Shown here: positions 1-64,000 of the stretch, one piece after another
Numbering within the stretch: position 1 is the first letter of the stretch
Layout of the letters: every line of letters starts with the position of its first letter
Assembly: GCA_002189035.1 (NCBI GenBank)
Contig: NEEC01000101.1
Span: forward strand, 1 to 64,000
Length of the DNA stretch: 64,000 nucleotides
Origin: Utricularia gibba
Lineage: Eukaryota; Plantae; Magnoliophyta
Reading direction: 5' to 3'
The notes under the pieces: generated by a model
Database searches by the model: none
What the model saw: only the letters and a program-made list of their open reading frames with translations
Told to the model about the DNA's origin: nothing
Made by a program: the position numbers and the translations under genes

Positions 1-77
1 GCTCTCGGGGGGTTTTGGGATTGGGCCAGAGGTCGGGTCGGGCTCACGCCCATAGTCAGTTGTAGCCCGGAAAATAA

Positions 78-392
78 GTGATGCATTTATCAACGTTGGG
101 TTTTCGGCGGCTGCCTAAATGGTTTTTCAAGCAACAGCTTGCCGTTTTAAGGCGGGTGCTGTCGTTGGCAGCTTTGTAAGGGCCCAAGGTTTGGTCTGGC
201 TCCTGAGCCCAATCGGGTCCTACTCGATGAAAATCGTGATGCATTTAATGAAGTTAGGATGTCATGAGCGCCCCAAATGGTTTTCTCAACAACCTGATTT
301 ATATTTGACGAGGTGCTCTAGGCTGGCACTAGTATCGAGCAAATGGTCGAGTCGCGCTCTGGCCCATAGTCATTTGTAGCCCGGCCAAAAAA
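78..392. repeat. Internal ~157-bp sub-repeat: each 314-bp monomer is a diverged dimer
   Basis: GTGATGCATTTA occurs at 78, 236 and 393 (spacing 158 and 157). The two halves share further collinear blocks: GTT.GG, AAATGGTTTT, CAAC, GGTGCT, TGGCA. Confidence 0.85.
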
Positions 393-1618
393 GTGATGCA
401 TTTATTAACGTTGGGTTTTCGGCGGCTGCCTACATGCTTTTTCAAGGAAAAGTTGTCGTTTTTTGGCGGGTGCTGTTGTTGGGAACTTCGTCCGGACCCA
501 AGGTTCGGTCTGACTTCACAGCACAATAGGTCCCATTCGACGAAAATCGTGATACCTTTATTGCTGTTAGGATCTCATGATTACCCAAATGCTTTTTTCA
601 ACAGCATGCTATACACTTGAGAAGGCGCTTTTGTGGGTCACCGAGATCGGCCGGAATTCGGGTCGAGCTCGGGCCCAAAGTCAGCTGTAGCCCGATAAAA
701 GAAGTGATGCATTTATTAACGTTGGGTTGTCGGCGGCTGCCCACATGGTTTTTCAAGCAACAGCTTGCCGTTTTAAGGCGGGTGCTGTCGTTGGCAGCTT
801 TGTAAGGGCCCAAGGTTTGGTCTGGCTCCTGAGCCAATCGGGTCCTACTCGATGAAAATCGTGATGCATTTAATGAAGTTAGGATGTCATGAGCGCCCCA
901 AATGGTTTTCTCAACAACCTGATTTATATTTGACGAGGTGCTCTAGGCTGGCACTAGTATCGAGCAAATGGTCGAGTCGCGCTCTGGCCCATAGTCATTT
1001 GTAGCCCGGCCAAAAAGTGATGCATTTATTAACGTTGGGTTTTCGGCGGCTGCCTACATGCTTTTTCAAGGAAAAGTTGTCGTTTTTTGGCGGGTGCTGT
1101 TGTTGGAACTTCGTCCGGACCCAAGGTTCGGTCTGACTTCACAGCACAATAGGTCCATTCGACGAAAATCGTGATACCTTTATTGAAGTTAGGATCTCAT
1201 GACCGCCCCAAATGCTTTTTTCAACAGCATGCTTTAAACTTGAGAAGGCGCTTTTGTGGGTCACCGAGATCGGGCCGGAATTCAGGTCGGGCTTGGGGGA
1301 CAAAGTCAGCTGTAGCCCGTCAAAAGAAGTGATGCATTTATTAACGTTGGGTTGTCGGCGGCTGCCCACATGGTTTTCAAGCAACAGCTTGCCGTTTTAA
1401 GGCGGGTGCTGTCGTTGGCAGCTTTGTAAGGGCCCAAGGTTTCGGCTCCTGAGCCAATCGGGTCCTACTCGATGAAAATCGTGATGCATTTGCTTTTGTT
1501 AGGATGTCATGAGAACCCAATGGGTTTTCTCCACACTCTACTTTATATTTGAGAAGGCGCTCTCGGGGGGTTTTGGGATTGGGCCAGAGGTCGGGTCGGG
1601 CTCACGCCCATAGTCAGT

Positions 1619-3795
1619 TGTAGCCCGGAAAATAAGTCATGCATTTATCAACGTTGGGTTTTCGGCGGCTGCCTAAATGGTTTTTCAAGCAACAGCTTGC
1701 CGTTTTAAGGCGGGTGCTGTCGTTGGCAGCTTTGTAAGGGCCAAGGTTTGGTCTGGCTCCTGAGCCCAATCGGGTCCTACTCGATGAAAATCGTGATGCA
1801 TTTAATGAAGTTAGGATGTCATGAGCGCCCCAAATGGTTTTCTCAACAACCTGATTTATATTTGACGAGGTGCTCTAGGCTGGCACTAGTATCGAGCAAA
1901 TGGTCGAGTCGCGCTCTGGCCCATAGTCATTTGTAGCCCGGCCAAAAAAGTGATGCATTTATTAACGTTGGGTTTTCGGCGGCTGCCTACATGCTTTTTC
2001 AAGGAAAAGTTGTCGTTTTTTGGCGGGTGCTGTTGTTGGGAACTTCGTCCGGACCCAAGGTTCGGTCTGACTTCACAGCACAATAAGGTCCCATTCGACG
2101 AAAATCGTGATACCTTTATTGCTGTTAGGATCTCATGATTACCCCAAATGCTTTTTTCAACAGCATGCTATACACTTGAGAAGGCGCTTTTGTGGGTCAC
2201 CGAGATCGGCCGGAATTCGGGTCGAGCTCGGGCCCAAAGTCAGCTGTAGCCCGATAAAAGAAGTGATGCATTTATTAACGTTGGGTTGTCGGCGGCTGCC
2301 CACATGGTTTTTCAAGCAACAGCTTGCCGTTTTAAGGCGGGTGCTGTCGTTGGCAGCTTTGTAAGGGCCCAAGGTTTGGTCTGGCTCCTGAGCCCAATCG
2401 GGTCCTACTCGATGAAAATCGTGATGCATTTAATGAAGTTAGGATGTCATGAGCGCCAAAATGGTTTTCTCAACAACCTGATTTTTATTTGACGAGGTGC
2501 TTTAGCTGGCTCTAGTATCGAGCAAATGGTCGAGTCGCGCTCTGGCCCATAGTCATTTGTAGCCCGGAAAAAAGTGATGCATTTATTAACGTTGGGTTTT
2601 CGGCGGCTGCCTACATGCTTTTTCAGAAAAAAGTTGTCGTTTTTTGGCGGGTGCTGTTGTTGGGAACTTCGTCCGGACCCAAGGTTCGGTCTGACTTCAC
2701 AGCACAATAAGGTCCCATTCGACGAAAATCGTGATACCTTTATTGAAGTTAGGATCTCATGAACCCCAAATGCTTTTTTCAACAGCATGCTATACACTTG
2801 AGAAGGCGCTTTTGTGGGTCACCGAGATCGGCCCGGAATTCGGGTCGAGCTCGGGCCCAAAGTCAGCTGTAGCCCGATAAAAGAAGTGATGCATTTATTA
2901 ACGTTGGGTTGTCGGCGGCTGCCCACATGGTTTTTCAAGCAACAGCTTGCCGTTTTAAGGCGGGTGCTGTCGTTGGCAGCTTTGTAAGGGCCCAAGGTTC
3001 GGTCTGGCTCCTGAGCCCAATCGGGTCCTACTCGATGAAAATCGTGATGCATTTAATGAAGTTAGGATGTCATGAGCGCCCCAAATGGTTTTCTCAACAA
3101 CCTGATTTATATTTGACGAGGTGCTCTAGGCTGGCACTAGTATCGAGCAAATGGTCGAGTCGCGCTCTGGCCCATAGTCATTTGTAGCCCGGCCAAAAAA
3201 GTGATGCATTTATTAACGTTGGGTTTTCGGCGGCTGCCTACATGCTTTTTCAAGGAAAAGTTGTCGTTTTTTGGCGGGTGCTGTTGTTGGGAACTTCGTC
3301 CGGACCCAAGGTTCGGTCTGACTTCACAGCACAATAAGGTCCCATTCGACGAAAATCGTGATACCTTTATTGAAGTTAGGATCTCATGACCGCCCCAAAT
3401 GCTTTTTTCAACAGCATGCTTTAAACTTGAGAAGGCGCTTTTGTGGGTCACCGAGATCGGGCCGGAATTCGGTCGAGCTCGGGCCAAAAGTCAGCTGTAG
3501 CCCGTCAAAAGAAGTGATGCATTTATTAACGTTGGGTTGTCGGCGGCTGCCCACATGGTTTTTCAAGCAACAGCTTGCCGTTTTAAGGCGGGTGCTGTCG
3601 TTGGCAGCTTTGTAAGGGCCCAAGGTTCGGCTCTGAGCCCAATCGGGTCCTACTCGATGAAAATCGTGATGCATTTGCTTTTGTTAGGATGTCATGAGAA
3701 CCCAATGGGTTTTCTCCACACTCTACTTTATATTTGAGAAGGCGCTCTCGGGGGTTTGGGATTGGGCCAGAGGTCGGGTCGGGCTCATAGTCAGT
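1619..3795. repeat. 7-mer HOR variant A-(B-C)2-D-E
   Basis: A heads are 2177 bp apart with an extra B/C pair (monomers at ~1932, 2246, 2560, 2868, 3182, 3498). Confidence 0.85.
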
Positions 3796-5309
3796 TGTAG
3801 CCCGGAAAATAAGTGATGCATTTATCAACGTTGGGTTTTCGGCGGCTGCCTAAATGGTTTTTCAAGCAACAGCTTGCCGTTTTAAGGCGGGTGCTGTCGT
3901 TGGCAGCTTTGTAAGGGCCAAGGTTTGGTCTGGCTCCTGAGCCCAATCGGGTCCTACTCGATGAAAATCGTGATGCATTTAATGAAGTTAGGATGTCATG
4001 AGCGCCCCAAATGGTTTTCTCACAACCTGATTTATATTTGACGAGGTGCTCTTGGCACTAGTATCGAGCAAATGGTCGAGTCGCGCTCTGGCCCATAGTC
4101 ATTTGTAGCCCGGCCAAAAAAGTGATGCATTTATTAACGTTGGGTTTTCGGCGGCTGCCTACATGCTTTTTCAAGGAAAAGTTGTCGTTTTTTGGCGGGT
4201 GCTGTTGTTGGGAACTTCGTCCGGACCCAAGGTTCGGTCTGACTTCACAGCACAATAAGGTCCCATTCGACGAAAATCGTGATACCTTTATTGAAGTTAG
4301 GATCTCATGATTACCCCAAATGCTTTTTTCAACAGCATGCTATACACTTGAGAAGGCGCTTTTGTGGGTCACCGAGATCGGCCGGAATTCGGGTCGAGCT
4401 CGGGCCCAAAGTCAGCTGTAGCCCGATAAAAGAAGTGATGCATTTATTAACGTTGGGTTGTCGGCGGCTGCCCACATGGTTTTTCAAGCAACAGCTTGCC
4501 GTTTTAAGGCGGGTGCTGTCGTTGGCAGCTTTGTAAGGGCCCAAGGTTTGGTCTGGCTCCTGAGCCCAATCGGGTCCTACTCGATGAAAATCGTGATGCA
4601 TTTAATGAAGTTAGGATGTCATGAGCGCCCCAAATGGTTTTCTCAACAACCTGATTTATATTTGACGAGGTGCTCTAGGCTGGCACTAGTATCGAGCAAA
4701 TGGTCGAGTCGCGCTCTGGCCCATAGTCATTTGTAGCCCGGCAAAAAAGTGATGCATTTATTAACGTTGGGTTTTCGGCGGCTGCCTACATGCTTTTTCA
4801 AGGAAAAGTTGTCGTTTTTTGGCGGGTGCTGTTGTTGGGAACTTCGTCCGGACCCAAGGTTCGGTCTGACTTCACAGCACAATAAGGTCCCATTCGACGA
4901 AAATCGTGATACCTTTATTGAAGTTAGGATCTCATGACCCCAAATGCTTTTTTCAACAGCATGCTTTAAACTTGAGAAGGCGCTTTTGTGGGTCACCGAG
5001 ATCGGGCCGGAATTCGGGTCGGGCTTGGGGCAAAGTCAGCTGTAGCCCGTCAAAAGAAGTGATGCATTTATTAACGTTGGGTTGTCGGCGGCTGCCCACA
5101 TTTTTCAAGCAACAGCTTGCCGTTTTAAGGCGGGTGCTGTCGTTGGCAGCTTTGTAAGGGCCCAAGGTTCGGCTCTGAGCCCAATCGGGTCCTACTCGAT
5201 GAAAATCGTGATGCATTTGCTTTTGTTAGGATGTCATGAGAACTGGGTTTTCTGAGAAGGCGCTCTCGGGGGGTTGGGATTGGGCCAGAGGTCGGGTCGC
5301 TTAGTCAGT

Positions 5310-7440
5310 TGTAGCCCGGAAAATAAGTCATGCATTTATCAACGTTGGGTTTCGGCGGCTGCCTAAATGGTTTTTCATTGCCGTTTTAAGGCGGGTGCTG
5401 TCGTTGGCAGCTTTGTAAGGGCCCAAGGTTTGGTCTGGCTCCTGAGCCAATCGGGTCCTACTCGATGAAAATCGTGATGCATTTAATGAAGTTAGGATGT
5501 CATGAGCGCCCCAAATGGTTTTCTCAACAACCTGATTTATATTTGACGAGGTGCTCTAGGCTGGCACTAGTATCGAGCAAATGGTCGAGTCGCGCTCTGG
5601 CCCATAGTCATTTGTAGCCGGCCAAAAAAGTGATGCATTTATTAACGTTGGGTTTTCGGCGGCTGCCTACATGCTTTTTCAAGGAAAAGTTGTCGTTTTT
5701 TGGCGGGTGCTGTTGTTGGGAACTTCGTCCGGACCCAAGGTTCGGTCTGACTTCACAGCACAATAAGGTCCCATTCGACGAAAATCGTGATACCTTTATT
5801 GAAGTTAGGATCTCATGCCAAATGCTTTTTTCAACAGCATGCTATACACTTGAGAAGGCGCTTTTGTGGGTCGAGATCGGGCCGGAATTCGGGTCGAGCT
5901 CGGGCCAAAGTCAGCTGTAGCCCGAAAAAGAAGTGATGCATTTATTAACGTTGGGTTGTCGGCGGCTGCCCACATGGTTTTTCAAGCAACAGCTTGCCGT
6001 TTTAAGGCGGGTGCTGTCGTTGGCAGCTTTGTAAGGGCCCAAGGTTTGGTCTGGCTCCTGAGCCCAATCGGGTCCTACTCGATGAAAATCGTGATGCATT
6101 TAATGAAGTTAGGATGTCATGAGCGCCCAAATGGTTTTCTCAACAACCTGATTTTTATTGACGAGGTGCTCTAGGCTGGCACTAGTATCGAGCAAATGGT
6201 CGAGTCGCGCTCTGGCCCATAGTCATTTGTAGCCCGGCCAAAAAAGTGATGCATTTATTAACGTTGGGTTTTCGGCGGCTGCCTACATGCTTTTTCAAGG
6301 AAAAGTTGTCGTTTTTTGGCGGGTGCTGTTGTTGGGAACTTCGTCCGGACCCAAGGTTCGGTCTGACTTCACAGCACAATAAGGTCCCATTCGACGAAAA
6401 TCGTGATACCTTTATTGAAGTTAGGATCTCATGACCCCAAATGCTTTTTTCAACAGCATGCTATACACTTGAGAAGGCGCTTTTGTGGGTCACCGAGATC
6501 GGCCGGAATTCGGGTCGAGCTCGGGCCAAAGTCAGCTGTAGCCCGATAAAAGAAGTGATGCATTTATTAACGTTGGGTTGTCGGCGGCTGCCCACATGGT
6601 TTTTCAAGCAACAGCTTGCCGTTTTAAGGCGGGTGCTGTCGTTGGCAGCTTTGTAAGGGCCCAAGGTTTGGTCTGGCTCCTGAGCCCAATCGGGTCCTAC
6701 TCGATGAAAATCGTGATGCATTTAATGAAGTTAGGATGTCATGAGCGCCCCAAATGGTTTTCTCAACAACCTGATTTATATTTGACGAGGTGCTCTAGGC
6801 TGGCACTAGTATCGAGCAAATGGTCGAGTCGCGCTCTGCCCATAGTCATTTGTAGCCCGGCCAAAAAAGTGATGCATTTATTAACGTTGGGTTTTCGGCG
6901 GCTGCCTACATGCTTTTTCAAGGAAAAGTTGTCGTTTTTTGGCGGGTGCTGTTGTTGGGAACTTCGTCCGGACCCAAGGTTCGGTCTGACTTCACAGCAC
7001 AATAAGGTCCCATTCGACGAAAATCGTGATACCTTTATTGAAGTTAGGATCTCATGACCCCCAAATGCTTTTTTCAACAGCATGCTTTAAACTTGAGAAG
7101 GCGCTTTTGTGGGTCACCGAGATCGGGCCGGAATTCGGTCGAGCTCAAAGTCAGCTGTAGCCCGTCAAAAGAAGTGATGCATTTATTAACGTTGGGTTGT
7201 CGGCGGCTGCCCACATGGTTTTTAAGCAACAGCTTGCCGTTTTAAGGCGGGTGCTGTCGTTGGCAGCTTTGTAAGGGCCAAGGTTCGGCTCCTGAGCCCA
7301 ATCGGGTCCTACTCGATGAAAATCGTGATGCATTTGCTTTTGTTAGGATGTCATGAGAACCCCAATGGTTTTCTCCACACTCTACTTTATATTTGAGAAG
7401 GCGCTATTGGGCAGAGGTCGGGTCGGGCTCAATAGTCAGT
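5310..7440. repeat. 7-mer HOR variant A-(B-C)2-D-E
   Basis: A heads at 5310 and 7441; two B-C pairs precede D-E. Confidence 0.82.
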
Positions 7441-10138
7441 TGTAGCCCGGAAAATAAGTCATGCATTTATCAACGTTGGGTTTTCGGCGGCTGCCTAAAT
7501 GGTTTTTCAAGCAACAGCTTGCCGTTTTAAGGCGGGTGCTGTCGTTGGCAGCTTTGTAAGGGCCCAAGGTTTGGTCTGGCTCCTGAGCCCAATCGGGTCC
7601 TACTCGATGAAAATCGTGATGCATTTAATGAAGTTAGGATGTCATGAGCGCCCCAAATGGTTTTCTCAACAACCTGATTTTATTTGACGAGGTGCTCTAG
7701 CTGGCACTAGTATCGAGCAAATGGTCGAGTCGCGCTCTGGCCCATAGTCATTTGTAGCCCGGCCAAAAAAGTGATGCATTTATTAACGTTGGGTTTTCGG
7801 CGGCTGCCTACATGCTTTTTCAAGGAAAAGTTGTCGTTTTTTGGCGGGTGCTGTTGTTGGGAACTTCGTCCGGACCCAAGGTTCGGTCTGACTTCACAGC
7901 ACAATAAGGTCCCATTCGACGAAAATCGTGATACCTTTATTGAAGTTAGGATCTCATGATTACCCCAAATGCTTTTTTCAACAGCATGCTATACACTTGA
8001 GAAGGCGCTTTTGTGGGTCACCGAGATCGGCCCGGAATTCGGGTCGAGCTCGGCCCAAAGTCAGCTGTAGCCCGAAAAAGAAGTGATGCATTTATTAACG
8101 TTGGGTTGTCGGCGGCTGCCCACATGGTTTTTCAAGCAACAGCTTGCCGTTTTAAGGCGGGTGCTGTCGTTGGCAGCTTTGTAAGGGCCCAAGGTTTGGT
8201 CTGGCTCCTGAGCCCAATCGGGTCCTACTCGATGAAAATCGTGATGCATTTAATGAAGTTAGGATGTCATGAGCGCCCAAATGGTTTTCTCAACAACCTG
8301 ATTTATATTTGACGAGGTGCTCTAGCTGGCACTAGTATCGAGCAAATGGTCGAGTCGCGCTCTGGCCCATAGTCATTTGTAGCCCGGCCAAAAAAGTGAT
8401 GCATTTATTAACGTTGGGTTTTCGGCGGCTGCCTACATGCTTTTTCAAGGAAAAGTTGTCGTTTTTTGGCGGGTGCTGTTGTTGGGAACTTCGTCCGGAC
8501 CCAAGGTTCGGTCTGACTTCACAGCACAATAAGGTCCCATTCGACGAAAATCGTGATACCTTTATTGAGTTAGGATCTCATGACCACCCAAATGCTTTTT
8601 TCAACAGCATGCTATACACTTGAGAAGGCGCTTTTGTGGGTCACCGAGATCGGGCCGGAATTCGGGTCGGCTCGGGCCAAAGTCAGCTGTAGCCGAAAAA
8701 GAAGTGATGCATTTATTAACGTTGGGTTGGCGGCTGCCCACATGGTTTTTCAAGCAACAGCTTGCCGTTTTAAGGCGGGTGCTGTCGTTGGCAGCTTTGT
8801 AAGGGCCCAAGGTTTGGTCTGGCTCCTGAGCCAATCGGGTCCTACTCGATGAAAATCGTGATGCATTTAATGAAGTTAGGATGTCATGAGCGCCCCAAAT
8901 GGTTTTCTCAACAACCTGATTTATATTTGACGAGGTGCTCTAGGCTGGCACTAGTATCGAGCAAATGGTCGAGTCGCGCTCTGGCCCATAGTCATTTGTA
9001 GCCCGGCAAAAAAGTGATGCATTTATTAACGTTGGGTTTTCGGCGGCTGCCTACATGCTTTTTCAAGGAAAAGTTGTCGTTTTTTGGCGGGTGCTGTTGT
9101 TGGGAACTTCGTCCGGACCCAAGGTTCGGTCTGACTTCACAGCACAATAAGGTCCCATTCGACGAAAATCGTGATACCTTTATTGAAGTTAGGATCTCAT
9201 GACCCAAATGCTTTTTTCAACAGCATGCTATAACTTGAGAAGGCGCTTTTGTGGGTCACCGAGATCGGCCGGAATTCGGGTCGAGCTCGGGCCCAAAGTC
9301 AGCTGTAGCCCGATAAAAAAGTGATGCATTTATTAACGTTGGGTTGTCGGCGGCTGCCCACATGGTTTTTCAAGCAACAGCTTGCCGTTTTAAGGCGGGT
9401 GCTGTCGTTGGCAGCTTTGTAAGGGCCCAAGGTTTGGTCTGGCTCCTGAGCCCAATCGGGTCCTACTCGATGAAAATCGTGATGCATTTAATGAAGTTAG
9501 GATGTCATGAGCGCCCCAAATGGTTTTCTCAACAACCTGATTTATATTTGACGAGGTGCTCTAGGCTGGCACTAGTATCGAGCAAATGGTCGAGTCGCGC
9601 TCTGGCCCATAGTCATTTGTAGCCCGGCCAAAAAAGTGATGCATTTATTAACGTTGGGTTTTCGGCGGCTGCCTACATGCTTTTCAAGGAAAGTTGTCGT
9701 TTTTTGGCGGGTGCTGTTGTTGGGAACTTCGTCCGGACCCAAGGTTCGGTCTGACTTCACAGCACAATAAGGTCCCATTCGACGAAAATCGTGATACCTT
9801 TATTGAAGTTAGGATCTCATGACCGCCCCAAATGCTTTTTTCAAGCATGCTTTAAACTTGAGAAGGCGCTTTTGTGGGTCACCGAGATCGGGCCGGAATT
9901 CGGTCGGGCTTGGGGCAAAGTCAGCTGTAGCCCGTCAAAAGAAGTGATGCATTTATTAACGTTGGGTTGTCGGCGGCTGCCCACATGGTTTTAAGCAACA
10001 GCTTGCCGTTTAAGGCGGGTGCTGTCGTTGGCAGCTTTGTAAGGGCCCAAGGTTCGGTCTGAGCCCAAACTTGAAAATCGTGATGCATTTAGGATGTCAT
10101 TGGGTTGAGAAGGCGCTCTCGATTGGTCGGAGGTCAGT
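7441..10138. repeat. 9-mer HOR variant A-(B-C)3-D-E
   Basis: A heads at 7441 and ~10139; three B-C pairs (~7752/8066, ~8378/8688, ~8996/9305), then D (~9617) and a partly deleted E (~9927). Confidence 0.8.
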
Positions 10139-12271
10139 TGTAGCCCGGAAATAAGTCATGCATTTGTTGGTTTTCGGCGGCTGCCTAAATGGTTTTTCAA
10201 GCAACAGCTTGCCGTTTTAAGGCGGGTGCTGTCGTTGGCTTTGTAAGGGCCCAAGGTTTGGTCTGGCTCCTGAGCCCAATCGGGTCCTACTCGATGAAAA
10301 TCGTGATGCATTTAATGAAGTTAGGATGTCATGAGCGCCCCAAATGGTTTTCTCAACAACCTGATTTATATTTGACGAGGTGCTCTAGGCTGGCACTAGT
10401 ATCGAGCAAATGGTCGAGTCGCGCTCTGGCCCATAGTCATTTGTAGCCCGGCCAAAAAAGTGATGCATTTATTAACGTTGGGTTTTCGGCGGCTGCCTAC
10501 ATGCTTTTTCAAGGAAAAGTTGTCGTTTTTTGGCGGGTGCTGTTGTTGGGAACTTCGTCCGGACCCAAGGTTCGGTCTGACTTCACAGCACAATAAGGTC
10601 CCATTCGACGAAAATCGTGATACCTTTATTGCTGTTAGGATCTCATGATTACCCAAATGCTTTTTTCAACAGCATGCTATACACTTGAGAAGGCGCTTTT
10701 GTGGGTCACCGAGATCGGGCCGGAATTCGGGTCGAGCTCGGGCCCAAAGTCAGCTGTAGCCCGATAAAAGAAGTGATGCATTTATTAACGTTGGGTTGTC
10801 GGCGGCTGCCCACATGGTTTTTCAAGCAACAGCTTTGCCGTTTTAAGGCGGGTGCTGTCGTTGGCAGCTTTGTAAGGGCCCAAGGTTTGGTCTGGCTCCT
10901 GAGCCCAATCGGGTCCTACTCGATGAAAATCGTGATGCATTTAATGAAGTTAGGATGTCATGAGCGCCCCAAATGGTTTTCTCAACAACCTGATTTTTAT
11001 TCGACGAGGTGCTTTAGGCTGGCTCTAGTATCGAGCAAATGGTCGAGTCGCGCTCTGGCCCATAGTCATTTGTAGCCCGGCAAAAAAGTGATGCATTTAT
11101 TAACGTTGGGTTTTCGGCGGCTGCCTACATGCTTTTTGGAAAAGTTGTCGTTTTTTGGCGGGTGCTGTTGTTGGGAACTTCGTCCGGACCCAAGGTTCGG
11201 TCTGACTTCACAGCACAATAAGGTCCCATTCGACGAAAATCGTGATACCTTTATTGAAGTTAGGATCTCATGAACCCAAATGCTTTTTTCAACAGCATGC
11301 TATACACTTGAGAAGCGCTTTTGTGGGTCACCGAGATCGGGCCGGAATTCGGGTCGGGCTTGGGGACAAAGTCAGCTGTAGCCCGTCAAAAGAAGTGATG
11401 CATTTATTAACGTTGGGTTGTCGGCGGCTGCCCACATGGTTTTTCAAGCAACAGCTTGCCGTTTTAAGGCGGGTGCTGTCGTTGGCAGCTTTGTAAGGGC
11501 CCAAGGTTTGGTCTGGCTCCTGAGCCCAATCGGTCCTACTCGATGAAAATCGTGATGCATTTAATGAAGTTAGGATGTCATGAGCGCCCAAATGGTTTTC
11601 TCAACAACCTGATTTATATTTGACGAGGTGCTCTAGGCTGGCACTAGTATCGAGCAAATGGTCGAGTCGCGCTCTGGCCCATAGTCATTTGTAGCCCGGC
11701 CAAAAAAGTGATGCATTTATTAACGTTGGGTTTTCGGCGGCTGCCTACATGCTTTTTGAAGCAAAAGTTGTCGTTTTTTGGCGGGTGCTGTTGTTGGGAA
11801 CTTCGTCCGGACCAAGGTTCGGTCTGACTTCACAGCACAATAAGGTCCCATTCGACGAAAATCGTGATACCTTTATTGAAGTTAGGATCTCATGACCGCC
11901 CCAAATGCTTTTTTCAACAGCATGCTTTAAACTTGAGAAGGCGCTTTTGTGGGTCACGAGATCGGGCCGGAATTCGGTCGGGCTTGGGGACAAAGTCAGC
12001 TGTAGCCCGTCAAAAGAAGTGATGCATTTATTAACGTTGGCTTGTCGGCGGCTGCCCACATGGTTTTTAAGCAACAGCTTGCCGTTTTAAGGCGGGTGCT
12101 GTCGTTGGCAGCTTTGTAAGGGCCCAAGGTTCGGTCTGGCTCCTGAGCCCAATCGGGTCCTACTCGATGAAAATCGTGATGCATTTGCTTTTGTTAGGAT
12201 GTCATGAGAACCCCAATGGGTGAGAAGGCGCTCTCGCCAGAGGTCGGGTCGGGCTCACGCCCATAGTCAGT
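10139..12271. repeat. 7-mer HOR variant containing hybrid monomers
   Basis: A, B, C, a B/D hybrid (~11071), an E-head/A-tail hybrid (11377), then D and E. Confidence 0.78.
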
Positions 12272-15200
12272 TGTAGCCCGGAAAATAAGTCATGCATTTA
12301 ACGTTGGGTTTTCGGCGGCTGCCTAAATGGTTTTTCAAGCAACAGCTTGCCGTTTTAAGGCGGGTGCTGTCGTTGGCAGCTTTGTAGGGCCCAAGGTTTG
12401 GTCTGGCTCCTGAGCCCAATCGGGTCCTACTCGATGAAAATCGTGATGCATTTAATGAAGTTAGGATGTCATGAGCGCCCCAAATGGTTTTCTCAACAAC
12501 CTGATTTATATTTGACGAGGTGCTCTAGGCTGGCACTAGTATCGAGCAAATGGTCGAGTCGCGCTCTGGCCCATAGTCATTTGTAGCCCGGCCAAAAAAG
12601 TGATGCATTTATTAACGTTGGGTTTTCGGCGGCTGCCTACATGCTTTTTGAAGCAAAAGTTGTCGTTTTTTGGCGGGTGCTGTTGTTGGGAACTTCGTCC
12701 GGACCCAAGGTTCGGTCTGACTTCACAGCACAATAAGGTCCCATTCGACGAAAATCGTGATACCTTTATTGAAGTTAGGATCTCATGACCCCAAATGCTT
12801 TTTTCAACAGCATGCTTTAAACTTGAGAAGGCGCTTTTGTGGGTCACCGAGATCGGGCCGGAATTCGGTCGGGCTTGGGGGACAAAGTCAGCTGTAGCCC
12901 GTCAAAAGAAGTGATGCATTTATTAACGTTGGGTTGTCGGCGGCTGCCCACATGGTTTTAAAGCAACAGCTTGCCGTTTTAAGGCGGGTGCTGTCGTTGG
13001 CAGCTTTGTAAGGGCCCAAGGTTCGGTCTGGCTCCTGAGCCCAATCGGGTCCTACTCGATGAAAATCGTGATGCATTTGCTTTTGTTAGGATGTCATGAA
13101 ACCCCAATGGTTTTCTCCACACTCTACTTTATATTTGAGAAGGCGCTCTTCAGAGGTCGGGTCGGGCTCACGCCCATAGTCAGTTGTAGCCCGGAAAATA
13201 AGTCATGCATTGTTGGGTTTTCGGCGGCTGCCTAAATGGTTTTTCAAGCAACAGCTTGCCGTTTTAAGGCGGGTGCTGTCGTTGGCAGCTTTGTAAGGGC
13301 CCAAGGTTTGGTCTGGCTCCTGAGCCCAATCGGGTCCTACTCGATGAAAATCGTGATGCATTTAATGAAGTTAGGATGTCATGAGCGCCCCAAATGGTTT
13401 TCTCAACAACCTGATTTATATTTGACGAGGTGCTCTAGGCTGGCACTAGTATCGAGCAAATGGTCGAGTCGCGCTCTGGCCCATAGTCATTTGTAGCCCG
13501 GCCAAAAAAGTGATGCATTTATTAACGTTGGGTTTTCGGCGGCTGCCTACATGCTTTTTGAGGCAAAAGTTGTCGTTTTTTGGCGGGTGCTGTTGTTGGG
13601 AACTTCGTCCGGACCCAAGGTTCGGTCTGACTTCACAGCACAATAAGGTCCCATTCGACGAAAATCGTGATACCTTTATTGAAGTTAGGATCTCATGACC
13701 CCCAAATGCTTTTTTCAACAGCATGCTTTAAACTTGAGAAGGCGCTTTTGTGGGTCACCGAGATCGGCCGGAATTCGGGTCGGGCTTGGGGACAAAGTCA
13801 GCTGTAGCCCGTCAAAAGAAGTGATGCATTTATTAACGTTGGCTTGTCGGCGGCTGCCCACATGGTTTTTAAAGCAACAGCTTGCCGTTTTAAGGCGGGT
13901 GCTGTCGTTGGCAGCTTTGTAAGGGCCCAAGGTTCGGTCTGGCTCCTGAGCCCAATCGGGTCCTACTCGATGAAAATCGTGATGCATTTGCTTTTGTTAG
14001 GATGTCATGAGAACCCCAATGGGTTTTCTCACTCTACTTTATATTTGAGAAGGCGCTCTCGGGGGTTTAGGGATTGGGCCAGAGGTCGGGTCGGGCTCAC
14101 GCCCATAGTCAGTTGTAGCCCGGAAAATAAGTCATGCATTTATCAACGTTGGGTTTTCGGCGGCTGCCTAAATGGTTTTTCAAGCAACAGCTTGCCGTTT
14201 TAAGGCGGGTGCTGTCGTTGGCAGCTTTGTACGGGCCCAAGGTTTGGTCTGGCTCCTGAGCCCAATCGGGTCCTACTCGATGAAAATCGTGATGCATTTA
14301 ATGAAGTTAGGATGTCATGAGCGCCCAAATGGTTTTCTCAACAACCTGATTTATATTTGACGAGGTGCTCTAGGCTGGCACTAGTATCGAGCAAATGGTC
14401 GAGTCGCGCTCTGGCCCATAGTCATTTGTAGCCCGGCCAAAAAAGTGATGCATTTATTAACGTTGGGTTTTCGGCGGCTGCCTACATGCTTTTTGAAGCA
14501 AAAGTTGTCGTTTTTTGGCGGGTGCTGTTGTTGGGAACTTCGTCCGGACCCAAGGTTCGGTCTGACTTCACAGCACAATAAGGTCCCATTCGACGAAAAT
14601 CGTGATACCTTTATTGAAGTTAGGATCTCATGACCCCCAAATGCTTTTTTCAACAGCATGCTTTAAACTTGAGAAGGCGCTTTTGTGGGTCACCGAGATC
14701 GGGCCGGAATTCGGTCGGGCTTGGGGGACAAAGTCAGCTGTAGCCCGTCAAAAGAAGTGATGCATTTATTAACGTTGGTTGTCGGCGGCTGCCCACATGG
14801 TTTTAAAGCAACAGCTTGCCGTTTTAAGGCGGGTGCTGTCGTTGGCAGCTTTGTAAGGGCCCAAGGTTCGGTCTGGCTCCTGAGCCCAATCGGGTCCTAC
14901 TCGATGAAAATCGTGATGCATTTGCTTTTGTTAGGATGTCATGAGAACCCCAATGGGTTTTCTCCACACTCTACTTTATATTTGAGAAGGCGCTCTCGGG
15001 GGTTTAGGGATTGGGCCAGAGGTCGGGTCGGGCTCACGCCCATAGTCAGTTGTAGCCCGGAAAATAAGTCATGCATTTATCAACGTTGGGTTTTCGGCGG
15101 CTGCCTAAATGGTTTTTCAAGCAACAGCTTGCCGTTTTAAGGCGGGTGCTGTCGTTGGCAGCTTTGTACGGGCCCAAGGTTTGGTCTGGCTCCTGAGCCC

Positions 15201-15992
15201 AATCGGGTCCTACTCGATGAAAATCGTGATGCATTTAATGAAGTTAGGATGTCATGAGCGCCCCAAATGGTTTTCTCAACAACCTGATTTATATTTGACG
15301 AGGTGCTCTAGGCTGGCTAGTATCGAGCAAATGGTCGAGTCGCGCTCTGGCCCATAGTCATTTGTAGCCCGGCCAAAAAAGTGATGCATTTATTAACGTT
15401 GGGTTTTCGGCGGCTGCCTACATGCTTTTTGAAGGCAAAAGTTGTCGTTTTTTGGCGGGTGCTGTTGTTGGGAACTTCGTCCGGACCCAAGGTTCGGTCT
15501 GACTTCACAGCACAATAAGGTCCCATTCGACGAAAATCGTGATACCTTTATTGAAGTTAGGATCTCATGACCGCCCCAAATGCTTTTTTCAACAGCATGC
15601 TTTAAACTTGAGAAGGCGCTTTTGTGGGTCACCGAGATCGGGCCGGAATTCAGGTCGGGCTTGGGGGACAAAGTCAGCTGTAGCCCGTCAAAAGAAGTGA
15701 TGCATTTATTAACGTTGGCTTGTCGGCGGCTGCCCACATGGTTTTTAAAGCAACAGCTTGCCGTTTTAAGGCGGGTGCTGTCGTTGGCAGCTTTGTAAGG
15801 GCCCAAGGTTCGGTCTGGCTCCTGAGCCCAATCGGGTCCTACTCGATGAAAATCGTGATGCATTTGCTTTTGTTAGGATGTCATGAGAACCCCAATGGGT
15901 TTTCTCCACACTCTACTTTATATTTGAGAAGGCGCTCTCGGGGGTTTAGGGATTGGGCCAGAGGTCGGGTCGGGCTCACGCCCATAGTCAGT
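12272..15992. repeat. Four consecutive 3-mer HORs (A-D-E, ~0.91-0.94 kb)
   Basis: A heads at 12272, 13185, 14114, 15051 and 15993; the cleanest interval is 942 bp (3 x 314), and no C monomer is present. Confidence 0.88.
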
Positions 15993-17558
15993 TGTAGCCC
16001 GGAAAATAAGTCATGCATTTATCAACGTTGGGTTTTCGGCGGCTGCCTAAATGGTTTTTCAAGCAACAGCTTGCCGTTTTAAGGCGGGTGCTGTCGTTGG
16101 CAGCTTTACGGGCCCAAGGTTTGGTCTGGCTCCTGAGCCCAATCGGGTCCTACTCGATGAAAATCGTGATGCATTTAATGAAGTTAGGATGTCATGAGCG
16201 CCCCAAATGGTTTTCTCAACAACCTGATTTATATTTGACGAGGTGCTCTAGGCTGGCACTAGTATCGAGCAAATGGTCGAGTCGCGCTCTGGCCCATAGT
16301 CATTTGTAGCCCGGCCAAAAAAGTGATGCATTTATTAACGTTGGGTTTTCGGCGGCTGCCTACATGCTTTTTGAGGCAAAAGTTGTCGTTTTTTGGCGGG
16401 TGCTGTTGTTGGGAACTTCGTCCGGACCCAAGGTTCGGTCTGACTTCACAGCACAATAAGGTCCCATTCGACGAAAATCGTGATACCTTTTATTGCTGTT
16501 AGGATCTCATGATTACCCAAATGCTTTTTTCAACAGCATGCTATACACTTGAGAAGGCGCTTTTGTGGGTCACCGAGATCGGCCCGGAATTCGGGTCGAG
16601 CTCGGGCCCAAAGTCAGCTGTAGCCCGATAAAAGAAGTGATGCATTTATTAACGTTGGGTTGTCGGCGGCTGCCCATGGTTTTTCAAGCAACAGCTTGCC
16701 GTTTTAAGGCGGGTGCTGTCGTTGACAGCTTTGTAAGGGCCCAAGGTTTGGTCTGGCTCCTGAGCCCAATCGGGTCCTACTCGATGAAAATCGTGATGCA
16801 TTTAATGAAGTTAGGATGTCATGAGCGCCCCAAATGGTTTTCTCAACAACCTGATTTATATTTGACGAGGTGCTCTAGGCTGGCACTAGTATCGAGCAAA
16901 TGGTCGAGTCGCGCTCTGGCCCATAGTCATTTGTAGCCTGGTCAAAAAAGCGATGCATTTATTAACGTTGGGTTTTCGGCGGCTGCCTACATGCTTTTTG
17001 AAGCAAAAGTTGTCGTTTTTTGGCGGGTGCTGTTGTTGGGAACTTCGTCCGGACCCAAGGTTCGGTCTGACTTCACAGCACAATAAGGTCCCATTCGACG
17101 AATCGTGATACCTTTATTGAAGTTAGGATCTCATGACCGCCCCAAATGCTTTTTTCAACAGCATGCTTTAAACTTGAGAAGGCGCTTTTGTGGGTCACCG
17201 AGATCGGGCCGGAATTCAGGTCGGGCTTGGGGGACAAAGTCAGCTGTAGCCCGTCAAAAGAAGTGATGCATTTATTAACGTTGGCTTGTCGGCGGCTGCC
17301 CACATGGTTTTAAAGCAACAGCTTGCCGTTTTAAGGCGGGTGCTGTCGTTGGCAGCTTTGTAAGGGCCCAAGGTTCGGTCTGGCTCCTGAGCCCAATCGG
17401 GTCCTACTCGATGAAAATCGTGATGCATTTGCTTTTGTTAGGATGTCATGAGAACCCCAATGGGTTTTCTCCACACTCTACTTTATATTTGAGAAGGCGC
17501 TCTCGGGGGTTTTAGGGATTGGGCCAGAGGTCGGGTCGGGCTCACGCCCATAGTCAGT

Positions 17559-19347
17559 TGTAGCCCGGAAAATAAGTCATGCATTTATCAACGTTGGGTT
17601 TTCGGCGGCTGCCTAAATGGTTTTTCAAGCAACAGCTTGCCGTTTTAAGGCGGGTGCTGTCGTTGGCAGCTTTGTACGGGCCCAGGTTTGGTCTGGCTCC
17701 TGAGCCCAATCGGGTCTACTCGATGAAAATCGTGATGCATTTAATGAAGTTAGGATGTCATGAGCGCCCCAAATGGTTTTCAACAACCTGATTTATATTT
17801 GACGAGGTCTAGGCTGGCACTAGTATCGAGCAAATGGTCGAGTCGCGCTCTGGCCCATAGTCATTTGTAGCCCGGCCAAAAAAGTGATGCATTTATTAAC
17901 GTTGGGTTTTCGGCGGCTGCCTACATGCTTTTTGAAGCAAAAGTTGTCGTTTTTTGGCGGGTGCTGTTGTTGGGAACTTCGTCCGGACCCAAGGTTCGGT
18001 CTGACTTCACAGCACAATAAGGTCCCATTCGACGAAAATCGTGATACCTTTATTGAAGTTAGGATCTCATGACCGCCCCAAATGCTTTTTTCAACAGCAT
18101 GCTTTAACTTGAGAAGGCGCTTTTGTGGGTCACCGAGATCGGGCCGGAATTCGGTCGGCTCGGGGGCAAAGTCAGCTGTAGCCCGAAAAGAAGTGATGCA
18201 TTTATTAACGTTGGGTTGTCGGCGGCTGCCCACATGGTTTTAAAGCAACAGCTTGCCGTTTTAAGGCGGGTGCTGTCGTTGGCAGCTTTGTAAGGGCCCA
18301 AGGTTCGGTCTGGCTCCTGAGCCCAATCGGGTCCTACTCGATGAAAATCGTGATGCATTTGCTTTTGTTAGGATGTCATGTGGGTTTTCTCCGAGAAGGC
18401 GCTCTTTCCAGAGGTCGGGTCGGGCTGCCCATAGTCAGTTGTAGCCCGCCGCATTTATCAACGCGGCGCTGCCTAAATGGTTTTTCAAGCAACAAAGGCG
18501 GGTGCTGTCGTTGGCAGCTTTGTAGGGCCCAAGGTTTGGTCTGGCTCCTGAGCCCAATCGGGTCCTACTCGATGAAAATCGTGATGCATTTAATGAAGTT
18601 AGGATGTCATGAGCGCCCCAAATGGTTTTCTCAACAACCTGATTTATATTTGACGAGGTGCTCTAGGCTGGCACTAGTATCGAGCAAATGGTCGAGTCGC
18701 GCTCTGGCCCATAGTCATTTGTAGCCCGGCCAAAAAAGTGATGCATTTATTAACGTTGGGTTTTCGGCGGCTGCCTACATGCTTTTTGAAGCAAAAGTTG
18801 TCGTTTTTTGGCGGGTGCTGTTGTTGGGAACTTCGTCCGGACCCAAGGTTCGGTCTGACTTCACAGCACAATAAGGTCCCATTCGACGAAAATCGTGATA
18901 CCTTTATTGAAGTTAGGATCTCATGACCGCCCCAAATGCTTTTTTCAACAGCATGCTTTAAACTTGAGAAGGCGCTTTTGTGGGTCACCGAGATCGGGCC
19001 GGAATTCAGGTCGGGCTTGGGGGACAAAGTCAGCTGTAGCCCGTCAAAAGAAGTGATGCATTTATTAACGTTGGCTTGTCGGCGGCTGCCCATGGTTTTT
19101 AAAGCAACAGCTTGCCGTTTTAAGGCGGGTGCTGTCGTTGGCAGCTTTGTAAGGGCCCAAGGTTCGGTCTGGCTCCTGAGCCCAATCGGGTCCTACTCGA
19201 TGAAAATCGTGATGCATTTGCTTTTGTTAGGATGTCATGAGAACCCCAATGGGTTTTCTCCACACTCTACTTTATATTTGAGAAGGCGCTCTCGGGGGGT
19301 TTAGGGATTGGGCCAGAGGTCGGGTCGGGCTCACGCCCATAGTCAGT
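17559..19347. repeat. Two 3-mer HORs (A-D-E), partly deleted
   Basis: A heads at 17559, ~18440 and 19348, with no C monomer between them. Confidence 0.8.
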
Positions 19348-22300
19348 TGTAGCCCGGAAAATAAGTCATGCATTTATCAACGTTGGGTTTTCGGCGGCTG
19401 CCTAAATGGTTTTTCAAGCAACAGCTTGCCGTTTTAAGGCGGGTGCTGTCGTTGGCAGCTTTGTACGGGCCCAAGGTTTGGTCTGGCTCCTGAGCCCAAT
19501 CGGGTCCTACTCGATGAAAATCGTGATGCATTTAATGAAGTTAGGATGTCATGAGCGCCCCAAATGGTTTTCTCAACAACCTGATTTATATTTGACGAGG
19601 TGCTCTAGGCTGGCACTAGTATCGAGCAAATGGTCGAGTCGCGCTCTGGCCCATAGTCATTTGTAGCCCGGCCAAAAAAGTGATGCATTTATTAACGTTG
19701 GGTTTTCGGCGGCTGCCTACATGCTTTTTGAAGGCAAAAGTTGTCGTTTTTTTGGCGGTGCTGTTGTTGGGAACTTCGTCCGGACCCAAGGTTCGGTCTG
19801 ACTTCACAGCACAATAAGGTCCCATTCGACGAAAATCGTGATACCTTTATTGCTGTTAGGATCTCATGATTACCCCAAATGCTTTTTTCAACAGCATGCT
19901 ATACACTTGAGAAGGCGCTTTTGTGGGTCACCGAGATCGGCCCGGAATTCGGGTCGAGCTCGGGCCCAAAGTCAGCTGTAGCCCGATAAAAGAAGTGATG
20001 CATTTATTAACGTTGGGTTGTCGGCGGCTGCCCACATGGTTTTTCAAGCAACAGCTTGCCGTTTTAAGGCGGGTGCTGTCGTTGACAGCTTTGTAAGGGC
20101 CCAAGGTTTGGTCTGGCTCCTGAGCCCAATCGGGTCCTACTCGATGAAAATCGTGATGCATTTAATGAAGTTAGGATGTCATGAGCGCCCAAATGGTTTT
20201 CTCAACAACCTGATTTATATTTGACGAGGTGCTCTAGGCTGGCACTAGTATCGAGCAAATGGTCGAGTCGCGCTCTGGCCCATAGTCATTTGTAGCCTGG
20301 TCAAAAAAGCGATGCATTTATTAACGTTGGGTTTTCGGCGGCTGCCTACATGCTTTTTGAAGCAAAAGTTGTCGTTTTTTGGCGGGTGCTGTTGTTGGGA
20401 ACTTCGTCCGGACCCAAGGTTCGGTCTGACTTCACAGCACAATAAGGTCCCATTCGACGAAAATCGTGATACCTTTATTGAAGTTAGGATCTCATGACCG
20501 CCCCAAATGCTTTTTTCAACAGCATGCTTTAAACTTGAGAAGGCGCTTTTGTGGGTCACCGAGATCGGGCCGGAATTCAGGTCGGGCTTGGGGACAAAGT
20601 CAGCTGTAGCCCGTCAAAAGAGTGATGCATTTATTAACGTTGGCTTGTCGGCGGCTGCCCACATGGTTTTTAAAGCAACAGCTTGCCGTTTTAAGGCGGG
20701 TGCTGTCGTTGGCAGCTTTGTAAGGGCCCAAGGTTCGGTCTGGCTCCTGAGCCCAATCGGGTCCTACTCGATGAAAATCGTGATGCATTTGCTTTTGTTA
20801 GGATGTCATGAGAACCCAATGGGTTTTCTCCACACTCTACTTTATATTTGAGAAGGCGCTCTCGGGGGTTTAGGGATTGGGCCAGAGGTCGGGTCGGGCT
20901 CACGCCCATAGTCAGTTGTAGCCCGGAAAATAAGTCATGCATTTATCAACGTTGGGTTTTCGGCGGCTGCCTAAATGGTTTTTCAAGCAACAGCTTGCCG
21001 TTTTAAGGCGGGTGCTGTCGTTGGCAGCTTTGTACGGGCCCAAGGTTTGGTCTGGCTCCTGAGCCCAATCGGGTCCTACTCGATGAAAATCGTGATGCAT
21101 TTAATGAAGTTAGGATGTCATGAGCGCCCCAAATGGTTTTCTCAACAACCTGATTTATATTTGACGAGGTGCTCTAGGCTGGCACTAGTATCGAGCAAAT
21201 GGTCGAGTCGCGCTCTGGCCCATAGTCATTTGTAGCCCGGCCAAAAAAGTGATGCATTTATTAACGTTGGGTTTTCGGCGGCTGCCTACATGCTTTTTGA
21301 AGCAAAAGTTGTCGTTTTTTTGGCGGGTGCTGTTGTTGGGAACTTCGTCCGGACCCAAGGTTCGGTCTGACTTCACAGCACAATAAGGTCCCATTCGACG
21401 AAAATCGTGATACCTTTATTGCTGTTAGGATCTCATGATTACCCCAAATGCTTTTTTCAACAGCATGCTATACACTTGAGAAGGCGCTTTTGTGGGTCAC
21501 CGAGATCGGCCCGGAATTCGGGTCGAGCTCGGGCCCAAAGTCAGCTGTAGCCCGATAAAAGAAGTGATGCATTTATTAACGTTGGGTTGTCGGCGGCTGC
21601 CCATGGTTTTTCAAGCAACAGCTTGCCGTTTTAAGGCGGGTGCTGTCGTTGACAGCTTTGTAAGGGCCCAAGGTTTGGTCTGGCTCCTGAGCCCAATCGG
21701 GTCCTACTCGATGAAAATCGTGATGCATTTAATGAAGTTAGGATGTCATGAGCGCCCCAAATGGTTTTCTCAACAACCTGATTTATATTTGACGAGGTGC
21801 TCTAGGCTGGCACTAGTATCGAGCAAATGGTCGAGTCGCGCTCTGGCCCATAGTCATTTGTAGCCTGGTCAAAAAAGCGATGCATTTATTAACGTTGGGT
21901 TTTCGGCGGCTGCCTACATGCTTTTTGAAGCAAAAGTTGTCGTTTTTTGGCGGGTGCTGTTGTTGGGAACTTCGTCCGGACCCAAGGTTCGGTCTGACTT
22001 CACAGCACAATAAGGTCCCATTCGACGAAAATCGTGATACCTTTATTGAAGTTAGGATCTCATGACCGCCCCAAATGCTTTTTTCAACAGCATGCTTTAA
22101 ACTTGAGAAGGCGCTTTTGTGGGTCCCGAGATCGGGCCGGAATTCAGGTCGGGCTTGGGGACAAAGTCAGCTGTAGCCCGTCAAAAGAAGTGATGCATTT
22201 ATTAACGTTGGCTTGTCGGCGGCTGCCCACATGGTTTTTAAAGCAACAGCTTGCCGTTTTAAGGCGGGTGCTGTCGTTGGCAGCTTTGTAAGGGCCCAAG

Positions 22301-25300
22301 GTTCGGTCTGGCTCCTGAGCCCAATCGGGTCCTACTCGATGAAAATCGTGATGCATTTGCTTTTGTTAGGATGTCATGAGAACCCCAATGGGTTTTCTCC
22401 CACACTCTACTTTATATTTGAGAAGGCGCTCTCGGGGGGTTTAGGGATTGGGCCAGAGGTCGGGTCGGGCTCACGCCCATAGTCAGTTGTAGCCCGGAAA
22501 ATAAGTCATGCATTTATCAACGTTGGTTTTCGGCGGCTGCCTAAATGGTTTTTCAAGCAACAGCTTGCCGTTTTAAGGCGGGTGCTGTCGTTGGCAGCTT
22601 TGTAAGGGCCCAAGGTTTGGTCTGGCTCCTGAGCCCAATCGGGTCCTACTCGATGAAAATCGTGATGCATTTAATGAAGTTAGGATGTCATGAGCGCCCC
22701 AAATGGTTTTTCTCAACAACCTGATTTATATTTGACGAGGTGCTCTAGGCTGGCACTAGTATCGAGCAAATGGTCGAGTCGCGCTCTGGCCCATAGTCAT
22801 TTGTAGCCCGGCCAAAAAAGTGATGCATTTATTAACGTTGGGTTTTCGGCGGCTGCCTACATGCTTTTTGAAGCAAAAGTTGTCGTTTTTTGGCGGGTGC
22901 TGTTGTTGGGAACTTCGTCCGGACCCAAGGTTCGGTCTGACTTCACAGCACAATAAGGTCCCATTCGACGAAAATCGTGATACCTTTATTGCTGTTAGGA
23001 TCTCATGATTACCCCAAATGCTTTTTTCAACAGCATGCTATACACTTGAGAAGGCGCTTTTGTGGGTCACCGAGATCGGCCCGGAATTCGGGTCGAGCTC
23101 GGGCCCAAAGTCAGCTGTAGCCCGATAAAAGAAGTGATGCATTTATTAACGTTGGGTTGTCGGCGGCTGCCCACATGGTTTTTCAAGCAACAGCTTGCCG
23201 TTTTAAGGGGGGCTGTCGTTGACAGCTTTGTAAGGGCCCAAGGTTTGGTCTGGCTCCTGAGCCCAATCGGGTCCTACTCGATGAAAATCGTGATGCATTT
23301 AATGAAGTTAGGATGTCATGAGCGCCCAAATGGTTTTCTCAACAACCTGATTTATATTTGACGAGGTGCTCTAGGCTGGCACTAGTATCGAGCAAATGGT
23401 CGAGTCGCGCTCTGGCCCATAGTCATTTGTAGCCCGGTCCAAAAAAGTGATGCATTTATTAACGTTGGGTTTTCGGCGGCTGCCTACATGCTTTTTCAAG
23501 CAAAAGTTGTCGTTTTTTGGCGGTGCTGTTGTTGGGAACTTCGTCCGGACCCAAGGTTCGGTCTGACTTCACAGCACAATAAGGTCCCATTCGACGAAAA
23601 TCGTGATACCTTTATTGAAGTTAGGATCTCATGACCGCCCCAAATGCTTTTTTCAACAGCATGCTTTAAACTTGAGAAGGCGCTTTTGTGGGTCACCGAG
23701 ATCGGGCCGGAATTCAGGTCGGGCTTGGGGGACAAAGTCAGCTGTAGCCCGTCAAAAGAAGTGATGCATTTATTAACGTTGGCTTGTCGGCGGCTGCCCA
23801 CATGGTTTTTCAAGCAACAGCTTGCCGTTTTAAGGCGGGTGCTGTCGTTGGCAGCTTTGTAAGGGCCAAGGTTCGGTCTGGCTCCTGAGCCCAATCGGGT
23901 CCTACTCGATGAAAATCGTGATGCATTTGCTTTTGTTAGGATGTCATGAGAACCCCAATGGGTTTTCTCCACACTCTACTTTATATTTGAGAAGGCGCTC
24001 TCGGGGGTTTAGGGATTGGGCCAGAGGTCGGGTCGGGCTCACGCCCATAGTCAGTTGTAGCCCGGAAAATAGTCATGCATTTATCAACGTTGGGTTTTCG
24101 GCGGCTGCCTAATGGTTTTTCAAGCAACAGCTTGCCGTTTTAAGGCGGGTGCTGTCGTTGGCAGCTTTGTACGGGCCCAAGGTTTGGTCTGGCTCCTGAG
24201 CCCAATCGGGTCCTACTCGATGAAAATCGTGATGCATTTAATGAAGTTAGGATGTCATGAGCGCCCCAAATGGTTTTCTCAACAACCTGATTTATATTTG
24301 ACGAGGTGCTCTAGGCTGGCACTAGTATCGAGCAAATGGTCGAGTCGCGCTCTGGCCCATAGTCATTTGTAGCCCGGCCAAAAAAGTGATGCATTTATTA
24401 ACGTTGGGTTTTCGGCGGCTGCCTACATGCTTTTTGAGGCAAAAGTTGTCGTTTTTTGGCGGGTGCTGTTGTTGGGAACTTCGTCCGGACCCAAGGTTCG
24501 GTCTGACTTCACAGCACAATAAGGTCCCATTCGACGAAAATCGTGATACCTTTATTGCTGTTAGGATCTCATGATTACCCCAAATGCTTTTTTCAACAGC
24601 ATGCTATACACTTGAGAAGGCGCTTTTGTGGTCACCGAGATCGGCCCGGAATTCGGGTCGAGCTCGGGCCCAAAGTCAGCTGTAGCCCGATAAAAGAAGT
24701 GATGCATTTATTAACGTTGGGTTGTCGGCGGCTGCCCACATGGTTTTTCAAGCAACAGCTTGCCGTTTTAAGGCGGGTGCTGTCGTTGACAGCTTTGTAA
24801 GGGCCCAAGGTTTGGTCTGGCTCCTGAGCCCAATCGGGTCCTACTCGATGAAAATCGTGATGCATTTAATGAAGTTAGGATGTCATGAGCGCCCCAAATG
24901 GTTTTCTCAACAACCTGATTTATATTTGACGAGGTGCTCTAGGCTGGCACTAGTATCGAGCAAATGGTCGAGTCGCGCTCTGGCCCATAGTCATTTGTAG
25001 CCTGGTCAAAAAGCGATGCATTTATTAACGTTGGGTTTTCGGCGGCTGCCTACATGCTTTTTGAAGCAAAAGTTGTCGTTTTTTTGGGGTGCTGTTGTTG
25101 GGAACTTCGTCCGGACCCAAGGTTCGGTCTGACTTCACAGCACAATAAGGTCCCATTCGACGAAAATCGTGATACCTTTATTGAAGTTAGGATCTCATGA
25201 CCGCCCCAAATGCTTTTTTCAACAGCATGCTTTAAACTTGAGAAGGCGCTTTTGTGGGTCACCGAGATCGGGCCGGAATTCAGGTCGGGCTTGGGGACAA

Positions 25301-28300
25301 AGTCAGCTGTAGCCCGTCAAAAGAAGTGATGCATTTATTAACGTTGGCTTGTCGGCGGCTGCCACATGGTTTTTAAAGCAACAGCTTGCCGTTTTAAGGC
25401 GGGTGCTGTCGTTGGCAGCTTTGTAAGGGCCCAAGGTTCGGTCTGGCTCCTGAGCCCAATCGGGTCCTACTCGATGAAAATCGTGATGCATTTGCTTTTG
25501 TTAGGATGTCATGAGAACCCCAATGGGTTTTCTCCACACTCTACTTTATATTTGAGAAGGCGCTCTCGGGGGGTTTAGGGATTGGGCCAGAGGTCGGGTC
25601 GGGCTCACGCCCATAGTCAGTTGTAGCGGAAAATAAGTCATGCATTTATCAACGTTGGGTTTTCGGCGGCTGCCTAAATGGTTTTTCAAGCAACAGCTTG
25701 CCGTTTTAAGGCGGGTGCTGTCGTTGGCAGCTTTGTAAGGGCCCAAGGTTTGGTCTGGCTCCTGAGCCCAATCGGGTCCTACTCGATGAAAATCGTGATG
25801 CATTTAATGAAGTTAGGATGTCATGAGCGCCCCAAATGGTTTTCTCAACAACCTGATTTATATTTGACGAGGTGCTCTAGGCTGGCACTAGTATCGAGCA
25901 AATGGTCGAGTCGCGCTCTGGCCCATAGTCATTTGTAGCCCGGCCAAAAAAGTGATGCATTTATTAACGTTGGGTTTTCGGCGGCTGCCTACATGCTTTT
26001 TGAGGCAAAAGTTGTCGTTTTTGGTGGGTGCTGTTGTTGGGAACTTCGTCCGGACCCAAGGTTCGGTCTGACTTCACAGCACAATAAGGTCCCATTCGAC
26101 GAAAATCGTGATACCTTTATTGCTGTTAGGATCTCATGATTACCCCAAATGCTTTTTTCAACAGCATGCTATACACTTGAGAAGGCGCTTTTGTGGGTCA
26201 CCGAGATCGGCCGGAATTCGGGTCGAGCTCGGGCCCAAAGTCAGCTGTAGCCCGATAAAAGAAGTGATGCATTTATTAACGTTGGGTTGTCGGCGGCTGC
26301 CCACATGGTTTTTCAAGCAACAGCTTGCCGTTTTAAGGCGGGTGCTGTCGTTGACAGCTTTGTAAGGGCCCAAGGTTTGGTCTGGCTCCTGAGCCCAATC
26401 GGGTCCTACTCGATGAAAATCGTGATGCATTTAATGAAGTTAGGATGTCATGAGCGCCCCAAATGGTTTTCTCAACAACCTGATTTATATTTGACGAGGT
26501 GCTCTAGGCTGGCACTAGTATCGAGCAAATGGTCGAGTCGCGCTCTGGCCCATAGTCATTTGTAGCCTGGTCAAAAAAGCGATGCATTTATTAACGTTGG
26601 GTTTTCGGCGGCTGCCTACATGCTTTTTGAAGCAAAAGTTGTCGTTTTTTGGCGGGTGCTGTTGTTGGGAACTTCGTCCGGACCCAAGGTTCGGTCTGAC
26701 TTCACAGCACAATAAGGTCCCATTCGACGAAAATCGTGATACCTTTATTGAAGTTAGGATCTCATGACCGCCCCAAATGCTTTTTTCAACAGCATGCTTT
26801 AAACTTGAGAAGGCGCTTTTGTGGGTCACCGAGATCGGGCCGGAATTCAGGTCGGCTTGGGGGACAAAGTCAGCTGTAGCCCGTCAAAAGAAGTGATGCA
26901 TTTATTAACGTTGGCTTGTCGGCGGCTGCCCACATGGTTTTTAAAGCAACAGCTTGCCGTTTTAAGGCGGGTGCTGTCGTTGGCAGCTTTGTAAGGCCCA
27001 AGGTTCGGTCTGGCTCCTGAGCCCAATCGGGTCCTACTCGATGAAAATCGTGATGCATTTGCTTTTGTTAGGATGTCATGAGAACCCCAATGGGTTTTCT
27101 CCACACTCTACTTTATATTTGAGAAGGCGCTCTCGGGGGGTTTAGGGATTGTCGGGTCGGGCTCACGCCCATAGTCAGTTGTAGCCCGGAAAATAAGTCA
27201 TGCATTTATCAACGTTGGGTTTTCGGCGGCTGCCTAAATGGTTTTTCAAGCAACAGCTTGCCGTTTTAAGGCGGGTGCTGTCGTTGGCAGCTTTGTAGGG
27301 CCCAAGGTTTGGTCTGGCTCCTGAGCCCAATCGGGTCCTACTCGATGAAAATCGTGATGCATTTAATGAAGTTAGGATGTCATGAGCGCCCCAAATGGTT
27401 TTCTCAACAACCTGATTTATATTTGACGAGGTGCTCTAGGCTGGCACTAGTATCGAGCAAATGGTCGAGTCGCGCTCTGGCCCATAGTCATTGTAGCCCG
27501 GCCAAAAAAGTGATGCATTTATTAACGTTGGTTTTCGGCGGCTGCCTACATGCTTTTTGAAGGCAAAAGTTGTCGTTTTTTGGCGGGTGCTGTTGTTGGG
27601 AACTTCGTCCGGACCCAAGGTTCGGTCTGACTTCACAGCACAATAAGGTCCCATTCGACGAAAATCGTGATACCTTTATTGCTGTTAGGATCTCATGATT
27701 ACCCCAAATGCTTTTTTCAACAGCATGCTATACACTTGAGAAGGCGCTTTTGTGGGTCACCGAGATCGGCCCGGAATTCGGGTCGAGCTCGGGCCCAAAG
27801 TCAGCTGTAGCCCGATAAAAGAAGTGATGCATTTATTAACGTTGGGTTGTCGGCGGCTGCCCACATGGTTTTTCAAGCAACAGCTTGCCGTTTTAAGGCG
27901 GGTGCTGTCGTTGACAGCTTTGTAAGGGCCCAAGGTTTGGTCTGGCTCCTGAGCCAATCGGGTCCTACTCGATGAAAATCGTGATGCATTTAATGAAGTT
28001 AGGATGTCATGAGCGCCCCAAATGGTTTTCTCAACAACCTGATTTATATTTGACGAGGTGCTCTAGGCTGGCACTAGTATCGAGCAAATGGTCGAGTCGC
28101 GCTCTGGCCCATAGTCATTTGTAGCCGGTCAAAAAAGCGATGCATTTATTAACGTTGGGTTTTCGGCGGCTGCCTACATGCTTTTTGAAGCAAAAGTTGT
28201 CGTTTTTTGGCGGGTGCTGTTGTTGGGAACTTCGTCCGGACCCAAGGTTCGGTCTGACTTCACAGCACAATAAGGTCCCATTCGACGAAAATCGTGATAC

Positions 28301-30186
28301 CTTTATTGAAGTTAGGATCTCATGACCGCCCCAAATGCTTTTTTCAACAGCATGCTTTAAACTTGAGAAGGCGCTTTTGTGGTCACCGAGATCGGGGAAT
28401 TCAGGTCGGGCGGGACAAAGTCAGCTGTAGCCCGTCAAAAGAAGTGATGCATTTATTAACACATGGTTTTTAAAGCAACAGCTTGCCGTTTTAAGGCGGT
28501 GCTGTCGTTGGCAGCTTTGTCCAAGGTTCGGTCTGGCTCCTGAGCCCAATCGGTCCTACTCGATGAAAATCGTGATGCATTTGCTTTTGTTAGGATGTCA
28601 TGAGAACCCCAATGGGTTGAGAAGGCGCTCTCCCAGGTCGGGTCGGCTCACGCCCATAGTCAGTTGTAGCCCGGAAAATAAGTCATGCATTTATCAACGT
28701 TGGTTTCGGCGGCTGCCTAAATGGTTTTTCAAGCAACAGCTTGCCGTTTTAAGGCGGGTGCTGTCGTTGGCAGCTTTGTAGGCCCAAGTTTGGTCTGGCT
28801 CCTGAGCCCAATCGGGTCCTACTCGATGAAAATCGTGATGCATTTAATGAAGTTAGGATGTCATGAGCGCCCCAAATGGTTTTCTCAACAACCTGATTTA
28901 TATTTGACGAGGTGCTCTAGGCTGGCACTAGTATCGAGCAAATGGTCGAGTCGCGCTCTGGCCCATAGTCATTTGTAGCCCGGCCAAAAAAGTGATGCAT
29001 TTATTAACGTTGGTTTTCGGCGGCTGCCTACATGCTTTTTGAAGCAAAAGTTGTCGTTTTTTGGCGGGTGCTGTTGTTGGGAACTTCGTCCGGACCCAAG
29101 GTTCGGTCTGACTTCACAGCACAATAAGGTCCCATTCGACGAAAATCGTGATACCTTTATTGCTGTTAGGATCTCATGATTACCCCAAATGCTTTTTTCA
29201 ACAGCATGCTATACACTTGAGAAGGCGCTTTTGTGGGTCACCGAGATCGGCCCGGAATTCGGGTCGAGCTCGGGCCCAAAGTCAGCTGTAGCCCGATAAA
29301 AGAGTGATGCATTTATTAACGTTGGGTTGTCGGCGGCTGCCCACATGGTTTTTCAAGCAACAGCTTGCCGTTTTAAGGCGGGTGCTGTCGTTGCAGCTTT
29401 GTAAGGGCCCAAGGTTTGGTCTGGCTCCTGAGCCCAATCGGGTCCTACTCGATGAAAATCGTGATGCATTTAATGAAGTTAGGATGTCATGAGCGCCCCA
29501 AATGGTTTTCTCAACAACCTGATTTATATTTGACGAGGTGCTCTAGGCTGGCACTAGTATCGAGCAAATGGTCGAGTCGCGCTCTGGCCCATAGTCATTT
29601 TGTAGCCGGCCAAAAAAGTGATGCATTTATTAACGTTGGGTTTTCGGCGGCTGCCTACATGCTTTTTGAAGCAAAAGTTGTCGTTTTTTTGGCGGGTGCT
29701 GTTGTTGGGAACTTCGTCCGGACCCAAGGTTCGGTCTGACTTCACAGCACAATAAGGTCCCATTCGACGAAAATCGTGATACCTTTATTGAAGTTAGGAT
29801 CTCATGACCGCCCCAAATGCTTTTTTCAACAGCATGCTTAAACTTGAGAAGGCGCTTTTGTGGGTCACCGAGATCGGGCCGGAATTCAGGTCGGGCCAAA
29901 GTCAGCTGTAGCCCGTCAAAAGAAGTGATGCATTTATTAACGTTGGTTGTCGGCGGCTGCCCACATGGTTTTTAAAGCAACAGCTTGCCGTTTTAAGGCG
30001 GGTGCTGTCGTTGGCAGCTTTGTAAGGGCCCAAGGTTCGGTCTGGCTCCTGAGCCCAATCGGGTCCTACTCGATGAAAATCGTGATGCATTTGCTTTGTT
30101 AGGATGTCATGAGAACCCCAATGGGTTTTCTCCACACTCTACTTTATATTTGAGAATTGGATTTCGGGTCGGCTCACGCCCATAGT

Positions 30187-31117
30187 CTAGCCCCATGCAT
30201 TTATCAACGTTGGGTTTTCGGCGGCTGCCTAAATGGTTTTTCAAGCAACAGCTTGCCGTTTTAAGGCGGGTGCTGTCGTTGGCAGCTTTGTAAGGGCCCA
30301 AGGTTTGGTCTGGCTCCTGAGCCCAATCGGGTCCTACTCGATGAAAATCGTGATGCATTTAATGAAGTTAGGATGTCATGAGCGCCCCAAATGGTTTTCT
30401 CAACAACCTGATTTATATTTGACGAGGTGCTCTAGGCTGGCACTAGTATCGAGCAAATGGTCGAGTCGCGCTCTGGCCCATAGTCATTTGTAGCCGGTCA
30501 AAAAAGCGATGCATTTTATTAACGTTGGGTTTTCGGCGGCTGCCTACATGCTTTTTGAAGCAAAAGTTGTCGTTTTTTGGCGGGTGCTGTTGTTGGGAAC
30601 TTCGTCCGGACCCAAGGTTCGGTCTGACTTCACAGCACAATAAGGTCCCATTCGACGAAAATCGTGATACCTTTATTGAAGTTAGGATCTCATGACCGCC
30701 CCAAATGCTTTTTTCAACAGCATGCTTTAAACTTGAGAAGGCGCTTTTGTGGGTCACCGAGATCGGGCCGGAATTCAGGTCGGGCTTGGGGACAAAGTCA
30801 GCTGTAGCCCGTCAAAAGAAGTGATGCATTTATTAACGTTGGCTTGTCGGCGGCTGCCCACATGGTTTTTTAAGCAACAGCTTGCCGTTTTAAGGCGGGT
30901 GCTGTCGTTGGCAGCTTTGTAAGGGCCCAAGGTTCGGTCTGGCTCCTGAGCCCAATCGGGTCCTACTCGATGAAAATCGTGATGCATTTGCTTTTGTTAG
31001 GATGTCATGAGAACCCCAATGGGTTTTCTCCACACTCTACTTTATATTTGAGAAGGCGCTCTCGGGGGGTTTAGGGATTGGGCCAGAGGTCGGGTCGGGC
31101 TCACGCCCATAGTCAGT
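30187..31117. repeat. Isolated 3-mer HOR (A-D-E)
   Basis: Degraded A head at ~30187, D ~30489, E ~30804, next A 31118. Confidence 0.78.
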
Positions 31118-34100
31118 TGTAGCCCGGAAAATAAGTCATGCATTTATCAACGTTGGGTTTTCGGCGGCTGCCTAAATGGTTTTTCAAGCAACAGCTTGCC
31201 GTTTTAAGGCGGGTGCTGTCGTTCTTTGTAAGGGCCCAAGGTTTGGTCTGGCTCCTGAGCCCAATCGGGTCCTACTCGATGAAAATCGTGATGCATTTAA
31301 TGAAGTTAGGATGTCATGAGCGCCCCAAATGGTTTTCTCAACAACCTGATTTATATTTGACGAGGTGCTCTAGGCTGGCACTAGTATCGAGCAAATGGTC
31401 GAGTCGCGCTCTGGCCATAGTCATTTGTAGCCCGGCCAAAAAAGTGATGCATTTATTAACGTTGGGTTTTCGGCGGCTGCCTACATGCTTTTTGAAGCAA
31501 AAGTTGTCGTTTTTTTGCGGGTGCTGTTGTTGGGAACTTCGTCCGGACCCAAGGTTCGGTCTGACTTCACAGCACAATAAGGTCCCATTCGACGAAAATC
31601 GTGATACCTTTATTGCAGTTAGGATCTCATGATTACCCCAAATGCTTTTTTCAACAGCATGCTATACACTTGAGAAGGCGCTTTTGTGGGTCACCGAGAT
31701 CGGCCGGAATTCGGGTCGAGCTCGGGCCCAAAGTCAGCTGTAGCCCGATAAAAGAAGTGATGCATTTATTAACGTTGGGTTGTCGGCGGCTGCCCACATG
31801 GTTTTTCAAGCAACAGCTTGCCGTTTTAAGGCGGGTGCTGTCGTTGACAGCTTTGTAAGGGCCCAAGGTTTGGTCTGGCTCCTGAGCCCAATCGGGTCCT
31901 ACTCGATGAAAATCGTGATGCATTTAATGAAGTTAGGATGTCATGAGCGCCCCAAATGGTTTTCTCAACAACCTGATTTATATTTGACGAGGTGCTCTAG
32001 GCTGGCACTAGTATCGAGCAAATGGTCGAGTCGCGCTCTGGCCCATAGTCATTTGTAGCCTGGTCAAAAAAGCGATGCATTTATTAACGTTGGGTTTTCG
32101 GCGGCTGCCTACATGCTTTTTGAAGCAAAAGTTGTCGTTTTTTGGCGGGTGCTGTTGTTGGGAACTTCGTCCGGACCCAAGGTTCGGTCTGACTTCACAG
32201 CACAATAAGGTCCCATTCGACGAAAATCGTGATACCTTTATTGAAGTTAGGATCTCATGACCGCCCCAAATGCTTTTTTCAACAGCATGCTTTAAACTTG
32301 AGAAGGCGCTTTTGTGGGTCACCGAGATCGGGCCGGAATTCAGGTCGGGCTTGGGGGACAAAGTCAGCTGTAGCCCGTCAAAAGAAGTGATGCATTTATT
32401 AACGTTGGCTTGTCGGCGGCTGCCCACATGGTTTTTAAAGCAACAGCTTGCCGTTTTAAGGCGGGTGCTGTCGTTGGCAGCTTTGTAAGGCCCAAGGTTC
32501 GGTCTGGCTCCTGAGCCCAATCGGGTCCTACTCGATGAAAATCGTGATGCATTTGCTTTTTTAGGATGTCATGAGAACCCCAATGGGTTTTCTCCACACT
32601 CTACTTTATATTTGAGAAGGCGCTCTCGGGGGTTTAGGGATTGGGCCAGAGGTCGGGTCGGGCTCACGCCCATAGTCAGTTGTAGCCCGGAAAATAAGTC
32701 ATGCATTTATCAACGTTGGGTTTTCGGCGGCTGCCTAAATGGTTTTTCAAGCAACAGCTTGCCGTTTTAAGGCGGGTGCTGTCGTTGGCAGCTTTGTAAG
32801 GGCCCAAGGTTTGGTCTGGCTCCTGAGCCCAATCGGGTCCTACTCGATGAAAATCGTGATGCATTTAATGAAGTTAGGATGTCATGAGCGCCCCAAATGG
32901 TTTTCTCAACAACCTGATTTATATTTGACGAGGTGCTCTAGGCTGGCACTAGTATCGAGCAAATGGTCGAGTCGCGCTCTGGCCCATAGTCATTTTGTAG
33001 CCCGGCCAAAAAAGTGATGCATTTATTAACGTTGGGTTTTCGGCGGCTGCCTACATGCTTTTTGAAGCAAAAGTTGTCGTTTTTTGGCGGGTGCTGTTGT
33101 TGGGAACTTCGTCCGGACCCAAGGTTCGGTCTGACTTCACAGCACAATAAGGTCCCATTCGACGAAAATCGTGATACCTTTATTGCAGTTAGGATCTCAT
33201 GATTACCCCAAATGCTTTTTTCAACAGCATGCTATACACTTGAGAAGGCGCTTTTGTGGGTCACCGAGATCGGCCCGGAATTCGGGTCGAGCTCGGGCCC
33301 AAAGTCAGCTGTAGCCCGATAAAGAAGTGATGCATTTATTAACGTTGGTTGTCGGCGGCTGCCCACATGGTTTTTCAAGCAACAGCTTGCCGTTTTAAGG
33401 CGGGTGCTGTCGTTGACAGCTTTGTAAGGGCCCAAGGTTTGGTCTGGCTCCTGAGCCCAATCGGGTCCTACTCGATGAAAATCGTGATGCATTTAATGAA
33501 GTTAGGATGTCATGAGCGCCCCAAATGGTTTTCTCAACAACCTGATTTATATTTGACGAGGTGCTCTAGGCTGGCACTAGTATCGAGCAAATGGTCGAGT
33601 CGCGCTCTGGCCCATAGTCATTTGTAGCCCGGTCAAAAAAGCGATGCATTTATTAACGTTGGGTTTTCGGCGGCTGCCTACATGCTTTTTGAAGCAAAAG
33701 TTGTCGTTTTTTGGCGGGTGCTGTTGTTGGGAACTTCGTCCGGACCCAAGGTTCGGTCTGACTTCACAGCACAATAAGGTCCCATTCGACGAAAATCGTG
33801 ATACCTTTATTGAAGTTAGGATCTCATGACCGCCCCAAATGCTTTTTTCAACAGCATGCTTTAAACTTGAGAAGGCGCTTTTGTGGGTCACCGAGATCGG
33901 GCCGGAATTCAGGTCGGGCTTGGGGGACAAAGTCAGCTGTAGCCCGTCAAAAGAAGTGATGCATTTATTAACGTTGGCTTGTCGGCGGCTGCCCACATGG
34001 TTTTTCAAGCAACAGCTTGCCGTTTTAAGGCGGGTGCTGTCGTTGGCAGCTTTGTAAGGGCCCAAGGTTCGGTCTGGCTCCTGAGCCCAATCGGGTCCTA

Positions 34101-37100
34101 CTCGATGAAAATCGTGATGCATTTGCTTTTGTTAGGATGTCATGAGAACCCCAATGGGTTTTCTCCACACTCTACTTTATATTTGAGAAGGCGCTCTCGG
34201 GGGGTTTAGGATTGGGCCAGAGGTCGGTCGGGCTCACGCCCATAGTCAGTTGTAGCCCGGAAAATAAGTCATGCATTTATCAACGTTGGGTTTTCGGCGG
34301 CTGCCTAAATGGTTTTTCAAGCAACAGCTTGCCGTTTTAAGGCGGTGCTGTCGTTGGCAGCTTTGTAAGGGCCCAAGGTTTGTCTGGCTCCTGAGCCCAA
34401 TCGGGTCCTACTCGATGAAAATCGTGATGCATTTAATGAAGTTAGGATGTCATGAGCGCCCCAAATGGTTTTCTCAACAACCTGATTTATATTTGACGAG
34501 GTGCTCTAGGCTGGCACTAGTATCGAGCAAATGGTCGAGTCGCGCTCTGGCCCATAGTCATTTGTAGCCCGGCCAAAAAAGTGATGCATTTATTAACGTT
34601 GGGTTTTCGGCGGCTGCCTACATGCTTTTTGAAGCAAAAGTTGTCGTTTTTTGGCGGGTGCTGTTGTTGGGAACTTCGTCCGGACCCAAGGTTCGGTCTG
34701 ACTTCACAGCACAATAAGGTCCCATTCGACGAAAATCGTGATACCTTTATTGCAGTTAGGATCTCATGATTACCCCAAATGCTTTTTTCAACAGCATGCT
34801 ATACACTTGAGAAGGCGCTTTTGTGGGTCACCGAGATCGGCCCGGAATTCGGGTCGAGCTCGGGCCCAAAGTCAGCTGTAGCCCGATAAAAGAAGTGATG
34901 CATTTATTAACGTTGGGTTGTCGGCGGCTGCCCACATGGTTTTTCAAGCAACAGCTTGCCGTTTTAAGGCGGGTGCTGTCGTTGACAGCTTTGTAAGGGC
35001 CCAAGGTTTGGTCTGGCTCCTGAGCCCAATCGGGTCCTACTCGATGAAAATCGTGATGCATTTAATGAAGTTAGGATGTCATGAGCGCCCCAAATGGTTT
35101 TCTCAACAACCTGATTTATATTTGACGAGGTGCTCTAGGCTGGCACTAGTATCGAGCAAATGGTCGAGTCGCGCTCTGGCCCATAGTCATTTGTAGCCGG
35201 CCAAAAAAGTGATGCATTTATTAACGTTGGGTTTTCGGCGGCTGCCTACATGCTTTTTGAAGCAAAAGTTGTCGTTTTTTGGCGGTGCTGTTGTTGGGAA
35301 CTTCGTCCGGACCCAAGGTTCGGTCTGACTTCACAGCACAATAAGGTCCCATTCGACGAAAATCGTGATACCTTTATTGAAGTTAGGATCTCATGACCGC
35401 CCCAAATGCTTTTTTCAACAGCATGCTTTAAACTTGAGAAGGCGCTTTTGTGGGTCACCGAGATCGGGCCGGAATTCAGGTCGGGCTTGGGGGACAAAGT
35501 CAGCTGTAGCCCGTCAAAAGAAGTGATGCATTTATTAACGTTGGTTGTCGGCGGCTGCCCACATGGTTTTTCAAGCAACAGCTTGCCGTTTTAAGGCGGG
35601 TGCTGTCGTTGGCAGCTTTGTAAGGCCCAAGGTTCGGTCTGGCTCCTGAGCCCAATCGGGTCCTACTCGATGAAAATCGTGATGCATTTGCTTTTGTTAG
35701 GATGTCATGAGAACCCCAATGGGTTTTCTCCACACTCTACTTTATATTTGAGAAGGCGCTCTCGGGGGTTTAGGATTGGGCCAGAGGTCGGGTCGGGCTC
35801 ACGCCCATAGTCAGTTGTAGCCCGGAAAATAAGTCATGCATTTATCAACGTTGGGTTTTCGGCGGCTGCCTAAATGGTTTTTCAAGCAACAGCTTGCCGT
35901 TTTAAGGCGGGTGCTGTCGTTGGCAGCTTTGTACGGGCCCAAGGTTTGGTCTGGCTCCTGAGCCCAATCGGGTCCTACTCGATGAAAATCGTGATGCATT
36001 TAATGAAGTTAGGATGTCATGAGCGCCCCAAATGGTTTTCTCAACAACCTGATTTATATTTGACGAGGTGCTCTAGGCTGGCACTAGTATCGAGCAAATG
36101 GTCGAGTCGCGCTCTGGCCATAGTCATTTGTAGCCCGGCCAAAAAAGTGATGCATTTATTAACGTTGGGTTTTCGGCGGCTGCCTACATGCTTTTTGAAG
36201 CAAAAGTTGTCGTTTTTTGGCGGGTGCTGTTGTTGGGAACTTCGTCCGGACCCAAGGTTCGGTCTGACTTCACAGCACAATAAGGTCCCATTCGACGAAA
36301 ATCGTGATACCTTTATTGCTGTTAGGATCTCATGATTACCCCAAATGCTTTTTTCAACAGCATGCTATACACTTGAGAAGGCGCTTTTGTGGGTCACCGA
36401 GATCGGCCCGGAATTCGGGTCGAGCTCGGGCCCAAAGTCAGCTGTAGCCCGATAAAAGAAGTGATGCATTTATTAACGTTGGGTTGTCGGCGGCTGCCCA
36501 CATGGTTTTTCAAGCAACAGCTTGCCGTTTTAAGGCGGGTGCTGTCGTTGCAGCTTTGTAAGGGCCCAAGGTTTGGTCTGGCTCCTGAGCCCAATCGGGT
36601 CCTACTCGATGAAAATCGTGATGCATTTAATGAAGTTAGGATGTCATGAGCGCCCCAAATGGTTTTCTCAACAACCTGATTTATATTTGACGAGGTGCTC
36701 TAGGCTGGCACTAGTATCGAGCAAATGGTCGAGTCGCGCTCTGGCCCATAGTCATTTGTAGCCGGTCAAAAAAGCGATGCATTTATTAATTTTGGGTTTT
36801 CGGCGGCTGCCTACATGCTTTTTCAAGAAAAGTTGTCGTTTTTTGGCGGGTGCTGTTGTTGGGAACTTCGTCCGGACCCAAGGTTCGGTCTGACTTCACA
36901 GCACAATAAGGTCCCATTCGACGAAAATCGTGATACCTTTATTGAAGTTAGGATCTCATGACCGCCCCAAATGCTTTTTTCAACAGCATGCTTTAAACTT
37001 GAGAAGGCGCTTTTGTGGTCACCGAGATCGGGCCGGAATTCAGGTCGGGCTTGGGACAAAGTCAGCTGTAGCCCGTCAAAAGAAGTGATGCATTTATTAA

Positions 37101-40100
37101 CGTTGGTTGTCGGCGGCTGCCCACATGGTTTTTCAAGCAACAGCTTGCCGTTTTAAGGCGGGTGCTGTCGTTGGCAGCTTTGTAAGGGCCCAAGGTTCGG
37201 TCTGGCTCCTGAGCCCAATCGGGTCCTACTCGATGAAAATCGTGATGCATTTGCTTTTGTTAGGATGTCATGAGAACCCAATGGGTTTTCTCCACACTCT
37301 ACTTTATATTTGAGAAGGCGCTCTCGGGGGTTTGGGATTGGGCCAGAGGTCGGGTCGGGCTCACGCCCATAGTCAGTTGTAGCCCGGAAAATAAGTCATG
37401 CATTTATCAACGTTGGGTTTTCGGCGGCTGCCTAAATGGTTTTTCAAGCAACAGCTTGCCGTTTTAAGGCGGGTGCTGTCGTTGGCAGCTTAAGGGCCCA
37501 AGGTTTGGTCTGGCTCCTGAGCCCAATCGGGTCCTACTCGATGAAAATCGTGATGCATTTAATGAAGTTAGGATGTCATGAGCGCCCCAAATGGTTTTCT
37601 CAACAACCTGATTTATATTTGACGAGGTGCTCTAGGCTGGCACTAGTATCGAGCAAATGGTCGAGTCGCGCTCTGGCCCATAGTCATTTGTAGCCCGGCC
37701 AAAAAAGTGATGCATTTATTAACGTTGGGTTTTCGGCGGCTGCCTACATGCTTTTTCAAGGAAAAGTTGTCGTTTTTTGGCGGGTGCTGTTGTTGGGAAC
37801 TTCGTCCGGACCCAAGGTTCGGTCTGACTTCACAGCACAATAAGGTCCCATTCGACGAAAATCGTGATACCTTTATTGCTGTTAGGATCTCATGATTACC
37901 CCAAATGCTTTTTTCAACAGCATGCTATACACTTGAGAAGGCGCTTTTGTGGGTCACCGAGATCGGCCCGGAATTCGGGTCGAGCTCGGGCCCAAAGTCA
38001 GCTGTAGCCCGATAAAAGAAGTGATGCATTTATTAACGTTGGGTTGTCGGCGGCTGCCCACATGGTTTTTCAAGCAACAGCTTGCCGTTTTAAGGCGGGT
38101 GCTGTCGTTGCAGCTTTGTAAGGGCCCAAGGTTTGGTCTGGCTCCTGAGCCCAATCGGGTCCTACTCGATGAAAATCGTGATGCATTTAATGAAGTTAGG
38201 ATGTCATGAGCGCCCCAAATGGTTTTCTCAACAACCTGATTTATATTTGACGAGGTGCTCTAGGCTGGCACTAGTATCGAGCAAATGGTCGAGTCGCGCT
38301 CTGGCCCATAGTCATTTGTAGCCGGGTCAAAAAAGTGATGCATTTATTAACGTTGGGTTTTCGGCGGCTGCCTACATGCTTTTTGAAGAAAAGTTGTCGT
38401 TTTTTGGCGGGTGCTGTTGTTGGGAACTTCGTCCGGACCAAGGTTCGGTCTGACTTCACAGCACAATAAGGTCCCATTCGACGAAAATCGTGATACCTTT
38501 ATTGAAGTTAGGATCTCATGACCGCCCCAAATGCTTTTTTCAACAGCATGCTTTAAACTTGAGAAGGCGCTTTTGTGGGTCACCGAGATCGGGCCGGAAT
38601 TCAGGTCGGGCTTGGGGGACAAAGTCAGCTGTAGCCCGTCAAAAGAAGTGATGCATTTATTAACGTTGGTTGTCGGCGGCTGCCCACATGGTTTTTAAGC
38701 AACAGCTTGCCGTTTTAAGGCGGGTGCTGTCGTTGGCAGCTTTGTAAGGGCCCAAGGTTCGGTCTGGCTCCTGAGCCCAATCGGGTCCTACTCGATGAAA
38801 ATCGTGATGCATTTGCTTTTGTTAGGATGTCATGAGAACCCCAATGGGTTTTCTCCACACTCTACTTTATATTTGAGAAGGCGCTCTCGGGGGTTTGGGA
38901 TTGGGCCAGAGGTCGGGTCGGGCTCACGCCCATAGTCAGTTGTAGCCCGGAAAATAAGTCATGCATTTATCAACGTTGGGTTTTCGGCGGCTGCCTAAAT
39001 GGTTTTTCAAGCAACAGCTTGCCGTTTTAAGGCGGGTGCTGTCGTTGGCAGCTTTGTAAGGGCCCAAGGTTTGGTCTGGCTCCTGAGCCCAATCGGGTCC
39101 TACTCGATGAAAATCGTGATGCATTTAATGAAGTTAGGATGTCATGAGCGCCCCAAATGGTTTTCTCAACAACCTGATTTATATTTGACGAGGTGCTCTA
39201 GGCTGGCACTAGTATCGAGCAAATGGTCGAGTCGCGCTCTGGCCCATAGTCATTTGTAGCCCGGCCAAAAAAGTGATGCATTTATTAACGTTGGGTTTTC
39301 GGCGGCTGCCTACATGCTTTTTGAGGCAAAAGTTGTCGTTTTTTGGCGGCGGGTGCTGTTGTTGGGAACTTCGTCCGGACCCAAGGTTCGGTCTGACTTC
39401 ACAGCACAATAAGGTCCCATTCGACGAAAATCGTGATACCTTTATTGCTGTTAGGATCTCATGATTACCCCAAATGCTTTTTTCAACAGCATGCTATACA
39501 CTTGAGAAGGCGCTTTTGTGGGTCACCGAGATCGGCCCGGAATCTGGAAAAGCCTAAGATAAAAGAAGTGATGCATTTATTAACGTTGGGTTGTCGGCGG
39601 CTGCCCACATGGTTTTTCAAGCAACAGCTTGCCGTTTTAAGCGGGTGCTGTCGTTGGCAGCTTTGTAAGGGCCCAAGGTTTGGTCTGGCTCCTGAGCCCA
39701 ATCGGGTCCTACTCGATGAAAATCGTGATGCATTTAATGAAGTTAGGATGTCATGAGCGCCCCAAATGGTTTTCTCAACAACCTGATTTATATTTGACGA
39801 GGTGCTCTAGGCTGGCACTAGTATCGAGCAAATGGTCGAGTCGCGCTCTGGCCCATAGTCATTTGTATCAAAAAAGTGATGCATTTATTAACGTTGGGTT
39901 TTCGGCGGCTGCCTACATGCTTTTTGAAGAAAAGTTGTCGTTTTTTGGCGGGTGCTGTTGTTGGGAACTTCGTCCGGACCCAAGGTTCGGTCTGACTTCA
40001 CAGCACAATAAGGTCCCATTCGACGAAAATCGTGATACCTTTATTGAAGTTAGGATCTCATGACCGCCCCAAATGCTTTTTTCAACAGCATGCTTTAAAC

Positions 40101-40480
40101 TTGAGAAGGCGCTTTTGTGGGTCACCGAGATCGGGCCGGAATTCGGTCGGCTTGGGGACAAAGTCAGCTGTAGCCCGTCAAAAGAATGATGCATTTATTA
40201 ACGTTGGGTTGTCGGCGGCTGCCCACATGGTTTTTAAAGCAACAGCTTGCCGTTTTAAGGCGGGTGCTGTCGTTGGCAGCTTTGTAAGGGCCCAAGGTTC
40301 GGTCTGGCTCCTGAGCCCAATCGGGTCCTACTCGATGAAAATCGTGATGCATTTGCTTTTGTTAGGATGTCATGAGAACCCAATGGGTTTTCTCCACACT
40401 CTACTTTATATTTGAGAAGGCGCTCTCGGGGGGTTTGGGATTGGGCCAGAGGTCGGGTCGGGCTCACGCCCATAGTCAGT

Positions 40481-41408
40481 TGTAGCCCGGAAAATAAGTC
40501 ATGCATTTATCAACGTTGGGTTTTCGGCGGCTGCCTAAATGGTTTTTCAAGCAACAGCTTGCCGTTTTAAGGCGGGTGCTGTCGTTGGCAGCTTTGTAGG
40601 GCCCAAGGTTTGGTCTGGCTCCTGAGCCCAATCGGGTCCTACTCGATGAAAATCGTGATGCATTTAATGAAGTTAGGATGTCATGAGCGCCCCAAATGGT
40701 TTTCTCAACAACCTGATTTATATTTGACGAGGTGCTCTAGGCTGGCACTAGTATCGAGCAAATGGTCGAGTCGCGCTCTGGCCCATAGTCATTTGTAGCC
40801 GGTCAAAAAAGTGATGCATTTATTAACGTTGGGTTTTCGGCGGCTGCCTACATGCTTTTTGAAGCAAAAGTTGTCGTTTTTTGGCGGGTGCTGTTGTTGG
40901 GAACTTCGTCCGGACCCAAGGTTCGGTCTGACTTCACAGCACAATAAGGTCCCATTCGACGAAAATCGTGATACCTTTATTGAAGTTAGGATCTCATGAC
41001 CGCCCCAAATGCTTTTTTCAACAGCATGCTTTAAACTTGAGAAGGCGCTTTTGTGGGTCACCGAGATCGGGCCGGAATTCAGGTCGGGCTTGGGGACAAA
41101 GTCAGCTGTAGCCCGTCAAAAGAAGTGATGCATTTATTAACGTTGGTTGTCGGCGGCTGCCCACATGGTTTTTCAAGCAACAGCTTGCCGTTTTAAGGCG
41201 GGTGCTGTCGTTGGCAGCTTTGTAAGGGCCCAAGGTTCGGTCTGGCTCCTGAGCCCAATCGGGTCCTACTCGATGAAAATCGTGATGCATTTGCTTTTGT
41301 TAGGATGTCATGAGAACCCCAATGGGTTTTCTCCACACTCTACTTTATATTTGAGAAGGCGCTCTCGATTGGGCCAGAGGTCGGGTCGGGCTCACGCCCA
41401 TAGTCAGT
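40481..41408. repeat. Isolated 3-mer HOR (A-D-E)
   Basis: A 40481, D ~40794, E ~41106, next A 41409. Confidence 0.82.
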
Positions 41409-44400
41409 TGTAGCCCGGAAAATAAGTCATGCATTTATCAACGTTGGGTTTTCGGCGGCTGCCTAAATGGTTTTTCAAGCAACAGCTTGCCGTTTTAAGG
41501 CGGGTGCTGTCGTTGGCAGCTTTGTAAGGGCCCAAGGTTTGGTCTGGCTCCTGAGCCCAATCGGGTCCTACTCGATGAAAATCGTGATGCATTTAATGAA
41601 GTTAGGATGTCATGAGCGCCCAAATGGTTTTCTCAACAACCTGATTTATATTTGACGAGGTGCTCTAGGCTGGCACTAGTATCGAGCAAATGTCGAGTCG
41701 CGCTCTGGCCATAGTCATTTGTAGCCCGGCCAAAAAAGTGATGCATTTATTAACGTTGGGTTTTCGGCGGCTGCCTACATGCTTTTTCAAGGAAAAGTTG
41801 TCGTTTTTTGGCGGGTGCTGTTGTTGGGAACTTCGTCCGGACCCAAGGTTCGGTCTGACTTCACAGCACAATAAGGTCCCATTCGACGAAAATCGTGATA
41901 CCTTTATTGAAGTTAGGATCTCATGATTACCCCAAATGCTTTTTTCAACAGCATGCTATACACTTGAGAAGGCGCTTTTGTGGGTCACCGAGATCGGCCC
42001 GGAATTCGGGTCGAGCTCGGCCCAAAGTCAGCTGTAGCCCGAAAAGAAGTGATGCATTTATTAACGTTGGGTTGTCGGCGGCTGCCCACATGGTTTTTCA
42101 AGCAACAGCTTGCCGTTTTAAGGCGGGTGCTGTCGTTGCAGCTTTGTAAGGGCCCAAGGTTTGGTCTGGCTCCTGAGCCCAATCGGGTCCTACTCGATGA
42201 AAATCGTGATGCATTTAATGAAGTAGGATGTCATGAGCGCCCCAAATGGTTTTCTCAACAACCTGATTTATATTTGACGAGGTGCTCTAGGCTGGCACTA
42301 GTATCGAGCAAATGGTCGAGTCGCGCTCTGGCCCATAGTCATTTGTAGCCGGCCAAAAAAGTGATGCATTTATTAACGTTGGGTTTTCGGCGGCTGCCTA
42401 CATGCTTTTTGAAGCAAAAGTTGTCGTTTTTTGGCGGGTGCTGTTGTTGGGAACTTCGTCCGGACCCAAGGTTCGGTCTGACTTCACAGCACAATAAGGT
42501 CCCATTCGACGAAAATCGTGATACCTTTATTGAAGTTAGGATCTCATGACCGCCCCAAATGCTTTTTTCAACAGCATGCTTTAAACTTGAGAAGGCGCTT
42601 TTGTGGGTCACCGAGATCGGGCCGGAATTCAGGTCGGGCTTGGGGACAAAGTCAGCTGTAGCCCGTCAAAAGAAGTGATGCATTTATTAACGTTGGTTGT
42701 CGGCGGCTGCCCACATGGTTTTTAAAGCAACAGCTTGCCGTTTTAAGGCGGGTGCTGTCGTTGGCAGCTTTGTAAGGGCCAAGGTTCGGTCTGGCTCCTG
42801 AGCCCAATCGGGTCCTACTCGATGAAAATCGTGATGCATTTGCTTTTGTTAGGATGTCATGAGAACCCCAATGGGTTTTCTCCACACTCTACTTTATATT
42901 TGAGAAGGCGCTCTCGGGGGGTTTAGGGATTGGGCCAGAGGTCGGGTCGGGCTCACGCCCATAGTCAGTTGTAGCCCGGAAAATAAGTCATGCATTTATC
43001 AACGTTGGGTTTTCGGCGGCTGCCTAAATGGTTTTTCAAGCAACAGCTTGCCGTTTTAAGGCGGTGCTGTCGTTGGCAGCTTTGTAAGGGCCCAAGGTTT
43101 GGTCTGGCTCCTGAGCCCAATCGGGTCCTACTCGATGAAAATCGTGATGCATTTAATGAAGTTAGGATGTCATGAGCGCCCCAAATGGTTTTCTCAACAA
43201 CCTGATTTATATTTGACGAGGTGCTCTAGGCTGGCACTAGTATCGAGCAAATGGTCGAGTCGCGCTCTGGCCATAGTCATTTGTAGCCCGGCCAAAAAAG
43301 TGATGCATTTATTAACGTTGGGTTTTCGGCGGCTGCCTACATGCTTTTTGAAGGCAAAAGTTGTCGTTTTTTTGGCGGGTGCTGTTGTTGGAACTTCGTC
43401 CGGACCCAAGGTTCGGTCTGACTTCACAGCACAATAAGGTCCCATTCGACGAAAATCGTGATACCTTTATTGCAGTTAGGATCTCATGATTACCCAAATG
43501 CTTTTTTCAACAGCATGCTATACACTTGAGAAGGCGCTTTTGTGGGTCACCGAGATCGGCCCGGAATTCGGGTCGAGCTCGGGCCCAAAGTCAGCTGTAG
43601 CCCGATAAAAGAAGTGATGCATTTATTAACGTTGGGTTGTCGGCGGCTGCCCACATGGTTTTTCAAGCAACAGCTTGCCGTTTTAAGGCGGGTGCTGTCG
43701 TTGCAGCTTTGTAAGGGCCCAAGGTTTGGTCTGGCTCCTGAGCCCAATCGGGTCCTACTCGATGAAAATCGTGATGCATTTAATGAAGTTAGGATGTCAT
43801 GAGCGCCCCAAATGGTTTTCTCAACAACCTGATTTATATTTGACGAGGTGCTCTAGGCTGGCACTAGTATCGAGCAAATGGTCGAGTCGCGCTCTGGCCC
43901 ATAGTCATTTGTAGCCGGCCAAAAAAGTGATGCATTTATTAACGTTGGGTTTTCGGCGGCTGCCTACATGCTTTTTCAAGGAAAAGTTGTCGTTTTTTGG
44001 CGGGTGCTGTTGTTGGGAACTTCGTCCGGACCCAAGGTTCGGTCTGACTTCACAGCACAATAAGGTCCCATTCGACGAAAATCGTGATACCTTTATTGAA
44101 GTTAGGATCTCATGACCGCCCCAAATGCTTTTTTCAACAGCATGCTTTAAACTTGAGAAGGCGCTTTTGTGGGTCACCGAGATCGGGCCGGAATTCAGGT
44201 CGGGCTTGGGGACAAAGTCAGCTGTAGCCCGTCAAAAGAAGTGATGCATTTATTAACGTTGGTTGTCGGCGGCTGCCCACATGGTTTTTCAAGCAACAGC
44301 TTGCCGTTTTAAGGCGGGTGCTGTCGTTGGCAGCTTTGTAAGGCCCAAGGTTCGGTCTGGCTCCTGAGCCCAATCGGGTCCTACTCGATGAAAATCGTGA

Positions 44401-47400
44401 TGCATTTGCTTTTGTTAGGATGTCATGAGAACCCCAATGGGTTTTCTCCACACTCTACTTTATATTTGAGAAGGCGCTCTCGGGGGGTTTAGGGATTGGG
44501 CCAGAGGTCGGGTCGGGCTCACGCCCATAGTCAGTTGTAGCCCGGAAAATAAGTCATGCATTTATCAACGTTGGGTTTTCGGCGGCTGCCTAAATGGTTT
44601 TTCAAGCAACAGCTTGCCGTTTTAAGGCGGGTGCTGTCGTGGCAGCTTTGTAAGGGCCCAAGGTTTGGTCTGGCTCCTGAGCCCAATCGGGTCCTACTCG
44701 ATGAAAATCGTGATGCATTTAATGAAGTTAGGATGTCATGAGCGCCCCAAATGGTTTTCTCAACAACCTGATTTATATTTGACGAGGTGCTCTAGGCTGG
44801 CACTAGTATCGAGCAAATGGTCGAGTCGCGCTCTGGCCCATAGTCATTTGTAGCCCGGCCAAAAAAGTGATGCATTTATTAACGTTGGGTTTTCGGCGGC
44901 TGCCTACATGCTTTTTGAAGCAAAAGTTGTCGTTTTTTGGCGGGTGCTGTTGTTGGGAACTTCGTCCGGACCCAAGGTTCGGTCTGACTTCACAGCACAA
45001 TAAGGTCCCATTCGACGAAAATCGTGATACCTTTATTGCAGTTAGGATCTCATGATTACCCCAAATGCTTTTTTCAACAGCATGCTATACACTTGAGAAG
45101 GCGCTTTTGTGGGTCACCGAGATCGGCCGGAATTCGGGTCGAGCTCGGGCCCAAAGTCAGCTGTAGCCCGATAAAAGAAGTGATGCATTTATTAACGTTG
45201 GGTTGTCGGCGGCTGCCCACATGGTTTTTCAAGCAACAGCTTGCCGTTTTAAGGCGGGTGCTGTCGTTGCAGCTTTGTAAGGGCCCAAGGTTTGGTCTGG
45301 CTCCTGAGCCCAATCGGGTCCTACTCGATGAAAATCGTGATGCATTTAATGAAGTTAGGATGTCATGAGCGCCCCAAATGGTTTTCTCAACAACCTGATT
45401 TATATTTGACGAGGTGCTCTAGGCTGGCACTAGTATCGAGCAAATGGTCGAGTCGCGCTCTGGCCCATAGTCATTTGTAGCCGGTCAAAAAAGCGATGCA
45501 TTTATTAACGTTGGGTTTTCGGCGGCTGCCTACATGCTTTTTGAAGAAAAGTTGTCGTTTTTTGGCGGGTGCTGTTGTTGGGAACTTCGTCCGGACCCAA
45601 GGTTCGGTCTGACTTCACAGCACAATAAGGTCCCATTCGACGAAAATCGTGATACCTTTATTGAAGTTAGGATCTCATGACCGCCCCAAATGCTTTTTTC
45701 AACAGCATGCTTTAAACTTGAGAAGGCGCTTTTGTGGGTCACCGAGATCGGGCCGGAATTCAGGTCGGGCTTGGGGACAAAGTCAGCTGTAGCCCGTCAA
45801 AAGAAGTGATGCATTTATTAACGTTGGCTTGTCGGCGGCTGCCCACATGGTTTTTTAAAGCAACAGCTTGCCGTTTTAAGGCGGGTGCTGTCGTTGGCAG
45901 CTTTGTAAGGCCCAAGGTTCGGTCTGCTCCTGAGCCCAATCGGGTCCTACTCGATGAAAATCGTGATGCATTTGCTTTTGTTAGGATGTCATGAGAACCC
46001 CAATGGGTTTTCTCCACACTCTACTTTATATTTGAGAAGGCGCTCTCGGGGGGTTTAGGGATTGGGCCAGAGGTCGGGTCGGGCTCACGCCCATAGTCAG
46101 TTGTAGCCCGGAAAATAAGTCATGCATTTATCAACGTTGGGTTTTCGGCGGCTGCCTAAATGGTTTTTCAAGCAACAGCTTGCCGTTTTAAGGCGGGTGC
46201 TGTCGTTGGCAGCTTTGTAGGGCCCAAGGTTTGGTCTGGCTCCTGAGCCCAATCGGTCCTACTCGATGAAAATCGTGATGCATTTAATGAAGTTAGGATG
46301 TCATGAGCGCCCCAAATGGTTTTCTCAACAACCTGATTTATATTTGACGAGGTGCTCTAGGCTGGCACTAGTATCGAGCAAATGGTCGAGTCGCGCTCTG
46401 GCCATAGTCATTTGTAGCCCGGCCAAAAAAGTGATGCATTTATTAACGTTGGGTTTTCGGCGGCTGCCTACATGCTTTTGAAGCAAAAGTTGTCGTTTTT
46501 TGGCGGGTGCTGTTGTTGGGAACTTCGTCCGGACCCAAGGTTCGGTCTGACTTCACAGCACAATAAGGTCCCATTCGACGAAAATCGTGATACCTTTATT
46601 GCAGTTAGGATCTCATGATTACCCCAAATGCTTTTTTCAACAGCATGCTATACACTTGAGAAGGCGCTTTTGTGGGTCACCGAGATCGGCCCGGAATTCG
46701 GGTCGAGCTCGGGCCCAAAGTCAGCTGTAGCCCGATAAAAGAAGTGATGCATTTATTAACGTTGGGTTGTCGGCGGCTGCCCACATGGTTTTTCAAGCAA
46801 CAGCTTGCCGTTTTAAGGCGGGTGCTGTCGTTGACAGCTTTGTAAGGGCCCAAGGTTTGGTCTGGCTCCTGAGCCCAATCGGGTCCTACTCGATGAAAAT
46901 CGTGATGCATTTAATGAAGTTAGGATGTCATGAGCGCCCCAAATGGTTTTCTCAACAACCTGATTTATATTTGACGAGGTGCTCTAGGCTGGCACTAGTA
47001 TCGAGCAAATGGTCGAGTCGCGCTCTGGCCCATAGTCATTTGTAGCCTGGTCAAAAAAGCGATGCATTTATTAACGTTGGGTTTTCGGCGGCTGCCTACA
47101 TGCTTTTTGAAGCAAAAGTTGTCGTTTTTTGGCGGGTGCTGTTGTTGGGAACTTCGTCCGGACCCAAGGTTCGGTCTGACTTCACAGCACAATAAGGTCC
47201 CATTCGACGAAAATCGTGATACCTTTATTGAAGTTAGGATCTCATGACCGCCCCAAATGCTTTTTTCAACAGCATGCTTTAAACTTGAGAAGGCGCTTTT
47301 GTGGGTCACCGAGATCGGGCCGGAATTCAGGTCGGCTTTGGGACAAAGTCAGCTGTAGCCCGTCAAAAGAAGTGATGCATTTATTAACGTTGGCTTGTCG

Positions 47401-50400
47401 GCGGCTGCCCACATGGTTTTTAAAGCAACAGCTTGCCGTTTTAAGGCGGGTGCTGTCGTTGGCAGCTTTGTAAGGCCCAAGGTTCGGTCTGGCTCCTGAG
47501 CCCAATCGGGTCCTACTCGATGAAAATCGTGATGCATTTGCTTTTGTTAGGATGTCATGAGAACCCCAATGGGTTTTCTCCACACTCTACTTTATATTTG
47601 AGAAGGCGCTCTCGGGGGGTTTAGGGATTGGGCCAGAGGTCGGGTCGGGCTCACGCCCATAGTCAGTTGTAGCCCGGAAAATAAGTCATGCATTTATCAA
47701 CGTTGGGTTTTCGGCGGCTGCCTAAATGGTTTTTCAAGCAACAGCTTGCCGTTTTAAGGCGGGTGCTGTCGTTGGCAGCTTTGTACGGGCCCAAGGTTTG
47801 GTCTGGCTCCTGAGCCCAATCGGGTCCTACTCGATGAAAATCGTGATGCATTTAATGAAGTTAGGATGTCATGAGCGCCCCAAATGGTTTTCTCAACAAC
47901 CTGATTTATATTTGACGAGGTGCTCTAGGCTGGCACTAGTATCGAGCAAATGGTCGAGTCGCGCTCTGGCCATAGTCATTTGTAGCCCGGCCAAAAAAGT
48001 GATGCATTTATTAACGTTGGGTTTTCGGCGGCTGCCTACATGCTTTTTGAAGCAAAAGTTGTCGTTTTTTGGCGGGTGCTGTTGTTGGGAACTTCGTCCG
48101 GACCCAAGGTTCGGTCTGACTTCACAGCACAATAAGGTCCCATTCGACGAAAATCGTGATACCTTTATTGCAGTTAGGATCTCATGATTACCCCAAATGC
48201 TTTTTTCAACAGCATGCTATACACTTGAGAAGGCGCTTTTGTGGGTCACCGAGATCGGCCCGGAATTCGGGTCGAGCTCGGGCCCAAAGTCAGCTGTAGC
48301 CCGATAAAAGAAGTGATGCATTTATTAACGTTGGGTTGTCGGCGGCTGCCCACATGGTTTTTCAAGCAACAGCTTGCCGTTTTAAGGCGGGTGCTGTCGT
48401 TGACAGCTTTGTAAGGCCCAAGGTTTGGTCTGGCTCCTGAGCCCAATCGGGTCCTACTCGATGAAAATCGTGATGCATTTAATGAAGTTAGGATGTCATG
48501 AGCGCCCCAAATGGTTTTCTCAACAACCTGATTTATATTTGACGAGGTGCTCTAGGCTGGCACTAGTATCGAGCAAATGGTCGAGTCGCGCTCTGGCCCA
48601 TAGTCATTTGTAGCCTGGTCAAAAAAGCGATGCATTTATTAACGTTGGGTTTTCGGCGGCTGCCTACATGCTTTTTGAAGCAAAAGTTGTCGTTTTTTGG
48701 CGGGTGCTGTTGTTGGGAACTTCGTCCGGACCCAAGGTTCGGTCTGACTTCACAGCACAATAAGGTCCCATTCGACGAAAATCGTGATACCTTTATTGAA
48801 GTTAGGATCTCATGACCGCCCCAAATGCTTTTTTCAACAGCATGCTTTAAACTTGAGAAGGCGCTTTTGTGGGTCACCGAGATCGGGCCGGAATTCAGGT
48901 CGGGCTTGGGGACAAAGTCAGCTGTAGCCCGTCAAAAGAAGTGATGCATTTATTAACGTTGGCTTGTCGGCGGCTGCCCCACATGGTTTTTAAAGCAACA
49001 GCTTGCCGTTTTAAGGCGGGGTGCTGTCGTTGGCAGCTTTGTAAGGCCCAAGGTTCGGTCTGGCTCCTGAGCCCAATCGGGTCCTACTCGATGAAAATCG
49101 TGATGCATTTGCTTTTGTTAGGATGTCATGAGAACCCCAATGGGTTTTCTCCACACTCTACTTTATATTTGAGAAGGCGCTCTCGGGGGGTTTAGGATTG
49201 GGCCAGAGGTCGGGTCGGGCTCACGCCCATAGTCAGTTGTAGCCCGGAAAATAAGTCATGCATTTATCAACGTTGGGTTTTCGGCGGCTGCCTAAATGGT
49301 TTTTCAAGCAACAGCTTGCCGTTTTAAGGCGGTGCTGTCGTTGGCAGCTTTGTACGGGCCCAAGGTTTGGTCTGGCTCCTGAGCCCAATCGGTCCTACTC
49401 GATGAAAATCGTGATGCATTTAATGAAGTTAGGATGTCATGAGCGCCCCAAATGGTTTTCTCAACAACCTGATTTATATTTGACGAGGTGCTCTAGGCTG
49501 GCACTAGTATCGAGCAAATGGTCGAGTCGCGCTCTGGCCATAGTCATTTGTTGCCCGGCCAAAAAAGTGATGCATTTATTAACGTTGGGTTTTCGGCGGC
49601 TGCCTACATGCTTTTTGAAGCAAAAGTTGTCGTTTTTTGGCGGGTGCTGTTGTTGGGAACTTCGTCCGGACCCAAGGTTCGGTCTGACTTCACAGCACAA
49701 TAAGGTCCCATTCGACGAAAATCGTGATACCTTTATTGCAGTTAGGATCTCATGATTACCCCAAATGCTTTTTTCAACAGCATGCTATACACTTGAGAAG
49801 GCGCTTTTGTGGGTCACCGAGATCGGCCCGGAATTCGGGTCGAGCTCGGGCCCAAAGTCAGCTGTAGCCCGATAAAAGAAGTGATGCATTTATTAACGTT
49901 GGGTTGTCGGCGGCTGCCCACATGGTTTTTCAAGCAACAGCTTGCCGTTTTAAGGCGGGTGCTGTCGTTGACAGCTTTGTAAGGGCCCAAGGTTTTGTCT
50001 GGCTCCTGAGCCCAATCGGGTCCTACTCGATGAAAATCGTGATGCATTTAATGAAGTTAGGATGTCATGAGCGCCCCAAATGGTTTTCTCAACAACCTGA
50101 TTTATATTTGACGAGGTGCTCTAGGCTGGCACTAGTATCGAGCAAATGGTCGAGTCGCGCTCTGGCCCATAGTCATTTGTAGCCTGGTCAAAAAAGCGAT
50201 GCATTTATTAACGTTGGGTTTTCGGCGGCTGCCTACATGCTTTTTTGAAGCAAAAGTTGTCGTTTTTTGGCGGGTGCTGTTGTTGGGAACTTCGTCCGGA
50301 CCCAAGGTTCGGTCTGACTTCACAGCACAATAAGGTCCCATTCGACGAAAATCGTGATACCTTTATTGAAGTTAGGATCTCATGACCGCCCCAAATGCTT

Positions 50401-53400
50401 TTTCAACAGCATGCTTTAAACTTGAGAAGGCGCTTTTGTGGGTCACCGAGATCGGGCCGGAATTCAGGTCGGGCTTGGGGACAAAGTCAGCTGTAGCCCG
50501 TCAAAAGAAGTGATGCATTTATTAACGTTGGCTTGTCGGCGGCTGCCCACATGGTTTTTAAAGCAACAGCTTGCCGTTTTAAGGCGGGTGCTGTCGTTGG
50601 CAGCTTTGTAAGGCCCAAGGTTCGGTCTGGCTCCTGAGCCCAATCGGGTCCTACTCGATGAAAATCGTGATGCATTTGCTTTTGTTAGGATGTCATGAGA
50701 ACCCCAATGGGTTTTCTCCACACTCTACTTTATATTTGAGAAGGCGCTCTCGGGGGTTTAGGGATTGGGCCAGAGGTCGGGTCGGGCTCACGCCCATAGT
50801 CAGTTGTAGCCCGGAAAATAAGTCATGCATTTATCAACGTTGGGTTTTCGGCGGCTGCCTAAATGGTTTTTCAAGCAACAGCTTGCCGTTTTAAGGCGGT
50901 GCTGTCGTTGCAGCTTTGTAAGGGCCCAAGGTTTGGTCTGGCTCCTGAGCCCAATCGGTCCTACTCGATGAAAATCGTGATGCATTTAATGAAGTTAGGA
51001 TGTCATGAGCGCCCCAAATGGTTTTCTCAACAACCTGATTTATATTTGACGAGGTGCTCTAGGCTGGCACTAGTATCGAGCAAATGGTCGAGTCGCGCTC
51101 TGGCCATAGTCATTGTTGCCCGGCCAAAAAAGTGATGCATTTATTAACGTTGGGTTTTCGGCGGCTGCCTACATGCTTTTGAAGCAAAAGTTGTCGTTTT
51201 TTGGCGGGTGCTGTTGTTGGGAACTTCGTCCGGACCCAAGGTTCGGTCTGACTTCACAGCACAATAAGGTCCCATTCGACGAAAATCGTGATACCTTTAT
51301 TGCAGTTAGGATCTCATGATTACCCCAAATGCTTTTTTCAACAGCATGCTATACACTTGAGAAGGCGCTTTTGTGGGTCACCGAGATCGGCCCGGAATTC
51401 GGGTCGAGCTCGGGCCCAAAGTCAGCTGTAGCCCGATAAAAGAAGTGATGCATTTATTAACGTTTGGTTGTCGGCGGCTGCCCACATGGTTTTTCAAGCA
51501 ACAGCTTGCCGTTTTAAGGCGGGTGCTGTCGTTGACAGCTTTGTAAGGGCCCAAGGTTTGGTCTGGCTCCTGAGCCCAATCGGGTCCTACTCGATGAAAA
51601 TCGTGATGCATTTAATGAAGTTAGGATGTCATGAGCGCCCCAAATGGTTTTCTCAACAACCTGATTTATATTTGACGAGGTGCTCTAGGCTGGCACTAGT
51701 ATCGAGCAAATGGTCGAGTCGCGCTCTTGCCCATAGTCATTTGTAGCCCGGCCAAAAAAGTGATGCATTTATTAACGTTGGGTTTTCGGCGGCTGCCTAC
51801 ATGCTTTTTCAAGGAAAAGTTGTCGTTTTTTGGCGGGTGCTGTTGTTGGAACTTCGTCCGGACACAAGGTTCGGTCTGACTTCACAGCACAATAAGGTCC
51901 CATTCGACGAAAATCGTGATACCTTTATTGAAGTTAGGATCTCATGACCGCCCCAAATGCTTTTTTCAACAGCATGCTTTAAACTTGAGAAGGCGCTTTT
52001 GTGGGTCACCGAGATCGGGCCGGAATTCAGGTCGGCTTGGGGGACAAAGTCAGCTGTAGCCCGTCAAAAGAAGTGATGCATTTATTAACGTTGGCTTGTC
52101 GGCGGCTGCCCACATGGTTTTTCAAGCAACAGCTTGCCGTTTTAAGGCGGGTGCTGTCGTTGGCAGCTTTGTAAGGGCCCAAGGTTCGGTCTGGCTCCTG
52201 AGCCCAATCGGTCCTACTCGATGAAAATCGTGATGCATTTGCTTTTGTTAGGATGTCATGAGAACCCCAATGGGTTTTCTCCACACTCTACTTTATATTT
52301 GAGAAGGCGCTCTCGGGGGTTTAGGGATTGGCCAGAGGTCGGGTCGGGCTCACGCCCATAGTCAGTTGTAGCCCGGAAAATAAGTCATGCATTTATCAAC
52401 GTTGGGTTTTCGGCGGCTGCCTAAATGGTTTTTCAAGCAACAGCTTGCCGTTTTAAGGCGGGTGCTGTCGTTGGCAGCTTTGTACGGGCCCAAGGTTTGG
52501 TCTGGCTCCTGAGCCCAATCGGGTCCTACTCGATGAAAATCGTGATGCATTTAATGAAGTTAGGATGTCATGAGCGCCCCAAATGGTTTTCTCAACAACC
52601 TGATTTATATTTGACGAGGTGCTCTAGGCTGGCACTAGTATCGAGCAAATGGTCGAGTCGCGCTCTGGCCCATAGTCATTTGTAGCCCGGCCAAAAAAGT
52701 GATGCATTTATTAACGTTGGGTTTTCGGCGGCTGCCTACATGCTTTTTGAGCAAAAGTTGTCGTTTTTTGGCGGGTGCTGTTGTTGGAACTTCGTCCGGA
52801 CCCAAGGTTCGGTCTGACTTCACAGCACAATAAGGTCCCATTCGACGAAAATCGTGATACCTTTATTGCTGTTAGGATCTCATGATTACCCCAAATGCTT
52901 TTTTCAACAGCATGCTATACACTTGAGAAGGCGCTTTTGTGGGTCACCGAGATCGGCCCGGAATTCGGGTCGAGCTCGGGCCCAAAGTCAGCTGTAGCCC
53001 GATAAAAGAAGTGATGCATTTATTAACGTTGGGTTGTCGGCGGCTGCCCACATGGTTTTTCAAGCAACAGCTTGCCGTTTTAAGGCGGGTGCTGTCGTGA
53101 CAGCTTTGTGCCCAAGGTTTGGTCTGGCTCCTGAGCCCAATCGGGTCCTACTCGATGAAAATCGTGATGCATTTAATGAAGTTAGGATGTCATGAGCGCC
53201 CCAAATGGTTTTCTCAACAACCTGATTTATATTTGACGAGGTGCTCTAGGCTGGCACTAGTATCGAGCAAATGGTCGAGTCGCGCTCTGGCCCATAGTCA
53301 TTTGTAGCCTGGTCAAAAAAGCGATGCATTTATTAACGTTGGGTTTTCGGCGGCTGCCTACATGCTTTTTGAAGCAAAAGTTGTCGTTTTTTGGCGGTGC

Positions 53401-56400
53401 TGTTGTTGGGAACTTCGTCCGGACCCAAGGTTCGGTCTGACTTCACAGCACAATAAGGTCCCATTCGACGAAAATCGTGATACCTTTATTGAAGTTAGGA
53501 TCTCATGACCGCCCAAATGCTTTTTTCAACAGCATGCTTTAAACTTGAGAAGGCGCTTTTGTGGGTCACCGAGATCGGGCCGGAATTCAGGTCGGGCTTG
53601 GGGACAAAGTCAGCTGTAGCCCGTCAAAAGAAGTGATGCATTTATTAACGTTGGCTTGTCGGCGGCTGCCCACATGGTTTTTAAAGCAACAGCTTGCCGT
53701 TTTAAGGCGGGTGCTGTCGTTGGCAGCTTTGTAAGGGCCCAAGGTTCGGTCTGGCTCCTGAGCCCAATCGGGTCCTACTCGATGAAAATCGTGATGCATT
53801 TGCTTTTGTTAGGATGTCATGAGAACCCCAATGGGTTTTCTCCACACTCTACTTTATATTTGAGAAGGCGCTCTCGGGGGGTTTAGGGATTGGGCCAGAG
53901 GTCGGGTCGGGCTCACGCCCATAGTCAGTTGTAGCCCGGAAAATAAGTCATGCATTTATCAACGTTGGGTTTCGGCGGCTGCCTAAATGGTTTTTCAAGC
54001 AACAGCTTGCCGTTTTAAGGCGGGTGCTGTCGTTGGCAGCTTTGTACGGGCCCAAGGTTTGGTCTGGCTCCTGAGCCCAATCGGGTCCTACTCGATGAAA
54101 ATCGTGATGCATTTAATGAAGTTAGGATGTCATGAGCGCCCCAAATGGTTTTCTCAACAACCTGATTTATATTTGACGAGGTGCTCTAGGCTGGCACTAG
54201 TATCGAGCAAATGGTCGAGTCGCGCTCTGGCCCATAGTCATTTGTAGCCCGGCCAAAAAAGTGATGCATTTATTAACGTTGGGTTTTCGGCGGCTGCCTA
54301 CATGCTTTTTGAGGCAAAAGTTGTCGTTTTTTGGCGGGTGCTGTTGTTGGGAACTTCGTCCGGACCCAAGGTTCGGTCTGACTTCACAGCACAATAAGGT
54401 CCCATTCGACGAAAATCGTGATACCTTTATTGCTGTTAGGATCTCATGATTACCCCAAATGCTTTTTTCAACAGCATGCTATACACTTGAGAAGGCGCTT
54501 TTGTGGGTCACCGAGATCGGCCCGGAATTCGGGTCGAGCTCGGGCCCAAAGTCAGCTGTAGCCCGATAAAAGAAGTGATGCATTTATTAACGTTGGGTTG
54601 TCGGCGGCTGCCCACATGGTTTTTCAAGCAACAGCTTGCCGTTTTAAGGCGGGTGCTGTCGTTGACAGCTTTAAGGGCCCAAGGTTTGGTCTGGCTCCTG
54701 AGCCCAATCGGGTCCTACTCGATGAAAATCGTGATGCATTTAATGAAGTTAGGATGTCATGAGCCCCCAAATGGTTTTCTCAACAACCTGATTTATATTT
54801 GACGAGGTGCTCTAGGCTGGCACTAGTATCGAGCAAATGGTCGAGTCGCGCTCTGGCCCATAGTCATTTGTAGCCTGGTCAAAAAAGCGATGCATTTATT
54901 AACGTTGGGTTTTCGGCGGCTGCCTACATGCTTTTTGAAGCAAAAGTTGTCGTTTTTTGGCGGGTGCTGTTGGGAACTTCGTCCGGACCCAAGGTTCGGT
55001 CTGACTTCACAGCACAATAAGGTCCCATTCGACGAAAATCGTGATACCTTTATTGAAGTTAGGATCTCATGACCGCCCCAAATGCTTTTTTCAACAGCAT
55101 GCTTTAAACTTGAGAAGGCGCTTTTGTGGGTCACCGAGATCGGGCCGGAATTCAGGTCGGGCTTGGGGACAAAGTCAGCTGTAGCCCGTCAAAAGAAGTG
55201 ATGCATTTATTAACGTTGGCTTGTCGCGGCTGCCCACATGGTTTTTAAAGCAACAGCTTGCCGTTTTAAGGCGGGTGCTGTCGTTGGCAGCTTTGTAAGG
55301 CCCAAGGTTCGGTCTGGCTCCTGAGCCCAATCGGGTCCTACTCGATGAAAATCGTGATGCATTTGCTTTTGTTAGGATGTCATGAGAACCCCAATGGGTT
55401 TTCTCCACACTCTACTTTATATTTGAGAAGGCGCTCTCGGGGGTTTAGGGATTGGGCCAGAGGTCGGGTCGGGCTCACGCCCATAGTCAGTTGTAGCCCG
55501 GAAAATAAGTCATGCATTTATCAACGTTGGGTTTTCGGCGGCTGCCTAAATGGTTTTTCAAGCAACAGCTTGCCGTTTTAAGGCGGGTGCTGTCGTTGGC
55601 AGCTTTGTAGGGCCCAAGGTTTGGTCTGGCTCCTGAGCCCAATCGGGTCCTACTCGATGAAAATCGTGATGCATTTAATGAAGTTAGGATGTCATGAGCG
55701 CCCCAAATGGTTTTCTCAACAACCTGATTTATATTTGACGAGGTGCTCTAGGCTGGCACTAGTATCGAGCAAATGGTCGAGTCGCGCTCTGGCCCATAGT
55801 CATTTGTAGCCCGGCCAAAAAAGTGATGCATTTATTAACGTTGGGTTTTCGGCGGCTGCCTACATGCTTTTTCAAGGAAAAGTTGTCGTTTTTTGGCGGG
55901 TGCTGTTGTTGGGAACTTCGTCCGGACCCAAGGTTCGGTCTGACTTCACAGCACAATAAGGTCCCATTCGACGAAAATCGTGATACCTTTATTGCAGTTA
56001 GGATCTCATGATTACCCCAAATGCTTTTTTCAACAGCATGCTATACACTTGAGAAGGCGCTTTTGTGGGTCACCGAGATCGGCCCGGAATTCGGGTCGAG
56101 CTCGGGCCCAAAGTCAGCTGTAGCCCGACAAAAGAAGTGATGCATTTATTAACGTTGGGTTGTCGGCGGCTGCCCACATGGTTTTTCAAGCAACAGCTTG
56201 CCGTTTTAAGGCGGGTGCTGTCGTTGCAGCTTTGTAAGGGCCCAAGGTTTGGTCTGGCTCCTGAGCCCAATCGGGTCCTACTCGATGAAAATCGTGATGC
56301 ATTTAATGAAGTTAGGATGTCATGAGCGCCCCAAATGGTTTTCTCAACAACCTGATTTATATTTGACGAGGTGCTCTAGGCTGGCACTAGTATCGAGCAA

Positions 56401-56997
56401 ATGGTCGAGTCGCGCTCTGGCCCATAGTCATTTGTAGCCGGCAAAAAAGCGATGCATTTATTAACGTTGGGTTTTCGGCGGCTGCCTACATGCTTTTTCA
56501 AGGAAAAGTTGTCGTTTTTTGGCGGGTGCTGTTGTTGGGAACTTCGTCCGGACCCAAGGTTCGGTCTGACTTCACAGCACAATAAGGTCCCATTCGACGA
56601 AAATCGTGATACCTTTATTGAAGTTAGGATCTCATGACCGCCCCAAATGCTTTTTTCAACAGCATGCTTTAAACTTGAGAAGGCGCTTTTGTGGGTCACC
56701 GAGATCGGGCCGGAATTCAGGTCGGGCTTGGGGGACAAAGTCAGCTGTAGCCCGTCAAAAGAAGTGATGCATTTATTAACGTTGGTTGTCGGCGGCTGCC
56801 CACATTTTTCAAGCAACAGCTTGCCGTTTTAAGGCGGGTGCTGTCGTTGGCAGCTTTGTAAGGGCCCAAGGTTCGGCTCCTGAGCCCAATCGGGTCCTAC
56901 TCGATGAAAATCGTGATGCATTTGCTTTTGTTAGGATGTCATGAGAACCCCAATGGGTTTTCTCCACACTCTACTTTATATTTGAGAAGGCGCTCTC

Positions 56998-57033
56998 GGG
57001 GGGTTTAGGGATTGGGCCAGAGGTCGGGTCGGG
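56998..57033 (+). other. Putative G-quadruplex-forming motif containing a plant-type telomere repeat (example; one per intact HOR, in the E tail)
   Basis: GGGGGG TTTA GGG ATT GGG CCAGAGGTC GGG TC GGG has five G-tracts of 3 or more with loops of 4, 3, 9 and 2 nt. Folding is predicted from the motif only. Confidence 0.55.
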
Positions 57034-57051
57034 CTCACGCCCATAGTCAGT

Positions 57052-57365
57052 TGTAGCCCGGAAAATAAGTCATGCATTTATCAACGTTGGGTTTTCGGCG
57101 GCTGCCTAAATGGTTTTTCAAGCAACAGCTTGCCGTTTTAAGGCGGGTGCTGTCGTTGGCAGCTTTGTACGGGCCCAAGGTTTGGTCTGGCTCCTGAGCC
57201 CAATCGGGTCCTACTCGATGAAAATCGTGATGCATTTAATGAAGTTAGGATGTCATGAGCGCCCCAAATGGTTTTCTCAACAACCTGATTTATATTTGAC
57301 GAGGTGCTCTAGGCTGGCACTAGTATCGAGCAAATGGTCGAGTCGCGCTCTGGCCCATAGTCATT
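57052..57365. repeat. Monomer type A (example)
   Basis: Head CAGTTGTAGCCCGGAAAATAAGTCATGCATTTATCAACG...CTGCCTAAATGG; tail TTTAATGAAGTTAGGATGTCATGAGCGCCCC...GGCACTAGTATCGAGC...CTCTGGCCCAT. Confidence 0.9.
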
Positions 57366-57679
57366 TGTAGCCCGGCCAAAAAAGTGATGCATTTATTAAC
57401 GTTGGGTTTTCGGCGGCTGCCTACATGCTTTTTCAAGGAAAAGTTGTCGTTTTTTGGCGGGTGCTGTTGTTGGGAACTTCGTCCGGACCCAAGGTTCGGT
57501 CTGACTTCACAGCACAATAAGGTCCCATTCGACGAAAATCGTGATACCTTTATTGCTGTTAGGATCTCATGATTACCCCAAATGCTTTTTTCAACAGCAT
57601 GCTATACACTTGAGAAGGCGCTTTTGTGGGTCACCGAGATCGGCCCGGAATTCGGGTCGAGCTCGGGCCCAAAGTCAGC
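57366..57679. repeat. Monomer type B (example)
   Basis: Head CATTTGTAGCCCGGCCAAAAAAGTG, body GGGAACTTCGTCCGGACCC...CACAGCACAATAAGG, tail TATTGCTGTT...GATTACCCC...CTATACAC...GGGTCGAGCTCGGGCCCAA. Confidence 0.9.
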
Positions 57680-57994
57680 TGTAGCCCGACAAAAGAAGTG
57701 ATGCATTTATTAACGTTGGGTTGTCGGCGGCTGCCCACATGGTTTTTCAAGCAACAGCTTGCCGTTTTAAGGCGGGTGCTGTCGTTGGCAGCTTTGTAAG
57801 GGCCCAAGGTTTGGTCTGGCTCCTGAGCCCAATCGGGTCCTACTCGATGAAAATCGTGATGCATTTAATGAAGTTAGGATGTCATGAGCGCCCCAAATGG
57901 TTTTCTCAACAACCTGATTTATATTTGACGAGGTGCTCTAGGCTGGCACTAGTATCGAGCAAATGGTCGAGTCGCGCTCTGGCCCATAGTCATT
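57680..57994. repeat. Monomer type C (example): E-like head joined to A-like tail
   Basis: Head CAGCTGTAGCCCGA(T/C)AAAAGAAGTG...GGGTTGTCGGCGGCTGCCCACATGG resembles E; the second half is essentially identical to the second half of A. Confidence 0.9.
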
Positions 57995-58308
57995 TGTAGC
58001 CTGGTCAAAAAAGTGATGCATTTATTAACGTTGGGTTTTCGGCGGCTGCCTACATGCTTTTTCAAGGAAAAGTTGTCGTTTTTTGGCGGGTGCTGTTGTT
58101 GGGAACTTCGTCCGGACCCAAGGTTCGGTCTGACTTCACAGCACAATAAGGTCCCATTCGACGAAAATCGTGATACCTTTATTGAAGTTAGGATCTCATG
58201 ACCGCCCCAAATGCTTTTTTCAACAGCATGCTTTAAACTTGAGAAGGCGCTTTTGTGGGTCACCGAGATCGGGCCGGAATTCAGGTCGGGCTTGGGGACA
58301 AAGTCAGC
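57995..58308. repeat. Monomer type D (example), sister of B
   Basis: Same body as B, but the tail reads TATTGAAGTT...GACCGCCCC...CTTTAAAC...CAGGTCGGGCTTGGGGACAA. Confidence 0.9.
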
Positions 58309-58611
58309 TGTAGCCCGTCAAAAGAAGTGATGCATTTATTAACGTTGGTTGTCGGCGGCTGCCCACATTTTTTAAAGCAACAGCTTGCCGTTTTAAGGCG
58401 GGTGCTGTCGTTGGCAGCTTTGTAAGGGCCCAAGGTTCGGCTCCTGAGCCCAATCGGGTCCTACTCGATGAAAATCGTGATGCATTTGCTTTTGTTAGGA
58501 TGTCATGAGAACCCCAATGGGTTTTCTCCACACTCTACTTTTATTTGAGAAGGCGCTCTCGGGGGTTTGGATTGGGCCAGAGGTCGGGTCGGGCTCACGC
58601 CCATAGTCAGT
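58309..58611. repeat. Monomer type E (example), carrying the G-rich block
   Basis: Head CAGCTGTAGCCCGTCAAAAGAAG; distinctive tail GCATTTGCTTTTGTTAGG...CCACACTCTACTTT...GCGCTCTCGGGGG TTT(A)GG(G)ATTGGGCCAGAGGTCGGGTCGGGCTCACGCCCAT. Confidence 0.9.
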
Positions 58612-60173
58612 TGTAGCCCGGAAAATAAGTCATGCATTTATCAACGTTGGGTTTTCGGCGGCTGCCTAAATGGTTTTTCAAGCAACAGCTTGCCGTTTTA
58701 AGGCGGGTGCTGTCGTTGGCAGCTTTGTAAGGGCCCAAGGTTTGGTCTGGCTCCTGAGCCCAATCGGGTCCTACTCGATGAAAATCGTGATGCATTTAAT
58801 GAAGTTAGGATGTCATGAGCGCCCCAAATGGTTTTCTCAACAACCTGATTTATATTTGACGAGGTGCTCTAGGCTGGCACTAGTATCGAGCAAATGGTCG
58901 AGTCGCGCTCTGGCCCATAGTCATTTGTAGCCCGGCCAAAAAAGTGATGCATTTATTAACGTTGGGTTTTCGGCGGCTGCCTACATGCTTTTTCAAGGAA
59001 AAGTTGTCGTTTTTTGGCGGGTGCTGTTGTTGGGAACTTCGTCCGGACCCAAGGTTCGGTCTGACTTCACAGCACAATAAGGTCCCATTCGACGAAAATC
59101 GTGATACCTTTATTGCTGTTAGGATCTCATGATTACCCCAAATGCTTTTTTCAACAGCATGCTATACACTTGAGAAGGCGCTTTTGTGGGTCACCGAGAT
59201 CGGCCCGGAATTCGGGTCGAGCTCGGGCCCAAAGTCAGCTGTAGCCCGATAAAAGAAGTGATGCATTTATTAACGTTGGGTTGTCGGCGGCTGCCCACAT
59301 GGTTTTTCAAGCAACAGCTTGCCGTTTTAAGGCGGGTGCTGTCGTTGACAGCTTTGTAAGGGCCCAAGGTTTGGTCTGGCTCCTGAGCCCAATCGGGTCC
59401 TACTCGATGAAAATCGTGATGCATTTAATGAAGTTAGGATGTCATGAGCGCCCCAAATGGTTTTCTCAACAACCTGATTTATATTTGACGAGGTGCTCTA
59501 GGCTGGCACTAGTATCGAGCAAATGGTCGAGTCGCGCTCTGGCCCATAGTCATTTGTAGCCCGGCCAAAAAAGTGATGCATTTATTAACGTTGGGTTTTC
59601 GGCGGCTGCCTACATGCTTTTTCAAGGAAAAGTTGTCGTTTTTTGGCGGGTGCTGTTGTTGGGAACTTCGTCCGGACCCAAGGTTCGGTCTGACTTCACA
59701 GCACAATAAGGTCCCATTCGACGAAAATCGTGATACCTTTATTGAAGTTAGGATCTCATGACCGCCCCAAATGCTTTTTTCAACAGCATGCTTTAAACTT
59801 GAGAAGGCGCTTTTGTGGGTCACCGAGATCGGGCCGGAATTCAGGTCGGGCTTGGGGGACAAAGTCAGCTGTAGCCCGTCAAAAGAAGTGATGCATTTAT
59901 TAACGTTGGTTGTCGGCGGCTGCCCACATTTTCAAGCAACAGCTTGCCGTTTTAAGGCGGGTGCTGTCGTTGGCAGCTTTGTAAGGGCCCAAGGTTCGGC
60001 TCTCCTGAGCCCAATCGGGTCCTACTCGATGAAAATCGTGATGCATTTGCTTTTGTTAGGATGTCATGAGAACCCCAATGGGTTTTCTCCACACTCTACT
60101 TTATATTTGAGAAGGCGCTCTCGGGGGTTTGGGATTGGGCCAGAGGTCGGTCGGGCTCACGCCCATAGTCAGT

Positions 60174-62352
60174 TGTAGCCCGGAAAATAAGTCATGCATT
60201 TATCAACGTTGGGTTTTCGGCGGCTGCCTAAATGGTTTTTCAAGCAACAGCTTGCCGTTTTAAGGCGGGTGCTGTCGTTGGCAGCTTTGTAAGGGCCCAA
60301 GGTTTGGTCTGGCTCCTGAGCCCAATCGGGTCCTACTCGATGAAAATCGTGATGCATTTAATGAAGTTAGGATGTCATGAGCGCCCCAAATGGTTTTCTC
60401 AACAACCTGATTTATATTTGACGAGGTGCTCTAGGCTGGCACTAGTATCGAGCAAATGGTCGAGTCGCGCTCTGGCCCATAGTCATTTGTAGCCCGGCCA
60501 AAAAAGTGATGCATTTATTAACGTTGGGTTTTCGGCGGCTGCCTACATGCTTTTTCAAGGAAAAGTTGTCGTTTTTTGGCGGGTGCTGTTGTTGGGAACT
60601 TCGTCCGGACCCAAGGTTCGGTCTGACTTCACAGCACAATAAGGTCCCATTCGACGAAAATCGTGATACCTTTATTGCTGTTAGGATCTCATGATTACCC
60701 CAAATGCTTTTTTCAACAGCATGCTATACACTTGAGAAGGCGCTTTTGTGGGTCACCGAGATCGGCCCGGAATTCGGGTCGAGCTCGGGCCCAAAGTCAG
60801 CTGTAGCCCGATAAAAGAAGTGATGCATTTATTAACGTTGGGTTGTCGGCGGCTGCCCACATGGTTTTTCAAGCAACAGCTTGCCGTTTTAAGGCGGGTG
60901 CTGTCGTTGGCAGCTTTGTAAGGGCCCAAGGTTTGGTCTGGCTCCTGAGCCCAATCGGGTCCTACTCGATGAAAATCGTGATGCATTTAATGAAGTTAGG
61001 ATGTCATGAGCGCCCAAATGGTTTTCTCAACAACCTGATTTTTATTGACGAGGTGCTTTAGCTGGCTCTAGTATCGAGCAAATGGTCGAGTCGCGCTCTG
61101 GCCCATAGTCATTTTTAGCCCGGCAAAAAAGTGATGCATTTATTAACGTTGGGTTTTCGGCGGCTGCCTACATGCTTTTTCAAGGAAAAGTTGTCGTTTT
61201 TTGGCGGGTGCTGTTGTTGGGAACTTCGTCCGGACCCAAGGTTCGGTCTGACTTCACAGCACAATAAGGTCCCATTCGACGAAAATCGTGATACCTTTAT
61301 TGAAGTTAGGATCTCATGATTACCCCAAATGCTTTTTTCAACAGCATGCTATACACTTGAGAAGGCGCTTTTGTGGGTCACCGAGATCGGCCCGGAATTC
61401 GGGTCGAGCTCGGGCCCAAAGTCAGCTGTAGCCCGAAAAGAAGTGATGCATTTATTAACGTTGGGTTGTCGGCGGCTGCCCACATGGTTTTTCAAGCAAC
61501 AGCTTGCCGTTTTAAGGCGGGTGCTGTCGTTGGCAGCTTTGTAAGGGCCCAAGGTTGGTCTGGCTCCTGAGCCCAATCGGGTCCTACTCGATGAAAATCG
61601 TGATGCATTTAATGAAGTTAGGATGTCATGAGCGCCCCAAATGGTTTTCTCAACAACCTGATTTATATTTGACGAGGTGCTCTAGGCTGGCACTAGTATC
61701 GAGCAAATGGTCGAGTCGCGCTCTGGCCCATAGTCATTTGTAGCCTGGCAAAAAAGCGATGCATTTATTAACGTTGGGTTTTCGGCGGCTGCCTACATGC
61801 TTTTTCAAGGAAAAGTTGTCGTTTTTTGGCGGGTGCTGTTGTTGGGAACTTCGTCCGGACCCAAGGTTCGGTCTGACTTCACAGCACAATAAGGTCCCAT
61901 TCGACGAAAATCGTGATACCTTTATTGAAGTTAGGATCTCATGACCGCCCCAAATGCTTTTTTCAACAGCATGCTTTAAACTTGAGAAGGCGCTTTTGTG
62001 GGTCACCGAGATCGGGCCGGAATTCAGGTCGGGCTTGGGGACAAAGTCAGCTGTAGCCCGTCAAAAGAAGTGATGCATTTATTAACGTTGGGTTGTCGGC
62101 GGCTGCCCACATTTTCAAGCAACACTTGCCGTTTTAAGGCGGTGCTGTCGTTGGCAGCTTTGTAAGGGCCCAAGGTTCGGCTCCTGAGCCCAATGGGTCC
62201 TACTCGATGAAAATCGTGATGCATTTGCTTTTGTTAGGATGTCATGAGAACCCCAATGGGTTTTCTCCACACTCTACTTTATATTTGAGAAGGCGCTCTC
62301 GGGGTTTTGGGATTGGGCCAGAGGTCGGGTCGGGCTCACGCCCATAGTCAGT
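60174..62352. repeat. 7-mer HOR variant A-(B-C)2-D-E, same haplotype as 1619-3795
   Basis: A heads are 2179 bp apart; the first C carries the rare tail GATTTTTATTGACGAGGTGCTTTAGCTGGCTCTAG. Confidence 0.85.
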
Positions 62353-64000
62353 TGTAGCCCGGAAAATAAGTCATGCATTTATCAACGTTGGGTTTTCGGC
62401 GGCTGCCTAAATGGTTTTTCAAGCAACAGCTTGCCGTTTTAAGGCGGGTGCTGTCGTTGGCAGCTTTGTAAGGGCCCAAGGTTTGGTCTGGCTCCTGAGC
62501 CCAATCGGGTCCTACTCGATGAAAATCGTGATGCATTTAATGAAGTTAGGATGTCATGAGCGCCCCAAATGGTTTTCTCAACAACCTGATTTATATTTGA
62601 CGAGGTGCTCTAGGCTGGCACTAGTATCGAGCAAATGGTCGAGTCGCGCTCTGGCCCATAGTCATTTGTAGCCCGGCCAAAAAAGTGATGCATTTATTAA
62701 CGTTGGGTTTTCGGCGGCTGCCTACATGCTTTTTCAAGGAAAAGTTGTCGTTTTTTGGCGGGTGCTGTTGTTGGGAACTTCGTCCGGACCCAAGGTTCGG
62801 TCTGACTTCACAGCACAATAGGTCCCATTCGACGAAAATCGTGATACCTTTATTGCTGTTAGGATCTCATGATTACCCCAAATGCTTTTTTCAACAGCAT
62901 GCTATACACTTGAGAAGGCGCTTTTGTGGGTCACCGAGATCGGCCGGAATTCGGGTCGAGCTCGGGCCCAAAGTCAGCTGTAGCCCGATAAAAGAAGTGA
63001 TGCATTTATTAACGTTGGGTTGTCGGCGGCTGCCCACATGGTTTTTCAAGCAACAGCTTGCCGTTTTAAGGCGGGTGCTGTCGTTGGCAGCTTTGTAAGG
63101 GCCCAAGGTTGGTCTGGCTCCTGAGCCCAATCGGGTCCTACTCGATGAAAATCGTGATGCATTTAATGAAGTTAGGATGTCATGAGCGCCCCAAATGGTT
63201 TTCTCAACAACCTGATTTATATTTGACGAGGTGCTCTAGGCTGGCACTAGTATCGAGCAAATGGTCGAGTCGCGCTCTGGCCCATAGTCATTTGTAGCCC
63301 GGCCAAAAAAGTGATGCATTTATTAACGTTGGGTTTTCGGCGGCTGCCTACATGCTTTTTCAAGGAAAAGTTGTCGTTTTTTGGCGGGTGCTGTTGTTGG
63401 GAACTTCGTCCGGACCCAAGGTTCGGTCTGACTTCACAGCACAATAAGGTCCCATTCGACGAAAATCGTGATACCTTTATTGAAGTTAGGATCTCATGAC
63501 CGCCCCAAATGCTTTTTTCAACAGCATGCTTTAAACTTGAGAAGGCGCTTTTGTGGGTCACCGAGATCGGGCCGGAATTCAGGTCGGGCTTGGGGACAAA
63601 GTCAGCTGTAGCCCGTCAAAAGAAGTGATGCATTTATTAACGTTGGGTTGTCGGCGGCTGCCCACATTTTCAAGCAACAGCTTGCCGTTTTAAGGCGGGT
63701 GCTGTCGTTGGCAGCTTTGTAAGGGCCCAAGGTTCGGCTCCTGAGCCCAATCGGGTCCTACTCGATGAAAATCGTGATGCATTTGCTTTTGTTAGGATGT
63801 CATGAGAACCCCAATGGGTTTTCTCCACACTCTACTTTATATTTGAGAAGGCGCTCTCGGGGGGTTTTGGATTGGGCCAGAGGTCGGGTCGGGCTCACGC
63901 CCATAGTCAGTTGTAGCCCGGAAAATAAGTCATGCATTTATCAACGTTGGGTTTTCGGCGGCTGCCTAAATGGTTTTTCAAGCAACAGCTTGCCGTTTTA

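What the first reader, a model, noticed from the sequence alone, without database searches (positions are those of the whole stretch)
1..64000. Mirror-like layered organisation: a shared flank haplotype encloses a different central haplotype
B/D monomers read TTTTTCAAGGAAAAG in 1-~11 kb and again from ~55.9 kb, but mostly TTTTTGAAGCAAAAG/GAGGCAAAAG from 11.75 to ~54.9 kb. E carries a 5-bp deletion (GGTTCGGCTCC vs GGTTCGGTCTGGCTCC) at ~1.44, 3.63, 5.17 and 7.28 kb and at ~56.87, 58.44, 60.0, 62.18 and 63.73 kb, but not in between. The E variant CCCACATTTT (loss of GG) occurs at 5.10 kb and in all five E monomers from 56.8 to 63.7 kb. Derived alleles (TTGGCTTGTC in E, GTTGACAGC in C, CCTGGTC...AAGCGATG in D, TTTAGGG) are concentrated in the centre. 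This is the pattern expected if a younger variant expanded inside and split an older array, as described for layered alpha-satellite expansions in the complete human genome.
Basis: partly seen in the sequence, partly recalled or inferred. Interest (0 to 1): 0.75.

Follow-up and report, generated by a model that had tools for sequence, protein, structure and literature searches.

The report
Two repeat variants arranged flank-centre-flank
A plant's 64-kb tandem repeat holds two closely related variants of its 1.56-kb unit, one at both ends and the other between them; this is ordinary for such arrays, and the noisy assembly may have created part of it.

Summary
The whole window is one head-to-tail array of 207 monomers of about 313 bp, forming 42 higher-order units (canonical five-monomer unit of 1.56 kb). 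I do not take it for human: it is a plant satellite, Utricularia gibba by the scan's own notes.

Units at 1-10 kb and 55.4-64 kb share a haplotype: the B-monomer allele C..G, a 5-bp deletion in the last monomer, and a rare seven-monomer unit. The 44 kb between carries a different haplotype. Identity falls with distance, then rises again between the two ends.

The reading "a young centre split an old array" is only partly supported.
- The two haplotypes are sisters; each carries its own derived changes.
- The right flank is the most uniform block (99.7%) and looks like a recent amplification of one left-flank sub-variant.
- The centre is composite: a three-monomer zone, then two uniform core blocks around a mixed middle block.
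- The boundaries are mosaic.

The sequence has about 4 one-base indels per kb. One-base gaps fall on the very sites where the haplotypes differ, mainly at 34-46 kb and 55-60 kb. This suggests blended consensus, so the block order may be an assembly artefact.

Layered satellite expansion has already been invoked in plants. Interest is low.

The parts
1..10124 (+). Left block, flank ('f') haplotype: units 0-4, structures 5-, 7-, 5-, 7- and 9-monomer
   Evidence: unit structures; 12 of 14 B monomers carry C..G (the other two are degenerate), and sites that are derived in the centre are ancestral here; 5-bp deletion in the last monomer of units 0-3. Unit 4 is strongly divergent (23 singleton substitutions).
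10125..12195 (+). Transitional seven-monomer unit 5. The B allele switches from flank to centre type between 10952 and 11572; there is a cluster of deletions at about 10.05-10.2 kb.
   Evidence: B states f, ?, c; last monomer already of centre type; seven separate deletions within about 250 bp at the unit 4/5 junction.
12196..19228 (+). Zone of three-monomer units (ABD, units 6-9, 11, 12) with one five-monomer unit. They carry centre-type alleles, so they are secondary deletion derivatives.
   Evidence: Their first monomers each carry different 10-100 bp deletions.
19229..34133 (+). Core block 1 of the central ('c') haplotype, units 13-22, with irregular units 19-20 at 28.6-31.0 kb
   Evidence: all centre-derived alleles are present; identity within the block is 99.65% (also counting unit 10, leaving out units 19-20), and 99.59% to core block 2.
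34134..44416 (+). Middle block, units 23-29: mixed states, sporadic flank-type B alleles, and one-base gaps exactly at haplotype-discriminating sites
   Evidence: Within-block identity is 99.31%; it is closer to both flanks than the cores are.
44417..55373 (+). Core block 2 of the central haplotype, units 30-36
   Evidence: 99.52% within the block.
55374..64000 (+). Right block, flank haplotype: units 37-41 plus a partial monomer. Units 37-39 are mosaic with centre alleles; units 40-41 are pure left-like; there is one seven-monomer unit at 60058-62235.
   Evidence: all 11 B monomers are C..G, and all 5 last monomers carry the 5-bp deletion plus the loss of GG; 99.71% within the block.
2441..2750 (+). 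Rare middle B monomer of the seven-monomer unit. The same rare variant lies at 10952-11261 and 60998-61307.
   Evidence: shared rare states at alignment columns 46, 63 and 73; the copies at 10952 and 60998 are each other's nearest neighbours, and the nearest neighbour of the 2441 copy is 10952.

Best explanation
The window is a slice of a plant satellite array. The monomer is about 313 bp and is itself an old dimer of about 157-bp units. Two sister haplotypes of that unit lie in blocks.

Both haplotypes descend from a common ancestor, and each fixed its own changes.
- Flank type: G at the second B marker site, then a 5-bp deletion in the last monomer, then loss of GG in a sub-lineage.
- Centre type: G at the first B marker site, plus changes in every monomer slot.

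I infer that the blocks were made by the usual turnover of tandem arrays: unequal exchange or replication-linked amplification of runs of units, with short gene-conversion patches at block edges. On this reading the right block is a recent local amplification of one flank-type sub-variant, not an old relic. The left block is an older, irregular stretch of the same haplotype. The three-monomer units are deletion derivatives of centre-type units.

Shown: the haplotypes, their polarity and the block map in the sequence as given. Inferred: the mechanism, and that the assembled order is real.
For: - Monomer typing and unit map.
- Marker table per unit.
- Polarity from paralogous monomers: (B ancestor C..C; 5-bp deletion derived; centre derived at GGC, GACAGC, CCTGG and TTTTTAAAG).
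- The right flank's last monomers all match the double-derived allele of left unit 2.
- Block identities: (R-R 99.71, core 99.5-99.65, L(0-3) 99.28, L-R 99.33, L-core 98.67).
- Tree split 97/90, with a ladder of progressively derived central units.
- Mosaic units 5 and 37-39.
- The seven-monomer unit with the rare middle B occurs in units 1, 5 and 40.
- The three-monomer units carry centre-derived alleles.
Against: - The block order f / core / middle / core / f is palindromic. Random unequal exchange does not predict this, and the layered model does.
- Nothing beyond the 64-kb slice was seen, so "flank" is relative to the window only.
- The noise pattern means some apparent mosaics, and possibly the order of the blocks, may not exist in the plant.
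Confidence: 0.5

Rival explanations
1. True layered expansion. A flank-type array was split when the centre-type variant arose or landed inside it and expanded, pushing the two halves apart, as described for human alpha satellite and invoked for some plant centromeres.
For: - The ends share derived states and lie on one side of the main tree split.
- Identity against distance is U-shaped.
- The central core is derived and very uniform.
- The left flank is more heterogeneous than the centre.
- core1 and core2 also match each other across the middle block (99.59%), giving a nested symmetric order.
Against: - The centre type lacks the flank's derived states, so it cannot have arisen by mutation from the flank type as it now is.
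- The right flank is more uniform than the centre.
- The innermost block is the least uniform and least derived of the central blocks, the reverse of the model.
- The boundaries are mosaic.
- No evidence places this array at a centromere. One paper states that the putative centromeres of U. gibba lack satellite repeats (PMC8333044).
Confidence: 0.2
2. Assembly artefact. Both haplotypes exist in the genome (in different parts of the array, different arrays or the two homologues). The f-c-f order, the middle block and the mosaic edge units come from a noisy long-read assembler choosing a path through near-identical units and polishing with mixed reads.
For: - There are 4.2 one-base indels per kb against 1.6 singleton substitutions per kb.
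- Isolated one-base gaps coincide with the substitution-polymorphic columns (9 of 31 against 12 of 1219; odds ratio 41, p=2e-10). They cluster in units 23-30 and 37-39.
- At the B marker some copies hold both alleles (GAAGGC) or neither (GAAGAAAAG).
- Clusters of different multi-base deletions sit at unit starts at 5.2, 7.3, 10.1, 12.2, 13.1, 18.4, 28.6 and 30.1 kb.
Against: - Pure flank-type and pure centre-type runs are long and internally consistent (units 0-3, 13-18, 31-36, 40-41).
- The B and last-monomer markers switch together at one point on the right (between units 36 and 37).
- No reads were available, so this is indirect.
Confidence: 0.3

Closest known systems
Layered expansion of human alpha-satellite higher-order repeat arrays (complete human genome work), also invoked for plant centromeres in Papaver (PMC11406182) and Brachypodium (PMC10910784)
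   Same: Tandem array with higher-order units. A distinct haplotype is enclosed by two stretches that share another haplotype. The enclosed core is derived and uniform.
   Different: One flank is younger-looking than the centre. The haplotypes are sisters, not ancestor and descendant. The innermost block is the least uniform. The scale is only 64 kb, and no kinetochore data exist.
Block-wise homogenisation of satellite arrays by unequal crossing-over and gene conversion (classical tandem-repeat turnover; local higher-order-repeat domains as in Arabidopsis centromere arrays; my own knowledge)
   Same: Neighbouring units are most alike. There are variant units with 3, 7 and 9 monomers, mosaic units at block edges, and local bursts of near-identical units.
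   Different: Simple isolation by distance does not predict that the two ends of a 64-kb slice are as alike as adjacent units.
Other arrays of the same ~313-315-bp satellite family in this genome (scan notes s1-184103, s1-249060, s1-182621, s1-219361)
   Same: Same monomer size and ~157-bp sub-unit. Array-specific higher-order units. One note reports a similar flank-centre-flank pattern.
   Different: Those notes are unchecked and their sequences could not be read here.

Membership tests
Higher-order-repeat satellite array | Distinct monomer types recur in a fixed order, and copies of the whole unit are far more alike than the monomers within it | tested here: met
   Four types are 6-24% apart. 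The order ABCBD occurs in 28 of 42 units. Units are about 99% identical.
Layered (mirror-like) expansion | The two flanks are each other's relatives to the exclusion of the centre | tested here: inconclusive
   Shared derived states are clear. In the tree, L and R sit on one side of the 97/90 split, but together with four central units. An L+R clade is not rejected and not shown (AU p=0.425).
Layered (mirror-like) expansion | The centre is younger: more uniform than both flanks, with age increasing outward | tested here: not met
   R 99.71% > cores 99.52-99.65% > middle 99.31% and L(0-3) 99.28%.
Layered (mirror-like) expansion | The central variant descends from the flank variant | tested here: not met
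   The centre lacks the flank's derived G at the second B site and the 5-bp deletion. Each allele is one step from the paralog state C..C.
Layered (mirror-like) expansion | The youngest layer coincides with the active kinetochore (CENH3, hypomethylated dip) | not testable with these tools
   No chromatin or methylation data. PMC8333044 reports that the putative centromeres of U. gibba lack satellites.
Silene X43.1 subtelomeric satellite (313 bp), a guess from memory | Sequence match to the published X43.1 probe | tested here: not met
   An 18-base core of probe 12H5 from PMC3212565 gives no match with up to 3 mismatches.

The most novel reading that the evidence does not exclude
The nested order f / core / middle / core / f is real and is a slice of a true layered centromere core. 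This would sit in a roughly 100-Mb plant genome whose centromeres were reported to lack satellites. The array would then mark an unrecognised satellite centromere, with an unusual reversed age order (ancestral-like innermost block).
Probability: 0.08. Interest if true: 0.45.

Novelty: new member of a known kind. Interest (0 to 1): 0.2.

Why it matters
If the order is real, this is one more plant example of block-wise or layered turnover in a higher-order-repeat array. It would be useful mainly as a marker set for following array evolution in a very small genome. It would also hint that this genome has sizeable satellite arrays despite reports that its centromeres lack them. More practically, the gap-at-variant-site signature warns against reading fine haplotype structure from this assembly's satellite arrays without read-level checks.

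Tried and rejected
- **Silene X43.1 or SacI satellite** (313 bp, guessed from memory): the probe core is absent.
- **Known RNA family in the unit:** none in Rfam at E<=1.
- **C..G / G..C as a compensatory swap in a hairpin:** folding of both alleles gives z-scores near 0. The third stretch folded in that call was mis-positioned and does not cover the C..C copy, so the ancestral-type B was not folded; the paralog A monomer was.
- **Both ends as co-linear copies of a ~58.5-kb super-repeat** (both read 5-, 7-, 5-monomer units): unit-by-unit identities show no diagonal preference. The two seven-monomer units differ by 16 substitutions. The junction after unit 2 has a deletion that is absent after unit 41.
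- **Three-monomer units as relics of an ancestral unit:** they carry centre-derived alleles, so they are secondary.
- **The U. gibba genome paper (PNAS 2017):** not held, so I could not check its statements on repeats.
- **Scan look-up by sequence:** gave nothing.
- **Human origin:** I do not take the contig for human, so that restriction did not apply.
Full report
**What the window is**

The whole 64 kb is one head-to-tail tandem array, with no foreign insert and no inverted stretch.
- Tandem Repeats Finder reports periods of 312-314 bp over the entire window.
- A profile search tiles the window with 207 contiguous monomers.
- G+C is an even 48-50%.
- Each monomer is an old dimer: its two halves of about 157 bp are 57-61% identical.

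This is not human alpha satellite. The scan's own notes call the genome a plant, Utricularia gibba. I did not verify the species. I do not take the contig for human.

**Monomer types and units**

Clustering gives four monomer types at 6% divergence: A 43, B 82, C 40 and D 42 copies.
- Types differ by 6-24%.

There are 42 units plus a partial monomer.

| Structure | Units |
|---|---|
| ABCBD (about 1.56 kb, canonical) | 28 units |
| Seven monomers | 1, 3, 5, 40 |
| Nine monomers | 4 |
| Three monomers (ABD) | 6-9, 11, 12, 20, 27 |

Monomer C is a hybrid. Its first 200 bp match D (92-93%) and its last 115 bp match A (99%). This agrees with another first-reader note on this window.

There are two small corrections.
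- The flank B allele also occurs at four central sites.
- The 5-bp deletion is exact at five sites and carries a further small difference at four.

Counted per monomer:

| Marker | Both ends | Centre | Fisher p |
|---|---|---|---|
| Flank B allele | 23 of 25 B monomers | 4 of 54 | 9e-14 |
| 5-bp deletion | 9 of 10 last monomers | 0 of 31 | 3e-8 |

These tests overstate independence, because neighbouring units are alike. Even so, the same combination recurs in two blocks 45 kb apart. The ends also share a rare structural variant: a seven-monomer unit whose middle B carries a rare haplotype, at 2441, 10952 and 60998.

Mean identity between units falls from 99.37% for neighbours to 98.68% at 45-50 kb, then rises to 99.4-99.6% at 55-65 kb.

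In a maximum-likelihood tree of the 34 units with five or more monomers, one deep split has strong support (97/90). It puts 19 central units on one side. All left units, all right units and central units 19, 25, 26 and 28 are on the other.

**Polarity**

The other monomer types serve as built-in outgroups.
- At the B marker they read C..C, the flank allele is C..G and the central allele is G..C. Each is one step from the ancestor and neither gave rise to the other. One C..C copy survives, at about 23.5 kb in the second B of unit 15 (monomer starting at 23310).
- The 5-bp deletion and the loss of GG are derived in the flanks.
- GGC, GACAGC, CCTGG..., AAGCGATG and TTTTTAAAG are derived in the centre.

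The two haplotypes are therefore sisters. It is not the whole picture.

**Block map**

| Region | Units | Character |
|---|---|---|
| 1-10.1 kb | 0-4 | Flank type, structurally irregular |
| 10.1-12.2 kb | 5 | Transitional |
| 12.2-19.2 kb | 6-12 | Mostly three-monomer units that already carry central alleles |
| 19.2-34.1 kb | 13-22 | Core block of the central type |
| 34.1-44.4 kb | 23-29 | Mixed middle block |
| 44.4-55.4 kb | 30-36 | Second core block |
| 55.4-64 kb | 37-41 | Flank type again |

Substitution identities:

| Comparison | Identity |
|---|---|
| Within right block | 99.71% |
| Within core 1 | 99.65% |
| Within core 2 | 99.52% |
| Within middle block | 99.31% |
| Within left units 0-3 | 99.28% |
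| Left to right | 99.33% |
| Left to cores | 98.67% |
| Core 1 to core 2 | 99.59% |

Four points follow.
- The right block is the most uniform of all. All five of its last monomers carry the deletion plus the loss of GG, a double-derived allele found in only one left unit (unit 2). I infer that it is a recent amplification of one flank sub-variant, not an old relic.
- Units 37-39 mix flank-type B and D monomers with central alleles in A, C and the second B.
- Units 40-41 are purely left-like.
- The innermost block is the least uniform and least derived of the central blocks. This is the reverse of what a layered expansion predicts.

An L+R clade is neither shown nor rejected (AU p=0.425).

**A caution about the sequence itself**

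Relative to the type consensus there are 4.2 one-base indels per kb but only 1.6 singleton substitutions per kb. That is the error profile of a noisy long-read consensus.

More telling, isolated one-base gaps fall on the very columns that carry the haplotype substitutions.
- The overlap is 9 of 31 polymorphic columns against 12 of 1219 others (odds ratio 41, p=2e-10).
- These gaps cluster in units 23-30 and 37-39.
- At the B marker some copies contain both alleles (GAAGGC) or neither (GAAGAAAAG).

A real third haplotype with one-base deletions at five or more of the sites where the other two differ is hard to credit. A consensus called from a mixture of reads of both haplotypes would give exactly this. 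That last step is my inference from how indel-tolerant consensus callers behave.

The middle block and the mosaic right-edge units may therefore be blended consensus. If so, the assembler could not tell the haplotypes apart there, and the assembled order of the blocks is itself uncertain.

Clusters of differing multi-base deletions sit at unit starts at 5.2, 7.3, 10.1, 12.2, 13.1, 18.4, 28.6 and 30.1 kb. They point the same way, or to a fragile G-rich site.

**Verdict on the mechanism**

| Explanation | Probability |
|---|---|
| Two sister haplotypes laid out in blocks by ordinary tandem-array turnover (unequal exchange or replication-linked amplification of runs of units, conversion patches at edges), with the right block a young burst | 0.5 |
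| Genuine layered expansion. It explains the palindromic block order, but fails on flank age, descent and the character of the innermost block | 0.2 |
| Assembly path or polishing artefact | 0.3 |

**Comparison with what is known**

Layered expansion is established for human alpha satellite. It has already been invoked in plants, for Papaver (PMC11406182) and Brachypodium (PMC10910784).

Nothing places this array at a centromere. PMC8333044, citing the genome paper, says the putative centromeric regions of U. gibba lack satellite repeats. The genome paper itself was not held.

The same satellite family, with other higher-order units, was noted on several other pieces of this genome.

This is a new instance of a known kind of organisation and its interest is low. 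The read-level checks under the next steps would settle it.

Noticed in passing
window 34134-46000 and 55374-60057 (units 23-30, 37-39): One-base gaps sit exactly on the sites where the two haplotypes differ by a substitution (odds ratio 41, p=2e-10). This is a likely signature of consensus blended from reads of both haplotypes.
   Followed up: partly
First ~110 bp of A monomers at 5252, 7345, 10125, 12196, 13088, 18393, 27070, 28592, 30101, 41302: The G-rich stretch (G6, TTTA, GGG, ATT, GGG ...) carries at least nine different 9-28 bp deletions, most starting at the G6 run. It is either a real G-tract deletion hotspot or a recurrent consensus failure.
   Followed up: partly
window 2441-2750, 10952-11261, 60998-61307: The seven-monomer unit has a rare variant of its middle B monomer at all three places, so this structural variant was propagated as a unit within the flank haplotype.
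   Followed up: partly
B monomers at 13373, 15246, 16186, 19543, 24249, 25815, 27374, 39136, 43164, 54124: Alleles reading GAGGC or GAAGGC at the B marker occur only in the first B slot of central units. It is unclear whether this is a real sub-allele or a both-alleles consensus call.
   Followed up: no
All C monomers, e.g. 569-880: Monomer C is a hybrid: D-like head (92-93%) and A-like tail (99%). The five-monomer unit probably arose from two three-monomer units by an unequal D/A crossover. The present three-monomer units carry centre-derived alleles and are secondary.
   Followed up: partly
A monomers, 14066-57004: The central T-to-A allele creates one copy of the plant telomere heptamer TTTAGGG per unit. 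A single heptamer is probably chance.
   Followed up: no
whole window: A paper states that U. gibba putative centromeres lack satellite repeats (PMC8333044). Yet this genome, by the scan's notes, holds arrays of at least 64 kb of a 313-bp satellite on several pieces. Their chromosomal position is unknown.
   Followed up: no

Follow-up and report, generated by a model that had tools for sequence, protein, structure and literature searches.

In human alpha satellite, non-random breakpoints within monomers were reportedly mapped by Warburton, Waye and Willard in 1993. Alternating monomer types underlie the HORs of suprachromosomal families 1 and 2, so that in-register slips proceed by monomer pairs. 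Among plants, the HORs of maize CentC, maize knob180/TR-1 and Arabidopsis CEN178 are mostly irregular and short-range. Variant HORs of human alpha satellite differ by whole monomers, cluster and expand locally and share descent; they have been ascribed to unequal crossing-over or gene conversion, and "dimeric archetypes" of alpha satellite are mentioned in the same work (PMC7732198). In plant satellites, the accepted explanation for HORs is unequal crossing-over or break-induced replication (PMC13011684).

The window analysed here, 64,000 bp from Utricularia gibba, is an uninterrupted satellite array of ~313-bp monomers (1-64000, plus strand). We decomposed it with a StringDecomposer-type dynamic programme, using as templates five monomers cut from positions 1-1557. 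This gave 207 monomers in a single orientation, forming 42 complete HOR units followed by a cut A at the array end (63853-64000, plus strand). Monomer lengths are mostly 311-316 bp, with a maximum of 316 bp, and the full tiling left no foreign insert in the 64,000 bases. TRF returned a period of 312-314 over the whole 64 kb, GC content is steady at 0.48-0.50, and the GC skew is positive across the window. Nearest-copy distances of 25-mers peak at 627-628, about 1566 and about 940 bp. The 313-bp monomer is itself an old ~157-bp dimer, with 54-64% identity between its two halves. An Rfam search with two units at an E-value of 10 gave only chance matches to RT-13 (17.9 bits) and showed no 5S or other RNA origin for the satellite. 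No published description of this satellite was found in the literature on ~314 bp plant HORs, on Utricularia/Genlisea centromere repeats or with an 18-base monomer word.

Unsupervised average-linkage clustering of the 207 monomers recovered the same five classes at 2% distance, with B and D, which are 97.2% identical, merging at 3%. Identity is 75-92% between classes (97% for B-D) and 99.0-99.3% within a class. Neighbouring monomers are diverged and monomers one HOR apart are near-identical, as in a HOR, and the class order is fixed as expected of one, 29 of the 42 units reading ABCDE and the others A(BC)nDE. The classes fall into two superfamilies, type 1 {A,C,E} and type 2 {B,D}, which are 77% identical to each other. 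The class consensus sequences of A and C differ in columns 0-125 only, and those of B and D from column 267 onward only. The near-identity of B and D stated in the original prediction extends to column 266 and gives way in the last ~70 columns, where there are 8-10 fixed differences. C and E are identical over columns 126-262 save three sites (136, 183, 207). C combines an E-like head with an A-identical tail. Hybrid monomers are present in the array.

The label string of the window matches ^(A(BC)*DE)+A$. The 42 complete units comprise 29 ABCDE, 8 ADE, 4 ABCBCDE and 1 ABCBCBCDE, which reproduces exactly the predicted rule A-(B-C)n-D-E and its counts for n from 0 to 3. Both loss and gain are represented, by 8 units with n=0 and 5 units with n>=2. 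Only 7 of the 25 possible monomer transitions are used (A>B 34, A>D 8, B>C 40, C>B 6, C>D 34, D>E 42, E>A 42). As anticipated, units hold 3, 5, 7 or 9 monomers, with A and E single-copy in 42/42; the decomposition returned no even-numbered unit and no unit with multiple A or E, and no reciprocal A-head/E-tail 1-mer occurs among the 207 monomers. A typical 5-mer lies at 19288-20857 on the plus strand (A 19288-19601, B 19602-19916, C 19917-20230, D 20231-20546, E 20547-20857). Shuffled label strings never fitted the grammar (0/20,000 free and 0/20,000 type-preserving shuffles), the best having 14% of units fitting. When the monomers are re-phased at alignment column 126, the grammar holds in 41/42 units, the exception being the unit at 10115-12229. 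The median lengths of 3-, 5-, 7- and 9-mers are 912, 1563, 2158 and 2714 bp. Deletions, present in many units, turn the predicted ~628-bp step into one of about 600-650 bp. Inter-unit distances revealed no super-HOR periodicity above the 5-mer: their mean climbs smoothly as the lag grows, going from 5.0 substitutions per kb up to 6.7, and this rise indicates local homogenisation.

The odd-number rule reflects dimer parity combined with one parity-breaking E|A junction, since type 1 and type 2 monomers alternated in an older dimer. Another way to explain the odd number, with A as a clean hybrid of a type-2 head and a type-1 tail, was rejected, as type-1 and type-2 states are intermixed in the head of A. 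The type-2-like part of E is limited to its last ~20 bp.

The basis of the cassette variation is seen when the consensus HOR is compared with itself in the two-monomer register. In this register, the A-tail plus B-head equals the C-tail plus D-head over about 446 bp. The tract runs from A column 126 to B column 266 as exact runs of 49+216+179 bp, interrupted solely at two sites that are both polymorphic within classes. In all other registers, exact identity runs reach at most 63 bp. We consider it highly probable that this is a 5-mer array in which cassettes are gained and lost through out-of-register exchange in the 446-bp tract, with local copying of the products. The window itself shows how the array is built, where the identities and the breakpoint intervals lie and that variants share descent; the recombination mechanism that we infer is as follows. 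The two old types alternate as a 628-bp dimer, and the present unit is a 5-mer of the form 1-2-1-2-1, in which a dimer-length internal segment occurs twice and the type-1 monomers E and A adjoin at the unit boundary. Homology-directed repair or exchange out of register would then almost always slip by exactly two monomers, inside the 446-bp tract, because no other out-of-register alignment exceeds 63 bp of identity. Unequal sister-chromatid exchange, break-induced replication and single-strand annealing are candidate routes that would look alike here. Such a slip would add or delete one B-C cassette, leaving A, D and E unaffected, and cassette-only slips would yield the A-(B-C)n-D-E grammar. 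Variant units may afterwards have been copied locally together with their neighbours. Because independent events are few, about 5-7, the statement that all 42 units fit overstates its statistical weight.

Six ADE units and one interrupting 5-mer (15934-17498) occupy 12230-19287 on the plus strand, as delimited by decomposition, D haplotypes and unit distances. The D haplotype CCATGAC is common to all six, with one change in the copy at 13143, and three of the six are 0-1.1 substitutions per kb from each other; this is in keeping with a single deletion that was then amplified locally. Two further ADE units are isolated on the plus strand. The one at 30156-31057 carries the D haplotype of its neighbours (TTACGAC type) and has the unit at 27129 as its nearest, and the one at 40422-41360 matches the 5-mer at 37320 with 0 substitutions per kb. 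On these grounds, both appear to be local, independent deletions, and at least 3 independent 5-to-3 deletions are present. The breakpoint lies between A column 183 and D column 71 in the unit at 30156, before D column 75 in the unit at 40422, and before D column 136 in the 12-19 kb cluster. All these intervals fall inside the A126-B266 / C126-D266 identity tract, that is, at homologous positions of paralogous monomers, in agreement with the original proposal that the B/D and A-tail/C-tail identities permit cassette gain and loss by exchange. The A|D junctions are canonical in 8/8, with small gaps in two.

Alternatively, the 3-mer ADE could be ancestral and the present ADE units relics, the 5-mer having arisen once when C was formed by exchange of E x A and D was copied into B. 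The composite structure of C fits such an origin, as do the survival at 11317-11629 of a C monomer whose E head is unmodified, the B* allele (GAA at columns 267/268), which is intermediate between D and B, and the location of the ADE cluster in the older, more diverged left flank. However, the units at 40422 and 30156 carry the haplotypes of their 5-mer neighbours, so that at least these two should be recent deletions, and the cluster haplotype CCATGAC is also found in the 5-mers at 28627, 34193 and 41361. The 5-mer could well have originated from an ancestral 3-mer, but the 3-mers now in the array are left unexplained by it, and we regard it as an unlikely account of the array. Cassette exchange within a 5-mer array, which we prefer, would set the direction of change as 5 to 3, and as 5 to 7 to 9.

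Two features at the edge of the tract count against the exchange reading. The B-tail plus C-head differs from the D-tail plus E-head by 18 fixed differences within about 180 bp, whereas the adjoining 446 bp has none. This pattern is not clock-like, and accounting for it takes conversion from elsewhere or else ongoing homogenisation of the tract. The extra B monomers are D-like at columns 267/268; their breakpoints could therefore lie at the tract edge rather than within it, or these monomers could simply carry the older B allele (GAA), which is present in plain 5-mers too.

The longer units all lie on the plus strand. The 7-mer at 1559-3743 has three private base changes at its extra C|B junction (2498/2499), and the head of its E (3439-3743) contains a C-like patch. 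In the 7-mer at 5262-7400, the extra junction (6167/6168) has one of the three private changes and the second B is D-like at column 284. The only 9-mer, at 7401-10114, has both extra C|B junctions canonical and has lost about 107 bp to deletions at E|A junctions. The last 7-mer, at 60117-62294, has at its junction (61054/61055) the same three private changes as those at 1559 and 10115. These changes, to T at C column 319 and at B columns 5 and 15, fall within 35 bp at the extra junction and are common to three of the four 7-mers, 58 kb apart, in a region otherwise invariant at 34/34 C|D and 30/34 A|B junctions. Because they are shared, the three 7-mers have a common descent, and a real variant lineage has probably spread.

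The 7-mer at 10115-12229 differs from the rest in its extra cassette, which consists of B* (11011-11316) and C' (11317-11629), the latter with an E head and a C tail. Re-phased, the unit reads XYXWXWZ, the extra cassette being D/E-like and not B-C-like. Majority labelling conceals this exceptional cassette. Such a mosaic, with an E-like head after a B*-type tail, is not accounted for by one exchange within the 446-bp tract.

Conservation within the unit is lowest at the E|A junction, where larger deletions (7 bp or more) affect 11/42 junctions. We advance only tentatively, as a joint and rather improbable idea, that the private junction changes are a mutational scar of 7-mer origin, left for example by error-prone break-induced replication, and that the only G-quadruplex-type motif of the unit causes the E|A deletion hot spot. 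If both were true, they would be sequence-level footprints of the repair pathways that remodel plant satellite arrays.

A further alternative, slightly less likely still than an ancestral 3-mer, is that the 3-, 7- and 9-mers are artefacts introduced when a near-identical repeat was assembled from long reads or polished, and that the true array is all 5-mers. Relative to the class consensus, 925 bases are deleted and 53 inserted, with 239 single-base deletions, and such small deletions are probably long-read errors; the variant units, moreover, lie mostly in the indel-rich left 19 kb. Together with the larger E|A junction deletions, the small deletions blur the unit lengths. However, three 7-mers have the same three private substitutions right at the extra junction, which is not what a mis-join would produce. 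A mis-registered overlap of 628 bp would presumably conflict outside the 446-bp tract, and errors should therefore alter the number of whole units, not of cassettes. In addition, the isolated ADE units at 30156 and 40422 sit in the cleaner part of the array. That the rule is instead kept by selection, for example through protein binding or chromatin phasing that needs one A and one E, is very improbable: the single-copy state of A and E in every unit would suit it and the window gave no support for it, but the identity map by itself predicts the rule, the E|A junction with its larger deletions is the part conserved least, and in a study of maize HORs centromere function was not tied to specific HORs (PMC13011684).

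The exchange of cassettes within the identity tract, as we favour it, involves no new principle, as unequal exchange, dimer parity and local variant spread are textbook satellite dynamics. The array nevertheless offers a clean, fully resolved plant case in which the internal identity map of a HOR dictates the possible length variants, one 446-bp tract accounting for all variants but one. It is also a small natural system for mapping breakpoints and counting independent events. A practical use lies in annotating the satellite arrays of the Utricularia gibba genome and judging their assembly quality.

Compared with described systems, the array resembles human alpha satellite (the D17Z1 16-mer with 15-, 14- and 13-mers, the D11Z1 5-mer with 6- and 7-mers, and DXZ1) in having a canonical HOR accompanied by whole-monomer variants. 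It differs in being a plant satellite with a 313-bp monomer, and in that variation is limited to one two-monomer cassette because there is a single 446-bp identity tract. As in suprachromosomal families 1 and 2, two alternating monomer types lie beneath the HOR; here, however, the sequence is unrelated and the HOR is odd-numbered, because two type-1 monomers adjoin at E|A. With maize CentC, knob180/TR-1 and Arabidopsis CEN178 it shares the character of a tandem plant satellite with local HOR patterns. What sets it apart from the maize and Arabidopsis HORs is a regular 5-mer whose copies are 99% identical and whose cassette polymorphism is clean.

The window is a single tandem array with a period of 312–314 bp throughout, as detected by TRF. 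Because GC content (0.48–0.50) and strand skew are constant along it, neither an inversion nor a foreign insert is present in the window. The distance from a 25-mer to its nearest copy peaks at 627–628, about 1566 and about 940 bp. When a StringDecomposer-type dynamic programme was run with five query monomers taken from positions 1–1557, 207 monomers, the longest not exceeding 316 bp, tiled all 64,000 bases, and the resulting label string resolved into 42 complete units, followed by a truncated A at 63853–64000. The original prediction held that every unit obeys A-(B-C)n-D-E with n = 0–3, and this five-monomer decomposition reproduced both the rule and the predicted counts exactly: 29 ABCDE, 8 ADE, 4 ABCBCDE and 1 ABCBCBCDE. 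Median unit lengths are 912, 1563, 2158 and 2714 bp for the 3-, 5-, 7- and 9-mers, respectively. The labels show just seven kinds of transition (A>B 34, A>D 8, B>C 40, C>B 6, C>D 34, D>E 42, E>A 42), and the rule was obeyed in 0/20,000 free shuffles and 0/20,000 type-preserving ones. The variable number of B-C cassettes is a real feature of the units.

The monomer classes do not depend on the labels. When all 207 monomers were aligned and clustered without them, the main clusters at 2% distance were five, matching A to E, with within-class identities of 99.0–99.3%. B and D, which are 97.2% identical, join at 3% distance, and at 15% two superfamilies are left, {A,C,E} (type 1) and {B,D} (type 2), about 77% identical. 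These two superfamilies indicate that the array is fundamentally built of two old monomer types alternating as a dimer. The halves of each monomer are 54–64% identical, and each monomer is in turn an old dimer of ~157-bp units. Two type-1 monomers adjoin at one site per unit, the E|A junction. The odd number of monomers in every unit is a matter of dimer parity combined with this one parity-breaking junction.

Comparison of the class consensus sequences, in columns of the alignment of all monomers, shows where homology could act. A and C differ only in columns 0–125 and are identical beyond. The near-identity of B and D, part of the original prediction, holds completely through column 266 and breaks down in the final ~70 columns, where there are 8–10 differences. 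The heads of C and E resemble each other, with about 10 differences, and their tails differ; in between (columns 126–262) the two are identical except at three sites (136, 183, 207). Self-comparison of the consensus HOR covered all monomer registers. With a shift of two monomers, exact runs of 49, 216 and 179 bp extend from A column 126 to B column 266, interrupted at two sites only, both polymorphic within classes; in all other registers exact runs do not exceed 63 bp. Slippage by two monomers within this 446-bp tract is therefore far likelier than slippage in any other register. We propose that an out-of-register homologous event slips by two monomers inside the tract, which would add or delete one B-C cassette while A, D and E stay single. 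Such homology-directed exchange is, in our judgement, very probably the mechanism. Between the B tail plus C head and the D tail plus E head there are 18 differences within about 180 bp and none in the adjoining 446 bp, a distribution that is not clock-like.

Only a small number of independent events underlie the rule. ADE 40422 (units are named by start position) differs from the 5-mer at 37320 by 0 substitutions per kb, the unit nearest to ADE 30156 is that at 27129, and the D haplotype of each of these two 3-mers is that of its neighbours. The six ADE units at 12230–19287 have the D haplotype CCATGAC in common (with a single change in 13143), and the distances among three of these units are 0–1.1 substitutions per kb, which suggests a single origin followed by local copying. 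Taken together, these distances and haplotypes amount to at least three independent 5-to-3 deletions. All three breakpoints lie inside the tract: between A column 183 and D column 71 in ADE 30156, before D column 75 in ADE 40422, and before D column 136 in the cluster. The identity map and these breakpoints support, with refinements, the predicted change of one cassette by out-of-register exchange.

Among the gains, the 7-mers at 1559, 10115 and 60117 have in common three private substitutions, which lie in a 35-bp span at the extra C|B junction (C column 319 A>T, B column 5 C>T and B column 15 A>T; junctions at 2498, 11010 and 61054, in the stretches 2465–2515, 10977–11027 and 61021–61071). 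The same stretch is invariant in 34/34 C|D and 30/34 A|B junctions (64/68 comparable junctions); one of the three changes is present in the 7-mer at 5262, and the 9-mer lacks all of them. The shared substitutions show that the three 7-mers are of common descent and have been spread across 58 kb. The substitutions themselves may be a clustered-mutation scar or mark an imported cassette. The ends of the window (1–3743 and 58555–64000) are also alike: the closest match to unit 1 is unit 62295 (2.6 substitutions per kb), and a 5-7-5 run bearing one and the same 7-mer haplotype occurs at each end. A large-scale duplication inside the array could account for this likeness, as could an effect of assembly layout.

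The prediction that all units fit holds in its own phase (42/42) and fails for one unit when the array is re-phased at column 126. With X = A126–B125, Y = B126–C125, W = D126–E125 and Z = E126–A125, 41/42 units match X(YX)nWZ, the exception being unit 10115–12229, with the reading XYXWXWZ. In the original phase, majority labelling masks the D/E-like nature of its extra cassette; at 11011–11629 a B*-type tail is followed by a C with a fully E-like head. One exchange within the 446-bp tract does not account for this unit, whose extra cassette may either represent an old evolutionary stage intermediate between the D-E and B-C cassettes or have arisen by a double event, as a double recombinant. 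Hybrid monomers are the C at 11317–11629 (E head on C tail), the E monomers starting at 3439 and 7105 (C-like patch in the head) and the B monomers starting at 6168 and 8319 (D-like at columns 284/285). At columns 267/268, B has three alleles (GAA, GCA, GCT) in blocks of consecutive units, for example 31367–34816 and 43223–51369, which serve as a marker of local homogenisation domains. The extra B monomers carry GAA, also found in plain 5-mers. The three alleles form a stepwise series starting from the D state.

Relative to the class consensus, deleted bases outnumber inserted ones by 925 to 53 (about 17 to 1), most events involve a single base, and 239 events are single-base deletions; this excess is probably long-read consensus error, so caution is needed in interpreting minor differences between copies. 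The left 19 kb has more substitutions and more deletions, and most variant units lie there. Assembly error as the source of the variant units is the main residual doubt, one that we consider quite improbable. Almost all deletions of at least 8 bp fall in the E tail or the A head (15/16 affected monomers are E or A), with breakpoints varying between junctions (for example 5100–5366, 9985–10188, 12060–12326, 18234–18476, 28463–28720 and 29965–30232). This hot spot contains the HOR unit's sole relaxed G-quadruplex motif, at A positions 7–36, and could represent real fragility or a polishing artefact from mis-mapped reads of other arrays.

The satellite is from a plant and is not a human sequence. 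No RNA-family relation of the satellite was found, nor any published description in the literature searched. Canonical HORs of human alpha satellite occur alongside structural variants that differ by whole monomers, form local clusters, expand locally and share descent; these variants have been attributed to unequal crossing-over and gene conversion (PMC7732198). The accepted view of HOR patterns in plant satellites is that they arise by unequal crossing-over and break-induced replication (PMC13011684). Like human alpha satellite, the present array combines a canonical HOR with variants differing by whole monomers, and it is an unusually tidy further case of the variant HORs known from human alpha and plant satellites.
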